Below, piece by piece: positions 1 to 64,000 of a stretch of 64,000 nt of DNA; the first letter of the stretch is position 1, and the number at the start of each line of letters is the position of its first letter. Source of the stretch: an uncultured Bacteroidales bacterium (GTDB lineage: Bacteria > Bacteroidota > Bacteroidia > Bacteroidales > SZUA-534). The position numbers were made by a program, and so were the translations under genes. Below the pieces are notes generated by a model. The model saw nothing but the letters and a program-made list of their open reading frames with translations. It was not told where the DNA came from and did not search any database. Location of the stretch: contig CADASL010000007.1 of NCBI GenBank assembly GCA_902790595.1, forward strand, positions 30,200 to 94,199. The letters run 5' to 3'.

Positions 1-1
1 C

Positions 2-772
2 ACTGTTACGCTTGCCGCGATTTGCACAACCGGCTACGCGCAGAGTAACAACGATTCGACGGCGGACGACACAACCAAAACTAATACCAATCAGCCAAAA
101 GAAGAAGAAAAACAGGTATTTTTTATCGTTGAAAATATGCCCGAATTTCCTTGTGGTGAGGTCGGTTTAAACAAGTATCTTGAGGAAAATATTGTTTATC
201 CTGAAGAGGCGAAAAACAAAGGATTGGAAGGAAAGGTTTTCATATATTTTATTGTTAGTAAAACCGGAGATGTTGAGAATATCAAAGTTGCAAAAGGCAT
301 TGACCCTTTACTGGATAATGAAGCAATTCGCGTTGTGCAAAATATGCCTAAATGGAAACCAGGCTCGCAGCGTGGAAAACCAGTTGAAGTATCATTTTCC
401 TTACCAATAGCTTTTCCTCCTACCAATAACTTTCAAACTCTTGAAACAAAGCCCGAATATCCGGGAGGAGCCTATGCTTTAGAAAAATATATTTCAAAAC
501 AACTTGCGGGGAGACCAAAAATTACAAAAAAGAAAACAGGTAAATACCGCTTCATAATCAACAAACAAGGATATGCCGAAAACATCAGTGTGGTGCGGGG
601 TATAAATTCTGCAATTGACGATATGGTGGTAAGCGCGTTGCAAAATATGTCACAATGGAATTGCGCATATTTCCGAAAGGACCCCAATCAATGGCCCGTT
701 ACCATTTCAATTACGGCTGATAAATATGGCAGATTATCTGTTAGTGTCGATACTATGTGGGTGAATCGGTAA
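2..772 (+). CDS. TonB C-terminal-domain protein, 5' end cut by window edge; signal-peptide type with two TonB_C-like modules
   Basis: Frame is open from nt 2 (TVTLAAICTTGYAQ looks like the end of a signal peptide). MPEFPCGE...NMPKWKPGSQRGKPVEVSFSLPIAF is the TonB_C signature. A second, degenerate module starts KPEYPGGAYALEKYI. Confidence 0.8.
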   Translation, partial: TVTLAAICTTGYAQSNNDSTADDTTKTNTNQPKEEEKQVFFIVENMPEFPCGEVGLNKYLEENIVYPEEAKNKGLEGKVFIYFIVSKTGDVENIKVAKGIDPLLDNEAIRVVQNMPKWKPGSQRGKPVEVSFSLPIAFPPTNNFQTLETKPEYPGGAYALEKYISKQLAGRPKITKKKTGKYRFIINKQGYAENISVVRGINSAIDDMVVSALQNMSQWNCAYFRKDPNQWPVTISITADKYGRLSVSVDTMWVNR

Positions 773-829
773 CGGAAACAACCGCCACCTAAGTTCAAAA
801 TAGAAGTGCCAAGTTGAAAATCTTTTCAT

Positions 830-837
830 TATCTTTG
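830..837 (+). promoter_or_regulatory. Candidate Bacteroidota -7 promoter element (TATCTTTG)
   Basis: Matches the TAnnTTTG consensus about 26 nt upstream of ATG 864. Confidence 0.4.
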
Positions 838-863
838 GCGTATTAACAATTAATTTCATCATA

Positions 864-1346
864 ATGAGCACCCACGCCACAATTCTCACTATTGCGCTTG
901 CCGCGATTTGTTCGATGGGCTATGCGCAAAACAAAGGTACTGACACTGACAAATCAGCCATTACACCCAAAACAGCCGACGCCACCGAAAACACCGCAAA
1001 AAACGAGGATGACGAAGTGTATTTCATCGTTCCAAAAATGCCCGAATTCCCCGGCGGCGATTCCGCTTTGCGCAGATTCATCACCGAGAATCTGAGATAC
1101 CCCGAAGAAGCCAAGGCCAGCGGAATGTCGGGGAAGGTTTTTGTTCAGTTCGTAATCAACAAAAACGGCGAGGTTGAGAATCCCCAGATTGCAAGAGGCG
1201 TTGAGCCGTCATTGAATAAAGAGGCCATCCGCGTAATACAAAGTCTGCCGAAATGGAAGCCCGGCCAGAACAAATCAAAATGGGATAACGAATGGAGACC
1301 AGTGCGGGTATCGTTCACCATTCCTGTCGATTTCAAACTCGAATAG
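864..1346 (+). CDS. TonB C-terminal-domain protein, signal-peptide type, single module
   Basis: N-terminus MSTHATILTIALAAICSMGYAQ resembles a signal peptide. MPEFPGGDSALRRFITENLRYPEEAKASGMSGKVFVQFVINKNGEV...LPKWKPG is the TonB_C signature. There is no TM anchor or Pro-rich spacer. Confidence 0.85.
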   Translation: MSTHATILTIALAAICSMGYAQNKGTDTDKSAITPKTADATENTAKNEDDEVYFIVPKMPEFPGGDSALRRFITENLRYPEEAKASGMSGKVFVQFVINKNGEVENPQIARGVEPSLNKEAIRVIQSLPKWKPGQNKSKWDNEWRPVRVSFTIPVDFKLE

Positions 1347-1416
1347 AAAAGTAATTAACACGCGAACGTGCCGCACAACCGTTCTGCAATGTTTGATTTT
1401 AATTAATAGAAATAAT

Positions 1417-2256
1417 ATGAACGCGAGACACACACTCAAAGCCATTCTGGCCGTTGCATTTGCGGCCGTTTGCACAAACGGCGTGTGCCAAACCGCAGGT
1501 AATCAGCCTGTTATTGTTCCGAAGGATAGTGCGGCCGCCGTCAATCAGCCGATTATCGACGATGACAACACCATTTACACTTCAGTTAAAATAATGCCGG
1601 AATATCCGGGCGGCGAATCTGCCATGAAACAGTATTTTGCTGATAATATGCAGAGTATAAAATCCGCAAAATTCATAAAAGGGAAAGTTTTCGTGCAGTT
1701 TGTAATTGGCAAAGACGGTATGGTTGAACCCGATAATGTGAAAGTTATCACTGGTATCAACCCTGAAATCGACGCAAAAGTGGTTGATTTTATAAAGAGC
1801 ATGCCAAAATGGACGCCCGGTATGCGACTCGAATCGAAAAACGGCACAGTGATGAAGGTGCTTGCGCGGGTATCGATGACTATTCCTATTGAGATATCGA
1901 TTAAGGGCGAAGAAGAAGAAGTGTTCTTCATTGTTGAACACATGCCCGAATTCCCCGGCGGCGATTTGGAATTGCGCAAATACATTGCCGCGAACATTAA
2001 ATATCCCGAAGAAGCCAAAGCAAAAGGCCTGTCGGGAAAAGTTTTTGTTCAGTTCATAATCGACAAGAACGGTGACGTTGTAAATCCCAAAATAGTGAGA
2101 GGCATCGACCCGATATTGGACAACGAAGCCATTCGAGTGATAAAAAGTTTGCCTAAGTGGAAACCCGGGGAGCAAAGCAAAAGAATTGATGGCGAAAAAG
2201 TGTGGGTTCCAAAAAACGTGTCGTGGATTGTGCCTGTCGATTTTCAGATAAAATAG
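1417..2256 (+). CDS. TonB C-terminal-domain protein, signal-peptide type, two modules
   Basis: ATG at 1417 (MNARHTLKAILAVAFAAVCTNGVCQ); the ORF-track start at 1393 is TTG. Two TonB_C modules: MPEYPGGESAMKQYF... and MPEFPGGDLELRKYIAANIKYPEEAKAKGLSGKVFVQF... Confidence 0.85.
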   Translation: MNARHTLKAILAVAFAAVCTNGVCQTAGNQPVIVPKDSAAAVNQPIIDDDNTIYTSVKIMPEYPGGESAMKQYFADNMQSIKSAKFIKGKVFVQFVIGKDGMVEPDNVKVITGINPEIDAKVVDFIKSMPKWTPGMRLESKNGTVMKVLARVSMTIPIEISIKGEEEEVFFIVEHMPEFPGGDLELRKYIAANIKYPEEAKAKGLSGKVFVQFIIDKNGDVVNPKIVRGIDPILDNEAIRVIKSLPKWKPGEQSKRIDGEKVWVPKNVSWIVPVDFQIK

Positions 2257-2408
2257 GATAACCTAAAAACAACAATAAGCTTTAGCGAAAAGCCTCCCAT
2301 ATCCGACTCACAACGCACTTCCGAAAAAAATCGTCGATTTTTCTGTTCCATAAGTAATAATCTATGACAAAATCAGTTATTTTTAATACGAACTAAAAAC
2401 GTAATACT

Positions 2409-3083
2409 ATGGAACTCAAAAAGAATCCACGAGCAGATTTAAGGCGGTACGCCGGACTGTTCTTCGAAGCAGGTTTGGTAGTTGCGTTAAGCGCCGTTCT
2501 GGCATCGTTCAACTACACTAACCACGAGCTAAACCGTATGGTTTTTAGCGGCATTGACAACATCGACTTCGAGGATGTGCTGATTCCCGTCACACACCCG
2601 AAGGAGATTGCACCACCTCCGGCTCCACCAAAAGTTGCCGAGGTTATTACAATCATCGAAAGCGAATCTGAATTGGAGGAGACGCTCGATATTGACGACG
2701 TTGAGGCAACCCAGGAGACTGCGATTACCATCATTGAGAGACCCGACGAAGCGGAAGAACCCGAGCCCGAAATCTTTTTCAGCGCCGAAGTCAATCCTTC
2801 GTTCCCCGGCGGAATGGCAGCCCTGTACAAGCTCATCGGCGAGAGGTTGAATTATCCCGAAGCCGCAAGGAGTAACGGCATTACAGGCAAGGTTCACCTC
2901 AAGTTTGTGATTAATAAGAAAGGCGAGGTTGAAAACGTTCAGATAACCCGAGGCGTTGACCCGCTGCTCGACCGCGAGGCCATCCGCGTGATTGAGGGGC
3001 TTCCACGATGGAATCCCGGCACACAACGCGGCAAACCCGTGAACGTGTGGTTCTCAATGCCGATAAACTTCCAACTAAATTGA
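2409..3083 (+). CDS. Energy transducer TonB (membrane-anchored form)
   Basis: MELKKNPRADLRRY tail, a TM helix (GLFFEAGLVVALSAVLASF), a PPPAPPKV Pro-rich spacer, an acidic stretch and a C-terminal TonB_C domain. Confidence 0.85.
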   Translation: MELKKNPRADLRRYAGLFFEAGLVVALSAVLASFNYTNHELNRMVFSGIDNIDFEDVLIPVTHPKEIAPPPAPPKVAEVITIIESESELEETLDIDDVEATQETAITIIERPDEAEEPEPEIFFSAEVNPSFPGGMAALYKLIGERLNYPEAARSNGITGKVHLKFVINKKGEVENVQITRGVDPLLDREAIRVIEGLPRWNPGTQRGKPVNVWFSMPINFQLN

Positions 3084-3094
3084 CAGATTAAAAG

Positions 3095-3121
3095 TGCCGG
3101 CCAGAGCGCCGGCATTTTTTT
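3095..3121 (+). terminator. Rho-independent terminator
   Basis: TGCCGGC-cagagc-GCCGGCA stem-loop followed by T7. Confidence 0.7.
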
Positions 3122-3236
3122 GGCTGGTTGCGGCTTTTCTGATTCAACCGTCAAAAAAGTTTCTTTTACATTGACATATTATTATAAAAAATTCTACTTT
3201 TAGCGGCTGAAAAAACTAATACTAATAATAAACGCT

Positions 3237-3917
3237 ATGGAACTTAAAAAGAATCCAAAAGCCGACTTACGGCGATACAGCGGATTGTTTCTGGAAGTGG
3301 GATTTGTAGTGGCTTTGTGCGCTATTTTGGGTGCGTTCAGCTACACAATTCACGAGAAGAACACCGCTGGTTTCGGTGAGCTTGAAGATGTCATCGCCGA
3401 AGAGGAAATCATCCCAATCACACGCCAACAGGAGATAACTCCTCCCCCACCGCCGGAGGTTCCGAAGGTTGCCGAGGTAATCAACATTGTTGACGATGAC
3501 GTTGAGATTGACGACGAGCTCGATATTGAGGACGTTGAGGCCGACCAGGATACCGAGGTGGAAATCGTTGCTATGCAAGAGGAGGAAGAGGAAGAGGAAG
3601 CCGAAGTATTCTTCATTGTTGAGAATATGCCCGAATTCCCCGGCGGCGAGCTTGCAATGCGCAAATATCTGGCCGAGCACACCCAATACCCCGAGATTGC
3701 CAAGGAGAACGGTCTTTCGGGAAAGGTTTTCGTTCAGTTCGTGATTAACCAGAAGGGTGAAATCGAGAACGTGAAAATCGCCCGTGGTGTTGACCCCGCA
3801 TTGGATAAGGAAGCCATCCGCGTGGTACAGAGCCTTCCAAAGTGGAAACCTGGCTCGCAGCGTGGAAAACCGGTGCGCGTGTCATTCACAGTGCCAATCA
3901 ACTTCCAGTTGAACTAG
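3237..3917 (+). CDS. Energy transducer TonB (membrane-anchored form)
   Basis: MELKKNPKADLRRY tail, a TM helix, PPPPPEVPKV spacer, an E/D-rich stretch and a TonB_C domain ending PKWKPGSQRGKPVRVSFTVPINFQLN. Confidence 0.85.
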   Translation: MELKKNPKADLRRYSGLFLEVGFVVALCAILGAFSYTIHEKNTAGFGELEDVIAEEEIIPITRQQEITPPPPPEVPKVAEVINIVDDDVEIDDELDIEDVEADQDTEVEIVAMQEEEEEEEAEVFFIVENMPEFPGGELAMRKYLAEHTQYPEIAKENGLSGKVFVQFVINQKGEIENVKIARGVDPALDKEAIRVVQSLPKWKPGSQRGKPVRVSFTVPINFQLN

Positions 3918-3933
3918 GACAGCAATAGGATAA

Positions 3934-3966
3934 GAATGCCGACAAATTTTGCCGGCATTCTTTTTT
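3934..3966 (+). terminator. Rho-independent terminator
   Basis: GAATGCCG...CGGCATTC stem followed by T6. Confidence 0.65.
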
Positions 3967-4008
3967 CTTTTATAAAACAAGGCCGGCGCAACAACCGGCA
4001 TTGTCTGT

Positions 4009-4016
4009 TAAATTTG
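4009..4016 (+). promoter_or_regulatory. Candidate -7 promoter element (TAAATTTG)
   Basis: TAnnTTTG match about 30 nt upstream of the ppdK ATG. Confidence 0.4.
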
Positions 4017-4045
4017 AACTACATTCATTTATCATCAAATAATTA

Positions 4046-6766
4046 ATGACTATGTCACAGAAAAAACGTGTTTACACATTCGGCAACAAGAAAGCCGAAG
4101 GAAAAGCAGACATGCGTAATCTGTTGGGTGGCAAGGGTGCCAACCTGGCGGAGATGTGTCTTTTGGGTTTGCCAGTACCGGCAGGTTTCACAATCACAAC
4201 CGAAGTTTGTACGGAGTATTATGAAAACAACTGCGAGCTTCCGGCAGAGCTTGAGGCCGACGTTTGGGCTGCTATGGCCGAAACTGAGAAGATAATGGGC
4301 AAAAAATATGGCGACCCCGAAAACGCGCTTTTGGTTTCGTGCCGCTCGGGTGCACGCGCTTCAATGCCGGGTATGATGGACACAGTGCTCAACATTGGTG
4401 TCTGCTCGGCTACAATCCCCGGACTTATCAAAAAGACTGGCAACGAGCGCTTCGTTTGGGACTCGTACCGCCGTCTGATTATGATGTACGCCGACGTTGT
4501 GATGGAGAAAGCTGAAGGCTTGGACTTCAATATCCGCAAACAACTCGACGATATGCTCGACGACTACAAGAAACAGAAAGGCTACGCTTCGGATACCGAC
4601 CTAAGCGCCAACGATTTGAAATTCCTGGCCGACGAGTTCAAAAAGAAAATCAAAGCCGTTTTGGGCAAAGAATTCCCTGATGACGCTAAAGAGCAATTGA
4701 TGGGCGGTATCAAAGCCGTGTTCAAGAGCTGGAACGGTAAGAAAGCCGTTTCGTACCGCCGCATTGAGGGCATTCCTGACGACTGGGGTACAGCCGTTAA
4801 CGTTCAGTCGATGGTGTTCGGCAATATGGGCGACACTTCGGCTACTGGCGTTGCTTTCACCCGCAACCCCGCTACTGGCGAGAACCTGTTCTACGGTGAG
4901 TGGCTTATCAACGCTCAGGGCGAGGACGTTGTGGCAGGTATCCGCACACCGAACCCGCTCAACGACGAAACCAAGAACGAGCAGAACCAACACCTGAAAA
5001 GTATGCAGGAGGCTATGCCGCAGACATACAAAGAGTTGGTTGAAATCCGCGAGATTCTTGAGAAATCGTTCCACGATATGCTCGACATTGAGTTCACCAT
5101 TCAGGAAGGCAAACTGTTTATGCTGCAGTGCCGCGTCGGAAAACGCACTGGCACAGCCGCTCTGAATATGGCAATGGATATGCTTCACGAAGGTCTGATT
5201 GACGAGAAGACCGCCGTTTTGCGCGTTGACCCGACTCAACTCGACGAGCTGCTTCACCCGATTCTGAATCCTTCGGAAGAGAAACGTGTTAAACCTATTG
5301 TTAAAGGTCTGCCTGCTGGTCCTGGCGCTGCTGTGGGCAAGGTTGTCTTCACTGCTGAAGACGCCGTTGCTTGGCAGAAGAAGGGCGAGAAGGTTATTCT
5401 TGTCCGTGAGGAGACCAACCCCGAGGATGTTGAGGGTATGCGCGCTGCCGACGGTGTTCTCACCGCACGTGGTGGTATGACGTCGCACGCCGCTCTGGTT
5501 GCCCGCGGCTGGGGCAAATGCTGCATTGTTGGTGCAGGTGCTCTGCACGTTGACGTAGCTAACAAGACTGCAAAAATCATCGGTACAGATATCGAATTCA
5601 AAGAGGGCGCAACTCTCACATTGAACGGCACCAAGGGCAACGCTTATATGGGCGAACTGAAACTGATGGACGCTTCGGAGAATCCACGCTTCCAAGAGTT
5701 TATGCGTCTTGTCGACAAAAACCGCAAGATGGGTGTCCGCACCAACGCCGACAACCCAGACGACGCTCGCATTGCACGCGAGTTCGGCGCCGAGGGCATT
5801 GGCCTGTTCCGCACCGAGCATATGTTCTATGGCAAGAACTCTGAAGAGCCGTTGTTCCTGCTTCGCAAGATGATTTTGAGCGCCGACGCCGACGAGCGCC
5901 GCAAAGCTCTCGACGAGCTGTTCCCATTTATGAAGAAGGATATGAAGGCCACTCTGCTCGCTATGGACGGTCTGTCAGTAACCTTCCGTCTGCTCGACCC
6001 ACCGTTGCACGAGTTTGTTCCGCAAGGTGCCGAGAAACAGGCTGAGTTGGCTGCCGCTCTTGGCATTTCGGCCGCTGCCGTTGCCAAACGCGGCGAGGCT
6101 CTGCACGAGTCGAACCCGATGATGGGTCACCGTGGTGTCCGTCTGGGCGTTACCTATCCCGAAATTTCTGAAACTCAGATACGTGCAATCTTTGAGTCGG
6201 CTGCCGAGCTTATCAAAGACGGCAAAGACCCGCACGCCGAGATTATGGTTCCTGTAACCTGCGATATGAGCGAGTTGGAATACACCCGCAAGATTGTCGA
6301 CAAGGTTTACGCCGAAGTTTGCAAGAAATTCGGCCTGAAGGAAATCGGCTTCAAGTTCGGTACAATGATTGAGATTCCGCGCGCCGCTCTGTTGGCCGAC
6401 CGTATGGCCAAATACGCCGAGTTCTTCTCGTTCGGTACCAACGACCTGACTCAGATGACCTTCGGCTTCAGCCGCGACGACATCGGTGCCTTTATGTCAG
6501 CTTACATCGACAAGAAGATGCTGCCTGCCGATCCATTCCAGACTATCGACCAGGATGGCGTTGGCCAGCTGATTGCTTCGGCAACTCAGAAAGGCCGCTC
6601 AACTCGCAACGACCTGAAGGTTGGTATCTGCGGTGAGCAAGGCGGTGACCCAGCTTCTGTTGAGTTCTGCTACAAATCGGGCTTGAACTACGTGAGCTGC
6701 TCGCCGTTCCGCGTTCCAATCGCACGTTTGGCTGCCGCTCAGGCAACAATCCGCAACAGCAAATAA
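4046..6766 (+). CDS. ppdK: Pyruvate, phosphate dikinase
   Basis: 906 aa. N-terminal ATP-grasp region (GGKGANLAEM), phospho-histidine swivel motif GGMTSHAALVARGWGK, and a C-terminal PEP-utilising TIM barrel (FSFGTNDLTQ, GICGE). Confidence 0.95.
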   Translation: MTMSQKKRVYTFGNKKAEGKADMRNLLGGKGANLAEMCLLGLPVPAGFTITTEVCTEYYENNCELPAELEADVWAAMAETEKIMGKKYGDPENALLVSCRSGARASMPGMMDTVLNIGVCSATIPGLIKKTGNERFVWDSYRRLIMMYADVVMEKAEGLDFNIRKQLDDMLDDYKKQKGYASDTDLSANDLKFLADEFKKKIKAVLGKEFPDDAKEQLMGGIKAVFKSWNGKKAVSYRRIEGIPDDWGTAVNVQSMVFGNMGDTSATGVAFTRNPATGENLFYGEWLINAQGEDVVAGIRTPNPLNDETKNEQNQHLKSMQEAMPQTYKELVEIREILEKSFHDMLDIEFTIQEGKLFMLQCRVGKRTGTAALNMAMDMLHEGLIDEKTAVLRVDPTQLDELLHPILNPSEEKRVKPIVKGLPAGPGAAVGKVVFTAEDAVAWQKKGEKVILVREETNPEDVEGMRAADGVLTARGGMTSHAALVARGWGKCCIVGAGALHVDVANKTAKIIGTDIEFKEGATLTLNGTKGNAYMGELKLMDASENPRFQEFMRLVDKNRKMGVRTNADNPDDARIAREFGAEGIGLFRTEHMFYGKNSEEPLFLLRKMILSADADERRKALDELFPFMKKDMKATLLAMDGLSVTFRLLDPPLHEFVPQGAEKQAELAAALGISAAAVAKRGEALHESNPMMGHRGVRLGVTYPEISETQIRAIFESAAELIKDGKDPHAEIMVPVTCDMSELEYTRKIVDKVYAEVCKKFGLKEIGFKFGTMIEIPRAALLADRMAKYAEFFSFGTNDLTQMTFGFSRDDIGAFMSAYIDKKMLPADPFQTIDQDGVGQLIASATQKGRSTRNDLKVGICGEQGGDPASVEFCYKSGLNYVSCSPFRVPIARLAAAQATIRNSK

Positions 6767-6790
6767 TCTTAACGATTTGCAATATGAGAA

Positions 6791-6816
6791 AGCCCGACTA
6801 TGAGTCGGGCTTTTTT
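6791..6816 (+). terminator. Rho-independent terminator of ppdK
   Basis: AGCCCGACT-atg-AGTCGGGCT stem followed by T6. Confidence 0.75.
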
Positions 6817-7019
6817 GTTTTGGTGCATTTTTACGAACCGCAAGAAATGCCCGAAATGATTGAGTTTTCTAATAAAAAATCGTTGTATATTTGTGAGTAA
6901 TAATTAATTATCGCTTACAGGTTTTACATAATGCAAATTATGAAACTTTAAAAACACGATGGCTCAGAAAAGATAATAGCAATTTTTATTGACAATAAAT
7001 TTATAAGAATAACAGAGTA

Positions 7020-7547
7020 ATGAGGAAAATTCTTAAGACAGGTGATTATGCCATATATAATGGGGAAGCATATAAAATCTCATTTGACTCTCAAATTGTA
7101 TCTCCATTCAGAATGGAAGGAGTACATTATTATAAGGCTATTTATAGAATTTGTAATATAACATTGCAAGATTATGATGGTAACAAAATACCAATTGATT
7201 CTATATCACAATTAAAATCCGTATATCATATTTCGACTTATATTGAAATGTTAGGTACTTCTTGTGTCATTCGTGGAGAAACAAATGATGGCTTGTTGTT
7301 TGTAAATATAAATGGAGCACAATTAAAACAAATAAAAGATAAGATTCTATCACATTCTCAATCCGAAATAGACGCTTTTGATGTTTGTGTTTCAATAGAT
7401 AAAATTGATTCGATTTGGTATGAACGGGAACCTTTAGATAAAGATTTTTTATATACGGAACCAATTCCTTTTAATTCCCCCAAAATTACATATATCAAGA
7501 TGTATGGTCAGTGGCTTGATGTGCCTTTGGATGAGCAGATATTATAA
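7020..7547 (+). CDS. Hypothetical protein, 175 aa, in a visibly AT-rich orphan locus
   Basis: Single clean ORF in an AT-rich segment bracketed by terminators. I recognise no motif in it. Confidence 0.55.
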   Translation: MRKILKTGDYAIYNGEAYKISFDSQIVSPFRMEGVHYYKAIYRICNITLQDYDGNKIPIDSISQLKSVYHISTYIEMLGTSCVIRGETNDGLLFVNINGAQLKQIKDKILSHSQSEIDAFDVCVSIDKIDSIWYEREPLDKDFLYTEPIPFNSPKITYIKMYGQWLDVPLDEQIL

Positions 7548-7576
7548 AAACTTAAACCCTTAAAAACCTATAAATC

Positions 7577-7611
7577 AAAAAAAGGAAAGCGTTCACCACT
7601 TTCCTTTTTTT
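7577..7611. terminator. Bidirectional terminator between convergent genes
   Basis: A7-GGAAAG...CTTTCC-T7 hairpin lying between the stops at 7547 (+) and 7631 (-). Confidence 0.7.
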
Positions 7612-7630
7612 GTCTAATCAGCCGCGGCAA

Positions 7631-9610
7631 TTACCAGCACTTGGTGCTTTGGAACGACGATGCGGGAAGGCCCGCGCCGTTGTAGAGCGTGGCTTGGTCA
7701 ACGCAGTCATTCCAAAGGTAGCGCACCGATGCGGGGGCGGCAACCTTGTCGGATGTCACCTTCACCTTTCCGTCTTCAATTACCGCTGTGGCGGGATAGT
7801 ATTTGCCGTCTTTGCCAGCAATCTCAAAATCTTTGAGTTCGCCGCCTTTGGCGTTCAGACCTTCACCGTAATCGAAACTCAGGTAGATGGCTTTCCCGTT
7901 GATTTCCTGACTTTTGAACAGCGGGCCGCTGCAAACAACGTCTTTGCCGTAGATGTTCTTAAACGCCCACAGCGCAAGGCGGTTGCCCACTTCAACCTTG
8001 TTGGCGGGGTGAATATTCTTGTTGTTGCCGATGTCGATGGTCGAAGCCATTCCCGAGTTGGCCACCGACAGCGATACGCGCTGAGCCTCGCGAATTTCCT
8101 CAGAGTGGCCGTTGGTGCCGTAGTCGTAGGGCGCAATCTGCACGTAGTAGAACGGGAAATCGCCCTGAGCCCACTTTTCGCGCCAAGCCTTAATCATTAG
8201 CGGAAACGTGCGGGTGTATTCCTCGGCGTGCCCCACGTTGGCCTCGCCCTGATACCAGATGGCACCAGCCATTGCGTAGCCTGCAAACGGCGCCACCATT
8301 GCGTTGTAAAGGCAGGTCGGTGTCATTTCGCTCAAATCGATGGGGCTAATCGGGCGTTGGAAAAATTCCATTGACTGTATGTCGAATTTGTAGAGTTTCC
8401 CTTTCGACAGTTCGGCCACGGGCAGATATTTCCAACTTCCCGCAAGCGACACGGCGGCTTTTTCGTTATCCTTCGCGTTGCACTTCATTTTCGCAGGGTT
8501 GCCGTAGAGTCCGCCGCCGCCCATATTGTCGGTAACGCGGACGGCAATAACAGCCTTGCCAGCCTTAACCTTCTCGGCGGGAACGGTGTAAACGCGGTCG
8601 GCCTGATAGTTGTTGGTGCGGCCGATGGGTTCGCCGTTGAAGAAAGTCTCGTCGCCGTCGTCAATCGCGCCAAGCGATACCACGAGTTCCTTGCCAGCCA
8701 TTGCGGCGCTGATTTTTATGGTTTTACGGAACCACACAATGCCGTCGAAGGCGCGCACCTCGTTGTTGTTTTCCCAAAGAGTGGGGACGTTCATTGAGTG
8801 CCATTTGCTGTCGTCGAAATCGGGTTTTGCCAGGTCGCCGTCGCCAAGGTCGGGACGGGGGAATGTCGGCACCGACTGTTTCTGCGCAAGCCAACTGTTG
8901 CGTTTCTCGATGATTGGCGAACTTGCCTCAATGTTTTTCGCAATCTGACTGTATTCGGGCACGTTTTTGATATATTCCTGCGGAATCCAACTCTCGACAG
9001 GCGTTCCGCCCCACGACGAGTTGATGATGCCCACAGGCACACCAAGTTCGGCGTTAAGTTTTTTGGCAAAATAGTAGCACGTTGCGCCAAACTGCGGCGT
9101 GTTCTTTGGCGAAGCGGCCTTCCACTCGCCACCCGCCGCATTTTCCTCTTTAAAACTTGTGTTGCGCTCAACCATAAAGATGCGGATGTCGTTGTTGGTG
9201 CTATTGGCAATATCCTCGGGGCCGTTCAGAATGGTGCCGTACGGGAACCCGCTCATAGGCATTTCCATATTGCTCTGCCCCGATGCGAACCAAACCTCGC
9301 CAATCAGCACATTGTTGATGTAGATGGTGTTCTTGCCGTTGATAATCAGCGCGTATGGCCCGCCAAACGATGGTGTTGCCACATTCACCTTCCAGCGTCC
9401 GTCGGCTGCGGCTTCGGCAGTGACGGTTTTGTTGTCCCACGTGTTCGACACTGTGATTTTCTCGCCAGGCTCGGCAAATCCCCACACAGGGGCCGAAGTT
9501 TTTTGCTGCAAAACCATTCCGTCGGTAAATAGCGGCGGCATTTTGACGTCGGCAGTGGCGCAGGCAGCAAACGCAGCCACAGCCGTCAGTGTAAGAATCG
9601 CCTTTTTCAT
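7631..9610 (-). CDS. Sialate O-acetylesterase family (SGNH/SASA) carbohydrate esterase
   Basis: GEVWFASGQSNMEMPM catalytic-serine block typical of the SASA family. Start taken at MKKAILTLTAVAAFAACA (signal peptide) rather than the upstream ORF-track start. Confidence 0.8.
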   Translation of the reverse strand: MKKAILTLTAVAAFAACATADVKMPPLFTDGMVLQQKTSAPVWGFAEPGEKITVSNTWDNKTVTAEAAADGRWKVNVATPSFGGPYALIINGKNTIYINNVLIGEVWFASGQSNMEMPMSGFPYGTILNGPEDIANSTNNDIRIFMVERNTSFKEENAAGGEWKAASPKNTPQFGATCYYFAKKLNAELGVPVGIINSSWGGTPVESWIPQEYIKNVPEYSQIAKNIEASSPIIEKRNSWLAQKQSVPTFPRPDLGDGDLAKPDFDDSKWHSMNVPTLWENNNEVRAFDGIVWFRKTIKISAAMAGKELVVSLGAIDDGDETFFNGEPIGRTNNYQADRVYTVPAEKVKAGKAVIAVRVTDNMGGGGLYGNPAKMKCNAKDNEKAAVSLAGSWKYLPVAELSKGKLYKFDIQSMEFFQRPISPIDLSEMTPTCLYNAMVAPFAGYAMAGAIWYQGEANVGHAEEYTRTFPLMIKAWREKWAQGDFPFYYVQIAPYDYGTNGHSEEIREAQRVSLSVANSGMASTIDIGNNKNIHPANKVEVGNRLALWAFKNIYGKDVVCSGPLFKSQEINGKAIYLSFDYGEGLNAKGGELKDFEIAGKDGKYYPATAVIEDGKVKVTSDKVAAPASVRYLWNDCVDQATLYNGAGLPASSFQSTKCW

Positions 9611-9820
9611 TGTGATGATGTTTTTATAATTCAAATGCAAGATATAACGTTTTCGCAAACATTGGAATCATTTGATTTCAAAATCGCTTTCGCGGATATT
9701 CTGACACATAAACTTCTATCACAATCGTGAAAACGGCCATAACAGATTCTGCTTGCAGATTTGGTTTAGTTGCCTAAATTTGGGCTACTATTTTTTCACA
9801 TTAAAACAACATTTTCGATT

Positions 9821-10465
9821 ATGGAAAACGCATTAGTTTGGTTAAAAAGAATCAGGAACACAATCGGGTTCCTTGGTATGTTACTTCCCTGGATAGCACT
9901 GTTGGGAACATTTTTGGCATCAAAACATATTGATATAACTCCTACTTTTTGGAAGGAACTTTCCATTTCAGCCACCTACTATGTTACCCCGGCTCTTACT
10001 GGAATACTGACAACGGCTGCTGTTGTTTTAATATGTTATTATGGATATGGTCCAGAAGACGACATTCCAACTACCGCAGCGGGTGTATTTGGGTTAATGA
10101 TCGTACTATTTCCTTGCAGCTGTGACCTTTCTGCTGGTAAAATTGTAGGTTTCTTTCAATTGCAAGCTGAAACATCTCACATCATACACTGTATATCTGC
10201 GGTTTGCTTCTTTCTGTTACTTTCTTATATCAGTCTTTTCTTGTTTACCAAAAGCTATCCTGACAAGGAACAAACCGCACAAAAGAAGACGAGAAACAAA
10301 ATTTATATTACCTGCGGAATCGGAATGCTGGCGGCTTTAATCCTAATGCCCCTGCACATAGATTTTTACGCAAAGACTTTTATTGTAGAGGCAATCGCAC
10401 TCACCTTCTTCGGCATAAGCTGGCTTGTGAAAGGACAAGTGTTCGGGCTTTTTGCGGATAAATAA
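9821..10465 (+). CDS. Multi-pass membrane protein of unknown function
   Basis: About six hydrophobic helices. ATG at 9821 (MENALVWLKRIRN). Its last 24 codons are duplicated at 14101-14175. Confidence 0.7.
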   Translation: MENALVWLKRIRNTIGFLGMLLPWIALLGTFLASKHIDITPTFWKELSISATYYVTPALTGILTTAAVVLICYYGYGPEDDIPTTAAGVFGLMIVLFPCSCDLSAGKIVGFFQLQAETSHIIHCISAVCFFLLLSYISLFLFTKSYPDKEQTAQKKTRNKIYITCGIGMLAALILMPLHIDFYAKTFIVEAIALTFFGISWLVKGQVFGLFADK

Positions 10466-10468
10466 TTG
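10392..10468 (+). repeat. Left copy of a 77-nt direct repeat (3' end of the membrane-protein gene)
   Basis: Recurs at 14102-14178, offset 3710 nt. Over the 74 nt of the repeat up to and including the stop codon, 69 positions are identical. Confidence 0.9.
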
Positions 10469-10512
10469 TTGCATAACGGCAATTATGAGTCGAAAAACAC
10501 AGCAGGAGTATT

Positions 10513-11154
10513 ATGAATAATCCGTGGGAAGAGATCAGTTTGGACGATTATGAGAATCATATGAGCCTTGATTCCGTAAAACAACTCCAAGCTATGAATA
10601 AAATAATGGAGGAACAGTTTGATGCATATCCTGCTTCCACGGCTATGGTGCTTGGTGTTGCCGGAGGAAATGGCTTGGAACATATAAGGCGGAATAAGTA
10701 TCAGACCGTTTATGGCGTGGATATTAACGGAGATTATCTTCGCACGGTTTCGGAAAGGTATGCCGACCTGTCGGATGTGCTGAAGTGTTTGAAGATAGAC
10801 CTAATCTATGAAACGGATAAGCTTCCCGAGGCGCAGCTGCTGATAGCAAATCTTCTTATCGAGTATATTGGTTATGATGTATTTCAGAGAGTGATCCGTA
10901 AAGTGAATCCTGAATATGTGTCTTGTGTGATTCAGATTAATACGGATGATAAGCAGTGGGTATCAGATTCGCCTTATCTACACGCTTTTGACAGGCTTGA
11001 TGAGGTACATCATCAGATGGACGGGAATCTTCTTTCGACAAAATTGATGGAGATAGGGTATAAAGAGATACTTCAAAAAAGGACCGCACTTCCTAATGGA
11101 AAGGCATTATTAAGAATGGATTTCATAAAAGGACAACAAACAAAGGAGGAGTAA
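10513..11154 (+). CDS. Class I SAM-dependent methyltransferase
   Basis: VLGVAGGNGLEHI glycine-rich SAM motif followed by the acidic YGVDIN loop. AGGAG lies 4 nt upstream of the ATG. Confidence 0.75.
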   Translation: MNNPWEEISLDDYENHMSLDSVKQLQAMNKIMEEQFDAYPASTAMVLGVAGGNGLEHIRRNKYQTVYGVDINGDYLRTVSERYADLSDVLKCLKIDLIYETDKLPEAQLLIANLLIEYIGYDVFQRVIRKVNPEYVSCVIQINTDDKQWVSDSPYLHAFDRLDEVHHQMDGNLLSTKLMEIGYKEILQKRTALPNGKALLRMDFIKGQQTKEE

Positions 11155-11703
11155 ATGATACTATTAGTTGTAGATACCCAAAAGGGCTGTTTTGACGAAA
11201 GGTTATATTCGTTTGAAAGGGTAAGAAAAAATATAAAACAGTTAATTACTATAGCAAGAGAGAATAATGTTGAGGTTGTATATGTTCAGCACGATGACGG
11301 CCCTGGTTCTGGTCTGGACAAAGCAACGGATAACTATGAGATATATGAAGATTTTGCACCGAGGAAAGATGAAAGGCGTTTTGAAAAGAATGTAAACAGT
11401 GCTTTTCATCCTATGACAGGATTGACAGAATATCTGCAGTCTAAGGGGGAAAAAGATATTATAACAATCGGAGTGTCAACAGATTATTGTATGGATGCAA
11501 CGATTAAAAGCGGTTTTGAAAAAGGCTTCAACTTATTTGTTCCTTCATACACAAACTCAACCTATGATAATCCGTATTTTGATAAGGAAACTGCCTACAA
11601 GTATTTTAATGAATTTATGTGGGGAACACGTTATGCGAAGATAATTACTGTTGAACAAGCTATCCAACTTTTACAATCCAAAATATCAACTACGGATATA
11701 TAA
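11155..11703 (+). CDS. Isochorismatase-family cysteine hydrolase
   Basis: LLVVDTQ (Asp), EKNVNSAF (Lys) and VSTDYCMDAT (Cys) form the family triad pattern. The ATG directly abuts the upstream stop, and AAGGAGG lies 5 nt upstream. Confidence 0.8.
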   Translation: MILLVVDTQKGCFDERLYSFERVRKNIKQLITIARENNVEVVYVQHDDGPGSGLDKATDNYEIYEDFAPRKDERRFEKNVNSAFHPMTGLTEYLQSKGEKDIITIGVSTDYCMDATIKSGFEKGFNLFVPSYTNSTYDNPYFDKETAYKYFNEFMWGTRYAKIITVEQAIQLLQSKISTTDI

Positions 11704-11755
11704 ATAGTATTACGAACTAATAGAAAGTAATTTAATAGTTGGGCTTGTTTTGCAA

Positions 11756-12307
11756 ATGATTTACGTCAAAGCCACATCAAACCAAATTGATGAAATAATG
11801 GCGGTTTATTCCGCGGCCATAACCGCGATGGAAAATTCGGGCATTCACCAATGGGACGAGATTTATCCTGACAAAACCACTATTGCCAACGACATTTGCA
11901 AAAATCAAATGTATGTCGGAATAATTGACAATAAAATTGCCGTTTGCTTTGCGTTGAGTGAAGATTGCGACGAACAATATAAAAACGGCAAATGGGCATA
12001 CCCTAACTCAAAATTCTGTGTTATTCATCGATTGTGCGTCTCGCCCGAGTTTCAGCATAAGGGAATTGCGTCTCAAGCAATGTCATATATCGAAAAACTT
12101 TGTAAATCTGTTGGATACAATTCAATCCGTTTAGATTGTTTTACACTCAATCCGTATTCAAAAAGACTTTATGATAAGGCTGGTTACAAAGTAGTCGGTT
12201 ATGCGGATTGGCGCAAAGGCAGGTTTGAATTGAGAGAGAAGATTCTCCAAAATCTCGCCGCCGCTCGCCAAAAAGCCACGTCCCGAACCGATAATACGGC
12301 TTTGTAA
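11756..12307 (+). CDS. GNAT family N-acetyltransferase
   Basis: RLCVSPEFQHKGIASQAM acetyl-CoA-binding motif A (Q/RxxGxA). ATG at 11756; the ORF-track start at 11750 is TTG. Confidence 0.85.
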   Translation: MIYVKATSNQIDEIMAVYSAAITAMENSGIHQWDEIYPDKTTIANDICKNQMYVGIIDNKIAVCFALSEDCDEQYKNGKWAYPNSKFCVIHRLCVSPEFQHKGIASQAMSYIEKLCKSVGYNSIRLDCFTLNPYSKRLYDKAGYKVVGYADWRKGRFELREKILQNLAAARQKATSRTDNTAL

Positions 12308-12689
12308 AACGCTGATTATCATTGGCATTGGGAATGTTGCTGTTTTGGTACACATTAATAATCAGCCAATTAGCTCCACAAAACAGATTTTATGGCGTTT
12401 TTCCGATTCTATTTTCAGCAAAAAATCAAAAAAATCACAAACGTTTGAATCGTGTTTATAACACTGAATATCAGAGTGTAACAAAACGGCAACACTGTTA
12501 AGATTTTGTCATTGCAAACCACTTATCAATTTGAATATCAAAAACATAAATAGCAACACACATTTAAAAACACTGAACGTCAAATTGTTAACTGCGTTAG
12601 ATTTGTCAGTGACAAGTTCAGAGAACGGAACAGAATTGTTTTGTAAAGATTTTAAAACGTAAATAATAACATTAGAGAGGTTTTTTATT

Positions 12690-14093
12690 ATGCAAGAGAA
12701 TTTTTTTGAATCAGTATCAAAGCCATTGAGGAATAAATTGATATTTGAGATGGCGAAAGAGTATGCATTTGATTATATAGATGGAATTTCAGAGCGGAAT
12801 GTGTATCCAAAGGAGGAGGATTTACTAAAGCTTAAGAGTTTTTATGAACCTCTACCTCAAATCGGTACAGATGAAGAGGAAATTTTGTCAACGCTTCATC
12901 TGAATGGTTCGCCCAATACATTAGCGCAGACCGGTGGAAGATATTATGGATTTGTGAATGGCGGTGCGTTACCGGTCACACTTGCAGTCAGGTGGCTGAC
13001 TGATGTTTGGGATCAGAATTCCGTACTCTATGTTGCATCACCTGTTGCAGGCGTAATTGAAGAAGTATGTGAGAAATGGATTGTTGATTTATTTGAACTT
13101 CCCGCAGAAACTGCGATGGGATTGGTGGGCGGTTCTTCGGATGCTTCTCTATGTGCACTGACCGTTGCACGAAATACCATATTGGAACGTAACGGCTACA
13201 ATATTTATGAAAATGGATTAATGGGTGCCCCTGAGATTCGTGTTGTATTAAGTGAAAATGCTCACGCAACCATCTTCAAAGCCTTATCTGTTTTGGGAAT
13301 CGGTTCCAAGAATATAATCAAGGTTGAGTCAAATCCGGATGGGACAATGCGTTTGGATAAGTTGCCTGAATTAGATGAAAAAACGATTCTGATTCTTCAA
13401 GCCGGCAATGTAAATACAGGAGCATTCGATCAGTTCGATACACTCTGTGATCTGGCCAATGAAAAGAATGCCTGGATCCATATTGATGGAGCGTTTGGAC
13501 TATGGGCAAAAACAAGCAAGGTATATGCTTATCTGGCAAAGGGAATGGAAAAGGCTACTTCGTGGTCTGTCGATGCACATAAAACATTAAATGTTCCATA
13601 CGATTGCGGAATTGTTCTTTGCAAATACCGGGATGCTTTCTGCAAAGCATTACAAGCAAATGGAGCCTACATCATTTACAGTGGGAAACGAGATGGTATG
13701 CTATATACAACGGCTATGTCAAGAAGAGCAAGAGCTTTCGAATTGTGGGCTGCAATTAAGTACTTAGGCAAAGAAGGAATTGCAACTCTTGTGGAAACTC
13801 TTTGTAGGAATGCAAAAACCTTTGCCGGACGACTGTCACAACTTGGATTTACGATACTGAATGATGTTGTGTATAATCAAGTACTGATACAGTACGTAGA
13901 TGATGAGATGACAAAACGTGTTCTTGAATATGTGCAAAATGATCGTGTGTGCTGGTGTGGCCCGACACAATGGAAAGGAAAAATGGCAATCCGATTAAGT
14001 GTATGCTCTTGGGCGACCACGAAGGAAGATATTGAATTGTGTGTCGATAGTTTTAAAAGAGGAATTGAATATACAAGAGAGAATATCTTTTAA
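12690..14093 (+). CDS. PLP-dependent group II (aspartate aminotransferase fold) decarboxylase
   Basis: 467 aa. SVDAHKTLNVPYDCG carries the PLP-lysine motif (S-x-D-x-H-K) of group II decarboxylases. GAGAGG lies 9 nt upstream of the ATG. Confidence 0.8.
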   Translation: MQENFFESVSKPLRNKLIFEMAKEYAFDYIDGISERNVYPKEEDLLKLKSFYEPLPQIGTDEEEILSTLHLNGSPNTLAQTGGRYYGFVNGGALPVTLAVRWLTDVWDQNSVLYVASPVAGVIEEVCEKWIVDLFELPAETAMGLVGGSSDASLCALTVARNTILERNGYNIYENGLMGAPEIRVVLSENAHATIFKALSVLGIGSKNIIKVESNPDGTMRLDKLPELDEKTILILQAGNVNTGAFDQFDTLCDLANEKNAWIHIDGAFGLWAKTSKVYAYLAKGMEKATSWSVDAHKTLNVPYDCGIVLCKYRDAFCKALQANGAYIIYSGKRDGMLYTTAMSRRARAFELWAAIKYLGKEGIATLVETLCRNAKTFAGRLSQLGFTILNDVVYNQVLIQYVDDEMTKRVLEYVQNDRVCWCGPTQWKGKMAIRLSVCSWATTKEDIELCVDSFKRGIEYTRENIF

Positions 14094-14100
14094 TGTTTAA

Positions 14101-14175
14101 ACAATCGCTCTCACATTCTTCGGCATAAGTTGGCTTGTGAAAGGACAGGTGTTCGGGCTTTTTGCGGATAAATAG
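14101..14175 (+). pseudogene. Displaced 3' fragment (24 codons plus stop) of the 9821-10465 membrane-protein gene; right copy of the direct repeat
   Basis: Translates in frame to TIALTFFGISWLVKGQVFGLFADK*, against AIALTFFGISWLVKGQVFGLFADK* in the intact gene. There is no upstream coding continuation. Confidence 0.85.
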
Positions 14176-14297
14176 TTGCGCAACCATAAAATTGGCAAGC
14201 CTTGCTGATTGTGTACGGCATAATCGCCCTTGATATTAACGAATATCGCGGCGGAATCGGCTAAAAATTCATTGATTCCGCCCTTATTCTTAACAAT

Positions 14298-14345
14298 CGC
14301 GGCGGAATCGAGCAAAAAATCGTCGATTCCGCCGCGTTTTTTTTT
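14298..14345 (+). terminator. Rho-independent terminator; second of two tandem hairpin modules
   Basis: CGCGGCGGAATCGA...TCGATTCCGCCGCG stem of about 14 bp followed by a T-run of about 10. A weaker copy of the module lies at 14246-14283. Confidence 0.75.
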
Positions 14346-14377
14346 GCTAAAGACGAAAATAGTTTGTCATTTATGAC

Positions 14378-15595
14378 TCATTTGTAAATTACCCAATCGA
14401 ATTGTGGTTTAGCAATATAATTTCCTTGCTTGTCAATTATGCCCCATTTATTATTTACTTGAACAAAAATGATATTGTTGTATGTTTTTAAGAAATCAAA
14501 ACGAGGGGTTATAACTATTTCACCCTTTTTATTGATACACCCGTATTTGTTTTTTAATTTAATACGAGCCAAGCCATTATCTTCAAAATCCCAAGCATTA
14601 TCAAATTGCAGCCTAATAACTACCTTCCCGTTTTTATCAATAAATCCATGCTTGTCGTTTAGTTCCACATGGGCTATCCCATTGTTTGCATAATCCCAAG
14701 CATAGTCATATTGTAAATCGACTACCATTTTGCCTGTTTTGTCAACAAATCCATATTTGTCATTTAATTTGACAACAGCCAAGCCAATGCTTGTAAAATA
14801 CTCTGCCCAATCGAATTGTGGTTCAATAACAATTTTTCCGTTTTCGTCAACATATCCCCATTTACCATCTATTTTTACACGAGTCAAGTCTGTGTCTTTA
14901 AAATTCCCAGCATCGTCAAATTGGGGTTCGATAACGATATTACCGGTTTTATCAATAAAACCTATTTTGCCTCTTAATAATACGCGCGCCAAACCATTGT
15001 TTGAAAAAGGAGAAGCATAGCCGAACATCGGTTCGATAACCATTTGACCGGTTGTATCAACGTATCCCCAAAGTCCCTTACGAACGGAAGCCAATCCATT
15101 ACTAAAAGAAGATCCAGTGAAAAACTGCGGCTCAACGACCATTTTACCGGTTTTATCAATAAATCCCCATTTACCATCTTTTTTCACAAATGCCAAGCCA
15201 ACGTCATAATAATCTATAGCATCATCAAACTGTGGTTTAATAATTATTTCACCGGTTTCGTCTATATATCCATATTTCCCACTTGATTTGACAAGAGCCA
15301 AGCCACTGTTTGAAAAATTAGAAACCCTGTCAAACTGTGGCTCAATAACGGTTTTGCCTGTTTTATCGACAAATCCATATTTGCCATCTAATAATATACG
15401 AGCCAACCCGTTATTAGGAAAATAATAAGCATCGTCAAATTGCGGTTTGATAATCCAATTGCCTTTCTTGTCGATATAGCCACTCTTACCATCAATTCCG
15501 GCAGGAATTAATAAATTGTCACTATTAGTGTTTTGTCCAGTGGCAAAATTTGCAGTAACAAACAGCAAACAGAGCGTTAAAATATTAGGTTTCAT
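14378..15595 (-). CDS. WG-repeat (KWG) protein, secreted, about 11 tandem 35-aa repeats
   Basis: Signal peptide MKPNILTLCLLFVTANFATGQ, then repeats of the type GKYGFVDKTGKxVIEPQFDxAxxFSNNGLARVKL. The locus is AT-rich. Confidence 0.85.
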   Translation of the reverse strand: MKPNILTLCLLFVTANFATGQNTNSDNLLIPAGIDGKSGYIDKKGNWIIKPQFDDAYYFPNNGLARILLDGKYGFVDKTGKTVIEPQFDRVSNFSNSGLALVKSSGKYGYIDETGEIIIKPQFDDAIDYYDVGLAFVKKDGKWGFIDKTGKMVVEPQFFTGSSFSNGLASVRKGLWGYVDTTGQMVIEPMFGYASPFSNNGLARVLLRGKIGFIDKTGNIVIEPQFDDAGNFKDTDLTRVKIDGKWGYVDENGKIVIEPQFDWAEYFTSIGLAVVKLNDKYGFVDKTGKMVVDLQYDYAWDYANNGIAHVELNDKHGFIDKNGKVVIRLQFDNAWDFEDNGLARIKLKNKYGCINKKGEIVITPRFDFLKTYNNIIFVQVNNKWGIIDKQGNYIAKPQFDWVIYK

Positions 15596-15846
15596 TCTTT
15601 TATATGCACAAAATTTAGTATTAGAACAATTAAGGTTTTTATATTAATATGTAACATTAAAACACAATAATAGGAAAAATATCTTTTAAGAATGCTATAT
15701 ACTTGCTACATGATAAAGTATTTGTAACCCCAAACCTAAATTCGTTGAAAAAATCCGTTGTCTGTAGTCCGAAGTCTATTGTCCCGAAAAAAACTGCGTC
15801 ATTAAAAGAAAATTTATAATTTGCCGTTCATTAAAAACCGACGATT

Positions 15847-17046
15847 ATGAATTATATACTCTTCGACGACAGCACTTGGGACGAATTGCTTCCCTTGACC
15901 TTCACTCGGCCGACAGCCGAAATCCGTGTGGGAATTCTGACCATTCGCGAGAAGTGGGAAAAATATCTGGCTGGCGAGCCATTGTCGTACTGCACAAGGC
16001 CGCATCTGCGGGCAAAGTTCCCAATGACGGTTGGTGCCGACAATATTTTCATCAACGGCACGGTGATTCCGACGGCCGAACTGCTGGCCGAACTCGAGGA
16101 ACTGCAACCTGGGCAGGCGCTGGTGTGCGACGATTCGGTGACGGCCATCCGTTTGGATAAGGCGCAGGCCGAACGCTTCGACCCGACACGCATCGCCTTC
16201 AAGGACTATACGCAGCAAATATCTGAATGTCATCGCGTTGAGCATCTGTCAGACATCTTCCGCAACAACGGCGACGCCATTGAGCACGATTTCCGCATCA
16301 TCACCAAAGGGCGCAAATCGGCACAGTTGAGCGCCACAAACCGCATCATCGGCTCGGGCGACATTTTTGTTGAGCACGGCGCGGTGGTTGAGTGCTGCAT
16401 TCTGAACACCACCAACGGCCCCATCTACATCGGTCGCAACAGCGAGATTATGGAAGGCTCGTGCATCCGCGGGCCGTTTGCGCTCTGCACGGGCTCGGTG
16501 GTGAAAATGGGCGCGAAGATTTACGGGCCGACAACCGTGGGACCGCACTCGAAGGTGGGCGGCGAACTGAACAACGTTGTGATTTTCGGCAACAGCAACA
16601 AGGCTCACGACGGATTTTTGGGCAACACCGTGGTTGGCGAATGGTGCAATTTCGGCGCCGACACCAACTGCTCGAACCTTAAAAACGATTATTCCGAAGT
16701 GCGCCAATGGAACTATCCTGCGGGGAAATTCATCAAGACGGGGCTGCAGTTCTGCGGCCTTGTAATGGGCGACTACAGCCGCACGGCCATCAACACAATG
16801 CTGAACACGGGAACGGTGGTTGGCGTGGGCGCAAACATCTATGGTTCAGGCTTTCCGCGGAATTTTGTGCCATCGTTTATGTGGGGCGGTTCGGCTGGAT
16901 TCAAGCCCTGTACGCCCGAAACGCTGTGCCAAGTTGCCGAACGTGTTCTGGCTCGCCGAGGCCTGCAGTTGAGCGACATCGACCGCCAACTGATTGCCGA
17001 CGTCTTCGGCTTGACCGCGAAATACAGAGGAGGATATAAGAGTTAA
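15847..17046 (+). CDS. GlmU-like sugar-phosphate nucleotidyltransferase / left-handed beta-helix (hexapeptide) family protein
   Basis: The C-terminal half is rich in hexapeptide-type repeats (IGRNSEIMEGSCIRGP, VGPHSKVGGELNNVVIFGNS). The N-terminal region is nucleotidyltransferase-like. Confidence 0.65.
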   Translation: MNYILFDDSTWDELLPLTFTRPTAEIRVGILTIREKWEKYLAGEPLSYCTRPHLRAKFPMTVGADNIFINGTVIPTAELLAELEELQPGQALVCDDSVTAIRLDKAQAERFDPTRIAFKDYTQQISECHRVEHLSDIFRNNGDAIEHDFRIITKGRKSAQLSATNRIIGSGDIFVEHGAVVECCILNTTNGPIYIGRNSEIMEGSCIRGPFALCTGSVVKMGAKIYGPTTVGPHSKVGGELNNVVIFGNSNKAHDGFLGNTVVGEWCNFGADTNCSNLKNDYSEVRQWNYPAGKFIKTGLQFCGLVMGDYSRTAINTMLNTGTVVGVGANIYGSGFPRNFVPSFMWGGSAGFKPCTPETLCQVAERVLARRGLQLSDIDRQLIADVFGLTAKYRGGYKS

Positions 17047-17049
17047 AAG

Positions 17050-17103
17050 GTTAGAGTTTAGAAGTTTAGAAGTTAAGAAGATTAGAAGTTGAGAGTTAAG
17101 TGT
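17050..17103 (+). repeat. Degenerate purine-rich octamer tandem repeat (TTTAGAAG-like, about 7 units)
   Basis: GTTAGAGTTTAGAAGTTTAGAAGTTAAGAAGATTAGAAGTTGAGAGTTAAGTG, followed at 17121-17152 by a pyrimidine-rich array (AACTAACACCTAATCCCCAACACCTAACACC). Confidence 0.6.
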
Positions 17104-17158
17104 TCCGAATGAATTTTCCCAACTAACACCTAATCCCCAACACCTAACACCATTGAAT

Positions 17159-19566
17159 ATGAGTTCGAAAAAAGAAATAAAGATTGAAGGGATAATGGCG
17201 TCGGACGGTGACGGAATGGAGGCGAGTTTTATTCCGATTATGTCGGAAGGCGGCCACCCGAATGAGAGGATTGAGATTCCTGACGAACTGCCAATCCTGC
17301 CGCTGCGCAATATGGTTATCTTTCCTGGCGTGCTGATTCCTATCAGCGTCGGGCGCGAAAAATCGCTCAACGCGATTTCAACGTGGAGGACCCCAAGCCT
17401 GAAGATTTGTACAATTACGGCACTATTGTGCAGATTGTCAAGATATTGGAAATGCCCGACAACACCACCACAATCATTGTTCAGGGCAAGCGTCGGTTTG
17501 TAATCAACAATTACATTGCGACGGAGCCGTACTGCACCGCCAACATTTCCGTCATCGACGAAGTGCTGCCCGACAACAGTCAACTTGCCGAATTTGAGGC
17601 TATTACAAGTTCGATTCGCGACTTGTCGTCGAAGATAATCCAAATGACGCCTGGAATGCCGAACGAGGCGGTTTTCGCTTTGCGCAACATCGAGAACGCC
17701 TTCTTCCTGATAAATTTTGTGTGCGTCAACACCGCCATCAACACCGAGGCGAAACAGGAACTGCTTGAGGAATCGAACGTTTTCAATCGCAGCGTCAGGT
17801 TGCTCGAACTGCTGTCGCAGGAAATGCAAAAGGTTCAACTTAAGGAAGATATACAATCGAAAGTGCGGGCCGAACTCAACAAGCAGCAGCGCGAGTTCTT
17901 CCTGAACCAACAGATAAAAACCATTCAGGACGAGTTGGGCGGAAACCCCACCGAAAAAGAAGCCAAAAACCTGAAAGACAAGGCGAAACAGAAAAAGTGG
18001 AGCAAGGAAATGGCCGATTATTTCGACAAGGAGATTGAAAAACTGCAACATCTGAACGCCGCTTCGGGCGAATATTCAATCCAACTCAACTATCTGCAAA
18101 CGCTGCTCGATTTGCCGTGGGGCGAGTACACCGACGACAATTTTGATATGAATCGCGCACGCGAAATACTTGACAGTCAGCATTGTGGACTTGAAAAGGT
18201 GAAGGAGCGCATTCTGGAGCACCTGGCCGTTCTGAAACTCAAAGGCAATCTGAAATCGCCCATTCTGTGCCTTTACGGCCCGCCTGGAGTGGGCAAAACA
18301 TCGCTCGGGCGGTCGATTGCCGAGGCGCTTGGGCGAAAATATGTGCGAATGTCGCTGGGCGGCCTGCACGACGAGGCCGAAATCCGCGGACACCGCCGCA
18401 CCTACATCGGTGCAATGCCTGGCCGCATCATCGAGAACATCAAAAAAGCCAAGTCGGCCAACCCCGTTTTTGTGCTCGACGAGATTGACAAGGTGTCGAA
18501 CGACTATCACGGCGACCCTGCGTCGGCTCTGCTCGAAGTGCTTGACCCTGAGCAAAATGGCGCATTCCACGATAATTATCTCGACGTTGATTTCGACCTG
18601 TCGAACGTAATGTTCATTGCCACGGCCAACAGCGTTGCGCCCATCAGCGCGCCCCTGCGCGACCGTATGGAAATGATTGAGGTGAGTGGCTACGTAATTG
18701 AGGAGAAAATTGCCATCGCGCGGCAGCATCTGATTCCGAAACAGTTGAAAGAGAATGGTTTGGAGCAGCATCCGTTTGCTATGGACGACGCTTCGCTCAC
18801 CTACCTGATTGCCAACTACACCCGCGAGTCGGGTGTGCGCGAACTCGACAAGCGCGTGGCCGAGATTTCGCGGAAGATTGCCAAAAAAATCGTCTTTGGC
18901 GAGCCCGTGCCCGAAAACCTGACGCCCGAAAACATTGTCGAATATCTTGGCAAACCCATCTATTCGCCTGATATGTACGACGATAACCGCTTTGCGGGCG
19001 TTGTCACAGGACTTGCGTGGACGGCCGTGGGCGGCGACATCCTTTTCATTGAGACAAGCCTGAGCCGCGGCAAGGGAACGCTCACGCTAACAGGCAATTT
19101 GGGCGACGTTATGAAGGAGTCGGCCACTCTGGCGCTGGAGTACATCAAGGCGCACGCCACCAAATTCGGCCTGAAACCTGAAATTTTTGAGAAGTGGAAC
19201 GTGCACATCCACGTGCCCGAGGGTGCCATTCCGAAAGACGGCCCGTCGGCAGGCGTAACAATGGTGACGTCGCTGGCGTCGGCGTTTACGCAGCGCAAGG
19301 TGCGCAAGGCTCTGGCAATGACGGGCGAGATTACGCTGCGCGGCAAGGTCCTGCCCGTTGGCGGCATCCGCGAGAAGATTCTGGCCGCCAAACGCGCTGG
19401 CATAAAAACGGTGATTCTGTGCGAGCAGAACCGCAAAGACATTGAGGAAATCAAACCCGAATATATCGAAGGCGTTGAGTTTATATATGTTAGCACAATT
19501 GAGGAAGTGCTGCAAAACGCGCTGCTGGAGGAGAAGGTTGAGGGGGCGATAGAGATTACGGTTTAA
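17159..19566 (+). pseudogene. lon: ATP-dependent Lon protease, reading frame broken near 17378-17385
   Basis: The start of the N-domain (LPILPLRNMVIFPGVLIPISVGREKSLNAI) is in one frame and stops at 17503. The rest (VEDPKPEDLYNYGTIVQIVKILEMPD..., Walker A GPPGVGKTS, protease DGPSAGV) is in another frame from 17383. The span 17159-19566 is 2408 nt, which is not a multiple of 3. Confidence 0.7.
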
Positions 19567-19603
19567 GAAAACATTGATTATATATCCAAATTTGTATCAT
19601 ATT

Positions 19604-20164
19604 ATGAGTAACAAACCCATTGGAAAAATAAAGACAGTTAAAATCATAGTTTTTGCATTACTTTATTTGTTATCTGGTTTTATTTTATCTATGGTACCAT
19701 ATTGGTCTGGAGAACGCGATGGTTGTGGTCTCTTGCTTTGGATTTTTACTGTTATACCATTTCTATTTTTTCTTATTGCTACTTTAATTGTTGCCATTCT
19801 CGCGTTAAGAAATATTTGGAGGTATTCTTTTAGCAAAGTAATACTAATCGGTTCAACAATCACTTTTTGGCTTAATTGGGTGTTGCTCCTTTCCTATGGT
19901 ACTATTATACCATTTCTATTTTTTCTTATTGCCGCTCTAATTGTTGCCATTCTCGAGTTAAAAAATATTTTTGAGTGTTCTTTTAGCAAAGCAATACTAA
20001 TCGGTTCAACAATCACTTTTTTGCTGATTTGGCTGGTGTCACTTTGCACTAATAATTATATACCCGAATATTTTATTAGAACAGCATCATTTTGGAGTTG
20101 GGTATTATATTTTACAATGCCTGCCATTTATTATGGGCTCGCAAAGTTATTATTCCGAGATTAG
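19604..20164 (+). CDS. Small multi-pass membrane protein with an internal duplication
   Basis: ATG at 19604 (MSNKPIGKIK). Hydrophobic helices. IIPFLFFLIA(T/A)LIVAIL...SFSK(V/A)ILIGSTITF occurs twice. AT-rich. Confidence 0.55.
   Translation: MSNKPIGKIKTVKIIVFALLYLLSGFILSMVPYWSGERDGCGLLLWIFTVIPFLFFLIATLIVAILALRNIWRYSFSKVILIGSTITFWLNWVLLLSYGTIIPFLFFLIAALIVAILELKNIFECSFSKAILIGSTITFLLIWLVSLCTNNYIPEYFIRTASFWSWVLYFTMPAIYYGLAKLLFRD
19752..20023 (+). repeat. In-frame tandem duplication, two units of about 119 nt with a 153-nt period
   Basis: 19752-19870 against 19905-20023 is about 90% identical by eye. Confidence 0.8.
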
Positions 20165-20216
20165 CCGTTTTCACCCTAAAACTTAATGTTTTAGCATAAT
20201 GATAAACTGCATTTAA

Positions 20217-20354
20217 ATGAAAACCCCATTCACCATATTAAAGTGGTTATTCATTTCATTAGGCGCTATATTTTTAATCCTTAATATTTTAGCGCTAACG
20301 CCCGCGCCATTTTATATGCACCGCAGTCTTGAAAAAAACTCAAAAAAATTTTAA
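20217..20354 (+). pseudogene. Truncated 5' copy (45 codons) of the DUF218/YdcF-like gene at 21630
   Basis: Hand translation gives MKTPFTILKWLFISLGAIFLILNILALTPAPFYMHRSLEKNSKKF*. This matches ..VKWLFVSFGAIFLILNILALTPAPFYMHRCLGED.. of the intact gene. The DNA repeat is 20240-20329 against 21677-21766. Confidence 0.8.
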
Positions 20355-20422
20355 ACCTGCGCAGCAATCTCGCGTAGGTTGCAATTTCCTTTGCACACAT
20401 AAACTTTAAAAACAAAAGAATT

Positions 20423-21154
20423 ATGGAAATGACAAGTGAGTGGGCTGAGAGCGAGTGCAGAATCGCCTGCAAGGGTGAGAACCCAAAGTTTAATTTCGAT
20501 GGTAACGAGTTCGACAGCAGATGTGAGAGTTACAAGTCAGCGTTGAAGGCGTTCAAGTCTTTGATGGAAGATGAGCGAAAAGAAATGGATTTCGATTTCA
20601 CGAAGTCCATACTGAACAGGCTGCTGGAAGGCAAGCCGTTGACACCGATAACTGAAAATGACTTTGTTGAGGGTAAAGGTCATATCGTATCGGATGAGTT
20701 TTTAAAGCGTTGCGGTTTGAAATCGTTCATACAATGCACAAGGTTGCGCAGTCTGTACAGAGAGGAGACGTCGGGTGGAGAAGTGCGGTACAGAGATGCG
20801 GAGAGAAGTTACTTTGTTGATGTGGACAATCCGTCACGCACCTACTTCACCGACTGCGAGTTCTTTGATGAGATGTTTCCGATAACGCTGCCGTATATGC
20901 CTGCGGTAGAGCCTTACAAGATATACGAGCGTACATTCTTGACTGATGAAAAAAACGGTGAGTTTGACACAAGGAATGTTATGTACGTGATAACACCGAG
21001 TGGCGAGAGAGTTGATTTGAACTTGTACTTCACGGAGGTTGATGGAAAGTGGAAACAGATAACGAAGGATGAATACGAAGAGTTGTGGAGCAAGCGCGTG
21101 GACAAGGCTAGTGACGATGACTACAAGGAATCGAAGAAAGACTGTGCAAAATAG
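20423..21154 (+). CDS. Hypothetical protein, 243 aa, acidic, no recognised domain
   Basis: Clean ORF inside the repeat-bounded segment. I recognise no motif in it. Confidence 0.55.
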   Translation: MEMTSEWAESECRIACKGENPKFNFDGNEFDSRCESYKSALKAFKSLMEDERKEMDFDFTKSILNRLLEGKPLTPITENDFVEGKGHIVSDEFLKRCGLKSFIQCTRLRSLYREETSGGEVRYRDAERSYFVDVDNPSRTYFTDCEFFDEMFPITLPYMPAVEPYKIYERTFLTDEKNGEFDTRNVMYVITPSGERVDLNLYFTEVDGKWKQITKDEYEELWSKRVDKASDDDYKESKKDCAK

Positions 21155-21197
21155 TGTTTATCTTTGAAGAAAGGAGTTGCGAAAAAAACAGTAAAAA

Positions 21198-21617
21198 ATG
21201 AACCTGCAAAAACTTGAGAAATTTATTGACCGTCAAAAAGTTAGCATTGTGGCTTCAATTGATGATGAAGGCTTTCCGAACTTGAAGGCGATGCTCAAGC
21301 CGCGCAAGCACGTGGGGCTGAGGGAGTTCTATTTTTCCACCAACACTTCGTCGATGCGCGTAAGGCAATATCAGGACAATCCAAAAGCGAGTATCTATTT
21401 CTACCACAAGGGTTTGATTCGCTACGAGGGCGTTATGCTCATTGGCAAAATGGCGGTTCTGACCGACCAAGAAAGCAAAAACTCAATTTGGAAGCGCGGC
21501 GACACAATGTTTTACAAAGGCGGCGTCACCGACCCCGACTATTGCGTGCTGAAATTCACCGCCGAAAGAGGTCGATACTACTGCGACCTGAAAACGGAGA
21601 GTTTTGAAATTGAATAA
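21198..21617 (+). CDS. Pyridoxamine 5'-phosphate oxidase-like FMN-binding protein (general stress protein 26 type)
   Basis: FPNLKAMLKP...FYFSTNTSSMRVRQYQDNPKASIYFY...IWKRGDTMFYKGGVTDPDYCVLKF is the split-barrel PNPOx-like pattern. Confidence 0.75.
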   Translation: MNLQKLEKFIDRQKVSIVASIDDEGFPNLKAMLKPRKHVGLREFYFSTNTSSMRVRQYQDNPKASIYFYHKGLIRYEGVMLIGKMAVLTDQESKNSIWKRGDTMFYKGGVTDPDYCVLKFTAERGRYYCDLKTESFEIE

Positions 21618-21629
21618 TTGCCTAACGTT

Positions 21630-22355
21630 ATGCGATTTGCAGCGGACATAAAACTAAAACGCACTATTGCCGCCGTAAAGTGGCTGTTCGTTTCGTTTGG
21701 CGCTATATTTCTAATCCTAAATATTTTAGCGCTAACGCCCGCGCCATTTTATATGCACCGCTGTCTGGGCGAGGATTCGGCGTGGAATAGCGATTCGACA
21801 ATCAAATTCCGTCCCGACTACGTTGTTATGTTCGGCGGCGCGGGAATGCCGTCGGGCAGCAATCTGATAAGGCTTTACTACACGGCCGAGTTTGCGCGAA
21901 ATTTGCATACGCCCGTTGTTCTTGTCCACCCGCAAGACTCTGTCTGTCAGGCTGAAATGACGAAATATCTTGTCCGCAGCGGCCTTGCGCCCGACAGCAT
22001 TTTTTATATGACTGGCGGAAGCAACACGCGCTCGCAGTCGGTCTGCCTTGCCGACAGTTTTCCGCAGTTGCGCAGCGTCAATTTACTGATAATCACCGCA
22101 CCCGAGCACCTTGCCCGAACCTTGAAATGCCTAAAACGGTGCGGCTTTAAAAGCATTCGTGGCATTGGCGCGTTCGAGAGCACCGTCAATTTTGACCTTA
22201 CGCTCGACAAGCGGAAACTAAAAGGAAATCAGCTCGTTCCTGACGTTGAGAGCACCAATCTGCGATACACGTTCTGGAACTATCTTCAACTCGAAATCGT
22301 CTGCTTCCGCGAGTATTTCGCAACAGCGTATTATTGGGTGAAGGGGTGGATATAA
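21630..22355 (+). CDS. YdcF/ElyC-like DUF218 family protein
   Basis: N-terminal TM helix, then the YVVMFGGAGMPSGSNLIRLYY block typical of DUF218. ATG at 21630. Confidence 0.7.
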   Translation: MRFAADIKLKRTIAAVKWLFVSFGAIFLILNILALTPAPFYMHRCLGEDSAWNSDSTIKFRPDYVVMFGGAGMPSGSNLIRLYYTAEFARNLHTPVVLVHPQDSVCQAEMTKYLVRSGLAPDSIFYMTGGSNTRSQSVCLADSFPQLRSVNLLIITAPEHLARTLKCLKRCGFKSIRGIGAFESTVNFDLTLDKRKLKGNQLVPDVESTNLRYTFWNYLQLEIVCFREYFATAYYWVKGWI

Positions 22356-22387
22356 AAAAGCCCAATTCACGCAGAATCGGGCTTTTA
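22354..22387. terminator. Bidirectional terminator between convergent genes
   Basis: A-run, AGCCCAATT...AATCGGGCT (8 of 9 bp paired), then a T-run. Confidence 0.55.
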
Positions 22388-22406
22388 TTCAATTATTCAA
22401 ATTCCA

Positions 22407-24344
22407 TCATTCAAACACCGCCACAAAGCCGCCATTCGGCTGCATTGTTACTTCAAATGCTTTCAAATCAACGTTTTCGGCAATAGAATGAGCCATCTGC
22501 CATTTGTTGTCGGTGTCGGTGAAGATTTCGGCCTTATCGGCTGAGCCAATGGCGCTCAAATCGAGCGTCAGACGGCGCGCGGCCTTCTCGCCGTTGATTC
22601 CCGCCACATACCATTTATCGCCTGAGCGGCGTGCGGCAACAAAATACTGGCCTGGATAGCCGTCGATAAACAGGCTCTGGTCCCAAGTGGTGGGAAAATC
22701 CTGCAAAAGGCTGACCACATAATCGGGTTGCGCGGCCATTCCGTCATCGGTTTCGGCAAAATGCTGGACGCCAGACAAAAACAGCACTGGCAAAGCCAAC
22801 TCGAAAGCGTTTGTGGTGGCGCGCTCAATGCCCGGTATCGCCGCAAGGCTCATCGGGGTGAAATCCATCGGGTCGAAGACGTTTCGCGTGAAGAGCCAGC
22901 AGCACGACTGCGTCGGAATCATATCCTGATATTCCTGCGTAAATGTCGAGTACTCAAAGCCTTTCACCGCCTCCATCGTGACCAGATTCGGATAGGTTCG
23001 CTGCCAGCCGCGCGGAAGGGTTGCGCCGTGGCAATTGACCATCAGGTGGTGCGCCGCCGCATCAGCGAAAATATCGGCATAATATTGCATAACTGGCTGT
23101 CCGTCACCAGCAAAGAAATCAACCTTGATACCCTTTACGCCCATCTGCTCCAAGCGACTGAACTCCTGCTCGCGCATCTCGTGAGTGAGCAGGCGGCTTT
23201 TGGGCGTGTATTCGGTTGTGTTCCAAGCGCCCGACGAGTTGTACCACAGAATCAGCCCCACGCCTCTCGCGGCGGCGTATTGCGCCAGTTCGGCAATGCG
23301 GTCGTAGCCGATTGTGCGGTCCCAGTTCACGTCAACCAGGCAGTACTCCCAGCGCATTCGGGCGGCGTAATCGACAAAGCTCTTCTGCACGTCGTACACC
23401 ACCGACTCGTCTTTCAGTTTGGCCCAACTCCACGACGCGTGTCCTGGCTTCACCCACGAGTAGTCGCCATCGACGGCGGGCGCCGCCAAATCGGTGCCAA
23501 TGGTCGATTCAACAATGCCTTTCAAGTTGCTGGAAACCGACACCGTGCGCCACGGCGACTGCCACGGGAATGTCAGCCGCGGCCGAATGTCCTGCGTTGC
23601 CGTGTCGATAACCTCCTGCGGCATCGGAAAGCGGACCTTGTATTCGGGCGTTCCCGCAATTTCGGTCAGGCGCGTGCCGCAATATTGCGTTGTCAAGCCA
23701 GTTTCCGAGACCAGCACCCAAGCGCCATTGCTTTGAAACAGTGCGGGATAAACCCACCCCGACGGCCACGGGCACGGCGTCCCGACTGGCACATTCTGCG
23801 TGTAATTCTCCTCGTACGACGGATTGGTGCCGCACCAGCCCGTTTTTGCAATGGCCATTATCTGCAGCCAGGCACGAGCGCTATCGGCAAAGCAAAAACT
23901 GCTAAACTCATCATTCACAATATTTTGGCCGCTTTTCAGCGAGTTAATCTGATAGCGGAAGGCGAAACCATCGTCCGACACGCGGAACGCAATGCCAAGT
24001 GTATCGCCCGACTGCGCCAACAAGTTGAAAATCTTTTCGTTGGCGCAATAGTGATAATCAGTCTGCTTGCCAGTTTTGAGCGAATATTTATCCTCAACAC
24101 CCGCGCTAACGGTCGAAATCAGGCGGAACCCGTCTTTAAGGTTGCAGCCCTCAACATCGAGCCCCAACGCCGAGCAGCCAATAACCGTCTGGCCGTCAAG
24201 TTGCGCCGAGTAGCGCGGCTCGCCATTCGCCGAAAGGCTGAAACTGACTTTAATGCGACCGTCGGGCGACGTAACATCGGTGTCGGCTTTTGTGCAACCA
24301 GTCAGAATTATCGCGGCAGCGACCGCAATGTGCAATGCTTTCAT
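22407..24344 (-). CDS. Glycoside hydrolase family 97 (alpha-glucosidase / alpha-galactosidase type), lipoprotein
   Basis: Lipobox ILTGC. GVKGIKVDFF and VNCHGATLPRGWQRTYPNLVTMEAVKGFE are blocks characteristic of GH97. Confidence 0.85.
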   Translation of the reverse strand: MKALHIAVAAAIILTGCTKADTDVTSPDGRIKVSFSLSANGEPRYSAQLDGQTVIGCSALGLDVEGCNLKDGFRLISTVSAGVEDKYSLKTGKQTDYHYCANEKIFNLLAQSGDTLGIAFRVSDDGFAFRYQINSLKSGQNIVNDEFSSFCFADSARAWLQIMAIAKTGWCGTNPSYEENYTQNVPVGTPCPWPSGWVYPALFQSNGAWVLVSETGLTTQYCGTRLTEIAGTPEYKVRFPMPQEVIDTATQDIRPRLTFPWQSPWRTVSVSSNLKGIVESTIGTDLAAPAVDGDYSWVKPGHASWSWAKLKDESVVYDVQKSFVDYAARMRWEYCLVDVNWDRTIGYDRIAELAQYAAARGVGLILWYNSSGAWNTTEYTPKSRLLTHEMREQEFSRLEQMGVKGIKVDFFAGDGQPVMQYYADIFADAAAHHLMVNCHGATLPRGWQRTYPNLVTMEAVKGFEYSTFTQEYQDMIPTQSCCWLFTRNVFDPMDFTPMSLAAIPGIERATTNAFELALPVLFLSGVQHFAETDDGMAAQPDYVVSLLQDFPTTWDQSLFIDGYPGQYFVAARRSGDKWYVAGINGEKAARRLTLDLSAIGSADKAEIFTDTDNKWQMAHSIAENVDLKAFEVTMQPNGGFVAVFE

Positions 24345-25894
24345 AATTTGTTATTTGAGAATTGAAGTTTTACCACCGACATTGCAGGCATATCAACTTT
24401 GAGCACACCTTTGGCTGGTTTCTTAACGTCGAACGGCTTGAGCGTAATCTTTTCGGCTTTCCCGAAATCGTTGTAATCGTTCATTTTGCTTGCCGTAACA
24501 ATCTCTCCTTTAAGCGTTTTTGCAGCCAACTGGCCAATCTCAACATCAACAGTCTCGCCTTTGTTCGGATTCAGATTGACGAGCGTGAGCGTCACCACGC
24601 CGTCTTTTTCGGAAGCCGAAGCGCAAATTGTTTTGGTCGATTTGCCTTCGAAAGTGTACTTATTGCTCTGAACGTCAGTTGGTATCAACTTTGCGCCCTG
24701 GTGGTCAGCATACATTTTGAAAACATAGTATGTCGGCGTGAGCACCATCTGCTCGTCTTTTGTCAGGATAACCGCCTGCAAAACATTGACCATCTGCGCG
24801 ATATTGGCCATCTGCACGCGCTCGGCGTGGTTGTTGAAAATGTTCAGGCCCATACCCGCCACAATGGCGTCGCGCATTGTGTTCTGCTGGAAAAGGAAGC
24901 CAGGATTGGTGCCAGGCTCAACGTCGTACCAGCAGCCCCACTCGTCGAAAATCACGCCCACCTCGTTGTTCGGGTCGTACTTCTGCATAATGCCAATGTG
25001 AAGGTCGAGCAGGCTGTCCATTGCCCACGCCTCGCTCACGGTCGAGTACCACAAATCTTCTTTGAAATCGGTGGCCGAGCCCTTTGAGCCTGTCCAGGTG
25101 TTGATTGGCAGAGTGTATTTGTGCAGCGACAGACCTTGTGTGATACTGTGCTGTTTTTCAGTCTTTTTCATCAAGACTTCGGTCCAGTTGGGGTCGTCGG
25201 CAGTTGCACCGCAGGCAATGCGGTAAGGCGCGCCGCCACAGAAGGTTGCGAAACGGCGGTAAAGGTCGGCGTAGTATTCAGGCTCCATATTGCCGCCGCA
25301 GCCCCAGTTCTCGTTGCCAATGCCGAAATACTTCACGTTCCACGGGTCCTCGCGGCCGTTCTGCTTGCGCAGTTGCGTCATTGGACTCTCGTTGGCCGAA
25401 GTTATGTACTCAACCCATTCGGCGGCCTCGCGCACATCGCCCGAGCCCACATTCAGATTCACATAGGCGTCGCAGCCCAGCAGTTCGCAGAAATCGAGAA
25501 ACTCGTGCGTGCCGAAACTATTGTCCTCAGTCACGCCGCCCCAGTTGGTGTTGATAATCGACGGGCGTTTATCCTTCGGACCAATGCCGTCTTTCCAGTG
25601 ATAGGTGTCGGCAAAGCAACCGCCAGGCCAGCGCAGCACAGGGATTTTCAGCGCCTTGAGCGCCTCAACCACGTCGTTGCGGTAACCGTTGGTGTTTGGA
25701 ATCTTCGAGTCGGCACCCACATAAATGCCACCATAAATGCAGTGTCCCAGGTGCTCGGCAAAGTGTCCGTAAATGTCTTTGCTAATGGTTTGTTTGGCGT
25801 TTTCGGGGTGCAGAACGATTTTGTTCTGGGCCGAAACGAATGTTGCCCCGCATACCAGCGAAGCCGCCGCGATAGTTTTAATGATAAGTTTCAT
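24341..25894 (-). CDS. Alpha-L-arabinofuranosidase, GH51
   Basis: Start taken at MKLIIKTIAAASLVCGATFVSAQ. LRWPGGCFADTYHWKDGIGPKDKRP and GIGNENWGCGG are typical of GH51. Its stop overlaps the GH97 start by 4 nt. Confidence 0.85.
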   Translation of the reverse strand: MKLIIKTIAAASLVCGATFVSAQNKIVLHPENAKQTISKDIYGHFAEHLGHCIYGGIYVGADSKIPNTNGYRNDVVEALKALKIPVLRWPGGCFADTYHWKDGIGPKDKRPSIINTNWGGVTEDNSFGTHEFLDFCELLGCDAYVNLNVGSGDVREAAEWVEYITSANESPMTQLRKQNGREDPWNVKYFGIGNENWGCGGNMEPEYYADLYRRFATFCGGAPYRIACGATADDPNWTEVLMKKTEKQHSITQGLSLHKYTLPINTWTGSKGSATDFKEDLWYSTVSEAWAMDSLLDLHIGIMQKYDPNNEVGVIFDEWGCWYDVEPGTNPGFLFQQNTMRDAIVAGMGLNIFNNHAERVQMANIAQMVNVLQAVILTKDEQMVLTPTYYVFKMYADHQGAKLIPTDVQSNKYTFEGKSTKTICASASEKDGVVTLTLVNLNPNKGETVDVEIGQLAAKTLKGEIVTASKMNDYNDFGKAEKITLKPFDVKKPAKGVLKVDMPAMSVVKLQFSNNKL

Positions 25895-26205
25895 AATCAG
25901 TGATTTAACAATAAATTGATTTTCTGTTTCAAAAATTTTGTGCAAGATAATCGAACTTTTGGAAGTTCTCAAGGTTTTATCGTTTGCGTAATGATTCGTA
26001 TCGATTTCGTTAAAACTGCGTGTAAAATGCGAAATTTCTCGCGAAATCTGACGGCAACTTTCCGACACCAATTGGTTTTAACGGCCCTTAGTGCGCCCGA
26101 CATTCACGTTGTCATTTTATAAACCTCCTAAAATCAACGCGTTATCTTTAGGTTGATTTTATTCAAAAAAAAGCCTCGCGGATTATTGCCATTTTAAGTT
26201 TTTTC

Positions 26206-26213
26206 TACCTTTG
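26206..26213 (+). promoter_or_regulatory. Candidate -7 promoter element (TACCTTTG) for tRNA-Lys
   Basis: TAnnTTTG match ending 7 nt before the tRNA 5' end. Confidence 0.5.
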
Positions 26214-26220
26214 CACCGCT

Positions 26221-26293
26221 GACTCGCTAGCTCAGCTGGTAGAGCAACAGACTCTTAATCTGTGGGTCCAGGGTTCGATCCCCTGGCGGGTCA
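26221..26293 (+). tRNA. tRNA-Lys (anticodon CTT)
   Basis: Hand-folded cloverleaf. Acceptor stem GACTCGC/GCGGGTC, D arm GCTC-AGCTGGTA-GAGC, anticodon stem ACAGA/TCTGT with loop CTCTTAA, T arm CAGGG-TTCGATC-CCCTG. CCA is not encoded. Confidence 0.9.
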
Positions 26294-26304
26294 CAAAAGG
26301 AAAA

Positions 26305-26335
26305 AGGAAGCTGAAATGGCTTCCTTTTGTTGTTT
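26305..26335 (+). terminator. Terminator after tRNA-Lys
   Basis: AGGAAGC-tgaaatg-GCTTCCT stem followed by TTTTGTTGTTT. Confidence 0.7.
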
Positions 26336-26355
26336 AATACTGTTACACATAAATG

Positions 26356-26386
26356 AAAAAACGCGGGTCGCAATGCGAATCCGCGC
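26356..26386 (-). terminator. Terminator after ssrA
   Basis: On the minus strand, a GCGCGGATTCGCA-T-TGCGACCCGCGT extended hairpin followed by T6. Confidence 0.75.
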
Positions 26387-26394
26387 TTTTGTTG

Positions 26395-26786
26395 TGGAGC
26401 TGCCGGGATTTGAACCCGGGTCCAGACAAGGAAACCATGAGCTTTCTACACGCTTAGCTCTGACTTGGTTTTCGTGCGCCGGCCGGATCAAAGCCACCTA
26501 CCAACGCCTTATCCTCAAAATCTCACCCGCATTACGAGGCTAATGCGAGCCAGTCCCGAATTGCTGCACATCAGAATCGGCGAGCCTCAAGACAAGGGCT
26601 TCCGCGATGCGTCTTGTCCCAGCTCCTTGAGCTGGGATTAGGCCAATCTACTATACTTCGATTAGGCGGCAAGAGCGTAAGAATTTTCGCCAGTTATAGT
26701 TTTGTGTCCGGGATTTACGGGCCGGTTTCACTGCTCCCGACGTGCTTACCCACCACTTCATCTTGCTGTCAAATCCAATCAACCCC
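26395..26786 (-). ncRNA. ssrA: tmRNA (SsrA), tag peptide GENSYALAA
   Basis: On the minus strand, the 5' end GGGGTTGATTGGATTTGACAGC pairs with the 3' end CAGCTCCA (tRNA-Ala-like acceptor with a G-U pair), and GGATTTGAACCCGG forms the T arm. The resume/tag region GGCGAAAATTCTTACGCTCTTGCCGCCTAA encodes G-E-N-S-Y-A-L-A-A-stop. Confidence 0.9.
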
Positions 26787-26798
26787 AAAATGAACGCG

Positions 26799-26806
26799 CA
26801 AAAATA
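26799..26806 (-). promoter_or_regulatory. Candidate -7 promoter element (TATTTTTG) for ssrA
   Basis: TAnnTTTG match on the minus strand, 12 nt upstream of the tmRNA 5' GGGG. Confidence 0.5.
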
Positions 26807-26897
26807 CGTAAAAACTCCGTTGACGCAAAACGGCCCAAATAAATAAAACCGATTGTGCCGAAAAAGAGTTATATTGCCGAATAATTTTACTGCACGA

Positions 26898-27650
26898 ATG
26901 TTAGACAAAATCAAAGAGGAGAACATCCTTTTCATCGACATTGAGACTGTTGGGCAAGTTCCGTCGTACGACCAGCTCGATGAACGCACAAAAGATTTGT
27001 GGGCGAAAAAGATGGCCTGGGCTGTGGAGAAGGAGAACAAAACACCCGAGGAGCTTTACAAGAAGGCCGGAATACTGGCCGAATTTGGAAAAATCGTCTG
27101 CATATCGGCCGGATTCATTGTTACAGAGGATGGCGAACGGCATTTCCGCGTCAAATCGTTCTGCGGAAACAATGAAAAGATGATTCTGACGGCTTTTACA
27201 GCGCTTCTAAACAAACACTTCAACAAAGACAAGCATATGCTCTGCGCCCACAACGGCAAAGAATTCGATTTTCCTTACATCTGCCGCCGGTTACTGGTGA
27301 ATGGCCTGCCGATACCCAAAATTCTTGATTGTGCGGGTAAGAAACCGTGGGAAATAACAAATATCGATACTCTTGAGCTATGGCGATTCGGTGATTACAA
27401 ACACTACACATCGCTCGACCTGCTTGCAAGTATCTTCAACCTTCCGTCGCCCAAAGAGAATATGGACGGCAGTATGGTTGGGCGCGCGTTCTGGGATGAC
27501 CACAACATTGAAGGCATCAGCGAGTACTGCATCAACGATGTTGTCACCATCTGCCAGCTGCTGCTACGCTATAAAGGGCTGCCTATCATTCCCGAAACAA
27601 ACGTTGACGTGATTGAGCCTTTCATAACCGATGACCACGAAGGCGAATAA
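26898..27650 (+). CDS. DnaQ-like / RNase H-fold 3'-5' exonuclease domain protein
   Basis: ILFIDIETVG (ExoI-like DxE) and CAHNGKEFDFPYICRRL (ExoII-like) blocks. ATG at 26898. Confidence 0.7.
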   Translation: MLDKIKEENILFIDIETVGQVPSYDQLDERTKDLWAKKMAWAVEKENKTPEELYKKAGILAEFGKIVCISAGFIVTEDGERHFRVKSFCGNNEKMILTAFTALLNKHFNKDKHMLCAHNGKEFDFPYICRRLLVNGLPIPKILDCAGKKPWEITNIDTLELWRFGDYKHYTSLDLLASIFNLPSPKENMDGSMVGRAFWDDHNIEGISEYCINDVVTICQLLLRYKGLPIIPETNVDVIEPFITDDHEGE

Positions 27651-27677
27651 CCGCCGTTGACAGAAATAAACCAAAAC

Positions 27678-27706
27678 AAAAAAGGCCGCATAAGCGGCCT
27701 TTTTTG
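27678..27706. terminator. Bidirectional terminator (exonuclease gene / end of the alpha operon)
   Basis: A-run, AAAGGCCGC-ataa-GCGGCCTTT, then a T-run. Confidence 0.75.
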
Positions 27707-27725
27707 TTTTATCGGTAAGTGCGAC

Positions 27726-28238
27726 TTACTCTGCCTTATTTTCTTCAGCAGGAGCTGCAGCTTCTTCTTTAACCTCAACAGCGTCAGCAACAACCTCAGC
27801 GGCATCGGCTTTCTTCTTCGGAGCGCGACGACGACGAGTGCTTGACTTCTGTGCGGCACCCGATTCCTGAGTGTAAGTTGTGTTGAAGTCAACCAACTCC
27901 ATAATGCACATCTCAGCGCTGTCGCCAACACGTGTGCCAGTCTTCAGGATTCTTGTGTATCCGCCCGGGCGGTTTGCCACTTTCACTGCAACCTCGCGGA
28001 AGAGCTCAGCAACACCCTCTTTATTCTGAAGATAGCTGAACACAACGCGGCGTGAGTGAGTCGAGTCAACTTTTGACTTTGTGATCAGAGGCTCAACGTA
28101 CATTTTCAAAGCCTTTGCTTTGGCAACTGTTGTTTGAATACGTTTGTGCAGAATCAGTGAGTTAGCCATATTCGACAACATGGCATCTCTGTGCCCCTCT
28201 TGTCTGCCTAAATGATTAAAACTTTTATTGTGTCTCAT
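27726..28238 (-). CDS. rplQ: 50S ribosomal protein L17 (with K/A/E-rich C-terminal tail)
   Basis: [29 protein letters not shown]...; position after rpoA. Confidence 0.95.
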
Positions 28239-28243
28239 CGTTA

Positions 28244-29236
28244 TTAATCTTTCTCAAGTTTATACTTACTGATGTCCATACCAAAGGTAAGGTTCATTGA
28301 ATCGAGCAAATCCTCCAACTCAGTCAACGACTTCTTGCCGAAGTTTCTGAACTTCAGCAAATCGTTCTTGTTGTAAGTGCAGAGGTCGCCCAAAGTCTCA
28401 ACATCGGCTGCCTTGAGGCAGTTGAGTGCTCTAACTGACAAGTCCATATCAATGAGTTTGGTCTTGAGCAGCTGGCGCATATGCAGAACTTCCTCGTCAA
28501 ACTCTTCTGTCTGATATTTCTCACCGGCGTCGAGAGTAATCTTCTCGTCAGAGAACAGCATAAAGTGATAGATGAGGATTTTTGCGGCCTCGTTCAATGC
28601 ATCCTTCGGAAGGATGGAACCATCTGTTTTAATTTCCAACACCAACTTTTCGTAGTCGGTTTTTTGTTCAACTCGGTAATTTTCAACCGCATACTTAACG
28701 TTTCTGATTGGAGTATGGATTGAATCTATGGCAATAACGCCGAATTCCGCATCGACAGGCATATTCTCGTCTGACGGGATGTAACCGCGTCCCTTGTTGA
28801 TAGTGATGTCCATTTGGAGCTTCACTGACGGGTCGAGACGGCAGATTACAAGCTCGGGGTTCAGAACCTCGAAACCACTCAGGAAACGCGAGATGTCGCC
28901 TGCGGTGAATGTCTCTTGCTCAGAAATTGAGATTGACACCTTCTCGTGGTCGATGTCCTCAATTTGCTGTTTGAACCTTACTTGTTTGAGGTTCAGAACT
29001 ATTTCTGTCACATCTTCCATTACACCGGGAATGGTCGAAAATTCGTGGTCAACACCTGCGATTTTTACTGTGGTGATAGCAAAACCTTCGAGTGACGACA
29101 ACAAAATGCGACGCAATGCGTTACCGATTGTCTGTCCGTAACCGGGCTCCAACGGGCGGAACTCGAACTTGCCGAACTTGGCGTCCTGTTCCAGCATTAT
29201 AACTCTGTCGGGCTTTTGAAAAGCTAAAATTGCCAT
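28244..29236 (-). CDS. rpoA: DNA-directed RNA polymerase subunit alpha
   Basis: [10 protein letters not shown]...[28 protein letters not shown]. Start at the internal ATG 29236. Confidence 0.95.
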
Positions 29237-29246
29237 AATTAAATTA

Positions 29247-29855
29247 TTACTTAGAGTAAAGTTCAACAATCAATTGTTCCTCGATGTGCTCTGGGATGTC
29301 AGCTCTTTCAGGAACATTCAGGAATTTACCTGCAAGATTTGCGTTATCCCACTCCAACCACGAGTATTTGCTGTGGTTTGTTCCGGCAAGCGAGTTGGCA
29401 ATAACCTCAAGCGATTTCGATTTCTCGCGAACGCCGACAATGTCGCCAGACTTAACCAGGTACGACGGAATGTTAACCACATCACCGTTAACCACAATGT
29501 GCTTGTGCAGCACGAGCTGGCGTGCGGCGGCTCTTGTGGGGGCAATGCCCAAACGGTATACCACGTTGTCTAATCTCGACTCCAATAATTGCAAAAGAAC
29601 CTCACCCGTGATGCCCTTGCTGCGCTGAGCTTTGGCAAACAAGTTGGCAAACTGACGCTCGAGCACACCGTAAGTGTATTTGGCTTTCTGCTTCTCGCGC
29701 AACTGAGTGCCGTATTCTGAAGGTTTCTTTCTTTTGTTGTTCAGACCGTGCTGTCCGGGAGGAAAATTCTTGCGATCCAAGTACTTGTCTGAGCCGTAAA
29801 TGGGCTCGCCAAATTTTCTGGCAATTTTCGATTTTGGTCCAATGTATCTAGCCAT
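29247..29855 (-). CDS. rpsD: 30S ribosomal protein S4
   Basis: [21 protein letters not shown]...; start at 29855. Confidence 0.95.
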
Positions 29856-29882
29856 TTCTTTCTGTTTATTCAATTAGACTAA

Positions 29883-30272
29883 TTAAACGCGACGTCTCTT
29901 AGGCGGACGGCAACCATTGTGCGGAAGCGGAGTTACATCGATGATTTCGGTAACCTCGATTCCCAGATTATGAATAGACCTGATGGCTGATTCACGGCCA
30001 GTGCCGGGTCCTTTGACATATACCTTAGCCTTGCGCATACCTGCGTCGAACGCTACTTTTCCACAATCTTCGGCAGCTACCTGTGCGGCATACGGAGTGT
30101 TCTTCTTCGAACCTCTGAAGCCGTTTTTGCCAGCTGATGACCACGAAATTACTTGTCCTTCGCTGTTCGTTATCGAAATAATGATATTGTTAAACGAAGA
30201 ATGGATGTGAACTTCGCCCGAAGTTTCAACCTTTACGATTCTTTTTTTAGTAGTTTTTGACTTCTGTGCCAT
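29883..30272 (-). CDS. rpsK: 30S ribosomal protein S11
   Basis: ...[43 protein letters not shown]. Confidence 0.95.
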
Positions 30273-30285
30273 AATTAATTACCTA

Positions 30286-30660
30286 TTATTTTGTGGCTTT
30301 CTTTTTGTTAGCGACAGTTTTCTTCTTACCCTTGCGAGTACGAGCGTTGTTACGGGTATTCTGGCCGCGGACGGGCAATCCCAGACGGTGGCGGACACCA
30401 CGATAGCAACCAACATCCATCAGTCGCTTAATGTTCAATTGTATTTCAGAACGCAGTTCACCCTCGAGTTTGTACTCGCCGAGTATCTTGCGCAACGATG
30501 CAACTTCTGCATCAGTCCAATCATCCACTTTGGTATCATAACTAATACCAGCCTTGTCGAGAATATTTCTCGCACTGCTGCGTCCAATACCGAAAATGTA
30601 TGTCAGGCCTATTTCTCCTCTTTTGTTTTTTGGTAGATCTACACCAGCAAGACGTGCCAT
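30286..30660 (-). CDS. rpsM: 30S ribosomal protein S13
   Basis: [26 protein letters not shown]... Confidence 0.95.
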
Positions 30661-30698
30661 AATTACTTTAAAAATTTTTGAGTTGCAAAACTATTAAA

Positions 30699-30815
30699 TT
30701 ATCCTTGACGTTGTTTGAATTTCGGATTTTTTTTGTTAATCACATACAAACGTCCTTTACGGCGCACGATTTTGCAATCTGCGCTGCGCTTTTTGATTGA
30801 TGCTCTTACTTTCAT
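30699..30815 (-). CDS. rpmJ: 50S ribosomal protein L36
   Basis: Not in the ORF track (38 aa). Hand translation gives [38 protein letters not shown]. Confidence 0.9.
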
Positions 30816-30827
30816 CTTTTTAGTCTT

Positions 30828-31046
30828 TTATTTGTACCTGAATGCGATACGTCCCTTAGTCAAATCGTAAGGCGACATCTCAACTTTTACTTTGTCACCA
30901 GGCAGAATCTTGATGTAATGCATCCGCATCTTGCCTGAAATGTGGGCGATGATTTCGAGCCCGTTTTCCAATTGCACGCGGAACATTGCGTTTGACAATG
31001 CCTCGATGATTGTACCATCTTGTTCTATTGAAGCCTGCTTGGCCAT
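30828..31046 (-). CDS. infA: Translation initiation factor IF-1
   Basis: [29 protein letters not shown]...[21 protein letters not shown]. Confidence 0.95.
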
Positions 31047-31226
31047 AATCAATTTTTTGTTATTGTCCTAATCTTGTTCGGGACCCTTTGGCTTACATAT
31101 CAATTAACCGACAATTCCTTCCGGACGTCTCCCTGAACCCGCTGTGTTAAAGGTGCGCACCATTGTTTCAACGAATCCAATAATTGACTTTCTTCAAAGA
31201 GCAATTAGCATTTTGCAGCCTGAGGG

Positions 31227-32561
31227 CTACATGTTAGAACGCCCCTTGATTCGTCCGCTCTTCATCAATCCGTCGTAGTGACGCATCAACAAGTGGCTTT
31301 CGATTTGCTGGAGCGTGTCAAGAACTACACCAACCATAATCAGCAGAGACGTGCCGCCGTAGAAGTATGCGAAACTGCTCTGTACTCCCGCCATCATAGC
31401 AAATGCCGGCATAATGGCTACGAAAGCAAGGAATATTGATCCGGGCAGTGTGATCCTCGACATAACAGTGTCGAGGTACTCAACTGTTTTCTTTCCTGGT
31501 TTAACACCGGGAATGAAACCACCATTCTTCTTCATATCATCGGCCATCTGAGTTGGATTGATGATGATGGCTGTATAGAAATATGTGAAGAGAATGATCA
31601 AAAGTCCTACTGTCAGGTTGTACCAAAAGCCTGTGGGGTTCGAAAGTGCCGAAGCGATACCTGTTGCGGTCTCCGCATTCGAGAATCCAACCAAGACTAT
31701 TGGCAAGAACATAATCGCCTGGGCGAAGATGATTGGCATAACACCTGCAGCATTCACCTTGAGGGGAATATACTGGCGCACGCCGCCATACTGTTTGTTG
31801 CCTACAATCCGTTTTGCGTACTGTACGGGAATCTTGCGGGTTCCTTGTACAAGCAGAATGGTGAGCAGGATGACAACACCCAGGGCAATCATTTCAATCA
31901 GAAGCATTACCAGACCGCCTCCCTGCTGCTCGTTCAGGCGAGAGATGAGCTCAACCCAAATGGCCGACGGGAACCGGGCGATGATGCCTATCATGATAAT
32001 CAGTGAGATGCCGTTGCCTAATCCGCGGTCGGTGATGCGCTCGCCCAGCCACATCACAAACATTGTGCCTGCGGTGAGGATGAACATCGACGATACGGTG
32101 AAATAGGCGCCTTTAAGGATAAAGGCCGACTCCGGAAGTTGCGAATGGAGGTTGGCCAGATAACCGGGGCCCTGCAGGAACAGAATGGCGACGGTAAGGA
32201 TACGCGTAATCTGGTTGATTTTGCGACGTCCGCTCTCGCCTTCGCGCTGCAGTCTCTGGAAATATGGCACGGCCATTCCCAAAAGCTGAATTACGATTGA
32301 TGCGGAGATGTAGGGCATAATACCCAGAGCGAAAATCGACGCGTTCGAGAAGGCGCCGCCCGAGAACATATCCAACAAGCCCAAGATGCCGCTGGCGGTC
32401 TGGTCTTTCAGAGCCGAGAGCTGACTTGGGTCAATGCCCGGGAGCACAACCATGGTTCCCAACCTGTAAACAAGGATGAGCAACAGTGTGTTGAGAATCC
32501 TTGTCTTCAGATCGTCGATCTTCCAAATATTCTTTATTGTTTCAATTAATCTCTTCATCAA
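31227..32561 (-). CDS. secY: Preprotein translocase subunit SecY
   Basis: 444 aa, 10-TM pattern, ...GIMPYISASIVIQLL...; position after rplO. Confidence 0.95.
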   Translation of the reverse strand: MMKRLIETIKNIWKIDDLKTRILNTLLLILVYRLGTMVVLPGIDPSQLSALKDQTASGILGLLDMFSGGAFSNASIFALGIMPYISASIVIQLLGMAVPYFQRLQREGESGRRKINQITRILTVAILFLQGPGYLANLHSQLPESAFILKGAYFTVSSMFILTAGTMFVMWLGERITDRGLGNGISLIIMIGIIARFPSAIWVELISRLNEQQGGGLVMLLIEMIALGVVILLTILLVQGTRKIPVQYAKRIVGNKQYGGVRQYIPLKVNAAGVMPIIFAQAIMFLPIVLVGFSNAETATGIASALSNPTGFWYNLTVGLLIILFTYFYTAIIINPTQMADDMKKNGGFIPGVKPGKKTVEYLDTVMSRITLPGSIFLAFVAIMPAFAMMAGVQSSFAYFYGGTSLLIMVGVVLDTLQQIESHLLMRHYDGLMKSGRIKGRSNM

Positions 32562-32569
32562 CGTAGATA

Positions 32570-33016
32570 TTACAATGTTACAACTTTACCCTTCTGGGCT
32601 TCGATAGCCTCGATAGCTTTCTTTGAGAATGCATGAGCCTCAACTTCGAGCTGGAGACTCAACTTGCCGTTGCCCAGGATTTTCACCTTGTCGTTTGCCG
32701 AAACCAAACCGTTTGCCAACAAAGTGTCGACATCAATCTTAGTCAGGCCCTTAGCCTCAGCGATTTTCTGCAAATCGCCGACGTTGACTGCCTTGAACTC
32801 CTTGCGGTTGATATTCTTAAAACCAAATTTTGGCATACGGCGTTGCAGAGGCATCTGACCTCCCTCAAAGCCTACCTTCTTCGAATAACCCGAACGCGAT
32901 TTCGCGCCTTTGTGTCCGCGAGTCGACGTTCCGCCTTTGCCAGAGCCTGCGCCGCGGCCAATTCTCTTCGAAGATTTTACTGAGCCGGCTGCCGGCTTCA
33001 AATTACTTAAATCCAT
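32570..33016 (-). CDS. rplO: 50S ribosomal protein L15
   Basis: MDLSNLKPAAGSVKSSKRIGRGAGSGKGGTSTRGHKG. Confidence 0.95.
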   Translation of the reverse strand: MDLSNLKPAAGSVKSSKRIGRGAGSGKGGTSTRGHKGAKSRSGYSKKVGFEGGQMPLQRRMPKFGFKNINRKEFKAVNVGDLQKIAEAKGLTKIDVDTLLANGLVSANDKVKILGNGKLSLQLEVEAHAFSKKAIEAIEAQKGKVVTL

Positions 33017-33028
33017 AATAATGTCGTG

Positions 33029-33211
33029 TTACTTTATTTCTTCAAAAGAAACTAAATGTTTAACTGCATTTATCATACCAAGTATCTCCGGTTTAGCGTC
33101 ATGCTCAACAACTTGGTTCAATTTATGCAAACCTAAAGCCTCGAGTGTGGCAACTTGGCGCTTGTTGCTGCCAATTTTGCTCTTAATTTGTTTAATGCGG
33201 TATTTTGCCAT
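33029..33211 (-). CDS. rpmD: 50S ribosomal protein L30
   Basis: MAKYRIKQIKSKIGSNKRQVATLEALGL; operon position. Confidence 0.9.
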   Translation of the reverse strand: MAKYRIKQIKSKIGSNKRQVATLEALGLHKLNQVVEHDAKPEILGMINAVKHLVSFEEIK

Positions 33212-33216
33212 GACTA

Positions 33217-33729
33217 TTAACCTTTAAATACTTTTTCCATTGATATTCCGCGCTCGAAAGCAACTTCTTTGGCGTCGCGCATCTGCGAGAGTGCCTCGAT
33301 GGTCGCTTTCACAACGTTGTGCGGGTTCGACGAGCCTTTCGATTTTGCAAGGCAGTCTTTTACGCCCACGCTCTCCAATACGGCACGCATGGCACCACCG
33401 GCTTTAACTCCGGTACCGTGCGATGCAGGCGAGATGTAAACCTTTGCTCCGCCGAAAACCGACAATTGGTCGTGAGGAATGGTGCCGTTGATAAGCGGAA
33501 CCTTGATGAGGTTCTTCTTGGCATCCTCAACACCCTTGCTGATGGCGGTTGTTACTTCATTGGCTTTACCTAACCCGTAACCAACAACGCCGTCCTCGTT
33601 GCCAACAACGACAATTGCTGAGAAGGTGAAGGTACGGCCACCCTTGGTTACCTTGGTAACGCGGTTGATGGCGACCAAACGATCTTTCAATTCAAGATCT
33701 GTTGTTTTTATTCTTCTAACGTTTGACAT
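33217..33729 (-). CDS. rpsE: 30S ribosomal protein S5
   Basis: ...[33 protein letters not shown]. Confidence 0.95.
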
Positions 33730-33735
33730 AACTTA

Positions 33736-34092
33736 CTAAAATTTAAGTCCACCTTTACGGGCTGCGTCAGCCAAGGCTTTTACTCTACCATGATACAGGA
33801 ATCCGTTTCTGTCGAAAACAACTTCGCTGATTCCTTTCGACAAGGCAACTTTGGCAATCTCCTCGCCAACTTTCTCTGCCTTTTGTGTCTTTGTCTCTTT
33901 CAGGCCGGCAATTTCTTTGATGAGCGACGATGCCGATGCGAGCGTTACGCCCTTAACATCATCGATAATCTGAACCGAAATCTGCTTGTTGCTGCGGAAA
34001 ACAGTCATACGCGGTTTCTCTGCTGTGCCACTCACATTCTTGCGGATGCTAGCCTTAATCTTATTGCGTCTTTCTAATTTAAACGATGCCAT
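33736..34092 (-). CDS. rplR: 50S ribosomal protein L18
   Basis: ...[19 protein letters not shown]...[19 protein letters not shown]. Confidence 0.95.
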
Positions 34093-34109
34093 AATTCCTA
34101 ATTTTTAGA

Positions 34110-34664
34110 TTATTTACCAGCAGATTTACCAACTTTTCTGCGAATGTTCTCGCCGATGAACTTGATACCCTTGCCCTTATACGGCTCCGGCATACGGAAC
34201 GAGCGAATCTTAGCGGCAACCTGGCCGATAAGTTGCTTGTCGCAGCTCTCAAGTTTCAGAATCGGGTTGCTGCGTTTGTCGGTTTTAGCGTCAACCTTGA
34301 TTTCGGCTGGCAGCTCAAACATAATGCTGTGTGAATAGCCGAGGCTCATCTCGAGCATCTGGCCGTTCGACTCGGCACGGTAACCAACACCAACAAACTC
34401 CATCTCTAATTTGAACCCTTCAGAAACTCCCACTACCATGTTGTGAATCAAGGCGCGGTACAAACCGTGCATTGACTTGTGGGCGATCTCGTCATCCGGA
34501 CGCTCCAGTTTGACTGCAGTCGGCTCAACAATGACCTTGATGTCAGGGTTGACCTTCTGTGTCAAAGTTCCCTTGGGCCCTTTTACTACTACCACGTTGT
34601 CGCCGTCAACTGTGACGGTCACGCCAGCGGGTATAGCTACAGGTAATTTTCCAATACGTGACAT
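34110..34664 (-). CDS. rplF: 50S ribosomal protein L6
   Basis: MSRIGKLPVAIPAGVTVTV... Confidence 0.95.
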   Translation of the reverse strand: MSRIGKLPVAIPAGVTVTVDGDNVVVVKGPKGTLTQKVNPDIKVIVEPTAVKLERPDDEIAHKSMHGLYRALIHNMVVGVSEGFKLEMEFVGVGYRAESNGQMLEMSLGYSHSIMFELPAEIKVDAKTDKRSNPILKLESCDKQLIGQVAAKIRSFRMPEPYKGKGIKFIGENIRRKVGKSAGK

Positions 34665-34676
34665 TTTTTATAACTA

Positions 34677-35072
34677 TTAATATATGTAACACAAAACTTC
34701 GCCACCGAGGTTCTTTGCGCGAGCCTCTTTGTCCGACATAACACCTTGCGATGTTGAGATTACTGCAATGCCCAGGCCGTTCAAAACGCGCGGCATGTTC
34801 TCAACATTGGTGTACTTTCTCAAACCCGGACGGCTGATTCTCTCTAATTTTTTGATGACCGGTTGCTTTGTCTGCAAGTTGTACTTCAAGGCGATTTTGA
34901 TGATGCCTTTGTCCTTCTCGTCATCGAACTTGTAGTTGAGGATGTAACCGTTATCGTAAAGAATCTTGGTTATGCTCTTCTTCATATTCGACGAAGGTAT
35001 CTCGACAACCTTGCTTCTGGCCATTTGAGCGTTCCTTATGCGTGTAAGGAAGTCTGCTATTGGATCTGTCAT
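34677..35072 (-). CDS. rpsH: 30S ribosomal protein S8
   Basis: [18 protein letters not shown]... Confidence 0.95.
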
Positions 35073-35090
35073 TTTTCTTGAACTTTAATG

Positions 35091-35360
35091 TTACCAACTT
35101 GCTTTTTTAACACCCGGAATCAATCCTTTAAGCGCCATCTCACGGAATTGGATACGGCTGATACCGAATTGACGGATGTAGCCTTTCGGACGGCCGGTGA
35201 GAGAGCATCTGTTGTGCATGCGGACTGGCGATGCGTTTTTCGGCAGTTTCTGAAGTGCGATGTAGTCGCCCTCTGCCAGAAGTTTGGCGCGCTTGTCAGC
35301 ATATTTCTGAACTAATTTAGCCCTTTTCACTTCGCGGGCCTTCATTGACTCTTTTGCCAT
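35091..35360 (-). CDS. rpsN: 30S ribosomal protein S14
   Basis: [20 protein letters not shown]...[11 protein letters not shown]. Confidence 0.95.
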
Positions 35361-35363
35361 GGA

Positions 35364-35921
35364 CTAATTCTTTTTAAGGTTTTTAAATGGAATGCCGAAC
35401 TCTCTCAACAGTGCGTATCCCTCCTCATCGGTCTGGGCCGAAGTGACAAACGTGATGTCCATACCCAGCAGGGTGGTAATCTTGTCGATGTCGATTTCGG
35501 GGAATATGATTTGCTCTGTGATGCCAAGTGTGTAGTTTCCCTTGCCGTCGAGTTTGCTGTTGACGCCCTTGAAGTCGCGGATGCGGGGCAGTGCAACAAC
35601 AATCAGTCTCTCGAGGAACTCGTACATACGGTCTTTTCTCAAGGTTACTTTCACGCCAATCGGCATTTTCTTTCTCAACTTGAAGTTTGAAATGTCCTTA
35701 CGTGACAGGGTCTTCATAGCCTTCTGGCCCGTAATGGCTGTCAACTCCTCTGCAGCGGTGTCAATAATCTTCTTGTCGGCGATGGCCTTGCCTACACCTT
35801 GGTTGATGACTATCTTCTCAAGTTTTGGAACCTGCATTGGTGTGGTGTAGTTGAACTCTTTTGTCAGAGCCGGAACTATCACCTCTTTATACTTCTTGCG
35901 TAATTCTGGTACGTATTCCAT
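35364..35921 (-). CDS. rplE: 50S ribosomal protein L5
   Basis: ...[21 protein letters not shown]...; operon position. Confidence 0.95.
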
Positions 35922-36244
35922 TATTTGATCTCCTCTCCAGATTTTTTAGAGTATCTTACTAATTTTCCGTTCTCACCTACTCTGCGTCCGGTGCGTGTCG
36001 GGTTGCCGGTAGCCGGCTCAACAAGCATCAGGTTCGAGATGTGTACGGGAGCTTCTTGCTTCACAATACCGCCCTGGGTATTCTTTGCGTTGGGCTTGGT
36101 GTGTTTCGACACCATATTGATGCCCTCAACTACAGCGCGTTGTTTTTCTACTTGCACGCTAAGGACTTTTCCTCTTTGTCCTTTAGACTCACCAGCGATA
36201 ACAACAACGGTGTCTCCTTTTTTGATATGCAATTTCGTTGCCAT
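35921..36244 (-). CDS. rplX: 50S ribosomal protein L24
   Basis: [24 protein letters not shown] (KOW motif). Confidence 0.95.
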
Positions 36245-36260
36245 TTTTGTTACCTTTTAA

Positions 36261-36626
36261 TTATAATACTTCTGGTGCAAGAGAAACAATCTTCATGTAA
36301 TTGTCACGCAGCTCGCGGGCTACGGGACCGAAAATACGGGTTCCCCTGATTTCACCTGCATTGTTGAGTAATACACAGGCGTTGTCGTCGAAGCGGATGT
36401 ACGAGCCGTCGCTGCGGCGAATCTCCTTGGTGGTGCGTACAACCACAGCCTTGCTGACTGCGCCTTTTTTCACATCGCCGCCAGGCAGAGCCGTCTTAAC
36501 TGCCACAACAATGGTGTCACCGATTGTTGCGTAACGCTTTTTCGACCCGCCCAAAACATTGATGCACAAGACTGTCTTGGCACCACTGTTGTCGGCTACA
36601 CTTAATCTAGTCTCAGACTGTATCAT
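36261..36626 (-). CDS. rplN: 50S ribosomal protein L14
   Basis: [17 protein letters not shown]... Confidence 0.95.
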
Positions 36627-36628
36627 GA

Positions 36629-36886
36629 CTACTTAGCTTTTTCAATGATTTCAACTAAACGCCAGTTCTTTGTTTTGCTCAAAGGTCTGGTTTCCATTAT
36701 CCTAACAGTATCACCTATGTTACACTCATTCTTTTCATCCTGAGCGTGCAACTTGGTAGTCTTATTGACAAATTTACCGTAAAGCGGGTGCTTTACCTTC
36801 CGTTTGATAGCAACCGTTATGGTCTTCTCCATTTTGTTGCTGACCACAACACCTATACGTTCCTTTCTCAAATTTCTAGTTTCCAT
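36629..36886 (-). CDS. rpsQ: 30S ribosomal protein S17
   Basis: ...[32 protein letters not shown]. Confidence 0.95.
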
Positions 36887-36893
36887 CTGCCAA

Positions 36894-37094
36894 TTATTTA
36901 TTTTGGTTAATTTCTCTGGCTCTCAACTCGGTCAGCAACCGGGCAATGTCTTTCTTTGTCTCGCCAATCTTGTTGGTGTTGTCGAGCGGCGACACTGCGT
37001 GGTTCAGACGCATTTTGGTCAAGGCCTTCTTATTGTTCTCTATCTGCTCTTGGATTTCCAAGGTCGACAATTCTCTAACTTCTGAAGCTTTCAT
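36894..37094 (-). CDS. rpmC: 50S ribosomal protein L29
   Basis: [25 protein letters not shown]; operon position. Confidence 0.9.
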
Positions 37095-37099
37095 TGCAA

Positions 37100-37528
37100 T
37101 TAAATTGTAGATTCAACAAAATCGTTACGAACAATAAATTTGGTCTTGATTGGCAATTTCTGCGCACCCAGACGCAAAGCTTCCTTTGCGATTTCGAATG
37201 GCACGCCTTCTGCTTCAATAAGTATGCGTCCCGGGGTAACCACGGCTGCGAAGCACTCAGGGTCTCCTTTACCTTTACCCATACGTACGTCGGCCGGCTT
37301 CTTGGTCACTACTTTGTCAGGAAATATCCTAATCCAAATTTGTCCCTCACGTTTCATATAACGAGTGACAGCCTGACGAGCTGCCTCGATTTGTCTTGCA
37401 GTAACCCAGCATTCTTCCAGAGCCTTGATACCAAAAGAGCCGAATGCCAACTCGTGTCCGCGGTGGGCGTTTCCTGTCGAACGGCCTTTTTGTACCCTTC
37501 TGTATTTAGTTTTCTTTGGCTGTAACAT
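37100..37528 (-). CDS. rplP: 50S ribosomal protein L16
   Basis: [16 protein letters not shown]... Confidence 0.95.
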
Positions 37529-37546
37529 CTTAAACTGATTTATAGA

Positions 37547-38242
37547 TTACTTTTGACGTTTTTTAAGTCCCTTCTTTTGCGGCTGAGTAGCGCCCACGTT
37601 TGGCGAAAGGTCGCGTTTTCCGTAAACCTCACCTTTGCAAATCCAAACCTTGATGCCAATCAGGCCCACTTTAGTCAATGCCTCAACTTGTGCGTAGTCG
37701 ATGTCGGCGCGCAGAGTGTGCAATGGAATGCGACCCTCTTTGAAGATTTCCGACCTTGCCATTTCAGCACCGCCCAGGCGTCCCGATACCTGAACCTTGA
37801 TGCCTTCGGCACCCATACGCATTGTTGATGCTATGCCCATTTTCACTGCACGGCGATAAGACACGCGGCCTTCCAGCTGACGGGCGATGTTGCTACCTAC
37901 AAGGAATGCATCAAGTTCCGGTCTCTTTATTTCAAAGATGTTGATTTGCACTTCCTTCTTGGTTATTTTCTTCAGCTCCTCTTTCAGCTTGTCAACCTCC
38001 TGACCACCTTTGCCGATGATGATACCCGGACGGGCAGTGTTCACGGTGATGGTGATGAGTTTCAGCGTGCGCTCGATGATGATTTTCGATACGCTTGCCT
38101 TTGCTAAACGAGCTTGAAGATACTCACGGATTTTGCTGTCCTCAAGAATTTTTTCCGAGTATTTCTTGCCACCAAACCAGTTAGAATCCCAACCTTTGAT
38201 GACACCTAACCTATTTCCTATCGGATTACATTTCTGTCCCAT
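37547..38242 (-). CDS. rpsC: 30S ribosomal protein S3
   Basis: [23 protein letters not shown]... Confidence 0.95.
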
Positions 38243-38659
38243 TTATTCACTTTTTTCGTTTGTTTGACTCTTGCTATCAACAACAACTGTAACGTGGTTT
38301 GAACGCTTTCTGATGCGGTAACCGCGTCCCTGCGGAGCAGGACGGAGTCTTTTCAATTGGCGGCCCGAATCCACTGAAATCTCTTTCACGTAGAGGTTGG
38401 CCTCTTCAATTCTTGCTCCTTCGTTCTTTTGCTGCCAGTTTGCGATAGCTGACAATAACAGTTTCTCAACTCTTACAGAAGCTTCTTTAGGACAATAGCG
38501 AAGCAAGCTCAACGCTTTGTTGACTTCTACGCCACGAACCATATCTGCAATCAAACGCATTTTGCGGGGAGATGTGGGGCAGTCGTTCAGCTTTGCGAAG
38601 CTGATGCTCTTTCTCTCCTCTTTCATTTGATTGGCCATATTTCTTTTTCTTGCACCCAT
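38243..38659 (-). CDS. rplV: 50S ribosomal protein L22
   Basis: ...[24 protein letters not shown]... Confidence 0.95.
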
Positions 38660-38679
38660 GTTAGTTCCGATTTACATTA

Positions 38680-38946
38680 TTATTTTTTCTTTCCTCCGTG
38701 ACCTCTGAACTGACGGGTTGGGGCAAATTCACCGAGTTTGTGGCCTACCATATTCTCAGTCACATAAACTGGTATAAAGCGGTTTCCATTATGAACAGCA
38801 AAGGTATGCCCAACAAAGTCTGGAGAAATCATTGAAGCCCTCGACCAGGTTTTGATAACGTCTTTCTTGCCCGATTCATTCATGGCTGTCACTTTCGCGT
38901 CCAGCTTGTAATGAATGTACGGTCCTTTTTTTAACGAACGACTCAT
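38680..38946 (-). CDS. rpsS: 30S ribosomal protein S19
   Basis: [15 protein letters not shown]... Confidence 0.95.
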
Positions 38947-38952
38947 AATCTA

Positions 38953-39783
38953 TTATGCTTTACTTTTTCTACGTTCAACAATCAACTTATTAGACTGCTT
39001 CTTCGGACGGCGTGTCTTGTATCCCTTAGCTGGCATACCATTCCTTGAACGCGGGTGTCCGCCTGAAGCACGTCCTTCGCCACCACCCATCGGGTGATCG
39101 ACTGGGTTCATCACAACACCACGGTTGCGTGGTCTGCGACCCAGCCAGCGCGAACGGCCGGCTTTGCCTGACACTTCCAAAGCGTGATCTGAATTGCCGA
39201 CAACTCCAATAGTTGCTTTGCATGTTACCAATACCATACGGATTTCTCCCGAAGGCAATTTCACAATTGCGTACTTTCCTTCGCGTGATGTAAGTTGCGC
39301 AAACGTTCCGGCGCTGCGTGCCATACTACCTCCCGCGTTGGGGCGTAACTCAATGTTGTGAATGATAGTACCGAGTGGAATCTCTGAAAGGTACAGTGCG
39401 TTGCCGACCTCGGGTGCAACACCCTTGCCCGACATAACAACCTGGCCAACGGTCAAGCCGTTTGGTGCCAGAATGTACCTTTTTTCTCCATCGGCGTAAA
39501 CAACTAAAGCGATGCGAGCGCTACGATTTGGATCGTACTCGATCGATTTAACTGTTCCAGGAATGCCATCTTTGTCGCGTTTGAAGTCGACAATACGATA
39601 GCGTTGTTTGTGTCCACCACCTATATATCTCATTGTTAGACGTCCGTCGTTGTTACGACCTCCGGACTTCCTTAATGGACTTAACAATGATTTTTCAGGT
39701 GTCGTGGTGGTTACTGTCTCAAAGTTGCTAACCACCTTGCCTCGCTGACCCGCTGTAACGGGTTTTAGTTTTTTCGCGGCCAT
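38953..39783 (-). CDS. rplB: 50S ribosomal protein L2
   Basis: ...[15 protein letters not shown]...[13 protein letters not shown]. Confidence 0.95.
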
Positions 39784-39801
39784 TATCTATTTTTATAAAT
39801 A

Positions 39802-40092
39802 CTAAATATTGCTATAAAAATCAATTGCCTGTCCCTCTTTCAGAGTTACAATGGCTTTTTTGTAAGCGTTGGTGCGACCCTCGACAAAACCGGCCTTGGT
39901 GTAGCGCGATTTGCGCTTGCCTGCGTAGCGGATTGTGTTCACAGAATCGACTTTAACGCCATACAAATCCTCAACTTCTTTGCGGATTTGCAGTTTGTCT
40001 GCTTTCTTATCAACAATGAAACCATAACGGTTCAGCTTCTCAGCCTGGGCCGTCATCTTCTCGGTTATTATCGGCTTAATAATAATACTCAT
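39802..40092 (-). CDS. rplW: 50S ribosomal protein L23
   Basis: MSIIIKPIITEKMTAQAEKLNRYGFIVD. Confidence 0.9.
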   Translation of the reverse strand: MSIIIKPIITEKMTAQAEKLNRYGFIVDKKADKLQIRKEVEDLYGVKVDSVNTIRYAGKRKSRYTKAGFVEGRTNAYKKAIVTLKEGQAIDFYSNI

Positions 40093-40105
40093 AGCTTATC
40101 CTCCT

Positions 40106-40732
40106 CTATCCTAATAAGTTATCGATTATCTCCAATGAAGCCTCAGTAAACACGAGTGATGTGGCGTTCATTATTTGATAAGTGTTCAAAAGGTCGGCTG
40201 TTGTTACTTCAACACCCTCCAGATTTCGAGCCGACAAATATATGTTTTTATTGCTATCACTTAACACCAGCAACGATTTTTTGCCGTTGATTTTCAAGTT
40301 GTCAAGCAAAGCAACATATGCCTTTGTCTTTGGCTCGTTGATTGCGATGTTGTCGACAACGATTATCTCGTTTGCTTTTGCCTTGTACGACAATGCCGAC
40401 TTGCGGGCCAGTTGTTTAACTTTCTTGTTCAGTTTGAACGAATAGTCGCGTGGCTCCGGACCGAATACACGGCCACCGCCTACGAAAACTGGCGCCTTGA
40501 TGCTGCCGCAACGTGCTCCGCCGGTACCTTTCTGCTTTTTCAGCTTGCGGGTGCTGCCCGAAACCTCGTTACGCTGCTTCGATTTATGTGTGCCTTGGCG
40601 TTGGTTTGCCAAATACTGCTTTACGTCAAGATAGATTGCGTGATCGTTGGGGTCTATACCATAGATGGAATCATTCAAATTGACGTTCTTGCCAGTCTCT
40701 TTTCCTTCTTGATTTAAAACTTTCAATTCCAT
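40106..40732 (-). CDS. rplD: 50S ribosomal protein L4
   Basis: ...[32 protein letters not shown]. Confidence 0.95.
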
Positions 40733-41349
40733 TATTTCTCAATTATTAAGTATGAACCTTTGTGACCTGGTACCGATCCCTTAACTAAAATCAGGTTGTT
40801 CTCCGGCAGAATTTTCACGATGCGCAAGCTCAAAACTTTGACTTGGTCGCAACCCATACGGCCTGCCATACGCATGCCTGGCATAACGCGTGAAGGGTAA
40901 GATGACGCACCCAAAGAACCCGGGTGGCGTCCGCGGTTGTGCTGGCCGTGTGTCGCGTCGTTCACGCCATTGAAGTTGTGGCGGCGAACTACGCCCTGGA
41001 ATCCCTTACCTTTAGAGATGCCGGTCACGTCAACCCAAGACTCGTCGTTGAAAATGTCTACGGTGAGCACATCACCCAATTTGTAATCGCCTTCAAAATT
41101 AGCGAACTCGGCAACTTTTGCTTTTGGCGCGGTGCCGGCTTTTTTGAAGTGTCCCAATTCGGCTTTGGTGAAGTTCTTTTCACTCTTGTCCTCATAGCCC
41201 AATTGTAGCGCGTTGTAACCGTCTGTCTCAACGGTCTTCACTTGCGTAACAACGCAAGGTCCTGCTTCGATAACAGTGCATGGAATGTTTTTTCCCTCGG
41301 CACTGAAAATCGATGTCATTCCGATTTTTTTACCTATTAATCCAGCCAT
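40732..41349 (-). CDS. rplC: 50S ribosomal protein L3
   Basis: [15 protein letters not shown]... Confidence 0.95.
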
Positions 41350-41368
41350 TTTTATAATTTATAAAATG

Positions 41369-41674
41369 TCATACTTTAATTTCAACTTCAACGCCGCTGG
41401 GCAGTTCAAGTTTCATCAAGGCGTCGATGGTCTTAGCTGTAGAGCTGTAGATGTCGAGAAGCCTTTTGTAAGAAGACAGCTCAAACTGTTCGCGCGATTT
41501 TTTGTTCACGAAAGTTGAGCGCAGCACTGTGAACACACGGCGGTGAGTCGGGAGTGGAATTGGTCCGCTAACAACTGCGCCAGTGGTCTTTACTGTCTTC
41601 ACGATCTTCTCGGCCGACTTGTCAACCAAGTTGTGATCGTAAGATTTCAATTTGATTCTGATTTTTTGGCTCAT
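41369..41674 (-). CDS. rpsJ: 30S ribosomal protein S10
   Basis: [25 protein letters not shown]... Confidence 0.95.
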
Positions 41675-41697
41675 ATTATTTAATGTATAACAAGAAA

Positions 41698-43797
41698 TTA
41701 TTTTCCTTTCATTTTCTCGAGAACTTCAGTAGCCACGTTTTTCGGTGTCTCGGCGTAGTGCGAGAACTCCATACTTGAAGTTGCGCGGCCCGATGTGATA
41801 GTACGCAGAACGGTTACATAGCCGAACATCTCCGACAGAGGAACGTTTGCTTTCACAACGCGGTCACCTGTTGCGCGTGACTCCATACCCTCTACCTGGC
41901 CGCGGCGTTTGTTAAGGTCGCCGATAACATCACCCATATAGTCCTCAGGAGTTACAACCTCAACGTGCATAATAGGCTCGAGAAGGATTGGTTTCGCTTT
42001 GGCGCAAGCCTCGCGGAATGCCTGACGGCCTGCAATCTCAAACGACAGCTGGTCAGAGTCAACCGGGTGGAACGAACCATCGACCAACTCAACCTGAAGG
42101 CTGTCAACCGGGAATCCGGCCAACGGACCGTTCTTCATAGCCTCTTTGAAGCCTTTCTCTACTGAAGGAATATATTCTGCCGGGATGTGACCACCCTTGA
42201 TAGAATCGATGAATGTCAAGCCCTCTTTGCCTTCCTCGGCCGGTGAAACCTTAACCACAATGTCGGCAAATTTACCACGACCACCAGTCTGTTTCTTGAA
42301 CACCTCGCGGTGATCGACAGTGGCTGTGATGGCCTCTTTGTATGCAACCTGGGGTGCGCCCTGGTTAACCTCAACCTTGAACTCGCGTTTCAGACGGTCG
42401 ATAAGGATGTCCAAGTGCAACTCGCCCATACCGCTGATTACTATCTGGCCCGAATCCTGATCGGTCTTCAAAGTAAAGGTTGGGTCTTCCTCTGCCAACT
42501 TAATCAGAGCTGCATCAAGTTTCTCCATATCGCCTTGAGTCTTAGGCTCGATGGCGATGCTGATAACCGGTTTCGGGAACGTCATACTCTCGAGTACAAT
42601 CGGTGCACTCTCAGCGCACAATGTGTCGCCTGTGCGGATGTCTTTGAAACCGATACCTGCGCAAATATCACCAGCCTCAATCTTCTCCATCGGGTTCTGG
42701 TGGTTAGAGTGCATCTGGAACAGACGCGAGATGCGTTCTTTCTTGCCTGTGCGCATATTCAGGACAGTGTCGCCTGCGTTGAGCACACCGCTGTAAACAC
42801 GGATAAAGCACAAACGGCCTACATACGGGTCGGTGGCAATCTTGAATGCCAGACCGCAGAACGGCTCTTTTGCGTCAACCTTTCTGTCTTCCTCAGCCTC
42901 AGTTGCCGGGTTTGTGCCCACAATTGCAGGAACGTCAACCGGGCTCGGCAGGAATGCTGCAACAGCGTCCAACAGACGTTGGATACCTTTGTTTTTGAAA
43001 GCTGAACCGCACAATACCGGAACAATCATCTGCTCGATTGTGGCACGGCGGATTACGCTCTTAATCTCGTCAACTGTGATTGAATCGGGGTCTTCGAAGA
43101 AACGCTCCAACAGAGTGTCGTCCAACTCAGCAACTGACTCAATCAGTTTTGCGCGGTACTCGTTGGCTGTCTCAACCAATTCCTCCGGAATGTCGATGTA
43201 TTTGTAGTTGGTACCCATTTGAGCGTCATCAATCCAAACGATGGCCTTCATTTCGATAAGGTCAACCAAACCACGGAAATCGGCTTCTGAACCGATTGGA
43301 ATGTGGATTGTAACAGCGTTTGCGTTCAGGCGCTCGCGGATTTGGTTAACAACTGAGAAGTAGTCGGCACCGATACGGTCCATCTTGTTGACGAACGCGA
43401 TACGCGGAACGTGATACTTGTTGGCCTGACGCCATACAGTCTCCGACTGCGGCTCAACACCACCAACTGCGCAGTAAACGGCTACAGCGCCGTCCAAAAC
43501 GCGAAGACAACGCTCAACCTCAACAGTGAAGTCAACGTGTCCCGGAGTGTCAATCAAGTTGTACTTGTACTCGTTGCCATTATATTTCCAAAAGCAGGTG
43601 GTAGCAGCTGAAGTGATGGTGATACCACGCTCCTGCTCCTGTGCCATCCAGTCCATTGTTGCGGCGCCATCGTGCACCTCGCCAATGCGGTGGGTAATAC
43701 CTGTGTAAAACAGAATACGTTCTGAGGTTGTTGTTTTTCCGGCATCGATGTGAGCCATAATGCCGAAGTTACGAGTGTATCTAAGATCTCTTGCCAT
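41698..43797 (-). CDS. fusA: Elongation factor G
   Basis: [33 protein letters not shown] and NKMD GTPase motifs; 699 aa. Confidence 0.95.
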
Positions 43798-43810
43798 TGT
43801 TTTCTTCTAA

Positions 43811-44287
43811 TTAAAAGCGGAAGTGCGAGAATGCCTTGTTAGCCTCGGCCATACGGTGTATTTCTTCTTTCCTCTTGAATGCTCCACCCTCTTCGTTGAA
43901 TGCTGCCATAATCTCGGCAGAAAGTTTGTCGGCCATTGAGCGTCCGGCGCGTTTGCGAGCGAACAGAATCATATTCTTCATACTCATGGCCACCTTGCGG
44001 GTTTCACGAATCTCCTGCGGAATCTGGAATGTTGCACCACCAACGCGGCGGCTGCGAACCTCGACTTGCGGGGTTACATTCTGCAGAGCCTTCTTCCAAA
44101 TGTCAAGAGGCGACAATTCGTTGTCTTTCATTTTGGCACCAACTATATCGAGCGAATCGTAGAAAATCTCGAATGCCGTGCTCTTTTTCCCGTCCAACAT
44201 CAGGTTGTTGACAAAACGGGTAACCAATACATCATTGAACTTTGGATCTGGTAACAGAATCCTGCTCTTTGGTTTTGCTTTTCTCAT
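43811..44287 (-). CDS. rpsG: 30S ribosomal protein S7
   Basis: [19 protein letters not shown]... Confidence 0.95.
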
Positions 44288-44303
44288 CTTACTATATTAT
44301 AAA

Positions 44304-44678
44304 TTATTTTTTAGGTCTTTTAGCACCATACTTTGAGCGACGTTGTTTGCGTCCCTCTACTCCCGATGTATCCAAAGCACCACGGATAATGTGGTAACGA
44401 ACACCTGGTAGATCCTTAACACGACCTCCGCGGATCATCACAATTGAGTGCTCCTGCAAATTGTGACCTTCTCCCGGAATGTAAGAGTTCACTTCCTTAC
44501 CATTTGTCAAACGAACACGGGCAACTTTACGCATTGCCGAGTTCGGTTTCTTTGGTGTAGTGGTGTAAACACGCACGCACACACCACGGCGTTGAGGGCA
44601 CGAATCCAAGGCTGGTGCCTTGCTCTTCTTGTCCATTTCTACTCGCCCTTTTCTTACTAATTGTTGTATAGTTGGCAT
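44304..44678 (-). CDS. rpsL: 30S ribosomal protein S12
   Basis: [12 protein letters not shown]...; start at 44678 rather than the upstream ORF-track start. Confidence 0.95.
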
Positions 44679-44724
44679 ATTATTTATTAATAAAATGTAT
44701 ATAATTCTCCGCAAAATCGGTTCG

Positions 44725-44732
44725 CAAAGGTA
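44725..44732 (-). promoter_or_regulatory. Candidate -7 promoter element (TACCTTTG) for the rpsL operon
   Basis: TAnnTTTG match on the minus strand about 46 nt upstream of the rpsL ATG. Confidence 0.4.
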
Positions 44733-44903
44733 AAAACAATTTCTTCTTAATCAATACTCTCAAAATAAATATTTTGAAAAATGATTTTCACCTACGCAAA
44801 GCCCACAATTTGAGGGACGAACGGCATTCCTGCCAGGTTGCCGGCACTGTTATGAACACTTGTCAACAACTGCCCGGCAGCTGCCGCGTTGCAATATGGA
44901 AAC

Positions 44904-44934
44904 AAAAAAGGCGGCAAAACTGCCGCCTTTTTTA
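44904..44934. terminator. Hairpin terminator downstream of the TBDR gene
   Basis: A-run, AAGGCGGCA-aaac-TGCCGCCTT, then a T-run. Confidence 0.7.
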
Positions 44935-44952
44935 TACCTATATAATATGGTG

Positions 44953-47703
44953 TCAGAACTTGATGTCGAAGCCGAGCAAATAGTAGCCTTTGGTCTCGTC
45001 CATCCAGGCAAATTCGCGCTTTTTGTCGCCGAAAGCATTGCGGGCGTTCACAAATACAGCGTTGTCTTTCCAAACCTTGTACGAAATCTTGCAGTTCATA
45101 GTGAATTTGGGGTCAACCTCGAATGTGCCGTTCGATGTTTTGTAAGTCTGTTTTGAATAGAAGTTGCCGCTGGCATAAATGTTCAGCTTCTCGATTGGCG
45201 TGTAGTTGAGACTGAATCCGCCGAAGAAACTTGGTGTGGCCTTGTGGTCGATAGTCTCTTTCTTGTAGCGGCCGTCGTATTGCACCAATCCCATACCTTG
45301 CAGTTGCTGAAGGGTTTGGTCATACACTTCGGCATTGAATTGCTGCTCGGCAATTGCTGAAGGAATGCCAGTTGCTTCAATTTCGGCTTGTTCAGCCAAC
45401 AAATGAGCGGCAGCAGCAGCTTGCTGGACCTCGGCAGAACTTGTCTTCATCATCTCTACTGAATGAATTGCAGCTTGCTCTTGAGACATACCTGCTTCCA
45501 CAAGTTTCTGAATTAAAATCCGTTGTGTTAAGCCAGTTTCAATCTGTTGCATTCCGCCAGCTGCAAGTTGCTGCTGAACTCCGGCTTTAAATGGTGTTAC
45601 GAAATAATTGTCAATTCCTTGTCCTACGACGCCTTTTCCTTGTGAGGCATTGACCGCGGCAAGAGTTGTCATATCGGTAATGATAGTGGAATTGTTATAG
45701 CAGACGTGATTTTTCAGCTGTGTTTTCTGGAAAGTGCCGAACGCTTTGAAAATCAACTTTTCTGTAGCCACCCATTCCAAATTCAGTGTGACGCCAGTCT
45801 GGTGAGCCTCAACATCAATGTTCTGGTATTTCAAGTCAACAGCATTTGGTATTGCGGGCGCAGGCGCTGGCTGCTTGGTTGTAAACACGGTTCCAACTTG
45901 TGGCAGATTAACATTTGCCACCATCGAATCAACGTGTACGAAAGCTGTCATCGACTCGGGCAGCAAGCAGCCGAAATCCTTGGTGATTGTTGAAAACGCC
46001 TCAACTTCAACAAGCAGGTTGCGAACCGGACGGACTCTGTAGCCCAACTCAAACATTGTCATATTGGCGAGTTTCTGCTCCTTGTTACCACTGAACTTCA
46101 TCTTCAACGGCATCGGGCGAACACCCTCGCGGTCCCACAAATAGTTAGAATAGGATTCAACCATAAACGGACCACGGTTGGCACGCGAAACCACGCCGCG
46201 AATCATATGCTTGTTATTCAGATTGTAGCTGGCGACAAACTGGAACGGCAGGTAAACATCGTCGTTCACATTGAACTTTTCAGCGCGCAAACCTCCAATC
46301 AAACGGAGCTTGTCGTCGAGAGCTTTGTAATCAACTCGCAGCGAAGCAGCTGTAGATTTGATACTGACATCGCCATTCAAATAGCCCTTTGTGTATTTAC
46401 CATCAACCGGTTCTTCATCAAGATACGGGGTATCGTCATAAAGTGCGTATTGATAATAAATTCCCGGACGGACATTAAGGTTTCCTAATATGAAATCGTA
46501 CTCGGCGCTCAAGTTGAAGTTCGTGTTGTCGGCCTTAAATCCCTGGTCACCGCGAACAATATCTTGCGTACCCTTCTGCACATTGGCCTGTAATGTCAGA
46601 CCTTTGGCTTTGGCGATGAAGTCAGCATAGAATCCATTCATCTCGCGAGCTGTGGCCGAAACCGCCGGGTCGCCAAACGATGATGATGTCACGTATGAGT
46701 TTTGATAACCGCCAGAAAGTGAGAAGTTAATATCGTCGCTCAAATTATAGTACAATGACAGATTGGCTCCCAAACGGTCAACAGCTGTTTCGGTGTCCTT
46801 ATACCAATCGTCGATTGACTTATTCTGGTTCCAAACTGAGAACCAGCTGCTTGCTGCACTTTTGAATCTGAAATTCGGATTGGCAACGTCTTCCTTGCTC
46901 ATAAGCGAGTCGTTGTCGAAAACATAAAGTTTATCGGTTGTGCGGTTCATTTTCTGATAGTTACCAGACACACGATAGCCGAATTTGCCTATGTTCTGTC
47001 CAACACTCAGGCTTCCCATATAAGAACCGACATTTCCACCCTGCACTTGGCCAAAGACTTGTAAATCCTCAGAATCAGGGGTTTTGGTGATGATGTTGAT
47101 AACACCCGTTACGGCATTTGCGCCATAGAGCGCGCTCGCGGCGCCGCGCACAACCTCAATACGGTCGATGTCGGCAAAATCAACCGGCAGCGACTCCCAG
47201 AACGTACCACCATTAATATAGTTGTAAACGGGACGGCTGTTAATCATCACCAGAGTCATTGAGTTTTCGGTGTAAACCGTAAGGTTGTCGTCAGGGATGT
47301 TGTTGTTTCCACGGATGTGGATATCGTAGTTGCCATTGGTTTTCTCGCGAACGATAACACCCGGCACAAGGCGCAAAGCCTCCTGAATGTTACGGGCGCC
47401 CGAAGCGACAATCTCATCGTATGACAAAACCGTAGTCGAGAGTGGCGATTCAAAACTGCTCTCGGCCTTCTTCGAAGCAGATGTAACATCCTTATTCAAA
47501 AGCATTTCGTAGAATTCATCGAGCGATATGCCTAAAATTTTTGTCAGTTGCATAACATCTTCAATCGGCAACTCGGCCAACTCCTCGTACGACATTGCCA
47601 TAATGTCGGCACGAGTCATTTTTGAAATGTCTTTCTGTTGCCCGAACGATTGTGCCGAAACAAGGGCAACTGCAATAAAACAGAGTATTATTTTCTTAAA
47701 CAT
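44953..47703 (-). CDS. TonB-dependent receptor (not SusC-type) with a helical N-terminal extension and a Q/A/E-rich insertion
   Basis: Signal peptide, then a plug (VLSYDEIVASGARNIQEALRLVPGVIVRE..GNYDIHIRG) and a beta-barrel ending ...GYYLLGFDIKF. About 50 aa of helical sequence precedes the plug. A 94-aa Q/A/E-rich segment sits at aa 709-802. Confidence 0.85.
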   Translation of the reverse strand: MFKKIILCFIAVALVSAQSFGQQKDISKMTRADIMAMSYEELAELPIEDVMQLTKILGISLDEFYEMLLNKDVTSASKKAESSFESPLSTTVLSYDEIVASGARNIQEALRLVPGVIVREKTNGNYDIHIRGNNNIPDDNLTVYTENSMTLVMINSRPVYNYINGGTFWESLPVDFADIDRIEVVRGAASALYGANAVTGVINIITKTPDSEDLQVFGQVQGGNVGSYMGSLSVGQNIGKFGYRVSGNYQKMNRTTDKLYVFDNDSLMSKEDVANPNFRFKSAASSWFSVWNQNKSIDDWYKDTETAVDRLGANLSLYYNLSDDINFSLSGGYQNSYVTSSSFGDPAVSATAREMNGFYADFIAKAKGLTLQANVQKGTQDIVRGDQGFKADNTNFNLSAEYDFILGNLNVRPGIYYQYALYDDTPYLDEEPVDGKYTKGYLNGDVSIKSTAASLRVDYKALDDKLRLIGGLRAEKFNVNDDVYLPFQFVASYNLNNKHMIRGVVSRANRGPFMVESYSNYLWDREGVRPMPLKMKFSGNKEQKLANMTMFELGYRVRPVRNLLVEVEAFSTITKDFGCLLPESMTAFVHVDSMVANVNLPQVGTVFTTKQPAPAPAIPNAVDLKYQNIDVEAHQTGVTLNLEWVATEKLIFKAFGTFQKTQLKNHVCYNNSTIITDMTTLAAVNASQGKGVVGQGIDNYFVTPFKAGVQQQLAAGGMQQIETGLTQRILIQKLVEAGMSQEQAAIHSVEMMKTSSAEVQQAAAAAHLLAEQAEIEATGIPSAIAEQQFNAEVYDQTLQQLQGMGLVQYDGRYKKETIDHKATPSFFGGFSLNYTPIEKLNIYASGNFYSKQTYKTSNGTFEVDPKFTMNCKISYKVWKDNAVFVNARNAFGDKKREFAWMDETKGYYLLGFDIKF

Positions 47704-47725
47704 AATTGCAATTTTAAAAAGTTAG

Positions 47726-48241
47726 TTAATCGACCTTAATACCTAACGACAGCAAGCTCTTACCTGCGCTAACGCCTTGTTCCTGAATGTGCTTAACGCT
47801 GATTTCGAAAGACTGTTGGCCATCGGCCTTAACAAAGTTGATGCCGGAATACGAAGCCGCCAAACCCTGCTTATCGGTGACAACCAGAACACCCCGGCCC
47901 GCCACGTTTTTTGTCACCTCGGCCACATTCGACGATGCTTTGGTTGGCACAAAAACAATGTGGTATTTCGGACAATCGGCTATAGCCATAATCTCTTCAA
48001 CCACAATTTTTTGCTCGCCTACGGTTTTCTTTGCCGTAAACGCTTTCAACTCATTGGTTATTGGCGAACTTCCAAGCACTCCGATTTTAAAATCGCCAGA
48101 ATGCTTCACTTCAGGCCACTCCATATACTTTGTGAAGTTGTAAATGAAAAGAGCCTTGAATTTTTCGTCCTGAGCATTTGCCACGTTATGTATGACAAAA
48201 AACAGCCCAATAACTAAAAAACAAATTTTCTTCATAAGCAT
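47726..48241 (-). CDS. YfiR-like periplasmic protein (DUF4154)
   Basis: Signal peptide plus the KALFIYNFTKYMEWP block characteristic of DUF4154/YfiR. It ends 22 nt upstream of the TBDR gene start. An alternative start is at 48235. Confidence 0.75.
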   Translation of the reverse strand: MLMKKICFLVIGLFFVIHNVANAQDEKFKALFIYNFTKYMEWPEVKHSGDFKIGVLGSSPITNELKAFTAKKTVGEQKIVVEEIMAIADCPKYHIVFVPTKASSNVAEVTKNVAGRGVLVVTDKQGLAASYSGINFVKADGQQSFEISVKHIQEQGVSAGKSLLSLGIKVD

Positions 48242-48271
48242 TAAGATTTATTATTAGTAATGAAACTTATA

Positions 48272-48279
48272 CAAAAGTA
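48272..48279 (-). promoter_or_regulatory. Candidate -7 promoter element (TACTTTTG) for the yfiR-like/TBDR operon
   Basis: TAnnTTTG match on the minus strand about 30 nt upstream of ATG 48241. Confidence 0.45.
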
Positions 48280-48614
48280 TAGATAATTTCCAATTTAAAT
48301 AAAAGTAACATTCACTTAAAATTTCATTTCTTCCTTGTCAATGCACCAGAAAAAACAACATTCTTATTCAAAATACACCGGCAAAGGAATCGTGAAACCA
48401 CCAAAAACATTTCTCAATAATTGAAAAATGTGTGTTAAATCTTGAAATAATGCTAAACCTGACATTCTTACCCATATAATGATGTTTCAAAAATATGACA
48501 TTAACTTTATGCGAAAGCCGCCACTTAATATCTGGTTGGAATGGGTTAACAATTGGTAGGTTTTAACAAATAAGTGGAAAATCCGTGTCGGGAAACGGCA
48601 CACGAATCCACCGA

Positions 48615-48642
48615 ACAAAAAAAGCACCCGGATTCCGGATGC
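48615..48642 (-). terminator. Terminator of the 48670-49863 gene
   Basis: On the minus strand, a GCATCCGG-aat-CCGGGTGC stem followed by a T-run. Confidence 0.6.
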
Positions 48643-48669
48643 TTTTAAGTTTTCTATGCGAAACGTTTT

Positions 48670-49863
48670 TTACTTGTAATTGCCGTAAGCGTCGGCCACC
48701 ACAACAATGGTGTTGTTCTGCTTTTCGGCGCCACCGGCTTGCGGCATCGTAACCTTGCCCACCATTACAATGCTGCCCGACTCCAACTCGACAGCCGTCT
48801 GCAAATCGGAGCTGCTGGTGGTTGAGTATTTAAAATCGGAATCAGGTTTGTCGTTCACTCCTAACGACTTGTTGCTCAGCTCGTTCAAATCGCTATCGAG
48901 AATAACGTAAGCGCCTTTGGTAACCACCTGCTTAACATCAGTGTAGAAACGCGAGCCGTAGAGCAGAATCTTGCCCGACGACAGGCTTAAAACGCCGTTG
49001 CCCGTGAATTCAATAATGCTGATTGAACGTTTGGTGTTGCCGTTGGCATCGAGTCGGTACAGTTTTGTCTGAAGACCTGAGCGCTGCGTCAGACCGCAAG
49101 CGTAGAAGATTTCGTTGTTTTTTGATATTGCCAGATTCTGCGAATAGAAATTCGACGGCATATCAACACTGCTCTTCTTCCATACAATTCCGCCTTTGGC
49201 GTCGAGCTTGTAGAAGATTGGAATATATTCGGTTCCGTTATCGTTGTATTTGCGGCCCAAAACCACGACATTGCCTTCGTTGTCGGCAACAATGGCATCG
49301 GCCGACTCGTTGGTCTCGCTCGAAACGGCCTTGCTCCACTCCTTCTCGCCCGTTTCGGCACTGAAACTGCTCAACACAATAGCGTATTTGCCTTTGGTCT
49401 CCGACTTGGTTGAAACCACCAAAATCTGTTTGCCAACAACCGCGCGCCCGACAACCGACTCGTTTTTCTGGTCGGCAACCGGATTTTGCTCCAGTTCTTT
49501 ATAACTGCCTGAAACATTAAGTTTTACCGGAGAATCACCAACATTGGCGAAAACGCCATAATTGCCGTTCGAATACTTGGTGATTGAGCTTACACTATTT
49601 AAGTTGTTGACTTTTACGATGTTTTCCGAGGTTTTAATAAAACTCTTGTTCAACTCGATAAGCTGAACTGCCGGATTCTCGTATTTCGCGTCAGAACATT
49701 CGTTAAGAATCACCATTCCGTTCTCGTTCAATACGGCGTCGGCTGTTTTTGAATTGATTAACTCAGCATTTGTATTGACATAATAGAAAACGCCTTGTTG
49801 CGCTAAAGCACTAATTGTCAGCAATGTTGCCGACAACAGCATTAATGGTTTTGCTCCTTTCAT
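48670..49863 (-). CDS. Hypothetical secreted protein, 397 aa (beta-rich, possibly propeller-like)
   Basis: Signal peptide MKGAKPLMLLSATLLTISALAQQ. Alternating beta-strand-like segments. No recognised motif. Confidence 0.6.
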   Translation of the reverse strand: MKGAKPLMLLSATLLTISALAQQGVFYYVNTNAELINSKTADAVLNENGMVILNECSDAKYENPAVQLIELNKSFIKTSENIVKVNNLNSVSSITKYSNGNYGVFANVGDSPVKLNVSGSYKELEQNPVADQKNESVVGRAVVGKQILVVSTKSETKGKYAIVLSSFSAETGEKEWSKAVSSETNESADAIVADNEGNVVVLGRKYNDNGTEYIPIFYKLDAKGGIVWKKSSVDMPSNFYSQNLAISKNNEIFYACGLTQRSGLQTKLYRLDANGNTKRSISIIEFTGNGVLSLSSGKILLYGSRFYTDVKQVVTKGAYVILDSDLNELSNKSLGVNDKPDSDFKYSTTSSSDLQTAVELESGSIVMVGKVTMPQAGGAEKQNNTIVVVADAYGNYK

Positions 49864-49956
49864 AGATTTCTTTTATAAAATAGGTTGCAAATATAAAAAA
49901 ATATGACAATTACGTATTTTTCATTTTAATGCTTGCAACACCTATTATTATATAGC

Positions 49957-49987
49957 AAAAAGTCCGCACCCCACCAGGCTGCGGACT
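49957..49987 (-). terminator. Terminator of valS
   Basis: AGTCCGCA...TGCGGACT stem with a T-run on the minus strand. Confidence 0.6.
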
Positions 49988-50016
49988 TTGTTTTATGCTA
50001 TATATCAGCAAGTTTT

Positions 50017-52728
50017 CTAGCTCAGCGCTTTAATCTGCTCGTCGATTGCTTTTATTTTTGCTTCGGCATCGGCTTGCTTCTTGCGCTCGTTCTCAACAAC
50101 GGCTGCGGGGGCTCCGTTCACAAACTTCTCGTTCGAGAGTTTCTTCATTACCGATTGCAGGAAGCCTTCCAGATAAGTGCGGTCGGCTTGCAGTTTGGCC
50201 AGTTCGGCCTCAACATCGATATTGCTGCCGAACGGAACGTAGAATTCAGTTGTCTGAACCATAAAGGCGACGGTGCCGTCGACTTTTTGGCTGACAATCT
50301 CAATCGATTCGGCGTTGCCCATCTTTGCTATCACGCTGTCGAACTGCGCGTTGTAGCCTTTGCTGCCTTTGTTCACAAAGAGTTTGATTGCGTCGCGGTT
50401 CGGGATTTTCTTGTCGGTGCGGACGGTGCGGATTTCGGCAATTGTCTGCTTAACATTCTCGAATTCCGCCAGATAATCTTCGTTGAACGCTCCAGCCTCA
50501 GGCCATTTGGCAACTATCAGGCTGTCAGTGGTTTGGCGCTCCTTAATCGACTGCCAAATCTCTTCGGTAATGAACGGCATAAATGGGTGCAACAGTTTGA
50601 GCATCTTCTCAAACAACTCAATCACAGCGTTATAAGTTGTGGCGTCGCAAGCCGTTTGGTATGCGGGCTTCACCATCTCAAGGAACCAAGCCGAGAACTC
50701 GTCCCAGAACAGGCGGTAAACGGTCATCAGCGCCTCCGACAGACGGAACTTGTCGAAGTGGTCGTTGAGTTGCACGATGGTGCTGCTCAATTTTTGGTTG
50801 AACCACTCAATGGCTACGCGTGCGGCTTCGGGTTGCGGCAGTTTGTCATCGACATTCCAACTGTAAACCAGGCGGAAAGCGTTCCAAATCTTGTTGGCGA
50901 AGTTGCGACCTTGCTCAGGCAGCGAGTCATCGTAAAGCAAATCGCCGCCAGCAGGCGAGCAGAGCAACATTCCCACACGCACGCCATCGGCGCCGTAGTC
51001 GGCAATGAGTTTGAGCGGGTCGGGTGAGTTGCCGAGCGATTTCGACATCTTACGGCCCAACTTATCGCGCACAATACCAGTGAAATAGACGTTGCGGAAC
51101 GGCACATCGTGCTGATACTCCTCGCCAGCCATAATCATTCGGGCAACCCAGAAGAAAATAATGTCGGGGCCCGTGACAAGGTCGCAAGTTGGGTAGTAGT
51201 AGTTAATCTCCTTATTTCCAGGGTTGTTGATGCCGTTGAAAAGCGAAACAGGCCACAACCACGACGAGAACCAAGTGTCGAGCGCATCCTCATCGTGACG
51301 CAGTTGGTCGGCGGTAATGTTCTCGTAACCCTTGATTTTGCGTGCTTCGGCCAGAGCCTCGTCGGCTGTGAGCGCAACCACAAATTTCTCTTCCTCGCCT
51401 TCGGCCGTTGGCAGGAAATAGGCGGGAATGCGGTGTCCCCACCAGAGTTGGCGGCTGATACACCAGTCCTGAATATTCTCGAGCCAATTGCGGTAGGTCG
51501 ATACGTATTTGTTGGGGTGGAACTTGATTTTTCCCTCGAGCACGGGCGGCAGTGCAATGTCGGCAAAGTGCTTCATCGACAGGAACCACTGCTTGCACAG
51601 GCGCGGCTCCACAGCCGTATCCTGATTGCGCTCCGAGTAGCCCACCTTGTTGTCGTAATCCTCAATTTTCTCCATCAGGCCGGCATTTTGAAGGTCGATG
51701 GCAATTTGCTTGCGAACATCCATACGGTCTTGTCCAACGTAGAGTCCGGCAGCCTCCGACAGCGTTCCGTCGGGGTTGAAAATGTCGATTGTCTCCAGAT
51801 TGTGAGTCTGTCCGAGAGCATAGTCGTTTGCATCGTGAGCAGGCGTAACTTTCAGACAGCCAGTACCAAACTCAATATCAACATAGCGGTCTTCGATTAC
51901 GGGAATCACTCTGTTGACGAGCGGCACAATCACCTTGTGACCGCGCAACCATTGGTTTTTCGGGTCTTTCGGGTTGATACACATCGCGGTATCGCCCATA
52001 ATTGTCTCCGGACGGGTGGTAGCCACCACAGCGTAGTAGCCTTTCGCGTCTTTATGAATGATTTCGCCTTCGGTTCCAGTGGGTTTCACAGGGTTCGAAT
52101 CGGCATCAGCCACATAATAACGCAGATAGTATAGTTTGCTTTTTTCTTCGCGATAGATAACCTCCTCGGTGCTCAATACGGTCTGTGCCTTCGGGTCCCA
52201 GTTGACCATTCGCAAACCGCGGTAAATCAAACCTTTGCGATACAAATCGACAAACACGCGCAAAACCGATTCGCTGCGCACATCGTCCATTGTGAAAGCA
52301 GTGCGGTCCCAGTCACACGAAGCGCCCAACTTCTTGAGTTGCTCAAGAATCACGCCGCCGTGCTCTTCTTTCCACTCCCAGGCGTATTTCAGGAACTCCT
52401 CGCGAGTCAGGTCGCGCTTTTTGATACCCATATCGGCCAACTTCTTCACAACCTTTGCCTCGGTGGCGATTGAAGCGTGGTCGGTGCCTGGCACCCAGCA
52501 GGCGTTGCGGTCCATCATACGGGCGCGGCGCACCAGAATGTCCTGAATGGTGTTGTTGAGCATATGGCCCATATGCAGCACGCCGGTAACGTTCGGCGGC
52601 GGAATCACTATAGTATATGGTGTGCGGTGGTCGGGTTCGGAATGGAAGAATTTGTTGTCCATCCAGAACTTGTACCATTTTTCTTCGGCCGCAGCCGGAT
52701 TGTACCTTGTCTCAAGTTCCTTTTTCAT
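50017..52728 (-). CDS. valS: Valine--tRNA ligase
   Basis: [16 protein letters not shown] (HIGH region), KMSKSLGN (KMSKS), and a C-terminal coiled coil; 903 aa. Confidence 0.95.
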
Positions 52729-52851
52729 TTCTATTTCGATTTCAAATTGTTACGTTTTCCGATAAAAGTCAACTCGTTTAAAAAGAACTGCAAAAATAGC
52801 AAATGGTGTTTGTCGGCAAACGGATTTTTGATTTATAACTGCGAAAAACGC

Positions 52852-52883
52852 AAAAAAGGCGCGGAATCCATCATTCACGCGCC
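52852..52883 (-). terminator. Terminator of the M23 peptidase gene
   Basis: On the minus strand, a GGCGCG...CGCGCC stem followed by T6. Confidence 0.6.
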
Positions 52884-52910
52884 CTTCGCAATATCTTTTT
52901 CTTTACTGAA

Positions 52911-53876
52911 TCACAGCGTTTTTGCCGGGTCGGTGAGCTGGTCGTTGTAATAAACCTCGTAGTGCAGATGGTTCCCGGTCGATGTTCCGGTTGAGCCCAC
53001 GTAGCCGATGAGGTCGCCTTTTCTGACTTTGGCGCCGGAGCTGACAACCATCCGCGACATATGGGCGTAACCTGTTTTGTAGCCGTTCTGATGATTGAGT
53101 TTTATGAAATTGCCGTAGCCGTTGCACACGCCCGCAAATGCCACAATGCCGTCAGCAGTGGCATAGATGGGAGTGCCGTTGGGCGCTGCAAGGTCAACAC
53201 CTTTATGGAAACTCTTGCGCCCGTAAACCGGATGGATGCGCTCGCCAAACGGCGACGATATGCGGCTGTAGGTGCAAGGTTTGCCGCTCGGAATGTTGCT
53301 GTTGCCCGATTTGGCCTCAACCTCTTTTTTCGGCTCCGGTTTCTGTTCCTGCTCCGGCTCTGCCTTTTGTTCCGGCATTGGTTCAGCCTTGGCCGGCTCG
53401 GTTTGATTGATGACATCGCTTATCACAATCGACAGCTTGTTTGTGGCCTCTTTCACCTGCTGGGCATTGGCCTCATCAATGTTCGCGCCGGTGAGTTTCT
53501 TCAAAATCTCGTCCGACGAAGCGTTGTCAATCGCCTCCTTGGCCTCTTTCGCATTTTTTGAAAGCTCGCTTGAACTAACGGTTGATTTCGGGGCTTTCGC
53601 CTTGGTTTTCACCTCAATATTGTCGTCAGATTTCATCAAATCGATAGATGAGATTTCGGAGTCGTACATACGGTTCATCGCCCGCTTGTAGTCCTCAACG
53701 GTCTGCTCATACTCAGCCTTCAAGGCCTCAATACCCTGCTGACGTTCTTTTGCAAACTCCTCAAATTCTGCATTTTGCTGCTTGACAAACTCCTCAAAAT
53801 TCTGGGCTTTAACGTTTTGCGCGAAAGCAAAGACCGCAAACGCTGCCACCATTGCGGCTAACGAATTGTGTTTCAT
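52911..53876 (-). CDS. M23 family metallopeptidase with an N-terminal coiled-coil region
   Basis: HKGVDLAAPNGTPIYA...GNFIKLNHQNGYKTGYAHMS...GSTGTSTGNHLHYEV (HxxxD and HxH motifs). Start taken at MKHNSLAAMVAAFAVFAFA. Confidence 0.9.
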   Translation of the reverse strand: MKHNSLAAMVAAFAVFAFAQNVKAQNFEEFVKQQNAEFEEFAKERQQGIEALKAEYEQTVEDYKRAMNRMYDSEISSIDLMKSDDNIEVKTKAKAPKSTVSSSELSKNAKEAKEAIDNASSDEILKKLTGANIDEANAQQVKEATNKLSIVISDVINQTEPAKAEPMPEQKAEPEQEQKPEPKKEVEAKSGNSNIPSGKPCTYSRISSPFGERIHPVYGRKSFHKGVDLAAPNGTPIYATADGIVAFAGVCNGYGNFIKLNHQNGYKTGYAHMSRMVVSSGAKVRKGDLIGYVGSTGTSTGNHLHYEVYYNDQLTDPAKTL

Positions 53877-54028
53877 AGTTATATGGTTATCAATTTTCCG
53901 ATTTGAAAGATAGAAATAATTTTTTTCAAAAAAAATCGCACCTAGCTGCAACCTTTCCGCGTAAATTGCATCATTATATCAGAAAAAAGGGGCAAAAGCC
54001 TCGTAGTACTAACTAAAAAACGAATATA

Positions 54029-54490
54029 ATGAAACGTAAAATTCTATCAATGTTCACTTTACTTGCCATTGCGGCAGGTTTTTCGTCGTGCGACGATGAT
54101 TATTGGAACACTGAAACGCGCGAAGATGTTGAATGGACCACACAAAAAGTCACCGTGAAAGAGCGCGACTGGGCATACCAAACAAACCACAGCGGCTCGG
54201 GCGGTTATTACTTTGCCGACATCAAAGTCCGCGAACTTGACGGCGATGTTTTCCGCCGCGGCCTTGTCTGCTGCTATATGTACGACGGCGACGACCTGCA
54301 GATTCCCCTGCCCTGCACCCGCACAATTAGCGACGGCACTCACGAGTGGCAGCGCACCATCGATTTTGAATTTTACCGCAAGGGCATAACAATCTACGTT
54401 ACCGACTTTATTCCGCAAAGCGAGGCCAACGCCAATTTCGAGCCCGACGAGCCCGAGGAAATGCAGTTCAGAATTGCATTGCTCAATTAG
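54029..54490 (+). CDS. Hypothetical lipoprotein, 153 aa
   Basis: Lipobox LAIAAGFSSC. No recognised domain. Confidence 0.6.
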   Translation: MKRKILSMFTLLAIAAGFSSCDDDYWNTETREDVEWTTQKVTVKERDWAYQTNHSGSGGYYFADIKVRELDGDVFRRGLVCCYMYDGDDLQIPLPCTRTISDGTHEWQRTIDFEFYRKGITIYVTDFIPQSEANANFEPDEPEEMQFRIALLN

Positions 54491-54544
54491 CCGATGTAAG
54501 ACACACTGAAATACATAGTTGAAAGTTTAATAATGATTGATGGG

Positions 54545-54577
54545 TCCGGTGGCGCATTTGTCACCGGATTTTTTTTT
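54545..54577 (+). terminator. Rho-independent terminator
   Basis: TCCGGTG...CACCGGA stem followed by T9. Confidence 0.75.
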
Positions 54578-54656
54578 GCGCTAACAACACATTCGCATTA
54601 CGAGTTCTTGACCGATTATACTCTCAATCGACGGAAAGCAATGAAGGCGCCCTACA

Positions 54657-54707
54657 TCAGGGCACCCAATCGTGCTTGAGCACGAAGGGAAATGCCGCCT
54701 TTGCAGA
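54657..54707 (-). pseudogene. Displaced 3' remnant of a homolog of the 55991-57103 outer-membrane gene
   Basis: The minus-strand frame reads ..SAKAAFPFVLKHDWVP*, compared with ..SAFDYTYAFTFVLKPDFVLWRR* at the end of the intact gene. The DNA core AATCG(T/G)GCTTGAGCACGAAGG is 20/21 identical between 54668-54688 and 56011-56031. Confidence 0.7.
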
Positions 54708-54730
54708 TTTCGCCACACGTTTCAGAATAA

Positions 54731-54799
54731 ATTATGCGCTTTACATTATGCGAATCACATAATTCGATTTGCATAATTCGAATCGCATAATTACATTTG
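54731..54799 (+). repeat. 14-bp-periodic repeat array: 2x ATTATGCG followed by 3x CATAATT (inverse orientation), overlapping a TACATTTG -7 element
   Basis: ATTATGCG at 54731 and 54745. CATAATT at 54758, 54772 and 54786. TACATTTG at 54792-54799, ending 27 nt before ATG 54827. Confidence 0.7.
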
Positions 54800-54826
54800 C
54801 GAAACAGATTTTAAAACATCCTGGCT

Positions 54827-55951
54827 ATGGAAAATCCTTTTGTTGTCGTTGGGAAAATACCCGACAAATACTTTTGCGACAGGGAAATGGAATCGAAAAA
54901 GATTATCCGTTCCATTACTAACGGGAATAATCTTGTCCTGATTTCGCTGCGAAGAATGGGAAAAACTGGGCTCATTCAGCATTGTTACGCTCAAAAGGAA
55001 TTAGAGGAACGATACTATACGTTTTTTGTGGATATTCTTCATACCGCGTCGCTGCAAGAATTCACTTTCGCTTTGGGGAAAGAAATATACAGGCAGATTG
55101 TTCCCAAAGGGAAAAAGGTCTCAATGGCATTTTTGCAGACCATTAAATCGATTGCCGGAAAATTCGGCATCGACCCCGCTACGGGTTTGCCTGCATTCAA
55201 TATCGATTTGGGTGATATTGAGAAGCCGGAACTTACTTTGGAAGAAATATTCACCTACCTGGAACAAGCCGACAAGCCGTGTATTGTGGCAATTGACGAG
55301 TTTCAGCAAATACATAAATATCCCGAGAAAAATATTGAAGCTTTGTTGAGAGGGCACATTCAAAAAATGCGGAATTGCCGGTTTATTTTCGCAGGAAGCG
55401 AGCGAAGCATAATGCAGAATATGTTCCTGAATTCCACCCGCCCCTTCTATCAAAGCGCCGACATAATGGAATTAAACGAGATTCCATTTGACGTGTATTG
55501 CGAATTTATTGTTAAGCAATTCAACAACAATGGTATAGCAATCGCTGCGGACACCGTGAAATACATTTACGACACGTTTGAAGGACACACGTTTTACATA
55601 CAAAAAACGTGTAATGAGGCGTTCTCGATAGTCGAAGGCAATGAATGTTCGTTGGGCATTGTGAAACAGGCCATTATGAATATTATTATTGATAAGGAAC
55701 CGACATATAAAGAGATTCTTTCGAACATATCCGACAAGCAGAAAATGGTTTTTTACGCCATAGCGAAAGAAGGTGCGGCAACACAAGTAACATCGTCGTC
55801 GTTTATAAAAAAACATAATCTGCCATCGGCAAGTTCGGTGCAGTCTGCTATGCAGAAACTAATTGAAAAAGGCGTTGTTACGGAACGAAACAAAGAGTTT
55901 ATTGTCGTGGACAGGTTTTTAGGATTATGGATTAAGGACGTTCTACTGTAG
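54827..55951 (+). CDS. AAA-type ATPase (archaeal-ATPase/DUF234-like family)
   Basis: Walker A LISLRRMGKTGL and Walker B-like CIVAIDEFQQI; 374 aa. Confidence 0.75.
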   Translation: MENPFVVVGKIPDKYFCDREMESKKIIRSITNGNNLVLISLRRMGKTGLIQHCYAQKELEERYYTFFVDILHTASLQEFTFALGKEIYRQIVPKGKKVSMAFLQTIKSIAGKFGIDPATGLPAFNIDLGDIEKPELTLEEIFTYLEQADKPCIVAIDEFQQIHKYPEKNIEALLRGHIQKMRNCRFIFAGSERSIMQNMFLNSTRPFYQSADIMELNEIPFDVYCEFIVKQFNNNGIAIAADTVKYIYDTFEGHTFYIQKTCNEAFSIVEGNECSLGIVKQAIMNIIIDKEPTYKEILSNISDKQKMVFYAIAKEGAATQVTSSSFIKKHNLPSASSVQSAMQKLIEKGVVTERNKEFIVVDRFLGLWIKDVLL

Positions 55952-55990
55952 CCGCCGACAATAAACATCCTGTTTTAAGAATTTTATGCC

Positions 55991-57103
55991 CTATCGCCGC
56001 CAAAGCACAAAATCGGGCTTGAGCACGAAGGTGAAGGCGTAGGTGTAGTCGAACGCTGAGTTTTTGAGGTCGTAGTAGCCGACGGCGGTCAAAGCGGCTG
56101 TGAAATAATTGGTTATCTCTTTGGCGAGATTCAGTTCGGCGGTGAGCATACTGCGGCGTTTCTGGTCGGTGGCGCCGTCGTACGAGAGGCTCATATACAT
56201 TGGGTTGCCTTGTTGGGTAATTAAACCGTCGGCAAGCCAATAGCCAACTGTCAGGCTGCTTTGGCCGTGCATCAGACTCACATCGGACAGCCAACCCCAA
56301 CCGCTGTGGTAGAGGCTTTCGGGCGTTGGCGAATTGTCTTTGTAACCAATCACTTGCGACGACGCGCCAATGCCGCTTACAAAACCGCTGGTGTGGCGAG
56401 TGAGCTGCGCGCCGCCCGAGACGTAGTAGAACAGCCGCATCGGGGTGGTGTCGGTATCTATCTGCCCGCCACGGTGGAAAATGGTGAACGAAGCGGGCAA
56501 CTCAACTTCGAGAGCATCGGTCTGCAAAGCCTTCCAACCAACCGACAGGCCACCGTAAATCTGCTCTTTCTTGTTGTCGTCGTGGAAGATAAAGTCCTGC
56601 CAATCGACCCACACATCAGTAAAAAGGCGATTGGTGTTGTACAGAATCTGCATTCCGTTCTCGTAGTTGTTGGTGAGTTGGCGCTCGCGGAACATAATGG
56701 GTTCGGGCAGGCGATGGAACGACGCGCCGTCGATTGTGCCCATTGTGACGGCCAACTTGTTGGTGTGCCAAGTGACGGAATAGACTGGCAGACAGTCGGT
56801 AAACTTGTCGAGGCCCGAGTATTTGGTGAGCCGCACACCCGCCTTCGCCTTTATGTTTGGCGAAAAATGGTACTCGAGCGCTGGCTGCAGATTGTAGCCA
56901 ATAAGTGTGTAGCCTTCAACTATCGGACCAAAGAACTCGTTGTTCCAAAGGAAGTTATAGTTGTCAATGGTCAAATGCAGCGCCGCCGAATCGGCCTTCA
57001 GCAACCGCTCAACATCGCTCTCGGCGGAAAAATACTGCGCTGTGGTAGCGCCTGGAATTAGAAAAATATAAATCGCTATAACAGCGTCCCGTAAATATCT
57101 CAT
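55991..57103 (-). CDS. Putative outer-membrane beta-barrel protein
   Basis: Signal peptide (IYIFLIPGATTAQ). Alternating aromatic/polar beta-strand pattern throughout. No recognised family. Confidence 0.55.
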   Translation of the reverse strand: MRYLRDAVIAIYIFLIPGATTAQYFSAESDVERLLKADSAALHLTIDNYNFLWNNEFFGPIVEGYTLIGYNLQPALEYHFSPNIKAKAGVRLTKYSGLDKFTDCLPVYSVTWHTNKLAVTMGTIDGASFHRLPEPIMFRERQLTNNYENGMQILYNTNRLFTDVWVDWQDFIFHDDNKKEQIYGGLSVGWKALQTDALEVELPASFTIFHRGGQIDTDTTPMRLFYYVSGGAQLTRHTSGFVSGIGASSQVIGYKDNSPTPESLYHSGWGWLSDVSLMHGQSSLTVGYWLADGLITQQGNPMYMSLSYDGATDQKRRSMLTAELNLAKEITNYFTAALTAVGYYDLKNSAFDYTYAFTFVLKPDFVLWRR

Positions 57104-57137
57104 AATCTTTTCGTTTTATGCGTCTGAAAGACGCGAT

Positions 57138-57753
57138 TTGCATAACCGGCAGTAAGCGAAGCGCAACTGCCGGCCTACAACCCACAAAGAAAAACACTCT
57201 GAAAGAGTGAACCTAATCTTTCAGAAAATATTTCTCATCTATCTGGATTCCACTTTCTTCAATAAAACGTCTGTACTCACTTTCGAATGTTTCCACCTTA
57301 TGGTGTTCCTTTTGATTTTTGATATAATTGATGACGGTTTCCTTTTCTTTCAAACTGTATGTAAACGCAGCATAACCTTCGGCCCAACCCTGAAAATTAG
57401 GAAACTCGCTGTTTGTTTTGAGCCATTTGCTTGTCGCGATTTTCAACTCTTGCATAAAAGACGCCACAGACAGCATCGGTGGCAAATCAACGAGCATATG
57501 AATATGATTCGGCATTCTGCCAATTCTGTATAAAACGGCATTTTTATTATTCACGAATCCCAATATGTAGGCATATAAATCTTTCTCGTGAGATTCGGGA
57601 ATGGTATTCAAACTGCATTTTGTGCGGAAAACAATGTGGTATAAAAAGCGAGTGTAACTCATTGTGTAATTGTTTTATGTTCAATCTTTCAGATTGTTTC
57701 TTTTTCCCGTTATCTTACCACGGATTGCGCTTCGCTTATCCGAGGTTATGCAA
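57138..57753. mobile_element. IS200/RAYT-like unit: Y1 (HUH) transposase-like gene bracketed by 36-nt imperfect inverted repeats that each fold into a hairpin
   Basis: Left repeat 57138-57173 is TTGCATAA-CCGGCAG-TAAGCGAAGCGCAA-CTGCCGG. The reverse complement of the right repeat 57718-57753 is TTGCATAA-CCTCGGA-TAAGCGAAGCGCAA-TCCGTGG. The 14-nt core is perfect (57153-57166 / 57725-57738). Confidence 0.7.
57213..57662 (-). CDS. IS200-like / REP-associated tyrosine transposase (Y1 HUH) family protein
   Basis: YHIVFRTK start, the MPNHIHMLV HUH motif, and a conserved Tyr region (YAAFTYS) with NYIKNQKEHH; 149 aa. Confidence 0.8.
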   Translation of the reverse strand: MSYTRFLYHIVFRTKCSLNTIPESHEKDLYAYILGFVNNKNAVLYRIGRMPNHIHMLVDLPPMLSVASFMQELKIATSKWLKTNSEFPNFQGWAEGYAAFTYSLKEKETVINYIKNQKEHHKVETFESEYRRFIEESGIQIDEKYFLKD

Positions 57754-57811
57754 GTTTTGTCCTTCGGACAATGCCTAATTTCCAAATCCTATATCGAAAT
57801 TTCAGAATCAA

Positions 57812-58843
57812 TCAAAACAGCGTCCCCTGCTGTGGGTCGGGGCAGAAACGGGTGCGGCCCAAATGCTTGTAGGCTTTGTCGGTGGCTTCGCGGCCGCGCG
57901 GCGTGCGCTTGATGAAGCCTTCCTGGATGAGGAACGGCTCGTAGACTTCTTCCACAGTGCCGCCATCTTCGCCCACGGCGGTGGCAATGGTGGTGATACC
58001 CACAGGCCCGCCTTTGAACTTGTCGATGATGGTGGTGAGTATGCGGTTGTCCATCTCGTCGAGGCCGTACTGGTCGATATTCAGGGCGCGAAGCGAGAAC
58101 TGCGCAATCTTGAGGTCGATATGGCCCGAGCCTTTCACCTGCGCAAAGTCACGCACACGGCGCAAAAGGGCGTTGGCGATACGCGGCGTTCCGCGGCTGC
58201 GCGACGAAATCTCGAATGCCGCATCATCGTCAATCGGCACCTGAAGAATTGATGCCGAGCGTTTTACGATTTTCTTCAGCGTTTCAGCGTCGTAATATTC
58301 AAAATGCAGATTGATACCGAAGCGTGCGCGCAGCGGGCTTGTGAGCAGTCCTGCGCGGGTTGTGGCGCCAACCAATGTGAACGGGTTGAGCGACAATTGC
58401 ACCGAACGGGCGGCAGGACCCTTATCTATCAGAATATCAATCCGAAAATCTTCCATCGCCGAGTAGAGATACTCTTCGACAACGGGGTTGAGGCGGTGAA
58501 TCTCATCGATAAAAAGCACATCGTTTGGCTCAAGGCCTGTGAGGATTCCCGCAAGGTCGCCTGGCTTGTCGAGCACGGGGCCCGAGGTGATTTTGAAGCC
58601 CACGCCAAGCTCGTTTGCCACAATGTTGGCAAGAGTGGTTTTGCCCAATCCTGGCGGGCCGTTGAGCAGCAGGTGGTCGAGCGGCTCGCCGCGCATTTTG
58701 GCGGCCTGCACAAAAACTTTCAGGTTCTCAAGAATACGCGCCTGTCCGTTGAAGTCGTCGAACGTGAGCGGCCGCAACTTGTTTTCGTACTCTTTGTCAG
58801 ATATTATAGTGGCATTCTGCCGTATGTCAAAACTTTCGTCCAT
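57812..58843 (-). CDS. ruvB: Holliday junction branch migration helicase RuvB
   Basis: [12 protein letters not shown]..., Walker [18 protein letters not shown]. Start at MDESFDIRQ (58843). Confidence 0.95.
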
Positions 58844-58919
58844 AGGCGGCAAGATAGTGGAAAATTGGGAAATGGAAGGAGAAAAATATCGGCCCGTCAC
58901 TTTTTTTGAGCCGGGGCCA

Positions 58920-59348
58920 CTACCGCTCCGCCGGATCCTTCTTTCGGGGGCGCTCAGGCTGCGGCTTGTCGGAGTTCGAGGCTCCGCTGTCGTTTTTCAT
59001 CGCCTCGGCCTCGTAGATGGTGAGTTTCTCAATCACCTTGTTGTAAATCTGCTCGTACTCCTCAATGTGGCGGCTGTAGTAAATCATTGTGTTGCGGAAC
59101 TGGCGGGGTGTGATGTCGTACTTCTGAAGGACATAACCGTAAGAGCCCTCGATGCGGTCGCGGTCGCGGCTGATGCGTGAACCGGTGTACGACAGATAGC
59201 CGTCGGTGAGATGAATATCGACAAGCACATCGACCAAGCGGCCCTTCTTAATCTCGGGACGCGCCCCCTCATCGCGGCTGCACGACTGCGCCACCACGAA
59301 CACCATCATCACTGCCAGCAAAAACCTTCCTTTCATCTGCGAAAGCAT
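58920..59348 (-). CDS. DUF4296-like lipoprotein
   Basis: Lipobox [21 protein letters not shown] block. An alternative start is at 59336. Confidence 0.6.
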
Positions 59349-59373
59349 TACGGGGCCAAATATAAGTCAAATA

Positions 59374-59409
59374 AAAAAGCCGCCAACGCAGAGGCTGACG
59401 GCTTTTTTT
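59374..59409 (-). terminator. Possible terminator after the porP/sprF-like gene
   Basis: AAGCCG...CGGCTT stem flanked by A and T runs. The loop is long, so support is moderate. Confidence 0.45.
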
Positions 59410-59413
59410 GATG

Positions 59414-60364
59414 TTATCTAATCTTGCGTTTCGATTTCGACTTGCGGATGTCCTCAAACTTGACACCGAGCATAATCTCGTGCGAACCGTAGCTTGATGT
59501 GCTCAACTTCGACACTGTTAAATCGTAGGAGTAGCCGACGTTAATCATATCGTTGTAGTTGTAGCCCACAAACGCTATCACAGCCTCAGGATTCTTAAAG
59601 TTGTAGCGGAAGCCCAGACCGCCCCACACCATTTTCTGATAGATGACTCGGCAGTTGATGTCGGTCATAAAGTCGTAGTGCGGCACGGTTTTAATCAATA
59701 TCGACGGCTCAAGGTCGAAGTTGCGGTCGATGTTGTATTTGTATCCGCCCTGGATGTAGAAGTGCGGTTTCACACGGCCGTCTTTCACAATGTAATCGCC
59801 ATCGTACTTGTCGAGCAGCGACATATTGTTGAAGAACAGGTGGTTGAACGATATTCCGGCGTAGTACTGCGATGTGTAGAGATACACGCCCAGCGAACCG
59901 TCGGGATAAATCTTCTTATAAACCGTGTTCTGGAAACCATCGGCTCCCTCGTTCAACTCGTCAACATCAGCCAAATCGACCTTCTGCTGAACAACTCCCG
60001 CAAACAGACCTGCCGAAATGCGGATGTCGCCCGAGATGCGCACGTTGTAGCTGTACGAAGCGTAGGCGCCCATATTTCCGATAGGGCCGGTCACATCGTT
60101 GAAGATGTAACCGCCGTAACCCATAGGCAGCATTTTGTGCGGGCCGTAGCCACCGAGCATATAGGTTTGCGGAGCGTCTTTCACGCCGGCGAACTGATAC
60201 CGATAGTTGGTCTTAATCTGCCAATAGTCGCTTGTACCGCCAATCGCAGGGTTTAGCGCATACTCGTTAAACATATACTGCGAGAATTGTGGCAGCAATT
60301 GTGCTTTGGCACTGGGAGCCATCAGAATCGCTCCCGCAAACAAGGTTAAAATAATCCTCTTCAT
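59414..60364 (-). CDS. PorP/SprF family type IX secretion system membrane protein
   Basis: Signal peptide plus QLLPQFSQYMFNEYALNPAIGGT, the family's N-terminal signature. Beta-barrel-like remainder. Confidence 0.85.
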   Translation of the reverse strand: MKRIILTLFAGAILMAPSAKAQLLPQFSQYMFNEYALNPAIGGTSDYWQIKTNYRYQFAGVKDAPQTYMLGGYGPHKMLPMGYGGYIFNDVTGPIGNMGAYASYSYNVRISGDIRISAGLFAGVVQQKVDLADVDELNEGADGFQNTVYKKIYPDGSLGVYLYTSQYYAGISFNHLFFNNMSLLDKYDGDYIVKDGRVKPHFYIQGGYKYNIDRNFDLEPSILIKTVPHYDFMTDINCRVIYQKMVWGGLGFRYNFKNPEAVIAFVGYNYNDMINVGYSYDLTVSKLSTSSYGSHEIMLGVKFEDIRKSKSKRKIR

Positions 60365-60371
60365 AGCTGTA

Positions 60372-63300
60372 TTACCTTATAATTGTAACAGGTCCTGTAA
60401 CTTTCTTACCTCCAAGCACGCCGTCGCTGCATTGGATTACATAGTAGTAGGTGCCCGATGGAACAGGTTTGTTCTTCTCGTTGCGTCCACCCCACTCTTT
60501 AGTGTCGTATTCGCGGCCGCTGCCGGAATATTGCCATACGCGTCCGCCCCAGCGGTTGAACACGTAAATGGTTGCTTTGTCGTACGATGCCATACCGGCA
60601 ATCTTCCAAGTATCATTGTGGCCATCGCCGTTAGGTGTGAACACCTTGCGCGGCTTGATGGTGCTCTCAGCGTTAACCACCACGGTGTCGTAGTATGAGC
60701 AAGTGAGTGTTGTGTCGCTTATGCGATAAACGCCCTCGCTGTAGTCAGACAGTTCGAAGCGGACGCTGTCCCATACTTTGGCGATGAACCTGCCGTAGCC
60801 TTGTGCAACCAGCGGATTCTCGTTCATCGACGGCGATGTTGTCTCGATGCGGCCGATGAACAGACCCGACGTTGACGATTCGTTATTGTCGGCCGGAGCG
60901 CTCTGCCACAACCAACCGTTCTCAGCGTAAGCGAAGATGTTGTCGCTGAACTCGAACTCAAGCTGGTTGGCTGTCAGAGTGAGCAGACCGCCTTCGGGTA
61001 CTTGATACTCGCCATCGATAAGCAACTCGTCGGATGTAACGTCCTCCATATCGACAATTATCTGCAAGCCTTCAACCGGTCTCAGCGCTGTGGCTTTTAT
61101 CGAGTCGACGCTGATACACTGGTCGTTGGTAATCTCGAAGTAGTAGAACGTCTCGTATCCGTAAGGCTTGATGTCGTCGGCGTAAGCTCGCCAAGTGTCA
61201 CCCGAAACCTTCACGCTTCCGTCTTCACGGCTGCCGCTGGCCAATACCGATACCATACGGCCGCGGATTGTCTGGTGGTCGTAAACCGGGAGAAGTACCG
61301 GAACGGTGTCGGTCACTGCCGGATTGCCGGTTGTGTCAACTGCCGGAACAGAATCGGCTCTGAAGTAGATGCCTCGGTTGTACCTGTAGGCAACAGTGTC
61401 GGCAGTATTGGTAGTGCTGTCGTCAACTGCAGTGTTGTTCTCAACAGGCTTCTCCTCTTTTGCCGGCTCGGGCGCGGGTTCAACAGGCAAGAGTTTCTCT
61501 GCTTCCTCGTCGCTCAAGGTGTAGAACTTGTAGCTGAACGGACCGCCGTTCTCACCTGACTCAACATAAGCTGTAAGCTCCTTGTCGGGGCAAGTGAAGA
61601 TGGCCTTCGGAGTTCCAATGAAATGTGCGTCGGCCACAAGGTTGCTCTTGGCGCCAAGATTGAAAGCGTAAACGGTGTCGGCGCACAAAGTGTCAGCATA
61701 GCTGATGGTTATATTGTGCTTGCCGGCGGTCAGCTTAGTGAGAACGCTGTCGGCCTTGAACTCGCCATCATCAACCTTGAAGAAGAGTTTCAAATCGGCA
61801 CCCATAGTCTTGACATCCGGAGTCATCAATTTCGAAGCAAATGCCGTAACCACACCTTCGTTCGAAACGCTTCCGTCTTTCTTGAACATTCCGCACTCCG
61901 GCAATACATTTTCAATGATAGTGTCGAGCACGATTCTCGGACGCTTGGTGAACACCTGCAATGTGTCGTACTCACTGAAGCAGTCGCTGGTGTCGGCCAC
62001 GCGGACAAGGTACTTGCCAACCGTCAGACCCGGAGCGAATATTGCTGTGGTGTCTCCAATTGTATCGGTTTGGCAGACAACCATCATACTATCGCTGAAC
62101 AGTACATTCTTGTTGACGTCGAGCACCTCGAAGAAGTTGTACTTCTCAACGCCGCCTTGCAGATTCTCCAACTTAACCTCGCCGTCGTTGCTGTTGTAGC
62201 AAGAGTTTGGCTCGACGTTCGAAACTGCGAAGGAAACTCTCGGCAGTGAGTTGACGGTGAAGGCGATGGTGTCGCTGAGGCAACCACCTTCATCCACCAC
62301 AACAACCTTGTGTTCACCAGTCAAAAGGTGGCCTTCGAAAGTGAACGATGAGTCAACGGCAACCGATGCCTCGGCAATATACCTGTTCGTCAGTTCATTG
62401 TTGGCATCGTAAATATTATTGTCGTCGCTCATAAAGATGAACATTTCGTACTTGCGGTTCGGAACCTTGAATCCGCCATTCAGCGAGTCGAGTCTTACGA
62501 TTCCGTCAGCCTTTGTGAAGCAAGTGTTGTCTTTTACATTCGACAACTTGAATGAGATTGAATCAGGCTGATTTACATAAGCCGTGTCAGATTTCACACA
62601 AGTGTGATTATCAACATTTACGGTTACATTCACTATGTAAGCTCCGGCAGCAAGACCTTTAACCACGCTGTCTTCAGAAATTACTGTGCCTGGCAATGGC
62701 AGAGTGTCACCCTTGCTGTCAATCCACTTCATCCAAGAATATGTGAATGCACTAGCGTTCTCGATTGATGCCTCGACTTCCACTTTTCCGTTGGTCGAAC
62801 CAAAGCATCTCAAATCGACATCATTAGCTTTCACCTCAAACTTCGACTTGTCGCCAACCTCGACTGCCTTGTCATATTCGCAGCCTAATGCGTCCTCTAC
62901 GTGAATAGTGTACCATCCGGCGGCCAAACCTGTCGGGGCAATAACATCGTTCTGACTATTCTTGACGCTGATTGTAAACGGATAATAACCATTGTAGATG
63001 TCGTATGCTACCGCACTGTCGGCAGGAGCTTTGACTGTGATTGCGCCAGAAGTGGCATAGCAGTATGTGCTGTCGATTGTGATTGAATCGTTAGGAACAC
63101 GCAGCGCGATTGTCGGCTCACCAACCCAGATTGATGTGTCGCGAACCCTAACCAAAGAGCTGTCAAGCTGCCAAATCAAGCATTCATACCATCCGGCAGT
63201 CAAATTCGTGAATGTGGCTTCGTCACCTTCTTTAATCATTGGCTCCGACTCAACAGGCACTGAATTCGCATCAGTTGTCTTAACCCAATGGAATACATAA

Positions 63301-64000
63301 TCAACTCCGTCGTAACCACCGAAACCAGTAAGTTTCACCTTGCCGCCGTCGGTACCTTTACATTTAACCGAATCAATTGTAACAATTGCGTCGATAGGCT
63401 CATATTTCACCTCCAAAGTAGTGTCGATTGAGCAGCTGCTCTCATCGGTCACCGACAGATGGTATTTACCAGCCATACGTTTCTTCAACGTTGTGGTTGA
63501 GTCAGTATTCTCAATGTTTACTGCGGTGATTTCATTTCCAGGAACCTCAACGCTCCAATCATAAACGTAGGCGCCAATTCCACCGGCAACTTCAACGGTA
63601 AGACTACCATTGGCACGCTCCGGTGTTCCGTTCATATCAGGATAATTGGTGATAGGCTCGATAAAGCGCAGTGTGCTGTCGCCAAGGGCCTCAATAAGAG
63701 CCTCGGTAGAGCAACCGTGAGCGGTTGTAATCGTCAGTGTGGCGTTATTGCCGACATTGTTGATTGTGGTATCGTTTTGCGAATAACCTATTTGCGAATA
63801 ACCGCCCTTATTAATCCACTCAAGTTTGAACGAGCTGGCTGCAGCACCGTTTTCCATTACTTGCGATATGCGGATTTGGGCATCCTCACGCTCTTTGCAG
63901 GTAACACTCTTAACAATTTCGTAATTGAAATCAACCTGACCATTATCCTTAACAGTCAAAGTATCGGTGGCCTTGCAACCAAGCGAGTCGGTTACTACAA
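60372..64000 (-). CDS. Giant SprB-repeat cell-surface protein with a T9SS type-B C-terminal sorting domain (5' end outside the window)
   Basis: The frame stays open to nt 64000. Repeated C-x-G-x-x-(D/N)G-x-(I/V) SprB-type units (CFGSTNGKVEV, CYNSNDGEVKL, CKGTDGGKVKL, CFTKADGIVRL). The C-terminus KVFTPNGDGHNDTWKI...VFNRWGGRVW...VPSGTYYYVI is the gliding-motility-associated C-terminal domain. Confidence 0.85.
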   Translation of the reverse strand, partial: VVTDSLGCKATDTLTVKDNGQVDFNYEIVKSVTCKEREDAQIRISQVMENGAAASSFKLEWINKGGYSQIGYSQNDTTINNVGNNATLTITTAHGCSTEALIEALGDSTLRFIEPITNYPDMNGTPERANGSLTVEVAGGIGAYVYDWSVEVPGNEITAVNIENTDSTTTLKKRMAGKYHLSVTDESSCSIDTTLEVKYEPIDAIVTIDSVKCKGTDGGKVKLTGFGGYDGVDYVFHWVKTTDANSVPVESEPMIKEGDEATFTNLTAGWYECLIWQLDSSLVRVRDTSIWVGEPTIALRVPNDSITIDSTYCYATSGAITVKAPADSAVAYDIYNGYYPFTISVKNSQNDVIAPTGLAAGWYTIHVEDALGCEYDKAVEVGDKSKFEVKANDVDLRCFGSTNGKVEVEASIENASAFTYSWMKWIDSKGDTLPLPGTVISEDSVVKGLAAGAYIVNVTVNVDNHTCVKSDTAYVNQPDSISFKLSNVKDNTCFTKADGIVRLDSLNGGFKVPNRKYEMFIFMSDDNNIYDANNELTNRYIAEASVAVDSSFTFEGHLLTGEHKVVVVDEGGCLSDTIAFTVNSLPRVSFAVSNVEPNSCYNSNDGEVKLENLQGGVEKYNFFEVLDVNKNVLFSDSMMVVCQTDTIGDTTAIFAPGLTVGKYLVRVADTSDCFSEYDTLQVFTKRPRIVLDTIIENVLPECGMFKKDGSVSNEGVVTAFASKLMTPDVKTMGADLKLFFKVDDGEFKADSVLTKLTAGKHNITISYADTLCADTVYAFNLGAKSNLVADAHFIGTPKAIFTCPDKELTAYVESGENGGPFSYKFYTLSDEEAEKLLPVEPAPEPAKEEKPVENNTAVDDSTTNTADTVAYRYNRGIYFRADSVPAVDTTGNPAVTDTVPVLLPVYDHQTIRGRMVSVLASGSREDGSVKVSGDTWRAYADDIKPYGYETFYYFEITNDQCISVDSIKATALRPVEGLQIIVDMEDVTSDELLIDGEYQVPEGGLLTLTANQLEFEFSDNIFAYAENGWLWQSAPADNNESSTSGLFIGRIETTSPSMNENPLVAQGYGRFIAKVWDSVRFELSDYSEGVYRISDTTLTCSYYDTVVVNAESTIKPRKVFTPNGDGHNDTWKIAGMASYDKATIYVFNRWGGRVWQYSGSGREYDTKEWGGRNEKNKPVPSGTYYYVIQCSDGVLGGKKVTGPVTIIR

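Follow-up and report, generated by a model that had tools for sequence, protein, structure and literature searches.

A repeated gene end in a strain-variable slot of an uncultured Bacteroidales bacterium, probably a scar of recombination between slot haplotypes

In the classical Campbell model, an element carrying an integrase enters a gene at its 3' end and makes the gene whole again by supplying a surrogate end, the attachment sites lying in tRNA, tmRNA, or protein genes. The locus described here, part of a 64,000-nt window (the whole stretch of DNA analysed) from an uncultured Bacteroidales bacterium, resembles such elements in its slightly diverged direct repeats derived from a gene 3' end, its intact upstream gene, and the cargo lying between the repeats. 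It differs from them in having neither an integrase nor a defined core and in repeat copies that are not chimeric; moreover, the cargo seems to have been built stepwise and occurs without the repeat in sister strains, and an illegitimate joint, truncating a cargo gene, forms one edge of the repeat.

A closer parallel is homology-facilitated illegitimate recombination, which combines one homologous end with one illegitimate joint showing 3-10 bp of microhomology (de Vries & Wackernagel 2002; Prudhomme et al. 2002; Meier & Wackernagel 2003; summarised in PMC3240628). Our locus likewise has one homologous end and one illegitimate joint, a gain of foreign or non-allelic DNA at the cost of some resident DNA, no element-encoded recombinase, and a short joint microhomology, here AGAGAGAAG at a decarboxylase/GNAT joint; unlike the published cases, it is read from comparative sequence only. 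Orphan 3' ends with displaced partner genes have been ascribed to the same process (PMC5361080), and C-terminal (3'-end) displacement with orphan modules is described for rhs, cdi, and T6SS effector-immunity loci (Jackson et al. 2009; Poole et al. 2011; Kirchberger et al. 2017; PMC5361080). As in these loci, a full-length gene is followed by the orphaned 3' end of another allele with its downstream partner gene, a conserved upstream gene serves as recombination anchor, and the alleles are mosaic. In contrast to them, the slot gene is no toxin/immunity system, there is a single orphan and no array, the conserved C-terminal helix is kept instead of a variable toxin tip, and unrelated metabolic cargo separates gene and orphan. 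Finally, many hotspots of horizontal transfer contain no mobile elements, their content turning over through recombination in the core genes on either side (Oliveira, Touchon & Rocha 2017, PMC5635113); our slot shares with them fast gene turnover between two conserved genes, the absence of mobility genes, and signs of frequent homologous recombination in the flanking genes, but it is a single locus of an uncultured lineage, in which individual insertion joints are readable at the nucleotide level.

A variable slot and its haplotypes

All of the evidence comes from metagenome assemblies, the only source from which this Bacteroidales lineage is known; the assembly names suggest the ruminant gut as the origin of the samples. 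Across related loci (L numbers), the interval between a SASA-type esterase gene and the NTP_transf_4/Lon genes is a slot that varies among strains, its conserved flanks enclosing at least six different contents: a 75-aa ORF (L011); a GNAT gene (L010); four genes (L012, L026, L027); four genes, an orphan gene end, and a WG-repeat gene (the window, L001, L003); GNAT and two other genes (L006); or an EcoRI-like methylase with GmrSD/HNH (L004, L005). None of the other contents in these relatives is bounded by a second gene end. The features of the window are listed in Table 1.

Table 1. Features of the variable tract, in window coordinates.
Feature	Position	Strand	Remarks
Left edge of strain-variable tract and membrane-gene upstream region	9707..9820	+	Identity drop vs L006
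Membrane-protein gene "allele A", full-length, 214 aa	9821..10465	+	ORF
Repeat copy 1	10377..10468	+	Allele A's own 3' end and the next 3 nt
Module 1	10466..11732	+	Sits at membrane-gene stop codon; missing from L010
SAM-methyltransferase-family gene, 213 aa	10513-11154	+	24/36 homologues match Methyltransf_25
Isochorismatase/cysteine-hydrolase-family gene	11155-11703	+	Isochorismatase Pfam E = 6e-24
GNAT module (gene 11798-12307)	11733..12246	+	GNAT Pfam matches; 94% to L010 857-1371, L006 10815-11323
AGAGAGAAG in GNAT 3' end	12233..12241	+	Target-side microhomology copy at decarboxylase-module entry
Decarboxylase module	12247..14083	+	New GNAT tail, spacer, and PLP-dependent decarboxylase gene
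New GNAT tail and AT-rich spacer of unknown origin	12247-12673	+	Carries TAGATTTG at 12598-12605
PLP-dependent decarboxylase gene	12690-14093	+	Pyridoxal_deC Pfam E = 8e-36
Illegitimate joint, decarboxylase 3' end (AGAGAGAA)/orphan fragment	14076..14086	+	Junction sequences
Repeat copy 2	14087..14178	+	Orphan 3' end of second membrane-gene allele; own TAG stop; TAA at 14098-14100 closes upstream
Native membrane-gene downstream region, kept with orphan	14179..14377	+	Two 51-nt hairpin units, 14245-14295 and 14296-14346
WG-repeat protein gene, 405 aa, partner of orphan end	14378..15595	-	WG_beta_rep Pfam E = 6e-126
Right edge of variable tract, conserved region upstream of NTP_transf_4	15754..15846	+	Homology to every haplotype back
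NTP_transf_4 gene	15847-17046		

The membrane gene, the first in the slot, is resident but hypervariable and mosaic. It is syntenic behind SASA in L004, L006, L010, L011, and L012, and its product, which matched no family in a Pfam search, has 1263 homologues in Bacteroidales MAGs. Allele A is 98% identical to that of L012 and about 75% identical to those of L006 and L013, and strains whose flanks are about 97% identical share just 75% in this gene (flank identities vary from 90% to 99%). Along the alignment with L006, identity is 98% up to 9706 and 74.5% from 9764 on, and the L011 gene is itself recombinant, with its first ~420 nt 100% window-like and its last ~220 nt 98-100% L013-like. A candidate Bacteroidetes-type -7 box, TAAATTTG, lies at 9775-9782; since its motif, TAnnTTTG, shows no overall enrichment in the window, we regard it as a presumed promoter, from which the first three cargo genes would be co-transcribed. 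The first-pass annotation had described the DNA between the two gene ends as AT-rich, which it is, but the AT-rich tract reaches beyond it: it extends over about 9650-15800, taking in both the membrane gene (GC 0.40) and the WG-repeat gene (0.36), against 0.55-0.56 in the flanks. Its observation that no integrase, transposase, or relaxase is encoded there holds, and our Pfam search and inspection of the neighbourhood detected none of these, or any other recombinase, in or near the slot. Rfam returned no family for the region, and comparison with phages and plasmids returned no close relative.

Two haplotypes are particularly informative. In L012, L026, and L027, this set of four genes again stands behind the allele-A membrane gene, with neither a second copy nor a WG-repeat gene; their decarboxylase abuts the region upstream of NTP_transf_4, and 34 nt, corresponding to the displaced GNAT tail and spacer seen in L010 and L006, stand in place of window 14084-15753. 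In the L013-type contigs (23 read), a full-length membrane gene is followed by the terminator, an identical WG protein, and NTP_transf_4, homology to the window beginning at 14089, and other genes (TrmA-like, GAPDH) lie to the left. An empty site had been proposed as a check, and more than 20 contigs do have a full-length membrane gene directly before the sequence found from 14179 on, i.e., an empty site in that sense; none of the related assemblies showed the order SASA-membrane(B)-terminator-WG-NTP. In the second hairpin unit, a GC-rich stem of 14 bp (14298-14336) precedes U9 (RNA fold -27.4 kcal/mol, z = -4.8), which makes it a candidate terminator, possibly shared by the two converging genes; a matching hairpin lies 3' of the full-length membrane-gene stop in L004, L007, and L013.

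The repeated gene end and the genes it encloses

Inspection of the sequence confirmed that the direct repeat, 10392-10468 and 14102-14178, recurs with an offset of 3710 nt; a repeat search widened the pair to 10377-10468 and 14087-14178, identical at 82/92 nt (89%; E = 6.6e-30 by blastn among the compared loci), with a longest exact run of 26 nt. As first reported, the 74 nt through the stop contain exactly five differences (GCA/GCT, ACC/ACA, AGC/AGT, CAA/CAG, TAA/TAG), all silent, and both copies translate to IALTFFGISWLVKGQVFGLFADK followed by the stop. Given that 23-27% of the possible single-base changes in this coding stretch are silent, five out of five would arise without constraint with P about 0.0006-0.0014; the divergence therefore dates from a time when each copy ended a working gene. 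The codon directly upstream differs non-silently (GCA Ala/ACA Thr), Thr being the state of several natural alleles, and the 15 nt further upstream (10377-10391/14087-14101) match at 11/15 positions, with disruptive changes that include an in-frame TAA and the T>A creating the decarboxylase stop codon.

Copy 1 is identical to the gene end of L026 and L027 over 104/104 nt. Copy 2 departs from the allele-A type at both its ends, from first to last bases; its TAG stop and post-stop sequence are common to L013, and together with the downstream intergenic region it is orthologous to the end of the full-length membrane gene, and what follows it, in L013-type genomes. The two copies are thus two diverged alleles of one gene end, as the first-pass annotation had proposed, and not, on this evidence, a target-site duplication; nor are they the reciprocal chimeras expected from a crossover inside the repeat, since copy 1 matches L026 and L027 throughout and copy 2 departs from them at either end.

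Comparison of the joints indicates that the enclosed DNA is composite, not one mobile unit, its four genes having come in at least three steps, with the methyltransferase-isochorismatase pair and the decarboxylase module as separate insertions. One homologue of the 213-aa protein is fused to an isochorismatase domain. In L010, the GNAT region directly follows the membrane-gene stop, so that window positions 10470 and 11733 adjoin there; the GNAT module starts with TAATAGTTGGGCTTGTTTTGCAA, a sequence that in L010 and L006 comes after the stop of the membrane gene. From the AGAGAGAAG position onward, the native GNAT tail is missing, homology to L010 and L006 stopping within 12241-12246, and in L012 this displaced tail (AATCCTAACTAAACAATAAAAACTG) is found behind the decarboxylase. 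The decarboxylase core (12674-14083) is 93% identical at the nucleotide level to L021 and L022, with homology confined to 12674-14083/4, and 90% identical to L028-L035. As L021 encodes a tyrosine integrase, NikA-like and ParM-like proteins and L022 a serine recombinase, a primase, and MobA/MobL, the core is evidently of Firmicutes-type mobile-element origin. The C-terminus reads REKGK in the native enzyme (L021), REKNPN (L012) or REKNLN in the GNAT-tail fusions, and RENIF in the window, where the joint at 14084-14086 cuts into both genes and the decarboxylase, having lost its native last codons, stops inside the orphan.

Origin of the repeat

The reading that we favour, and consider likely, is that two slot haplotypes were stacked by recombination, homologous on one side and illegitimate on the other, the repeat being its scar and not an element attachment site. 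Starting from an L010-like arrangement, membrane(A)-GNAT-NTP, the methyltransferase-isochorismatase pair would have entered at the membrane-gene stop codon. The decarboxylase module, its core recently derived from a Firmicutes-type mobile element, would then have entered the GNAT 3' end at the AGAGAGAAG microhomology and pushed the GNAT tail behind the decarboxylase, giving the L012/L026/L027 state. In a fourth step, this L012-type haplotype would have been joined to membrane(B)-terminator-WG(-)-NTP, the downstream order of L013-type genomes. Towards NTP_transf_4, the sequence again aligns with both parental haplotypes; at the other junction, an illegitimate end joint would have linked the last codons of the decarboxylase to membrane(B), 92 nt short of its end, deleting most of that gene and leaving its last 92 nt, the terminator, and the WG gene. 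The "second copy" would be the remnant left by this step, hence a recombination scar. Homology-facilitated illegitimate recombination or, equivalently, 3'-end displacement would account for it, and housekeeping recombination functions would suffice. The order of the steps follows parsimony from the observed haplotypes, and we infer both the direction of the fourth step (which haplotype was the recipient) and the mode of DNA entry. Its joint lies 1-3 nt from the older decarboxylase/GNAT-tail joint (14083), either by chance within a roughly 40-nt permissible interval or because the site is fragile or preferred.

The first-pass annotation had instead proposed Campbell-type integration. In its most defensible form, a circle with the last ~92 nt of a membrane-gene allele and the four genes would have entered a chromosome with the order membrane gene-terminator-WG by a single crossover within the 92 nt, catalysed by a site-specific recombinase acting in trans or brought about by homologous recombination once a linear fragment had become circular. 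The structure does fit formally (intact gene, cargo, then an orphan gene end with its native terminator), L013-type genomes provide the arrangement equivalent to an empty site, and in E. coli incoming linear DNA is documented to circularise and then to integrate by a single crossover (PMC3240628). We nevertheless find this origin improbable: besides the non-chimeric copies, the composite cargo, the absence of a recombinase nearby, and a gene-end repeat that bounds no other slot content, the 26-nt run is a poor RecA substrate, the left edge of copy 2 is degenerate and truncates the decarboxylase, the L012 type has the cassette at the same place without a second copy (its different right joint is explicable), and the supposed "host" membrane gene itself lies within the low-GC variable tract.

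It is just as doubtful that the window type is ancestral, for instance as a tandem membrane-gene pair with the second gene truncated in place, and that the L012 type arose by later deletion of orphan, terminator, and WG gene. The WG-NTP adjacency is indeed widespread (23 contigs), deletions are common in slots of this kind, and the orphan region is old relative to the WG gene: identity to L013 is only about 88% in the orphan and the first ~150 nt downstream and 99.6% over 14236-15800. Yet L012, L026, and L027 show no simple deletion, the 34 nt present instead are the direct product of the decarboxylase module entering an intact GNAT gene, and two full-length tandem membrane genes were found in none of the genomes compared. 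For the favoured reading, the same identity step is a difficulty: L013 itself is not the orphan's parent, and a later homologous import of the WG gene must be assumed; the WG protein is 100% and its DNA 99.6% identical in L013-L020, there behind a full-length membrane gene. One has to keep in mind that L012-type and L013-type strains may co-occur in the samples assembled, and that the second copy could in principle be a chimeric join of reads from two such strains, an assembly or binning artefact. This is very unlikely, since the junction recurs in independent assemblies: it is identical (294/294 nt, 14084-14377) in the separate Logan assembly of run ERR3275116 (L003), in ENA scaffold STEW19 scaffold_19, and in further places, and it is present in L001/L015. 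The joint moreover lies outside the shared sequence, whose runs do not exceed 26 nt, the decarboxylase frame continuing into orphan sequence across an illegitimate joint that is unique and has created a new stop codon.

Stacking of two haplotypes in this way is an ordinary mechanism, of which this slot probably offers a well-resolved example.

A duplicated gene end in a low-GC tract

Judged from the sequence comparisons presented here, the repeated gene end is a recombination scar in a strain-variable slot, the interval between a SASA esterase gene and the NTP_transf_4 and Lon genes. The stretch 10392-10468, at the 3' end of the membrane gene that opens the slot (copy 1), recurs at 14102-14178, 3710 nt further on, as an orphan gene end (copy 2). 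A repeat finder run on the window extends the pair to 10377-10468 and 14087-14178, with 82 of 92 nt identical (blastn E = 6.6e-30); repeat finder, blastn and a position-by-position comparison all agree with the first-pass annotation on this repeat. Both copies encode IALTFFGISWLVKGQVFGLFADK followed by a stop. The last 74 coding nt differ at five positions, all five silent; as silent changes account for 23-27% of the possible single-base changes in this coding stretch, such a result has P ~0.001 without constraint, which argues that the copies diverged as ends of functional genes in different lineages and bears out their earlier description as two alleles of one gene end. The upstream 15 nt of copy 2 are degenerate (11/15 matching) and contain an in-frame TAA, as well as a T>A change giving the preceding decarboxylase gene its stop codon. 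An assembly artefact, a possibility raised beforehand, is unlikely, since independent assemblies (L001/L015; L003, a separate Logan assembly of run ERR3275116; and others) show the identical junction and the longest exact run common to the copies is only 26 nt.

The DNA between the copies had been described as an AT-rich cassette. It is indeed low in GC, but the low GC is not limited to it: the tract runs from about 9650 to 15800 and takes in the membrane gene (GC 0.40) and the WG-repeat gene (0.36), between flanks at 0.55 (SASA) and 0.56 (NTP_transf_4).

Features of the low-GC tract, in window coordinates
Feature	Position	Strand	Remarks
Membrane gene	9821-10465	+	ORF
213-aa SAM-methyltransferase-family gene	10513-11154	+	family matches of homologues
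Isochorismatase-family gene	11155-11703	+	
GNAT gene	11798-12307	+	
AT-rich spacer, 382 nt	between GNAT and decarboxylase genes		
PLP-dependent decarboxylase gene	12690-14093	+	
Orphan gene end	14087-14178	+	
Two hairpin units after orphan	14245-14346		second: strong stem + U9, -27.4 kcal/mol (RNA folding)
WG-repeat gene	14378-15595	-	
NTP_transf_4 and Lon genes	after WG gene		right flank

The family of the 213-aa protein was taken from its homologues (Methyltransf_25 match in 24 of 36; fusion to an isochorismatase domain in one homologue), its single-sequence structure prediction being poor (pLDDT 34); a profile search of PDB sequences with it was empty. The WG-repeat protein, the orphan's partner on the opposite strand, is secreted or lipoprotein-like. 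The terminator hairpin was found by folding, a simple terminator scan having missed this long hairpin; its unit is tandemly duplicated in the window (two 51-nt units, 84% identical), single in L013, a locus with the same downstream genes, and not a dispersed repeat within the window. An Rfam search of 9000-16500 gave no family or structured element.

On the + strand between 9700 and 14400, the motif TAnnTTTG has just two occurrences, one at 9775-9782 (39 nt ahead of the membrane gene) and one at 12598-12605 (85 nt ahead of the decarboxylase gene); a copy on the - strand, at 15731-15738, is placed upstream of the WG gene. Over the whole window the motif shows no enrichment. No terminator-like hairpin lies in the intergenic gaps that lead from the membrane gene through the methyltransferase and isochorismatase-family genes to the GNAT gene (47, 0 and 94 nt), so the membrane-gene promoter probably serves the first three cargo genes as well; the hairpin kept with the orphan is the probable end of transcription.

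Slot contents in relatives and the origin of the second copy

The locus was recovered from many metagenome assemblies by exact-protein look-ups and collection scans; a contig scan with the membrane protein, not a broad survey, gave a single locus (L012). With the WG-repeat protein as query, the homologue search filled up with repeat-rich proteins and brought out no close relative; exact-sequence look-up worked instead. Nothing closely related to the cassette, to the membrane gene or to the decarboxylase turned up in plasmid, phage and viral collections. Relatives are publicly labelled “uncultured Bacteroidetes” or “Salinivirgaceae bacterium”, and dataset names suggest that they come from ruminant gut samples.

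The flanks (PPDK-SASA and NTP_transf_4-Lon) are conserved across relatives at roughly 90-98% identity, and the slot between them varies. After the membrane gene, L011 has a 75-aa ORF and L010 has GNAT only; L012, L026 and L027 (the L012 type) carry the same four genes as the window with NTP_transf_4 directly next; L006 has GNAT and two unrelated minus-strand genes; L004 and L005 have the terminator, an EcoRI-like methylase and GmrSD/HNH; and the window, L001 and L003 have the four genes, orphan, terminator and WG gene. No second gene-end copy was found in the L011, L010, L012-type, L006 or L004/L005 versions. In L004 (11073-13392) and also L005, the GmrSD_N/HNH protein and EcoRI-like methylase form a defence-type cargo replacing the metabolic genes.

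The membrane gene is itself a recombination mosaic, the left anchor of the slot: L006 is about 97% identical to the window in the flanks and only 74.5% in the membrane gene, and in L011, a clean recombinant of two allele types with its breakpoint near nt 420, the first ~420 nt of this gene are 100% window-like and the last ~220 nt 98-100% L013-like. Between strains with flanks about 97% identical the gene is about 75% nt-identical overall, with the last ~90 nt at 88-91% (L006, L011, L013), a pattern suggestive of diversifying selection or of frequently exchanged alleles on a conserved C-terminal helix. An insertion of about 175 nt lies just ahead of the membrane-gene stop in L006 (10640-10815), with CGGATAAAT at both sides, and lengthens the protein by 31 residues to 245 aa.

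Copy 2 belongs, on these sequence comparisons, with the WG gene and not with the four genes, and still stands ahead of its own terminator and neighbour. The WG protein is 100% identical on 23 further contigs (L013, L014 = GCA_017526035.1 and L016-L020 among them) whose order, in window orientation, is full-length 213-aa membrane gene, terminator, WG(-), NTP_transf_4, Lon. The empty-site arrangement that the first-pass annotation proposed to look for, a full-length membrane gene followed directly by terminator and WG, thus exists on these 23 contigs. Homology between the window and this L013 type starts at 14089, at the orphan's start, and continues for 5.8 kb; the TAG stop of copy 2 and the bases after it agree with L013 and differ from copy 1, and the same hairpin follows the stop of the full-length membrane gene in L004, L007 and L013. 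Taken together, this identifies copy 2 as what is left of a second membrane-gene allele. On the left side of the membrane gene, the L013 type has TrmA-like and GAPDH genes in place of SASA, so the gene sits at a synteny break.

L013 itself is not the parent of the orphan, its gene end being only about 90% identical to it: window and L013 are ~88% identical over 14089-14235, 99.6% over 14236-15800 and 90-99% beyond. A parent with SASA, the second allele and WG was not found; exact look-ups of the SASA and NTP_transf_4 proteins gave the window-type haplotype only. The 1.56 kb of 14236-15800, with the WG gene, stands out by its 99.6% identity to a lineage otherwise 90-97% identical, with a sharp fall left of 14236. 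The simplest reading would be an older orphan-forming event, then a recent homologous import of the WG gene with crossovers in the hairpin region and upstream of NTP_transf_4.

Elsewhere in the window, a second small indel of about 600 nt (6954-7552, GC 0.285) lies between PPDK and SASA; it holds a 175-aa ORF (7020-7547) without family match, has a short direct repeat at its edges (AAACTTTAAAAAC / AAACCCTTAAAAAC) and is missing from L012, L026, L027 and L004. L006 has YopX-like and NADase/intein-like genes at this position, which makes the PPDK-SASA interval another variable slot. Upstream of PPDK lies an array of at least five paralogous TonB_C genes, mutually 72-77% identical (137-3917); a tRNA-Lys(CTT) gene adjoins a tmRNA gene (tag GENSYALAA) at 26221-26786.

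Assembly of the cargo and the joint that made the repeat

The four genes are a composite. In L010, positions equivalent to window 10470 and 11733 adjoin, the GNAT region following directly on the membrane stop, and the window sequence from 11733 (TAATAGTTGGGCTTGTTTTGCAA) is the post-stop sequence of L010 and L006; the methyltransferase-isochorismatase pair (10466-11732) is thus an insertion at the stop codon. GNAT homology to L010 and L006 in turn stops inside the 3' end of the gene, right after AGAGAGAAG (12233-12241). In L012, the decarboxylase end reads ...AGAGAGAAG then AATCCTAACTAAACAATAAAAACTG, the latter being the GNAT tail of L006 (AATCTTAACTGAACTATAAAAACTG), followed by L010-type spacer; the 9-nt microhomology is also present in the donor-type gene of L021 (...AGAGAGAAGGGAAAATAA). 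The displaced tail argues that the decarboxylase module (12247-14083) entered an intact GNAT gene at this microhomology, an insertion that would have pushed the GNAT tail to behind the decarboxylase.

Genes that match the decarboxylase core (12674-14083) at 93% nt identity lie on contigs carrying Firmicutes-type mobile-element genes, and the cargo genes of L021-L025 and L028-L035 are 90-93% nt-identical to the window decarboxylase, with homology confined to the ORF; in all cases it reaches no further than the ribosome-binding site on one side and a point a few codons short of the stop on the other. Upstream, L021 has an alaS fragment and a T-box-like leader, and it also carries a tyrosine integrase gene together with NikA-like and ParM-like genes; on L022-L025 there are a large serine recombinase, an AEP primase and MobA/MobL. 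Such nucleotide identity indicates what would be a recent cross-phylum transfer into a Bacteroidales chromosome. The C-terminal tails vary within the 302-member 90% cluster (REKGK, KKNEK, REKNLN, RENIF and others).

Diverged direct repeats also bracket the decarboxylase in L021 (1-95 / 2463-2557, 95 nt), L022 (9880-9916 / 11446-11482, 37 nt) and L028 (6684-6928 / 9893-10137, 245 nt); those of L021 are two in-frame ends of one gene (…LGMPENT.FLGNV.ADWL…LLSE, then stop) differing in amino acids. Allelic segments may often become stacked around this gene. We rejected, as a general rule, a decarboxylase cassette with its own insertion signature: L029, L030, L032 and L034 lack repeats, the repeats have no common sequence, and nothing more than the ribosome-binding site and the stop region marks the edges of the module. 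In both the window (10513-14093) and L022 (8408-11404), the decarboxylase adjoins a GNAT acetyltransferase and a SAM methyltransferase, which are not homologous between the two (no blastp hit at E 0.01); the recurring combination hints that the three work together on an amine, through decarboxylation, N-acetylation and methylation. The closest solved relatives are diaminobutyrate, acidic and aromatic amino-acid decarboxylases.

Compared with L012, L026 and L027, the window has 34 nt (GNAT tail and spacer) replaced by 1670 nt (14084-15753) that comprise the orphan with the terminator and the WG gene with the region upstream of it. On the right, the L012 type, L010, L011 and the L013 type all become homologous to the window again at about 15754-15783, upstream of NTP_transf_4; on the left, the membrane gene and SASA are common to the window and the L012 type. 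At the left joint (14084-14086), the decarboxylase (...AGAGAGAA) is fused to position -92 of the membrane-gene allele. This joint links unrelated sequences, both of them truncated, and the decarboxylase, deprived of its native last codons, ends in RENIF and a stop inside the orphan. One homologous and one illegitimate boundary are the signature of homology-facilitated illegitimate recombination, which joins one homologous end to one non-homologous joint, usually at 3-10 bp of microhomology (PMC3240628); the earlier decarboxylase/GNAT joint has 9 nt.

The parental arrangements are both on record, the L012 type in three assemblies and the downstream order of the L013 type in 23 contigs, with another left flank. 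Slot contents would be exchanged by homologous recombination in the mosaic anchor gene, and a one-sided event would stack two slot contents, leaving an orphan gene end; the joining could have been right-anchored in an L012-type recipient or left-anchored in a WG-type recipient. The order of steps is the one we infer by parsimony over the observed haplotypes. Only 1-3 nt separate the window joint from the older decarboxylase/GNAT-tail joint. As selection for an intact decarboxylase leaves only ~40 nt for a joint, the chance of such a coincidence is about 10% on a rough estimate; a fragile purine run may be the cause.

Alternative readings and significance

The first-pass annotation had explained the two copies by Campbell-type integration of a circular DNA bringing its own gene end. 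A single crossover inside the repeat should leave reciprocal chimeras. Copy 1 is instead the L026/L027 gene end (104/104 identical), with no exchange segment visible, and copy 2 differs from this type in its first 30 nt (seven positions) as well as in its last 30 nt, including the stop and post-stop bases. The cargo is composite and its decarboxylase truncated; L012, L026 and L027 hold the four genes with one copy, L010 holds one of the four, and L013 lacks them and has the orphan's partner genes. Other slot contents come without gene-end repeats. A recombinase is also lacking nearby: the first-pass remark to this effect was confirmed by a domain search of the tract's six genes, and none was found among called genes within 10 kb on either side (L001/L036/L037); an enzyme acting in trans from elsewhere in the genome is conceivable. 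Together, these points make a discrete integrating circle quite unlikely. The reverse polarity, with an ancestral window type from which the L012 type would derive by deletion, is contradicted by L012 itself, where the GNAT tail lies behind the decarboxylase. A transposon or IS with target-site duplication was rejected (no transposase found, no inverted repeats at the edges, and a 92-nt repeat with 11% divergence whose differences in the last 74 coding nt are all silent), as were integron gene cassettes: an intI-like gene is absent, the three module junctions have no shared motif or attC-like palindrome, and GTTCAAC in L022 is a chance 7-mer.

The preferred reading, a recombination scar, recalls the 3'-end displacement of rhs, cdi and T6SS loci, which has been attributed tentatively to the same mechanism (PMC5361080). 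The architecture alone is common to both (full gene, orphan 3' end, old neighbour); we rejected membership in such arrays, the domain search having found no toxin domain in the membrane protein, and the partner being a WG-repeat protein on the opposite strand. The slot corresponds to the general setting of integrase-free transfer hotspots, whose contents are renewed through recombination in the genes at their sides (PMC5635113). The membrane-gene stop has at least four independent joints either on it or no more than 92 nt away (the methyltransferase-isochorismatase insertion, the 175-nt insertion of L006, the GNAT adjacency and the orphan edge), and at the decarboxylase end another two fall within 3 nt of each other. 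Nevertheless, we consider it very unlikely that there is a preferred capture site between the conserved last ~90 nt of the membrane gene and the terminator, where promoter-less foreign genes, including Firmicutes-element genes, would be repeatedly loaded behind a resident promoter by a trans-acting function or sequence-specific fragility instead of selection-filtered chance joints.

The locus is a new, unusually legible example of known processes and no new mechanism. One has to be cautious with gene-end direct repeats around AT-rich cargo, which are not by themselves proof of an integrative element. The locus keeps a base-by-base record of an uncultured Bacteroidales chromosome gaining accessory genes without mobile-element machinery, with a Firmicutes-type mobile-element gene (93% nt identity) inserted, at a microhomology of 9 nt, in the 3' end of a resident gene, and it offers what would be a concrete natural case of homology-facilitated illegitimate recombination beyond the few model species in which this process has been measured.

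Follow-up and report, generated by a model that had tools for sequence, protein, structure and literature searches.

Gene content and duplicated gene ends

The window, i.e. the whole 64-kb stretch of DNA analyzed here, and all of the relatives with which it was compared are metagenome assemblies. The window derives from an uncultured rumen member of the Salinivirgaceae (Bacteroidales). Three of its genes have one end duplicated nearby (Table 1): the 3' end of a hypervariable membrane gene (locus 1, repeat R1), the 5' end of a DUF218/YdcF gene (locus 2, R2) and the 3' end of a Lipid_A_deac-family gene (locus 3, R3). Self-BLAST found no other dispersed non-paralogous repeats in the window.

Table 1. 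Features at the three loci (positions in the window)
Locus	Feature	Position	Strand	Basis or remark
1	Intact hypervariable membrane gene (DUF998-like)	9821..10465	+	ORF; 1263 homologues; last ~90 nt form R1 copy 1 (10377-10468)
1	Resident low-GC accessory block	10469..14084	+	Pfam hits
1	213-aa gene	10513-11154	+	In accessory block
1	Isochorismatase gene	11155-11703	+	Pfam; in accessory block
1	GNAT gene	11756-12307	+	Pfam; in accessory block
1	PLP decarboxylase (PLP-DC) gene, last codons altered	12690-14093	+	Pfam; in accessory block
1	Junction zone J1	14085..14103	.	Three-way alignment; L128-type sequence stops in last PLP-DC codons, L129-type membrane-gene tail starts
1	R1 copy 2, dead-end 3' fragment of other membrane-gene allele	14086..14178	+	Matching sequence contiguous with intact gene in L129
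1	Native downstream region of donor-type gene	14179..14345	+	Begins GCGCAACC, then two terminator hairpins and T-run; hairpin of relatives
1	Terminator hairpins	14250-14282 and 14301-14333	+	Followed by T-run
1	WG-repeat protein gene	14378..15595	-	Pfam PF14903; strain-specific cargo on fragment side of J1
1/2	Conserved NTP_transf_4 and Lon core block	15847..19566	+	Between the two scars; collinear in all relatives
2	186-aa membrane protein gene	19604..20164	+	L003-type gene order, by comparison with relatives
2	R2 copy 1, 5' fragment (ATG + 113 nt) of MKTPFTIL-type DUF218 gene	20217..20329	+	Alignment
2	Junction J2	20329..20330	.	Three-way alignment; L003-type to L130/L004-type switch upstream of Tad3-like gene
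2	Tad3-domain gene	20423-21154	+	Pfam
2	PNPOx-like gene	21198-21617	+	Pfam
2	Intact DUF218/YdcF gene	21630..22355	+	Alternative N-terminus MRFAADIKLKRTIAAV; contains R2 copy 2 (21676-21766)
3	R3 relic, ~38-nt fragment of Lipid_A_deac-family gene 3' end	54660..54698	-	Ends 10 nt before stop-codon position
3	ATPase_2 gene, between relic and intact gene	54827..55951	+	Pfam PF01637
3	Intact Lipid_A_deac-family gene	55991..57103	-	R3 copy at 56000-56038
3	IS200-like Y1 transposase gene	57213-57662		Directly upstream of locus-3 gene

The duplications reported in the original prediction exist: R1 and R2 are far beyond chance, and R3 is established through the relatives L118-L124. The R1 copies (10377-10468 and 14087-14178) are 89% identical over 92 nt (E=7e-28). 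They had been said to differ only by silent changes, which holds for the last 72 nt, where 5/5 differences are synonymous against ~22% expected at random; the first ~18 nt of the fragment are scrambled, with an in-frame stop among them. R2 (20239-20329 and 21676-21766) is 91% identical over 91 nt (E=5e-30), the value predicted, with 5/9 nucleotide differences synonymous against the same ~22%; the differences of copy 2 from copy 1 are concentrated in its first 23 nt, and the fragment starts a 45-aa dead-end ORF from an ATG of its own at 20217. Since the copy differences in R1 and R2 are mostly synonymous, the copies must have been working alleles of different strains while they diverged, and met only later. 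R3 (54662-54695 and 56005-56038) is more diverged, as had been noticed: 28/34 positions are identical, and the pair missed the E<0.01 cutoff of the window self-BLAST, while a targeted comparison gave a score of 22 against a null maximum of 12, above 200/200 shuffles. It is a real, decaying repeat of ~38 nt, weak in the window and proven by relatives, because the fragment in L118-L124 keeps a 31-nt exact match to the 3' end of the window gene and self-BLAST within L118 gives E=2e-7. Comparison of the three repeat pairs found no common motif, nor was a recurrent att-like site found, and no integrase was found in the 64 kb. The enclosed DNA does lack a recombinase, as first described, yet an IS200-like transposase gene adjoins locus 3.

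Ancestry across the three loci

The membrane gene of locus 1 is only 55-90% identical (60-nt windows) among relatives, versus >91% for its flanks, and from ~10350 onward its sequence is L101-like. The slot 3' of the gene takes ~8 different states among strains; this comparison bears out the expectation of different cargo in different strains, and of enclosed genes that are accessory in character. Most of the states have cargo without any duplication. In the window the slot holds the four-gene accessory block (38.6% GC vs 47% for the window), whose PLP-DC gene is 93% identical in nucleotides to one on mobile elements carrying a large serine recombinase.

The block is found without any fragment in L101-L105 and in the near-identical L128 (~98.5%). 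Identity to L128 is 97.2% in SASA, 98.5% in the membrane-gene body, 98.4% in the 213-aa gene and isochorismatase, 98.2% in GNAT and 98.8% in PLP-DC, falling to 94.5% in NTP_transf_4, so that ancestry breaks at 14084/5. In L128 and the more distant L101-L105, PLP-DC joins NTP_transf_4 by an identical junction with no fragment, terminator or WG-repeat gene (the last is missing from L003 and L005 as well); the block between the R1 copies is thereby shown to predate the fragment. On the other side of the break, the membrane-gene 3' end of L129 is contiguous with the same downstream sequence and hairpin that follow the window fragment (87.9% over 280 nt), and L129 NTP_transf_4 is 96.4% identical to that of the window. 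The hairpin also lies 3' of the intact gene in L085/L086, and the window has it only downstream of the fragment. J1, with a possible 7-nt microhomology (AAACAAT), removes the last PLP-DC codons: the protein ends in RENIF in the window, in REKNLN in L101 and L128, and in KKNEK in L093. In our interpretation imported DNA starts at R1 copy 2, its truncated leading end.

At locus 2 the sequence from 20165 to 20329 is 94.4% identical to L003, which has the order Lon, small membrane gene, MKT-type DUF218 gene; in place of the 186-aa gene other strains have a 217/196-aa plus a 188/176-aa gene. J2 is a clean switch at which the two sequence types share no more than 1-2 nt of microhomology; L004 and L130 match from 20331-20333 onward. 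Tad3 and PNPOx occur together in L004 and L130, and PNPOx without Tad3 in L087-L092, where PNPOx, the alternative-N-terminus DUF218 gene, GH97 and alpha-L-arabinofuranosidase (AF) genes are contiguous and match window positions 21195-25950 at 93.5%. P0121 (95% identity) and P0126 (79%) have that N-terminus natively, both contiguous with PNPOx and GH97. The window DUF218 body is closest to L087-L092 and L130, the protein having 95% amino-acid identity to the alternative-type P0121 versus at most 88% to the MKT type, to which the fragment belongs. The full order from Lon through Tad3, PNPOx and alternative-type DUF218 is present in L130. In many strains, then, PNPOx and the DUF218 gene with the long N-terminus form an old neighboring pair, whereas the fragment is part of a second type of gene order (that of L003); the supposed right-hand junction is no junction, given the contiguity in L087-L092 and L130. 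The direction of transfer at locus 2 is ambiguous because Lon is too conserved to reveal an ancestry break.

Loci 1 and 2 accordingly have one novel junction each, J1 and J2, which flank the NTP_transf_4-Lon block on either side; sequence affinities are established on both sides of both junctions, and both parental gene orders are present in other strains. The locus-3 relic is bounded on both sides, and its architecture recurs in seven independent assemblies. The ATPase_2 gene adjoins the Lipid_A_deac-family gene in L118-L124 and is missing where the gene order is of the L109/L125 type; neither an empty-site nor a donor-type comparator was found among relatives, nor were the parental gene orders of the locus. 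L129 has a separate ATPase_2 arrangement, with the gene lying between 56-nt repeats of the terminator hairpin.

Origin of the duplicated ends

Each cassette had been predicted to be a unit inserted between two att-like copies, whether as a Campbell-type circle or through a recombinase acting in trans; L128, L129, L087-L092 and L130 contradict this for loci 1 and 2. A circle bearing ~40-90 nt of a host gene end, integrated through a single crossover by general recombination of the host, would give the observed topology of repeat, cargo and repeat with one copy completing the gene, would need a single illegitimate join per locus (the closure of the circle), and would account for the R2 differences in the first 23 nt of copy 2 if the left part were foreign. 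We nevertheless consider it improbable. At locus 1 everything from the left flank through the gene body to the cassette has one ancestry (98.5% to L128) that the right flank (94.5%) lacks, the cassette is older than the fragment, as the junction common to L128 and the more distant L101 indicates, and the L101-like sequence starts ~25 nt upstream of the repeat; at locus 2 the type seen in the DUF218 body and the genes 3' of it is that of PNPOx, not that of the fragment, across what is ancestral contiguity. Such a crossover may have acted at locus 3 and at the hairpin-flanked ATPase_2 gene of L129. There is a slimmer chance still that gene ends serve as att or docking sites for integrase-less cassettes that rely on a tyrosine or serine recombinase from another part of the genome, in the manner of cis-mobilizable elements or integron cassettes. 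Direct repeats of 40-90 nt at gene ends look like att sites, the slot 3' of the membrane gene receives many different cargos, several of which begin 4-35 nt from the stop codon and share an end point upstream of NTP_transf_4, and PLP-DC homologues ride on elements with a large serine recombinase. Against these stand the lack of a motif common to the three repeat pairs and of a recombinase in the window, cargo boundaries that are staggered rather than fixed, a cargo gene truncated by J1, a true junction at just one of the two borders per locus, a metagenome pattern scan in which the gene end occurs in single copies only, and the absence of a flanking repeat from most cargo states.

Duplication in place, by a long target-site duplication or a tandem duplication plus deletion followed by neutral decay, would explain why one copy is non-functional at each locus and why the R3 relic matches the gene 3' end less well in the window (28/34) than in L118 (31 nt exact). 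The mostly synonymous differences in R1 and R2, and the different nearest relative that each of their copies has together with its own flanks, contradict it for these two repeats, and we give it equally little credence. That an assembler fused two co-occurring strains is also very unlikely. Every sequence used is a MAG or metagenome contig, a 52-nt deletion in Lon sets the window apart from the ENA scaffold of the same strain, and the L084 contig resembles a two-allele mosaic; but assemblers join at shared k-mers, and an artefact is unlikely given that no long k-mer is common to the junctions, that J1 and J2 lack such homology, that the copies are diverged and that seven assemblies share locus 3. 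The PLP-DC C-terminus created at J1 is moreover recorded on three contigs, in NCBI and ENA.

We think it likely that co-occurring strains within a single rumen Salinivirgaceae clade (Bacteroidales) recombined to make the window a mosaic, in agreement with the suggested source of the DNA in related strains. Accessory genes around common core genes differ from strain to strain within this clade, and the duplicated gene ends are probably the cut ends of swapped DNA rather than borders of an integrase-free mobile cassette. For loci 1 and 2 the explanation that we favor with reasonable confidence is recombination between strains in which one side was homologous and the other was joined illegitimately. 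DNA from another strain would pair with the chromosome through the conserved NTP_transf_4-Lon genes, our proposed anchor, by ordinary homologous recombination, while its non-homologous end, stopping by chance inside the donor's neighboring gene, would be joined to recipient DNA at a site without homology to it, helped by little microhomology or none. This would amount to homology-facilitated illegitimate recombination (HFIR), or to something close to it. What is left of the donor gene would persist as a dead-end fragment, while the recipient's own intact copy would stay in place a few kb off, beyond the older accessory genes of the recipient; such an arrangement mimics a cassette bracketed by direct repeats. 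A homologous crossover would lie on the far side of each imported stretch, and fragments 1 and 2 may either mark both ends of a single 6.2-kb import (14086-20329) or stem from independent events. The older locus 3 would fit this scheme as well.

Some points weigh against this exchange. The best match to the central block is only 96%, with no near-identical donor among sampled relatives; the homologous crossover points were not located; and to leave two scars round one block, either a rare event must have happened twice or both ends of a single import must have joined illegitimately. The ambiguous transfer direction at locus 2, the bounded relic and missing comparators of locus 3, the hairpin-flanked ATPase_2 gene of L129 and the metagenomic origin of all sequences count against it too. 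HFIR is rare when measured in the laboratory, and to our knowledge natural transformation is not established for Bacteroidales.

Comparison with known systems

Integrase-encoding islands occupy the 3' ends of tRNA, tmRNA or protein genes, and their integrase-less derivatives are cis-mobilizable elements. They share with our loci direct repeats of tens of nt, one completing the target gene, and accessory cargo between; they differ in that the loci here have no integrase, no conserved core, and one true junction each, with flanks of different ancestry. A real island seems to be present nearby in relatives, at the tmRNA 3' end of L087/L088, unlike the three loci examined. Integron gene cassettes likewise collect varied small cargo in promoter-proximal slots, whereas here there is no IntI or shared attI/attC-like element, and cargo boundaries are staggered.

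Another parallel is offered by the displacement arrays at Vibrio cholerae T6SS effector-immunity loci (PMC5361080) and by Rhs loci with their orphan 3' ends (Jackson et al. 2009, cited there). Incoming modules anchor on a conserved gene segment with no integrase, orphan remnants of the previous or another allele are displaced beside the new arrangement, and scar-free homologous replacement is the commoner outcome. In contrast to those polymorphic toxins, our loci involve unrelated genes of housekeeping or membrane character, and the orphan pieces are 40-113 nt long, with no immunity gene and no apparent selective rationale.

The kind of process behind the scars is already known. For HFIR, and for the scars that it leaves in nature, there is published documentation (de Vries & Wackernagel 2002; Prudhomme, Libante & Claverys 2002; Meier & Wackernagel 2003; all as cited in PMC2884548 and PMC5361080). 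The likeness extends to one incoming end entering by homology and the other joined non-homologously with 0-8 nt of microhomology, a small recipient deletion (here the last PLP-DC codons and ~36 nt), ~0.8-1.7 kb of foreign DNA trapped beside the anchor, and no dedicated recombinase. HFIR is known from experiments, whereas our case is read from natural genomes of uncultured Bacteroidales, with two scars round a single anchor block; and the trapped end here carries part of a gene of which the recipient has its own copy, and this gives the look of flanking repeats.

Duplicated gene ends and the genomes compared

The source organism is an uncultured rumen member of the Salinivirgaceae (Bacteroidales), and the window covers a core region with a ribosomal protein operon, ValRS and Lon. 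The three duplicated gene-end pairs of the original prediction (R1, R2 and R3, at loci 1, 2 and 3) are present at the predicted positions, as judged by self-comparison, self-BLAST and a targeted shuffle test; each pair consists of an intact gene copy and a second copy that is a dead end (Table). R1 and R2 are the sole dispersed non-paralogous repeats in the self-BLAST of the window. R3 is a genuine, decaying relic of ~38 nt, because its score exceeds those of all 200 shuffles in the targeted test and because in a group of relatives (L118-L124) the fragment still matches the gene 3' end over 31 nt exactly. No integrase was found across the 64-kb window, where the sole transposase-like gene is of the IS200-type Y1 family, and the tRNA-Lys and tmRNA genes are distant from loci 1-3.

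Relatives were taken from a GTDB scan (L003-L005), from gene-context comparison of homologues (L084-L127) and from a metagenome scan using the gene-end motif (L128-L133). The same strain is also available as an ENA scaffold (L001/L083, 99.7% identical). L001, otherwise 99.7% identical, carries 52 nt in Lon that are absent from the window, where the absence splits Lon into two ORFs; the difference may be a true polymorphism or due to assembly.

Coordinates of features in the window and in related loci (window numbering unless a related locus is named)
Feature	Position	Detail
R1 pair	10377-10468 vs 14087-14178	89% identity over 92 nt; self-BLAST E=7e-28
R1 intact gene	9821-10465	DUF998-like membrane gene
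Locus 1 enclosed genes		213-aa protein, isochorismatase, GNAT, PLP decarboxylase (PLP-DC)
R2 pair	20239-20329 vs 21676-21766	91% identity over 91 nt; self-BLAST E=5e-30
R2 intact gene	21630-22355	DUF218/YdcF
Locus 2 enclosed genes		Tad3-domain protein, PNPOx-like protein
R3 pair	54662-54695 vs 56005-56038	28/34 identical; E<0.01 not reached in the window self-BLAST
R3 intact gene	55991-57103	Lipid_A_deac-family; minus strand
Locus 3 enclosed gene		ATPase_2 protein
TonB_C-domain genes	137-3917	array of five paralogs, mutual nt identity 64-76%
175-aa gene	7020-7547	region 6956-7552
Membrane gene, hypervariable between strains	9821-10340	55-90% between strains (60-nt windows)
GNAT and following non-coding stretch	11685-12674	non-coding part ~370 nt
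PLP-DC region	12674-14084
Junction J1	14085-14103	within final PLP-DC codons
Block bracketed by fragments 1 and 2	14086-20329
52-nt absence in Lon	17367/17368	ORFs 17153-17503 and 17383-19566
186-aa gene, tandem duplication	19747-20052	153 bp, 84-88% identical
Junction J2	20329/20330
Tad3-domain protein	20423-21154	243 aa; Pfam E=5.5e-10
Match to L087-L092	21195-25950	93.5%, without the fragment
tRNA-Lys and tmRNA	26.2-26.8 kb
End of homology to L087 in tmRNA	26394-26413	L087 block 12740-16726
Y1 transposase gene	57213-57662	region with ~97-nt repeat, 57213-57811
Repeat copies around Y1 gene, L109	4053-4987	three direct, one inverted
193-aa gene, L118	4502-5083	at transposase position
Direct repeats flanking ATPase_2 gene in locus-1 slot, L129	1381-1436 and 2951-3005	reverse strand, oriented; gene frameshifted, PF01637

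Locus 1: a hypervariable slot and a probable truncated import

Between the membrane gene and NTP_transf_4 lies a hypervariable slot, with ~8 cargo states among relatives. It is empty in L005 and elsewhere holds (i) a 114-aa ORF (L003/L133), (ii) a 75-aa ORF (L084), (iii) a UDG-like gene and a lipoprotein (L130/L131), (iv) a terminator followed by an EcoRI-type methylase and GmrSD/HNH (L085/L086), (v) a terminator followed by an ATPase_2 gene (L129), or (vi) the cassette ending in PLP-DC, without GNAT in L101-L105 and with it in L128/L132. A second gene-end copy was found in none of the compared slot states besides the window.

L128 is 97.2% identical to the window in SASA, 98.5% in the gene body and 98.2-98.8% in the cassette, and represents the window's own lineage as far as the PLP-DC end. 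There, PLP-DC leads directly into NTP_transf_4, which is 94.5% identical to that of the window. Since this PLP-DC-to-NTP_transf_4 junction is identical in L128 and the more distant L101-L105, the order lacking the fragment is the older one, and the cassette predates the fragment. In L129, the membrane gene 3' end runs into a GCGCAACC.. spacer and double terminator hairpin, as after the window fragment, and NTP_transf_4 is 96.4% identical to the window's; L085 has the same hairpin downstream of an intact membrane gene. The two parental orders are thus found separately in relatives, a cassette type (L128/L101) and a terminator type (L129/L085), and three-way alignment with both places the switch from the L128 type to the L129 type at J1, with a possible 7-nt microhomology (AAACAAT). 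Compared with L128/L101, the window is missing the final PLP-DC codons and a ~36-nt spacer at J1; its PLP-DC ends in ..RENIF, that of L128/L101 in ..REKNLN and that of the probable source gene in ..KKNEK, each followed by the stop.

Because the cassette side follows the L128 lineage, the fragment is contiguous with its downstream sequence in L129, and the switch falls inside PLP-DC, the fragment is no cassette att site and is best read as the truncated leading end of another strain's DNA. The import would have comprised the last ~90 nt of the donor membrane gene, the terminator, the WG-repeat gene and onward, and would have been joined illegitimately to a chromosome already bearing the cassette. 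In the well-aligned 72 nt of R1, all differences are synonymous (5/5), the pattern to be expected if the two copies are alleles that diverged in different strains, each still functional. From an average identity of 87.7% to L101, import of the entire membrane gene together with the cassette had been considered. This was rejected because that identity is unevenly distributed (66-72% in the body, in 100-nt windows, and 95-100% in the cargo), and because L084 and L128 show the membrane-gene body resident in the SASA context.

The cassette itself, with a GC content of 38.6%, is old foreign DNA. A gene with 93% nt identity to PLP-DC lies on mobile elements of low GC (38.6%; L093-L100), which also have a large serine recombinase, an AEP-TOTE primase, a MobA/MobL relaxase and ABC/FtsX/two-component genes. 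The isochorismatase shares >=90% identity with proteins from Treponema MAGs, members of its 90%-identity cluster. The matches of these two genes suggest that genes have recently moved between phyla in the rumen. GNAT and the non-coding stretch that follows it occur in the window, L128 and L132 and are absent from L101-L105; the cassette is therefore a mosaic.

Further strain variation was noted upstream of the slot. The neighbours of the hypervariable membrane gene are >91% identical between strains. In L084 the allele of this gene matches the window type at 100% as far as ~10220 and the L003 type at 100% from there on, reflecting either intragenic recombination or a chimeric contig. L005 lacks the 175-aa gene that lies between PPDK and SASA, and in L128 a different ~460-nt segment replaces its region, making another strain-specific small segment.

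Locus 2: one novel junction

The majority of DUF218 homologues have 233 aa and begin with MKTPFTILKWLF, as does the window fragment. The longer N-terminus of the window's intact gene is also found in two homologues, P0121 and P0126, which are 95% and 79% identical to the window gene. In the genomes that encode these two (L087-L092), PNPOx, DUF218 of the alternative type, GH97 and arabinofuranosidase are contiguous. L130 has the complete order Lon, two small genes, Tad3, PNPOx, DUF218, and L003 has the alternative order Lon, small membrane gene, MKT-type DUF218, with a 94.4% match to the window fragment region. Here too the parental orders are separate in relatives (L130/L087 vs L003), and in three-way alignment the window is L003-type up to J2 and L130-type beyond, with microhomology of at most 2 nt. 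It follows from this alignment and from the contiguity of PNPOx and DUF218 that PNPOx is not part of an inserted unit; the right-hand 'junction' is ancestral contiguity, which leaves locus 2 with one novel junction only. A crossover within the 91-nt repeat is made less likely by the window DUF218 body, which groups with the PNPOx-linked type.

Coinciding borders in the window (20331-21619) and in L004 had pointed to a discrete mobile Tad3-PNPOx module, which was rejected on the PNPOx-DUF218 contiguity in L087-L092 and L130; its left border is J2. L085, compared as a possible empty site for the L004 module, diverges directly after the 188-aa gene.

The Pfam Tad3 match of the 243-aa protein is above the curated cutoff. 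Tad3 is a type I Thoeris inhibitor family; the gene here is on a bacterial chromosome, and its surroundings showed no phage genes. The 186-aa membrane protein, whose gene contains an internal tandem duplication, has a 128-aa homologue in L003.

A proposed common history for loci 1 and 2

Fragments 1 and 2 bracket a single block, made up of fragment 1, the terminator, the WG gene, NTP_transf_4, Lon, the 186-aa gene and fragment 2, with the conserved NTP_transf_4-Lon pair at its centre. The simplest history for the two loci is that donor-strain DNA recombined into the recipient order. The donor would have had the order membrane gene, terminator, WG, NTP_transf_4, Lon, 186-aa gene, DUF218(MKT), and the recipient the order membrane gene, cassette, NTP_transf_4, Lon, two small genes, Tad3, PNPOx, DUF218(alt). 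The conserved centre would have supplied homology and the heterologous ends of the imported DNA would have been closed illegitimately, in either two events or a single 6.2-kb tract. Identity to L128 is 98.8% before J1 and 94.5% after it, with no further structural break before J2; Lon is too conserved to resolve the crossover.

Locus 3

The window shares with L118-L124 (96% identical) the order M23 peptidase, 153-aa gene, relic, ATPase_2, Lipid_A_deac, RuvB; other strains have RuvB, Y1_Tnp, Lipid_A_deac, Tmk, NUDIX and no ATPase. Homology between the two types stops exactly at the Lipid_A_deac stop codon, so a rearrangement breakpoint lies there. The relic would read ..AFPFVLKPDFVL and then stop, 10 nt before the end of the present gene. 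Locus 3 fits the same recombination-scar scheme, and a single crossover may also have produced it; its predicted donor or empty arrangement was not found among the genomes compared. As donor or ancestral order, the scheme predicts the 153-aa lipoprotein gene convergent with a Lipid_A_deac gene whose product ends in ..KPDFVL.

A ~97-nt repeat lies upstream of the IS200-like gene and recurs around the Y1 gene of L109. In L118-type strains an unrelated 193-aa gene takes the transposase position.

Docking, integrative elements and additive capture

The original prediction read the three loci as integrase-free cassettes docking at gene ends, by Campbell-type integration or through a trans-acting recombinase. 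This reading is partly supported. Its proposal of DNA from related strains is borne out, and its statement that the enclosed DNA has no recombinase of its own also stands, since neither the enclosed genes nor the rest of the window showed a recombinase domain, the unrelated Y1 transposase gene excepted. Insertion between att-like gene ends is not upheld at loci 1 and 2, each of which has a single novel junction: the left border of locus 1 and the right border of locus 2 are contiguous sequence in relatives. A site-specific integrative element would be expected to show two novel borders and matched flanks, whereas the flanks of locus 1 differ in ancestry. It would also show an att core reused by different cargo or across genomes, which is not seen here; a gene-end pattern scan of metagenomes gave 6 loci with one copy each, and cargo boundaries after the membrane gene are staggered (+4, +15 and +35 nt). 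No common motif was found among the R1, R2 and R3 pairs. Under Campbell integration the inter-repeat DNA would be the newcomer, but at locus 1 it shares the ancestry of the left flank instead, and at locus 2 the gene body lying right of copy 2 is of the type linked to the PNPOx between the repeats.

In L129, 56-nt direct repeats (89% identical) of the membrane-gene terminator hairpin lie on either side of the ATPase_2 gene, a fourth cargo bracketed by duplicated local sequence; this leaves some small room for a recurrent additive process. Candidate anchors are the final ~90 nt of the membrane gene, the terminator hairpin that follows it, the DUF218 start and the Lipid_A_deac end. That such short conserved sequences beside variable slots serve this clade as recurrent anchors for recombinase-independent, additive single-crossover capture of cargo seems to us very improbable. 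If they do, turnover would be integron-like without an integrase, and the four duplication-flanked cargos, including the L129 ATPase_2, in the little sequence covered would exceed ascertainment bias. Two further candidates were discarded: (i) the hairpin as a REP-like dispersed element tied to the Y1 transposase, since it occurs at one slot only, and (ii) ATPase_2 genes as self-mobile units, since those of the window and L129 share 28% aa identity over 112 residues and their termini are unconserved.

Elsewhere, homology of L087 to the window ends ~20 nt into the tmRNA 3' end, likewise in L088. Past the tmRNA both carry a stretch encoding an AAA_25 protein and a pair of HTH_17 proteins; it is absent from the window and is probably a classical integrative element at the tmRNA site.

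Significance and comparison with known systems

The feature exemplifies, in natural genomes, a process already known; its interest is modest, and the current view of accessory-gene movement between strains is unchanged. A tempting false lead, integrase-free docking of cassettes at gene ends, is now removed; strain-level mosaicism can mimic att-flanked islands when a single genome is read. What we describe is a well-resolved natural case of one-sided homologous plus illegitimate recombination in uncultured rumen Bacteroidales, with both parental gene orders recovered from other metagenomes. A hypervariable slot is also documented beside a fast-evolving membrane gene, its ~8 states including a methylase paired with GmrSD, and low-GC genes that also occur in other phyla, which should be of use in pangenome and defence-island studies.

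Integrons comprise IntI, attI and attC-flanked cassettes, whereas these loci have no integrase and no shared imperfect-palindrome element at cassette borders. The geometry proposed for loci 1 and 2 is that of homology-facilitated illegitimate recombination (HFIR), natural traces of which have been proposed in dimorphic loci of E. coli (PMC2884548) and in the displaced orphan modules of Vibrio T6SS and Rhs loci (PMC5361080). As in HFIR, the joints at J1 and J2 are non-homologous with at most a few nt of microhomology, and at J1 the illegitimate joint is accompanied by a small loss of recipient sequence.

Follow-up and report, generated by a model that had tools for sequence, protein, structure and literature searches.

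A single-gene ATPase cassette among alternative cargos at a putative recombination hotspot of uncultured rumen Bacteroidales

Introduction

Variable hotspots flanked by core genes have been described in Neisseria under the name of minimal mobile elements (Saunders & Snyder 2002, as presented in PMC3787668). Displaced or orphaned gene 3' ends are known from Rhs and CDI loci and from the T6SS effector-immunity arrays of Vibrio cholerae (PMC5361080). The locus analysed here resembles both in part, with an ATPase gene lying between an outer-membrane gene and a diverged relic of the 3' end of that gene. It is located in a 64,000-nt stretch of DNA, here called the window, from an uncultured Bacteroidales bacterium (SZUA-534; assembly GCA_902790595.1, contig CADASL010000007.1, positions 30,200-94,199, forward strand). 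The relatives with which it was compared (numbers with the prefix L) are all metagenome assemblies, and each cargo configuration among them was seen again in independent samples.

Results

The 3'-terminal codons of the minus-strand outer-membrane gene (Table 1), the translation of which ends in ...YAFTFVLKPDFVLWRR, were found again 1.34 kb downstream, where the minus strand of 54657-54707 reads ...SAKAAFPFVLKHDWVP up to a stop codon at 54657-54659. The repeat core AATCGTGCTTGAGCACGAAGG (54668-54688) is identical to 56011-56031 at 20 of 21 positions, and the ungapped repeat covers 34 nt, 28 of them identical (54662-54695 against 56005-56038, the copy in the intact gene). With up to three mismatches, the 21-mer occurs at two places only in the 64 kb, while none was expected from 100 shuffles. 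Local alignment of the terminal 60 nt of the outer-membrane gene against the entire 1.5 kb separating the two genes gave a score of 19.5, compared with a null mean of 8.3 and a null maximum of 14 (z = 10.9; 0/2000 shuffles reached 19.5), and a tblastn search with the last 30 residues of the gene retrieved AFPFVLKHDWV (E = 5.5e-4). A relic in the matching position was present in relatives, agreeing at 21/21 positions in L003 and 20/21 in L004. The original prediction had proposed a diverged second copy of the gene end, in frame with its own stop codon and separated from the intact gene by a single AAA ATPase gene on the opposite strand, in the order intact gene, insert and displaced older gene end. 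All of these points were borne out, and the similarity of the remnant survived statistical alignment.

Table 1. Features of the interval and its flanking genes, in window coordinates.
Feature	Position	Strand	Basis
Lipo153, predicted 153-aa lipoprotein	54029-54490	+	ORF; signal ending ...FSSC
Terminator-like hairpin and T-run downstream of Lipo153	54542-54581	+	13-pair stem, then TTTTTTT
Hairpin overlapping the relic stop codon	54645-54667	-	10 pairs, weak T-run
R0, relic of an older outer-membrane-gene 3' end	54657-54704	-	Sequence, statistics, relatives
Cassette leader	54705-54728	+	Common to L004, L073 and L027; not L003 or L065
Palindromic operator-like array	54729-54811	+	Units ATTATGCGAATC / GATTTGCATAAT
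ATPase cargo gene, 374 aa, AAA+ PF01637 ATPase_2	54827-55951	+	Pfam
Spacer, ATPase stop to outer-membrane gene stop, 39 nt	55952-55990	.	Sequence
Outer-membrane protein, lipid A deacylase family, 370 aa	55991-57103	-	PF28590 Lipid_A_deac

The relic, R0, reads ...AKAAFPFVLKHDWVP and contains a gene-like core (54662-54695); the conserved block has its inner edge at 54704. Its clearly gene-derived part covers approximately 54657-54695. The remaining 54696-54704 (...GCCGCCTTTGC) is kept with the relic in all relatives and is not clearly gene-like; it is weakly similar to GCCGCCAAAGC of the gene, a likeness too short to support a second, older relic, and neither microhomology nor a donor was identified for the joint. 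R0 carries GATTGGGTGC (DWV), the motif of the L013 allele of the gene. The hairpin at the relic stop codon is kept along with the relic in L003 and L004, and is possibly a relic of the old terminator of the outer-membrane gene, a function that we infer.

On the other side of R0 lies Lipo153, which is convergent with the outer-membrane gene and showed no match in Pfam or NCBIfam. An identical Lipo153 protein accompanies three different cargos. The only Rfam match between 53900 and 57800 was a sub-threshold L20_leader on the Lipo153 terminator, which was taken as chance and provides no RNA explanation. The PF28590 assignment of the outer-membrane protein was precomputed for this exact protein, and the NCBIfam model LpxZ_fam also matched it (E = 4e-49), below the cutoff (167 vs 460 bits). 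The gene is mosaic among relatives; in L009, for example, identity is 80-88% over most of its length but 98% across the final 100 nt, and in L007 the pattern is the opposite.

The ATPase gene is the sole long ORF between the repeat copies, and its product belongs to the ATPase_2 family (51.2 bits, gathering cutoff 33.2). Walker A (RRMGKT) and Walker B (VAIDEF) motifs were read from the translation, and the closest solved structures are 2qen and 2fna (E ~3e-4). The last 85 residues gave sub-threshold matches to the winged helices of Penicillinase_R, MarR_2, TrmB and LexA, and the C-terminus is predicted to form a probable winged helix. The protein has more than 8000 homologues, mostly in Bacteroidales. 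In PADLOC it only weakly matched the candidate families PDC-S27 (1.7e-5) and PDC-S01 (4e-5), and its designation as a defence gene or as part of a named PADLOC system was rejected on these matches. ATPases 89-91% identical to it are located in WYL-led defence-type islands.

Upstream of the gene, the inverted arms of the array (54730-54756 and 54766-54792) are followed by a -7 box, TACATTTG (54792-54799), which we take to be of the Bacteroidetes type, the consensus coming from Bacteroides promoters. ATPase homologues, including some as little as 44% identical, have a TTATGC...GCATAA motif just upstream of TAnnTTTG. In the comparison with 89-90% identical ATPases located elsewhere, nucleotide homology is limited to 54726/45-55950/83, and the array travels together with the gene, in agreement with the promoter and repeat array originally assigned to it. 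The cargo is a self-contained unit of palindromic operator array, Bacteroidetes-type promoter and AAA+ ATPase, and the ATPase would plausibly bind its own array and autoregulate. Part of the spacer behind the gene aligns with the post-ATPase spacer of L020, and the spacer differs between the window and L027.

The homology of L004 and L073 to the window extends to 54778, where L004 diverges; the array thus coincides with a breakpoint, and in L007, L012 and L046 arrays lie directly against stop codons. A role of the array as a recombination site was considered and rejected. Because it is conserved upstream of the -7 box throughout the ATPase family, an operator that doubles as shared homology is the simpler reading.

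The empty state of the site, which the original prediction had suggested looking for, was found in L014 and L015, two more distant rumen Salinivirgaceae. In these genomes the outer-membrane gene and Lipo153 are convergent and directly adjoining, separated by ~13-150 nt, and insert and relic are both absent. The ATPase gene was not found downstream of the outer-membrane gene in any of the 15 genome-collection relatives, which marks it as an insert.

At least three cargos occupy the interval between the same conserved-gene boundaries. The 9.7 kb of the window ending at 54704 and the 3.3 kb beginning at 55992 have counterparts in L065 with 97.2% and 96.4% identity, respectively, and between them L065 has a 5.5-kb WYL island in place of the 1.29-kb ATPase cassette. 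Both cargo types are therefore bounded by 54704/5 and 55991/2 in genomes that are 96-97% identical in their flanks, and in the comparison with WYL-island genomes the homology ends exactly at 54704. WYL-led islands of 3.8-5.7 kb without the ATPase were found in seven relatives (L003, L004, L065, L067 and L071-L073), in all of which the R0 block adjoins Lipo153; besides the window, the ATPase cassette is carried by L068-L070 and L074. R0 is present in carriers of both types (L065, L067-L074). On the side of the gene, at least seven different downstream contexts have their break no more than a few nt from the stop codon.

The head gene of the WYL islands encodes a 300-aa WYL+WCX regulator (WYL 2e-17, WCX 1.5e-10, PADLOC WYL 4e-31), and the following genes are of nuclease type (REase-ARP/PDDEXK_13, MBL fold, NERD-like and metallophosphoesterase). 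The cargo of the window itself contains no WYL/BrxR-type regulator. Some WYL islands adjoin a GH3 gene, and no GH3 3' relic bounding them was detected within the DNA examined. Pfam scans of all cargo ORFs detected no integrase or transposase in any cargo variant.

The type of cargo does not follow the similarity of the flanks. The two flanks of the window are 97.2-97.8% and 96.2-97.5% identical to those of WYL-carrying genomes, and only 95.1-96.0% and 94.0-94.5% identical to those of the ATPase carriers L068, L069 and L074. Relationships among the relatives shift from segment to segment.

The same cassette was found in L027 in a different downstream context and bounded by a perfect repeat of 37-40 nt that includes the stop codon. 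Its downstream BlaR-terminator-gene context is shared with L005 and L009, which are devoid of the cassette. The intact copy continues as ...CGGCGGTGA, whereas the relic continues as ...CGGCGATAA followed by a terminator of the L005/L009 type; the copies differ in an allele-specific manner immediately outside the repeat, including the type of stop codon. The inner junction, GAAGG|GAAATGCCGCCTTTGC, is identical in L027 and the window. These copies and this junction match the prediction of a crossover inside the R0 core.

A second site was found in L017-L019, where the ATPase cassette is flanked on one side by an intact WYL gene and on the other by 34-44 codons left from another WYL allele. This relic shows 45-65% protein identity to the adjacent WYL gene (E 1e-5 to 8e-8), and its nucleotide scores range from 21.5 to 44.5, compared with a null maximum of 14.5. 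Significant flanking gene-end repeats were restricted to the outer-membrane-gene site (window and L027) and the WYL site (L017-L019); none was significant in 14 other ATPase loci. The latter include the close homologues of L060-L064 (89-91% identical), which have other neighbours, and the more distant ATPases of L021-L026, L028, L043, L054 and L056. The expectation that homologous ATPases would also be flanked by fragments of their neighbours therefore held for L027 and L017-L019, but failed for L060-L064 and the other loci. ATPases with different neighbours and no remnant, as in L060-L064, had been named in advance as a finding that would refute the prediction, and they show that such repeats do not belong to the ATPase cassette as such.

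Since the ATPase cassette and the WYL islands share both boundaries, R0 predates the cargo and is not peculiar to it. It had originally been viewed as the footprint of the ATPase insertion, a view contradicted by the identical relic and inner edge that bound the WYL islands devoid of ATPase. The age attributed to the event fared differently: the relic is indeed old, as several genomes share it, but repeat divergence is no clock. The repeat copies come from different alleles, as seen in the DWV motif of R0, the stop-codon type of the L027 copies and the low identity of the WYL relics, and their divergence therefore cannot date the insertion, being that between donor and recipient alleles.

Discussion

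We consider it fairly probable that a recombination hotspot extends from the outer-membrane gene, at its stop codon, to the ~48-nt R0, and that 54705-55990 is one among the several alternative cargos that occupy it. The site presents an intact gene, foreign DNA and then a 5'-truncated copy of the 3' end of the gene, and R0 is best read as the scar of an old one-sided recombination at this hotspot. The outer-membrane and lipoprotein genes would ancestrally have been convergent and nearly abutting, and the outer-membrane gene would have been the anchor for a recombination that brought in foreign DNA, the far end of this DNA being joined inside the last ~15 codons of the resident gene by homology-facilitated illegitimate recombination. 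The incoming DNA would have brought an intact gene end, with the resident end displaced downstream to become R0. From then on, the outer-membrane gene on one side and R0 with the lipoprotein gene on the other could serve as homology arms, through which entire cargos would be exchanged between strains by ordinary homologous recombination. The pattern itself is observed, the cargos being the ATPase cassette, several versions of the island with a WYL/BrxR-like regulator, and BlaR/BlaI. L027 points to a further step, in which the R0 core would have recombined with an intact gene end in a differing downstream context, placing the cassette in a new genome with a fresh perfect 37-nt repeat. Such a step would be rare, because a patch of 37 nt (or 20/21 nt) is near the lower limit for RecA-type crossovers.

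The main competitor of this hotspot is site-specific integration, in which the last codons of the gene would be an attachment site used by a tyrosine or serine recombinase acting in trans, and the repeats would be attL and attR. Direct repeats of a gene 3' end are the classic signature of this process, and L027 has a perfect one of 37 nt. The breakpoints are sharp (...TTTGGCG near the stop, in seven contexts), and the window, L003, L004 and L027 have one and the same inner junction; the breaks at the stop codon and the inner edge 54704/5 shared by two unrelated cargos would also fit a trans-acting site-specific system. However, all cargo variants lack an integrase, the window and L027 carry the same cassette with different junctions at the gene stop, and the repeat copies derive from different alleles. 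The ends of the element are not constant and there is more than one target, the cassette lying beside the outer-membrane gene and also beside WYL with a WYL relic of ~128 nt, two targets without shared sequence. In addition, the downstream 'cargos' include core genes whose synteny is rearranged, such as tmk in L002 and L009. We regard this explanation as unlikely. A lower probability is given to the ATPase and its array being a mobile cassette that is mobilised in trans and targets the 3' ends of convergent genes with a long target duplication. The block does move as a unit, with homology to L017-L020 limited to array and gene, two different targets have relics of the neighbouring 3' end, copies of the array lie against the stop codons of other genes, and an IS200-like Y1 transposase gene is located 1.3 kb away. 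That gene was discarded as the agent, being absent from several relatives with the same relic, and IS200/IS605 transposition is not known to produce a target duplication. The cassette differs from a transposon or IS with a fixed target duplication in having neither a transposase nor terminal inverted repeats, the repeat search having listed no inverted repeat that pairs its ends. Moreover, R0 bounds cargos without ATPase or array (L003, L065), the duplication would be ~37 nt at one site and ~128 nt at the other with copies that are not sister sequences, and the array is an upstream operator conserved across the ATPase family whatever the context. Self-mobility was downgraded because flanking repeats are not general in the ATPase family, with no significant one at the loci of L060-L064 or at nine loci with more distant ATPases.

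Two further explanations concern the origin of the relic. It could be the end of a decayed tandem paralogue, a downstream copy of the outer-membrane gene deleted except for its last codons, with the cargo filling the gap. Its 28/34 match to the intact end and its resemblance to another allele (DWV) would agree with this, but none of 15 relatives has two copies of the gene and neither does L027, the empty sites consist of a single gene abutting Lipo153, and the duplication in L027 arises on a single-copy background of the L005/L009 type, which makes a paralogue very improbable. Hardly credible is the absence of any common origin, in which the likeness would reflect chance or a shared functional motif, for example a terminator hairpin. 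The relic core of the window does form a 5-bp hairpin (CGTGC-TTGA-GCACG); neither the L003 relic nor the gene itself has it, and the conservation therefore does not concern the hairpin. The similarity, besides its z value, is in frame with its own stop codon, and in L027 relic and gene end are identical for 37-40 nt, stop codon included. Chance similarity is refuted by the shuffle test and the perfect repeat of L027.

On the hotspot reading, the site of the cassette looks like an ordinary recombination scar and not like a new kind of mobile element. A possible but doubtful extension is that R0 is a working right-hand homology arm, the unit of gene body, cargo and relic being a natural knock-in construct mobilised by recombination. 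If so, a cargo could be placed behind the outer-membrane gene in any related genome, whatever the downstream DNA, and every such event would recreate a perfect repeat like that of L027. This reasoning would also apply to the WYL gene (L017-L019), and perhaps to the two other repeat-bounded cassettes of the window (10377-14178 and 20239-21766). If general, it would give single genes a recombinase-free portability among genomes that share one conserved gene.

The locus provides a base-by-base record of gene-content turnover at one hotspot of uncultured rumen Bacteroidota, with empty, filled and swapped states. Two cautions follow for genome scans: a direct repeat of a gene end is by itself no sign of an integrase-driven element, and the insertion cannot be dated from repeat divergence, as the copies may be different alleles. 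As by-products, a very large Bacteroidales ATPase_2 family was found to have a conserved upstream palindromic operator array, and close members of it to occur in WYL-led islands beside nuclease-type genes.

Among known systems, islands flanked by att sites share with this locus a direct repeat of a gene 3' end that flanks the insert and leaves the gene intact, but here the cargos have no integrase, the ends and repeat lengths vary, and the copies are of two alleles. Integron cassettes, too, consist of single genes, are bounded at one end by an imperfect palindrome and are found in variable arrays; in contrast, the ATPase has its own promoter, its palindromic array is upstream and operator-like across the ATPase family, and neither an IntI-type integrase nor an attC-like 3' site was seen in the cassette or the cargos. 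The defence islands led by a BrxR-family WYL gene resemble the alternative cargo of the relatives, which starts with a WYL+WCX regulator followed by nuclease-type genes, although the locus in the window has no WYL gene and no island gene reaches a named PADLOC system.

Minimal mobile elements, and core defence hotspots, which represent the same idea, are closer: unrelated whole-gene cargos lie between two conserved genes in close relatives, the cargo has no mobility genes, and exchange is attributed to homologous recombination in the flanks (PMC3787668). The present site differs in that one flank is a 48-nt relic of the other flanking gene, so that the interval is bounded by direct repeats, and in that it occurs in uncultured rumen Bacteroidota, for which no transformation system is known. 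The Rhs, CDI and T6SS arrays have the same topology of intact gene, new DNA and displaced older 3' end, and the mechanism proposed for them is also the same, with an anchor in the gene body, an illegitimate join at the far end and later spread via ordinary homologous recombination. In those arrays a different toxin domain is encoded by the new end, while the displaced piece keeps its link to an immunity gene. Here the encoded C-terminus is the same at both ends, the relic amounts to only ~15 codons, and gene and cargo are unrelated. The combination of a gene-end scar with cargo swapping is a known kind of event.

Gene content of the locus

The window derives from a rumen Salinivirgaceae-like metagenome scaffold; relatives' loci and metagenome contigs compared with it carry L numbers. 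The outer-membrane protein matched the NCBIfam LpxZ_fam model below its cutoff. The C-terminus of the ATPase showed a weak likeness to a winged helix, its closest solved structures were 2qen and 2fna, and PADLOC returned weak matches naming candidate families only.

Features of the ATPase cassette, its flanks and the adjacent transposase gene
Feature	Position	Strand	Remarks
Outer-membrane flank gene	55991-57103	-	Lipid A deacylase family; PF28590, precomputed
AAA+ ATPase, 374 aa	54827-55951	+	PF01637; Walker motifs seen in translation
Lipo153, predicted lipoprotein, 153 aa	54029-54490	+	Far side of insert; clear terminator after gene
Palindromic array	54729-54811		5' of ATPase gene
TAnnTTTG -7 box	54792-54799		5' of ATPase gene
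IS200-like Y1 transposase gene	57213-57662	-	Between outer-membrane gene and RuvB; PF01797, 1.6e-22

The Y1 transposase gene weakly matched a REP-associated tyrosine transposase model and is surrounded by hairpins (~57110-57210) and repeats (~57675-57775). It was present in L002, L003, L007, L027 and L065, absent from L004, L005 and L008-L013, and replaced in L068-L070 and L074 by a gene of 193-195 aa. A ~25-100-nt unit beside it (57675-57771) was multiplied in L027 and L067.

A displaced gene end beside the lipoprotein gene

The outer-membrane protein ends in ...YAFTFVLKPDFVLWRR (translation), and the same strand at 54657-54707 is translated as ...SAKAAFPFVLKHDWVP with its own stop. The highest-ranking direct repeat of the region links the two (54662-54695 and 56005-56038, 28/34 identical, with 20/21 in the core). 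A search of the window with the core 21-mer, allowing up to three mismatches, found two sites only, where shuffling predicts zero. The last 60 nt of the gene aligned locally to the whole 1.5-kb interval with a score of 19.5 (z=10.9), reached in 0 of 2000 shuffles (null mean 8.3, maximum 14), and tblastn with the last 30 residues of the protein gave E=5.5e-4. The similarity is therefore statistically significant, and the original prediction of a real gene-end copy, in the order intact gene, insert, displaced gene end, was correct. This relic is here called R0.

Other repeats were seen in the window. A first repeat-bounded cassette lies between 92-nt direct repeats (10377-10468 and 14087-14178, 89% identity) that are made of the 3' end of ORF 9770-10465, and its 3.6 kb of cargo encodes an isochorismatase, a GNAT acetyltransferase and a PLP-dependent decarboxylase. 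The second is bounded by 91-nt direct repeats (20239-20329 and 21676-21766, 91% identity); here the duplicated part is from the DUF218 gene (21618-22355), namely its 5' end. Among the cargo is a protein of 243 aa (20423-21154) that matches the Tad3 (Thoeris inhibitor) domain (E=5.5e-10). A 261-nt repeat family spans five tandem ORFs at 103-3853, with five copies spaced 834-904 nt apart (61-77% identity to the reference copy); the window's opening 42 nt recur twice more. A 405-aa protein (14378-15595) contains 11 WG-containing repeats (PF14903), coded by a 105-nt periodic DNA repeat.

One slot with several fillings

Scanning one genome per species with the outer-membrane gene yielded 15 loci (42-97% protein identity), none of which had the ATPase downstream of it (0/15). 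In L014 and L015 the outer-membrane and Lipo153 genes are directly convergent, ~13-150 nt apart, without relic; this is the empty state, so that comparing relatives did reveal the empty site sought. In L003, L004 and L010 the two genes are separated by 3.8-5.7 kb of other genes, and the remaining relatives have wholly different downstream synteny (tmk, BlaR/BlaI or M23). Homology among all relatives stops a few nucleotides from the outer-membrane stop codon, with at least seven different sequences after ...TTTGGCG. This 3' end is also a synteny breakpoint: tmk-type housekeeping genes come next in L002 and L009, BlaR/BlaI and then LysRS in L005, and an M23 gene, without Lipo153, in L008 and L011. 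All comparison sequences are metagenome assemblies, and each configuration was seen again in independent samples.

The same relic also lies beside Lipo153 in L003 and L004 (21/21 and 20/21 to the gene core, respectively), though their cargo is a WYL island. Homology between the window and L003 extends no further than the inner edge of the relic block (54704); with L004 it continues to 54778, within the array. The relic is a property of the slot and predates the cargo, to which it is not specific. The proposal that insertion of the ATPase gene produced it is not supported, since the same relic accompanies WYL islands.

A look-up of the exact Lipo153 protein returned ten places, of which five contain the ATPase cassette (the window, L068-L070 and L074), four a 5.5-kb WYL island (L065, L071, L067 and L072) and one a WYL-PDDEXK island (L073). 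Up to 54704, L065 matches the window at 97.2% identity for 9.7 kb, and from 55992 at 96.4% for 3.3 kb; the sequence between these points is unrelated. It follows that the ATPase cassette and the WYL island occupy one slot as alternatives.

The first gene of the WYL islands encodes a 300-aa WYL+WCX regulator, followed by variable genes for REase-ARP/PDDEXK_13 nucleases, an MBL-fold protein, DUF6946, NERD-like and metallophosphoesterase proteins and several unknowns. BrxR-type defence islands reportedly have this same architecture. A 431-aa MBL-fold island gene had a weak precomputed match to the anti-Pycsar Apyc1 family. Two different island genes of L003 (9498-10016 and 10509-11405; 172 and 298 aa), which also occur in L004, L007, L010 and L012, have a common N-terminal module (...YHFNPADF/Y.E.GRRLTDG...), suggesting that gene starts are also reused during cassette reshuffling.

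Signs of recombination in the flanks

Segment-wise comparison showed that cargo type is incongruent with flank similarity. The window flanks were 97.2-97.8% and 96.2-97.5% identical to those of WYL carriers, and 95.1-96.0% and 94.0-94.5% to those of the other ATPase carriers L068, L069 and L074, and kinship among carriers shifts segment by segment. The L009 outer-membrane gene is 80-88% identical to that of the window over most of its length and 98% in the last 100 nt; the pattern is the opposite in L007, and blocks lie inside the gene in L008 and L013. Among species-level relatives the gene is strongly mosaic overall (55991-57103 against L002-L013 and L027), with 63-88% blocks adjoining 94-100% blocks, and identity falls to 50-70% in its first ~100 nt (signal peptide).

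L027 has a 98%-identical ATPase at the outer-membrane gene, with BlaI and BlaR between cassette and Lipo153; in L005 and L009, BlaR, a terminator and the outer-membrane gene end are present and the cassette is absent. On either side of the L027 cassette stand the last 12 codons of the outer-membrane gene, as a perfect 37-nt repeat. Its inner junction, GAAGG|GAAATGCCGCCTTTGC, is identical to that of the window, and its spacer between the ATPase and outer-membrane stops is unlike that of the window. Directly beyond the repeat, the intact copy continues as ...CGGCGGTGA and the relic as ...CGGCGATAA, which is followed by an L005/L009-type terminator. A fragment consisting of gene, cassette and R0 may have recombined with a naive genome, with one crossover in the gene and one in R0, within its short gene-like core. 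The junctions are those expected of such crossovers and not those that target-site duplication or a fixed att junction would give.

The ATPase family and its array elsewhere

The ATPase homologue search gave more than 8000 matches; those at 89-98% identity form 14 clusters, followed by a cloud at ~60%. The 89-91% identical ATPases were found in WYL islands at another chromosomal place, where they have GH3 or patatin genes as neighbours and converge on the WYL gene; nucleotide homology to the window is limited there to the array and ATPase gene (54726/45-55950/83). Just 5' of the array in L017-L019 there are 34-44 codons left of a different WYL allele (45-65% identity, E 1e-5 to 8e-8; nucleotide scores 21.5-44.5, null maximum 14.5), and the same topology therefore exists at a second target. 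No significant flanking repeat was found at L060-L064 or at nine loci with more distant ATPases, nor was a GH3 relic bounding the WYL islands found in the flanking DNA examined. Among ATPases elsewhere, a fragment of the neighbour therefore flanks those of L017-L019, with nothing significant at these other loci; flanking repeats are occasional scars and no hallmark of the cassette.

A pattern scan of metagenome contigs for the array returned 32 DNA stretches, in 17 of which the match belonged to a group of three or more array motifs. The array was directly 5' of an ATPase homologue at eight loci (44-95% identity) and was also found beside WYL genes; homologues missed by the pattern still had TTATGC...GCATAA palindromes directly before the TAnnTTTG box. 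We read the array as the operator of the ATPase family, to which the winged helix of the ATPase itself may bind. Arrays without ATPase directly adjoin other genes' stop codons in L007, L012 and L046, and one is truncated in L004; these probably serve as shared homology for crossovers. In the metagenome contigs L036 (1165-1186) and L038 (228-249), the array lies just 3' of WYL genes that are only ~33% identical to the Salinivirgaceae island WYL genes, and the link between array and WYL islands therefore extends past this lineage.

Discussion

The account with the best support runs in three steps. In an old one-sided recombination, the incoming DNA would have been anchored in the gene and joined illegitimately inside the resident gene end, shifting ~15 codons of that end to form R0; homologous recombination through the flanks would since have filled the slot anew time and again; and the R0 core could now and then act as a short homology arm, as in L027.

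The main rival, a site-specific system acting in trans, would account for the sharp boundaries, but is unlikely: no integrase or transposase is encoded in any cargo examined, the junctions vary, a second target exists (WYL, L017-L019), and the repeat copies are mismatched alleles. This mismatch also means that repeat divergence cannot serve as the clock for insertion age that had been proposed. A self-mobile ATPase cassette is less probable again; the relic occurs with WYL islands too. Descent of R0 from a decayed tandem paralogue is slightly more doubtful than that, and chance similarity, against which the shuffles speak, is very improbable.

The proposed refilling of the slot through its flanks, after an illegitimate join, would combine two ideas from the literature. 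Minimal mobile elements between conserved genes are a published idea (PMC3787668), as is 3'-end displacement by homology-facilitated illegitimate recombination followed by spread via homologous recombination (PMC5361080). The locus is a well-resolved example of a kind already known.
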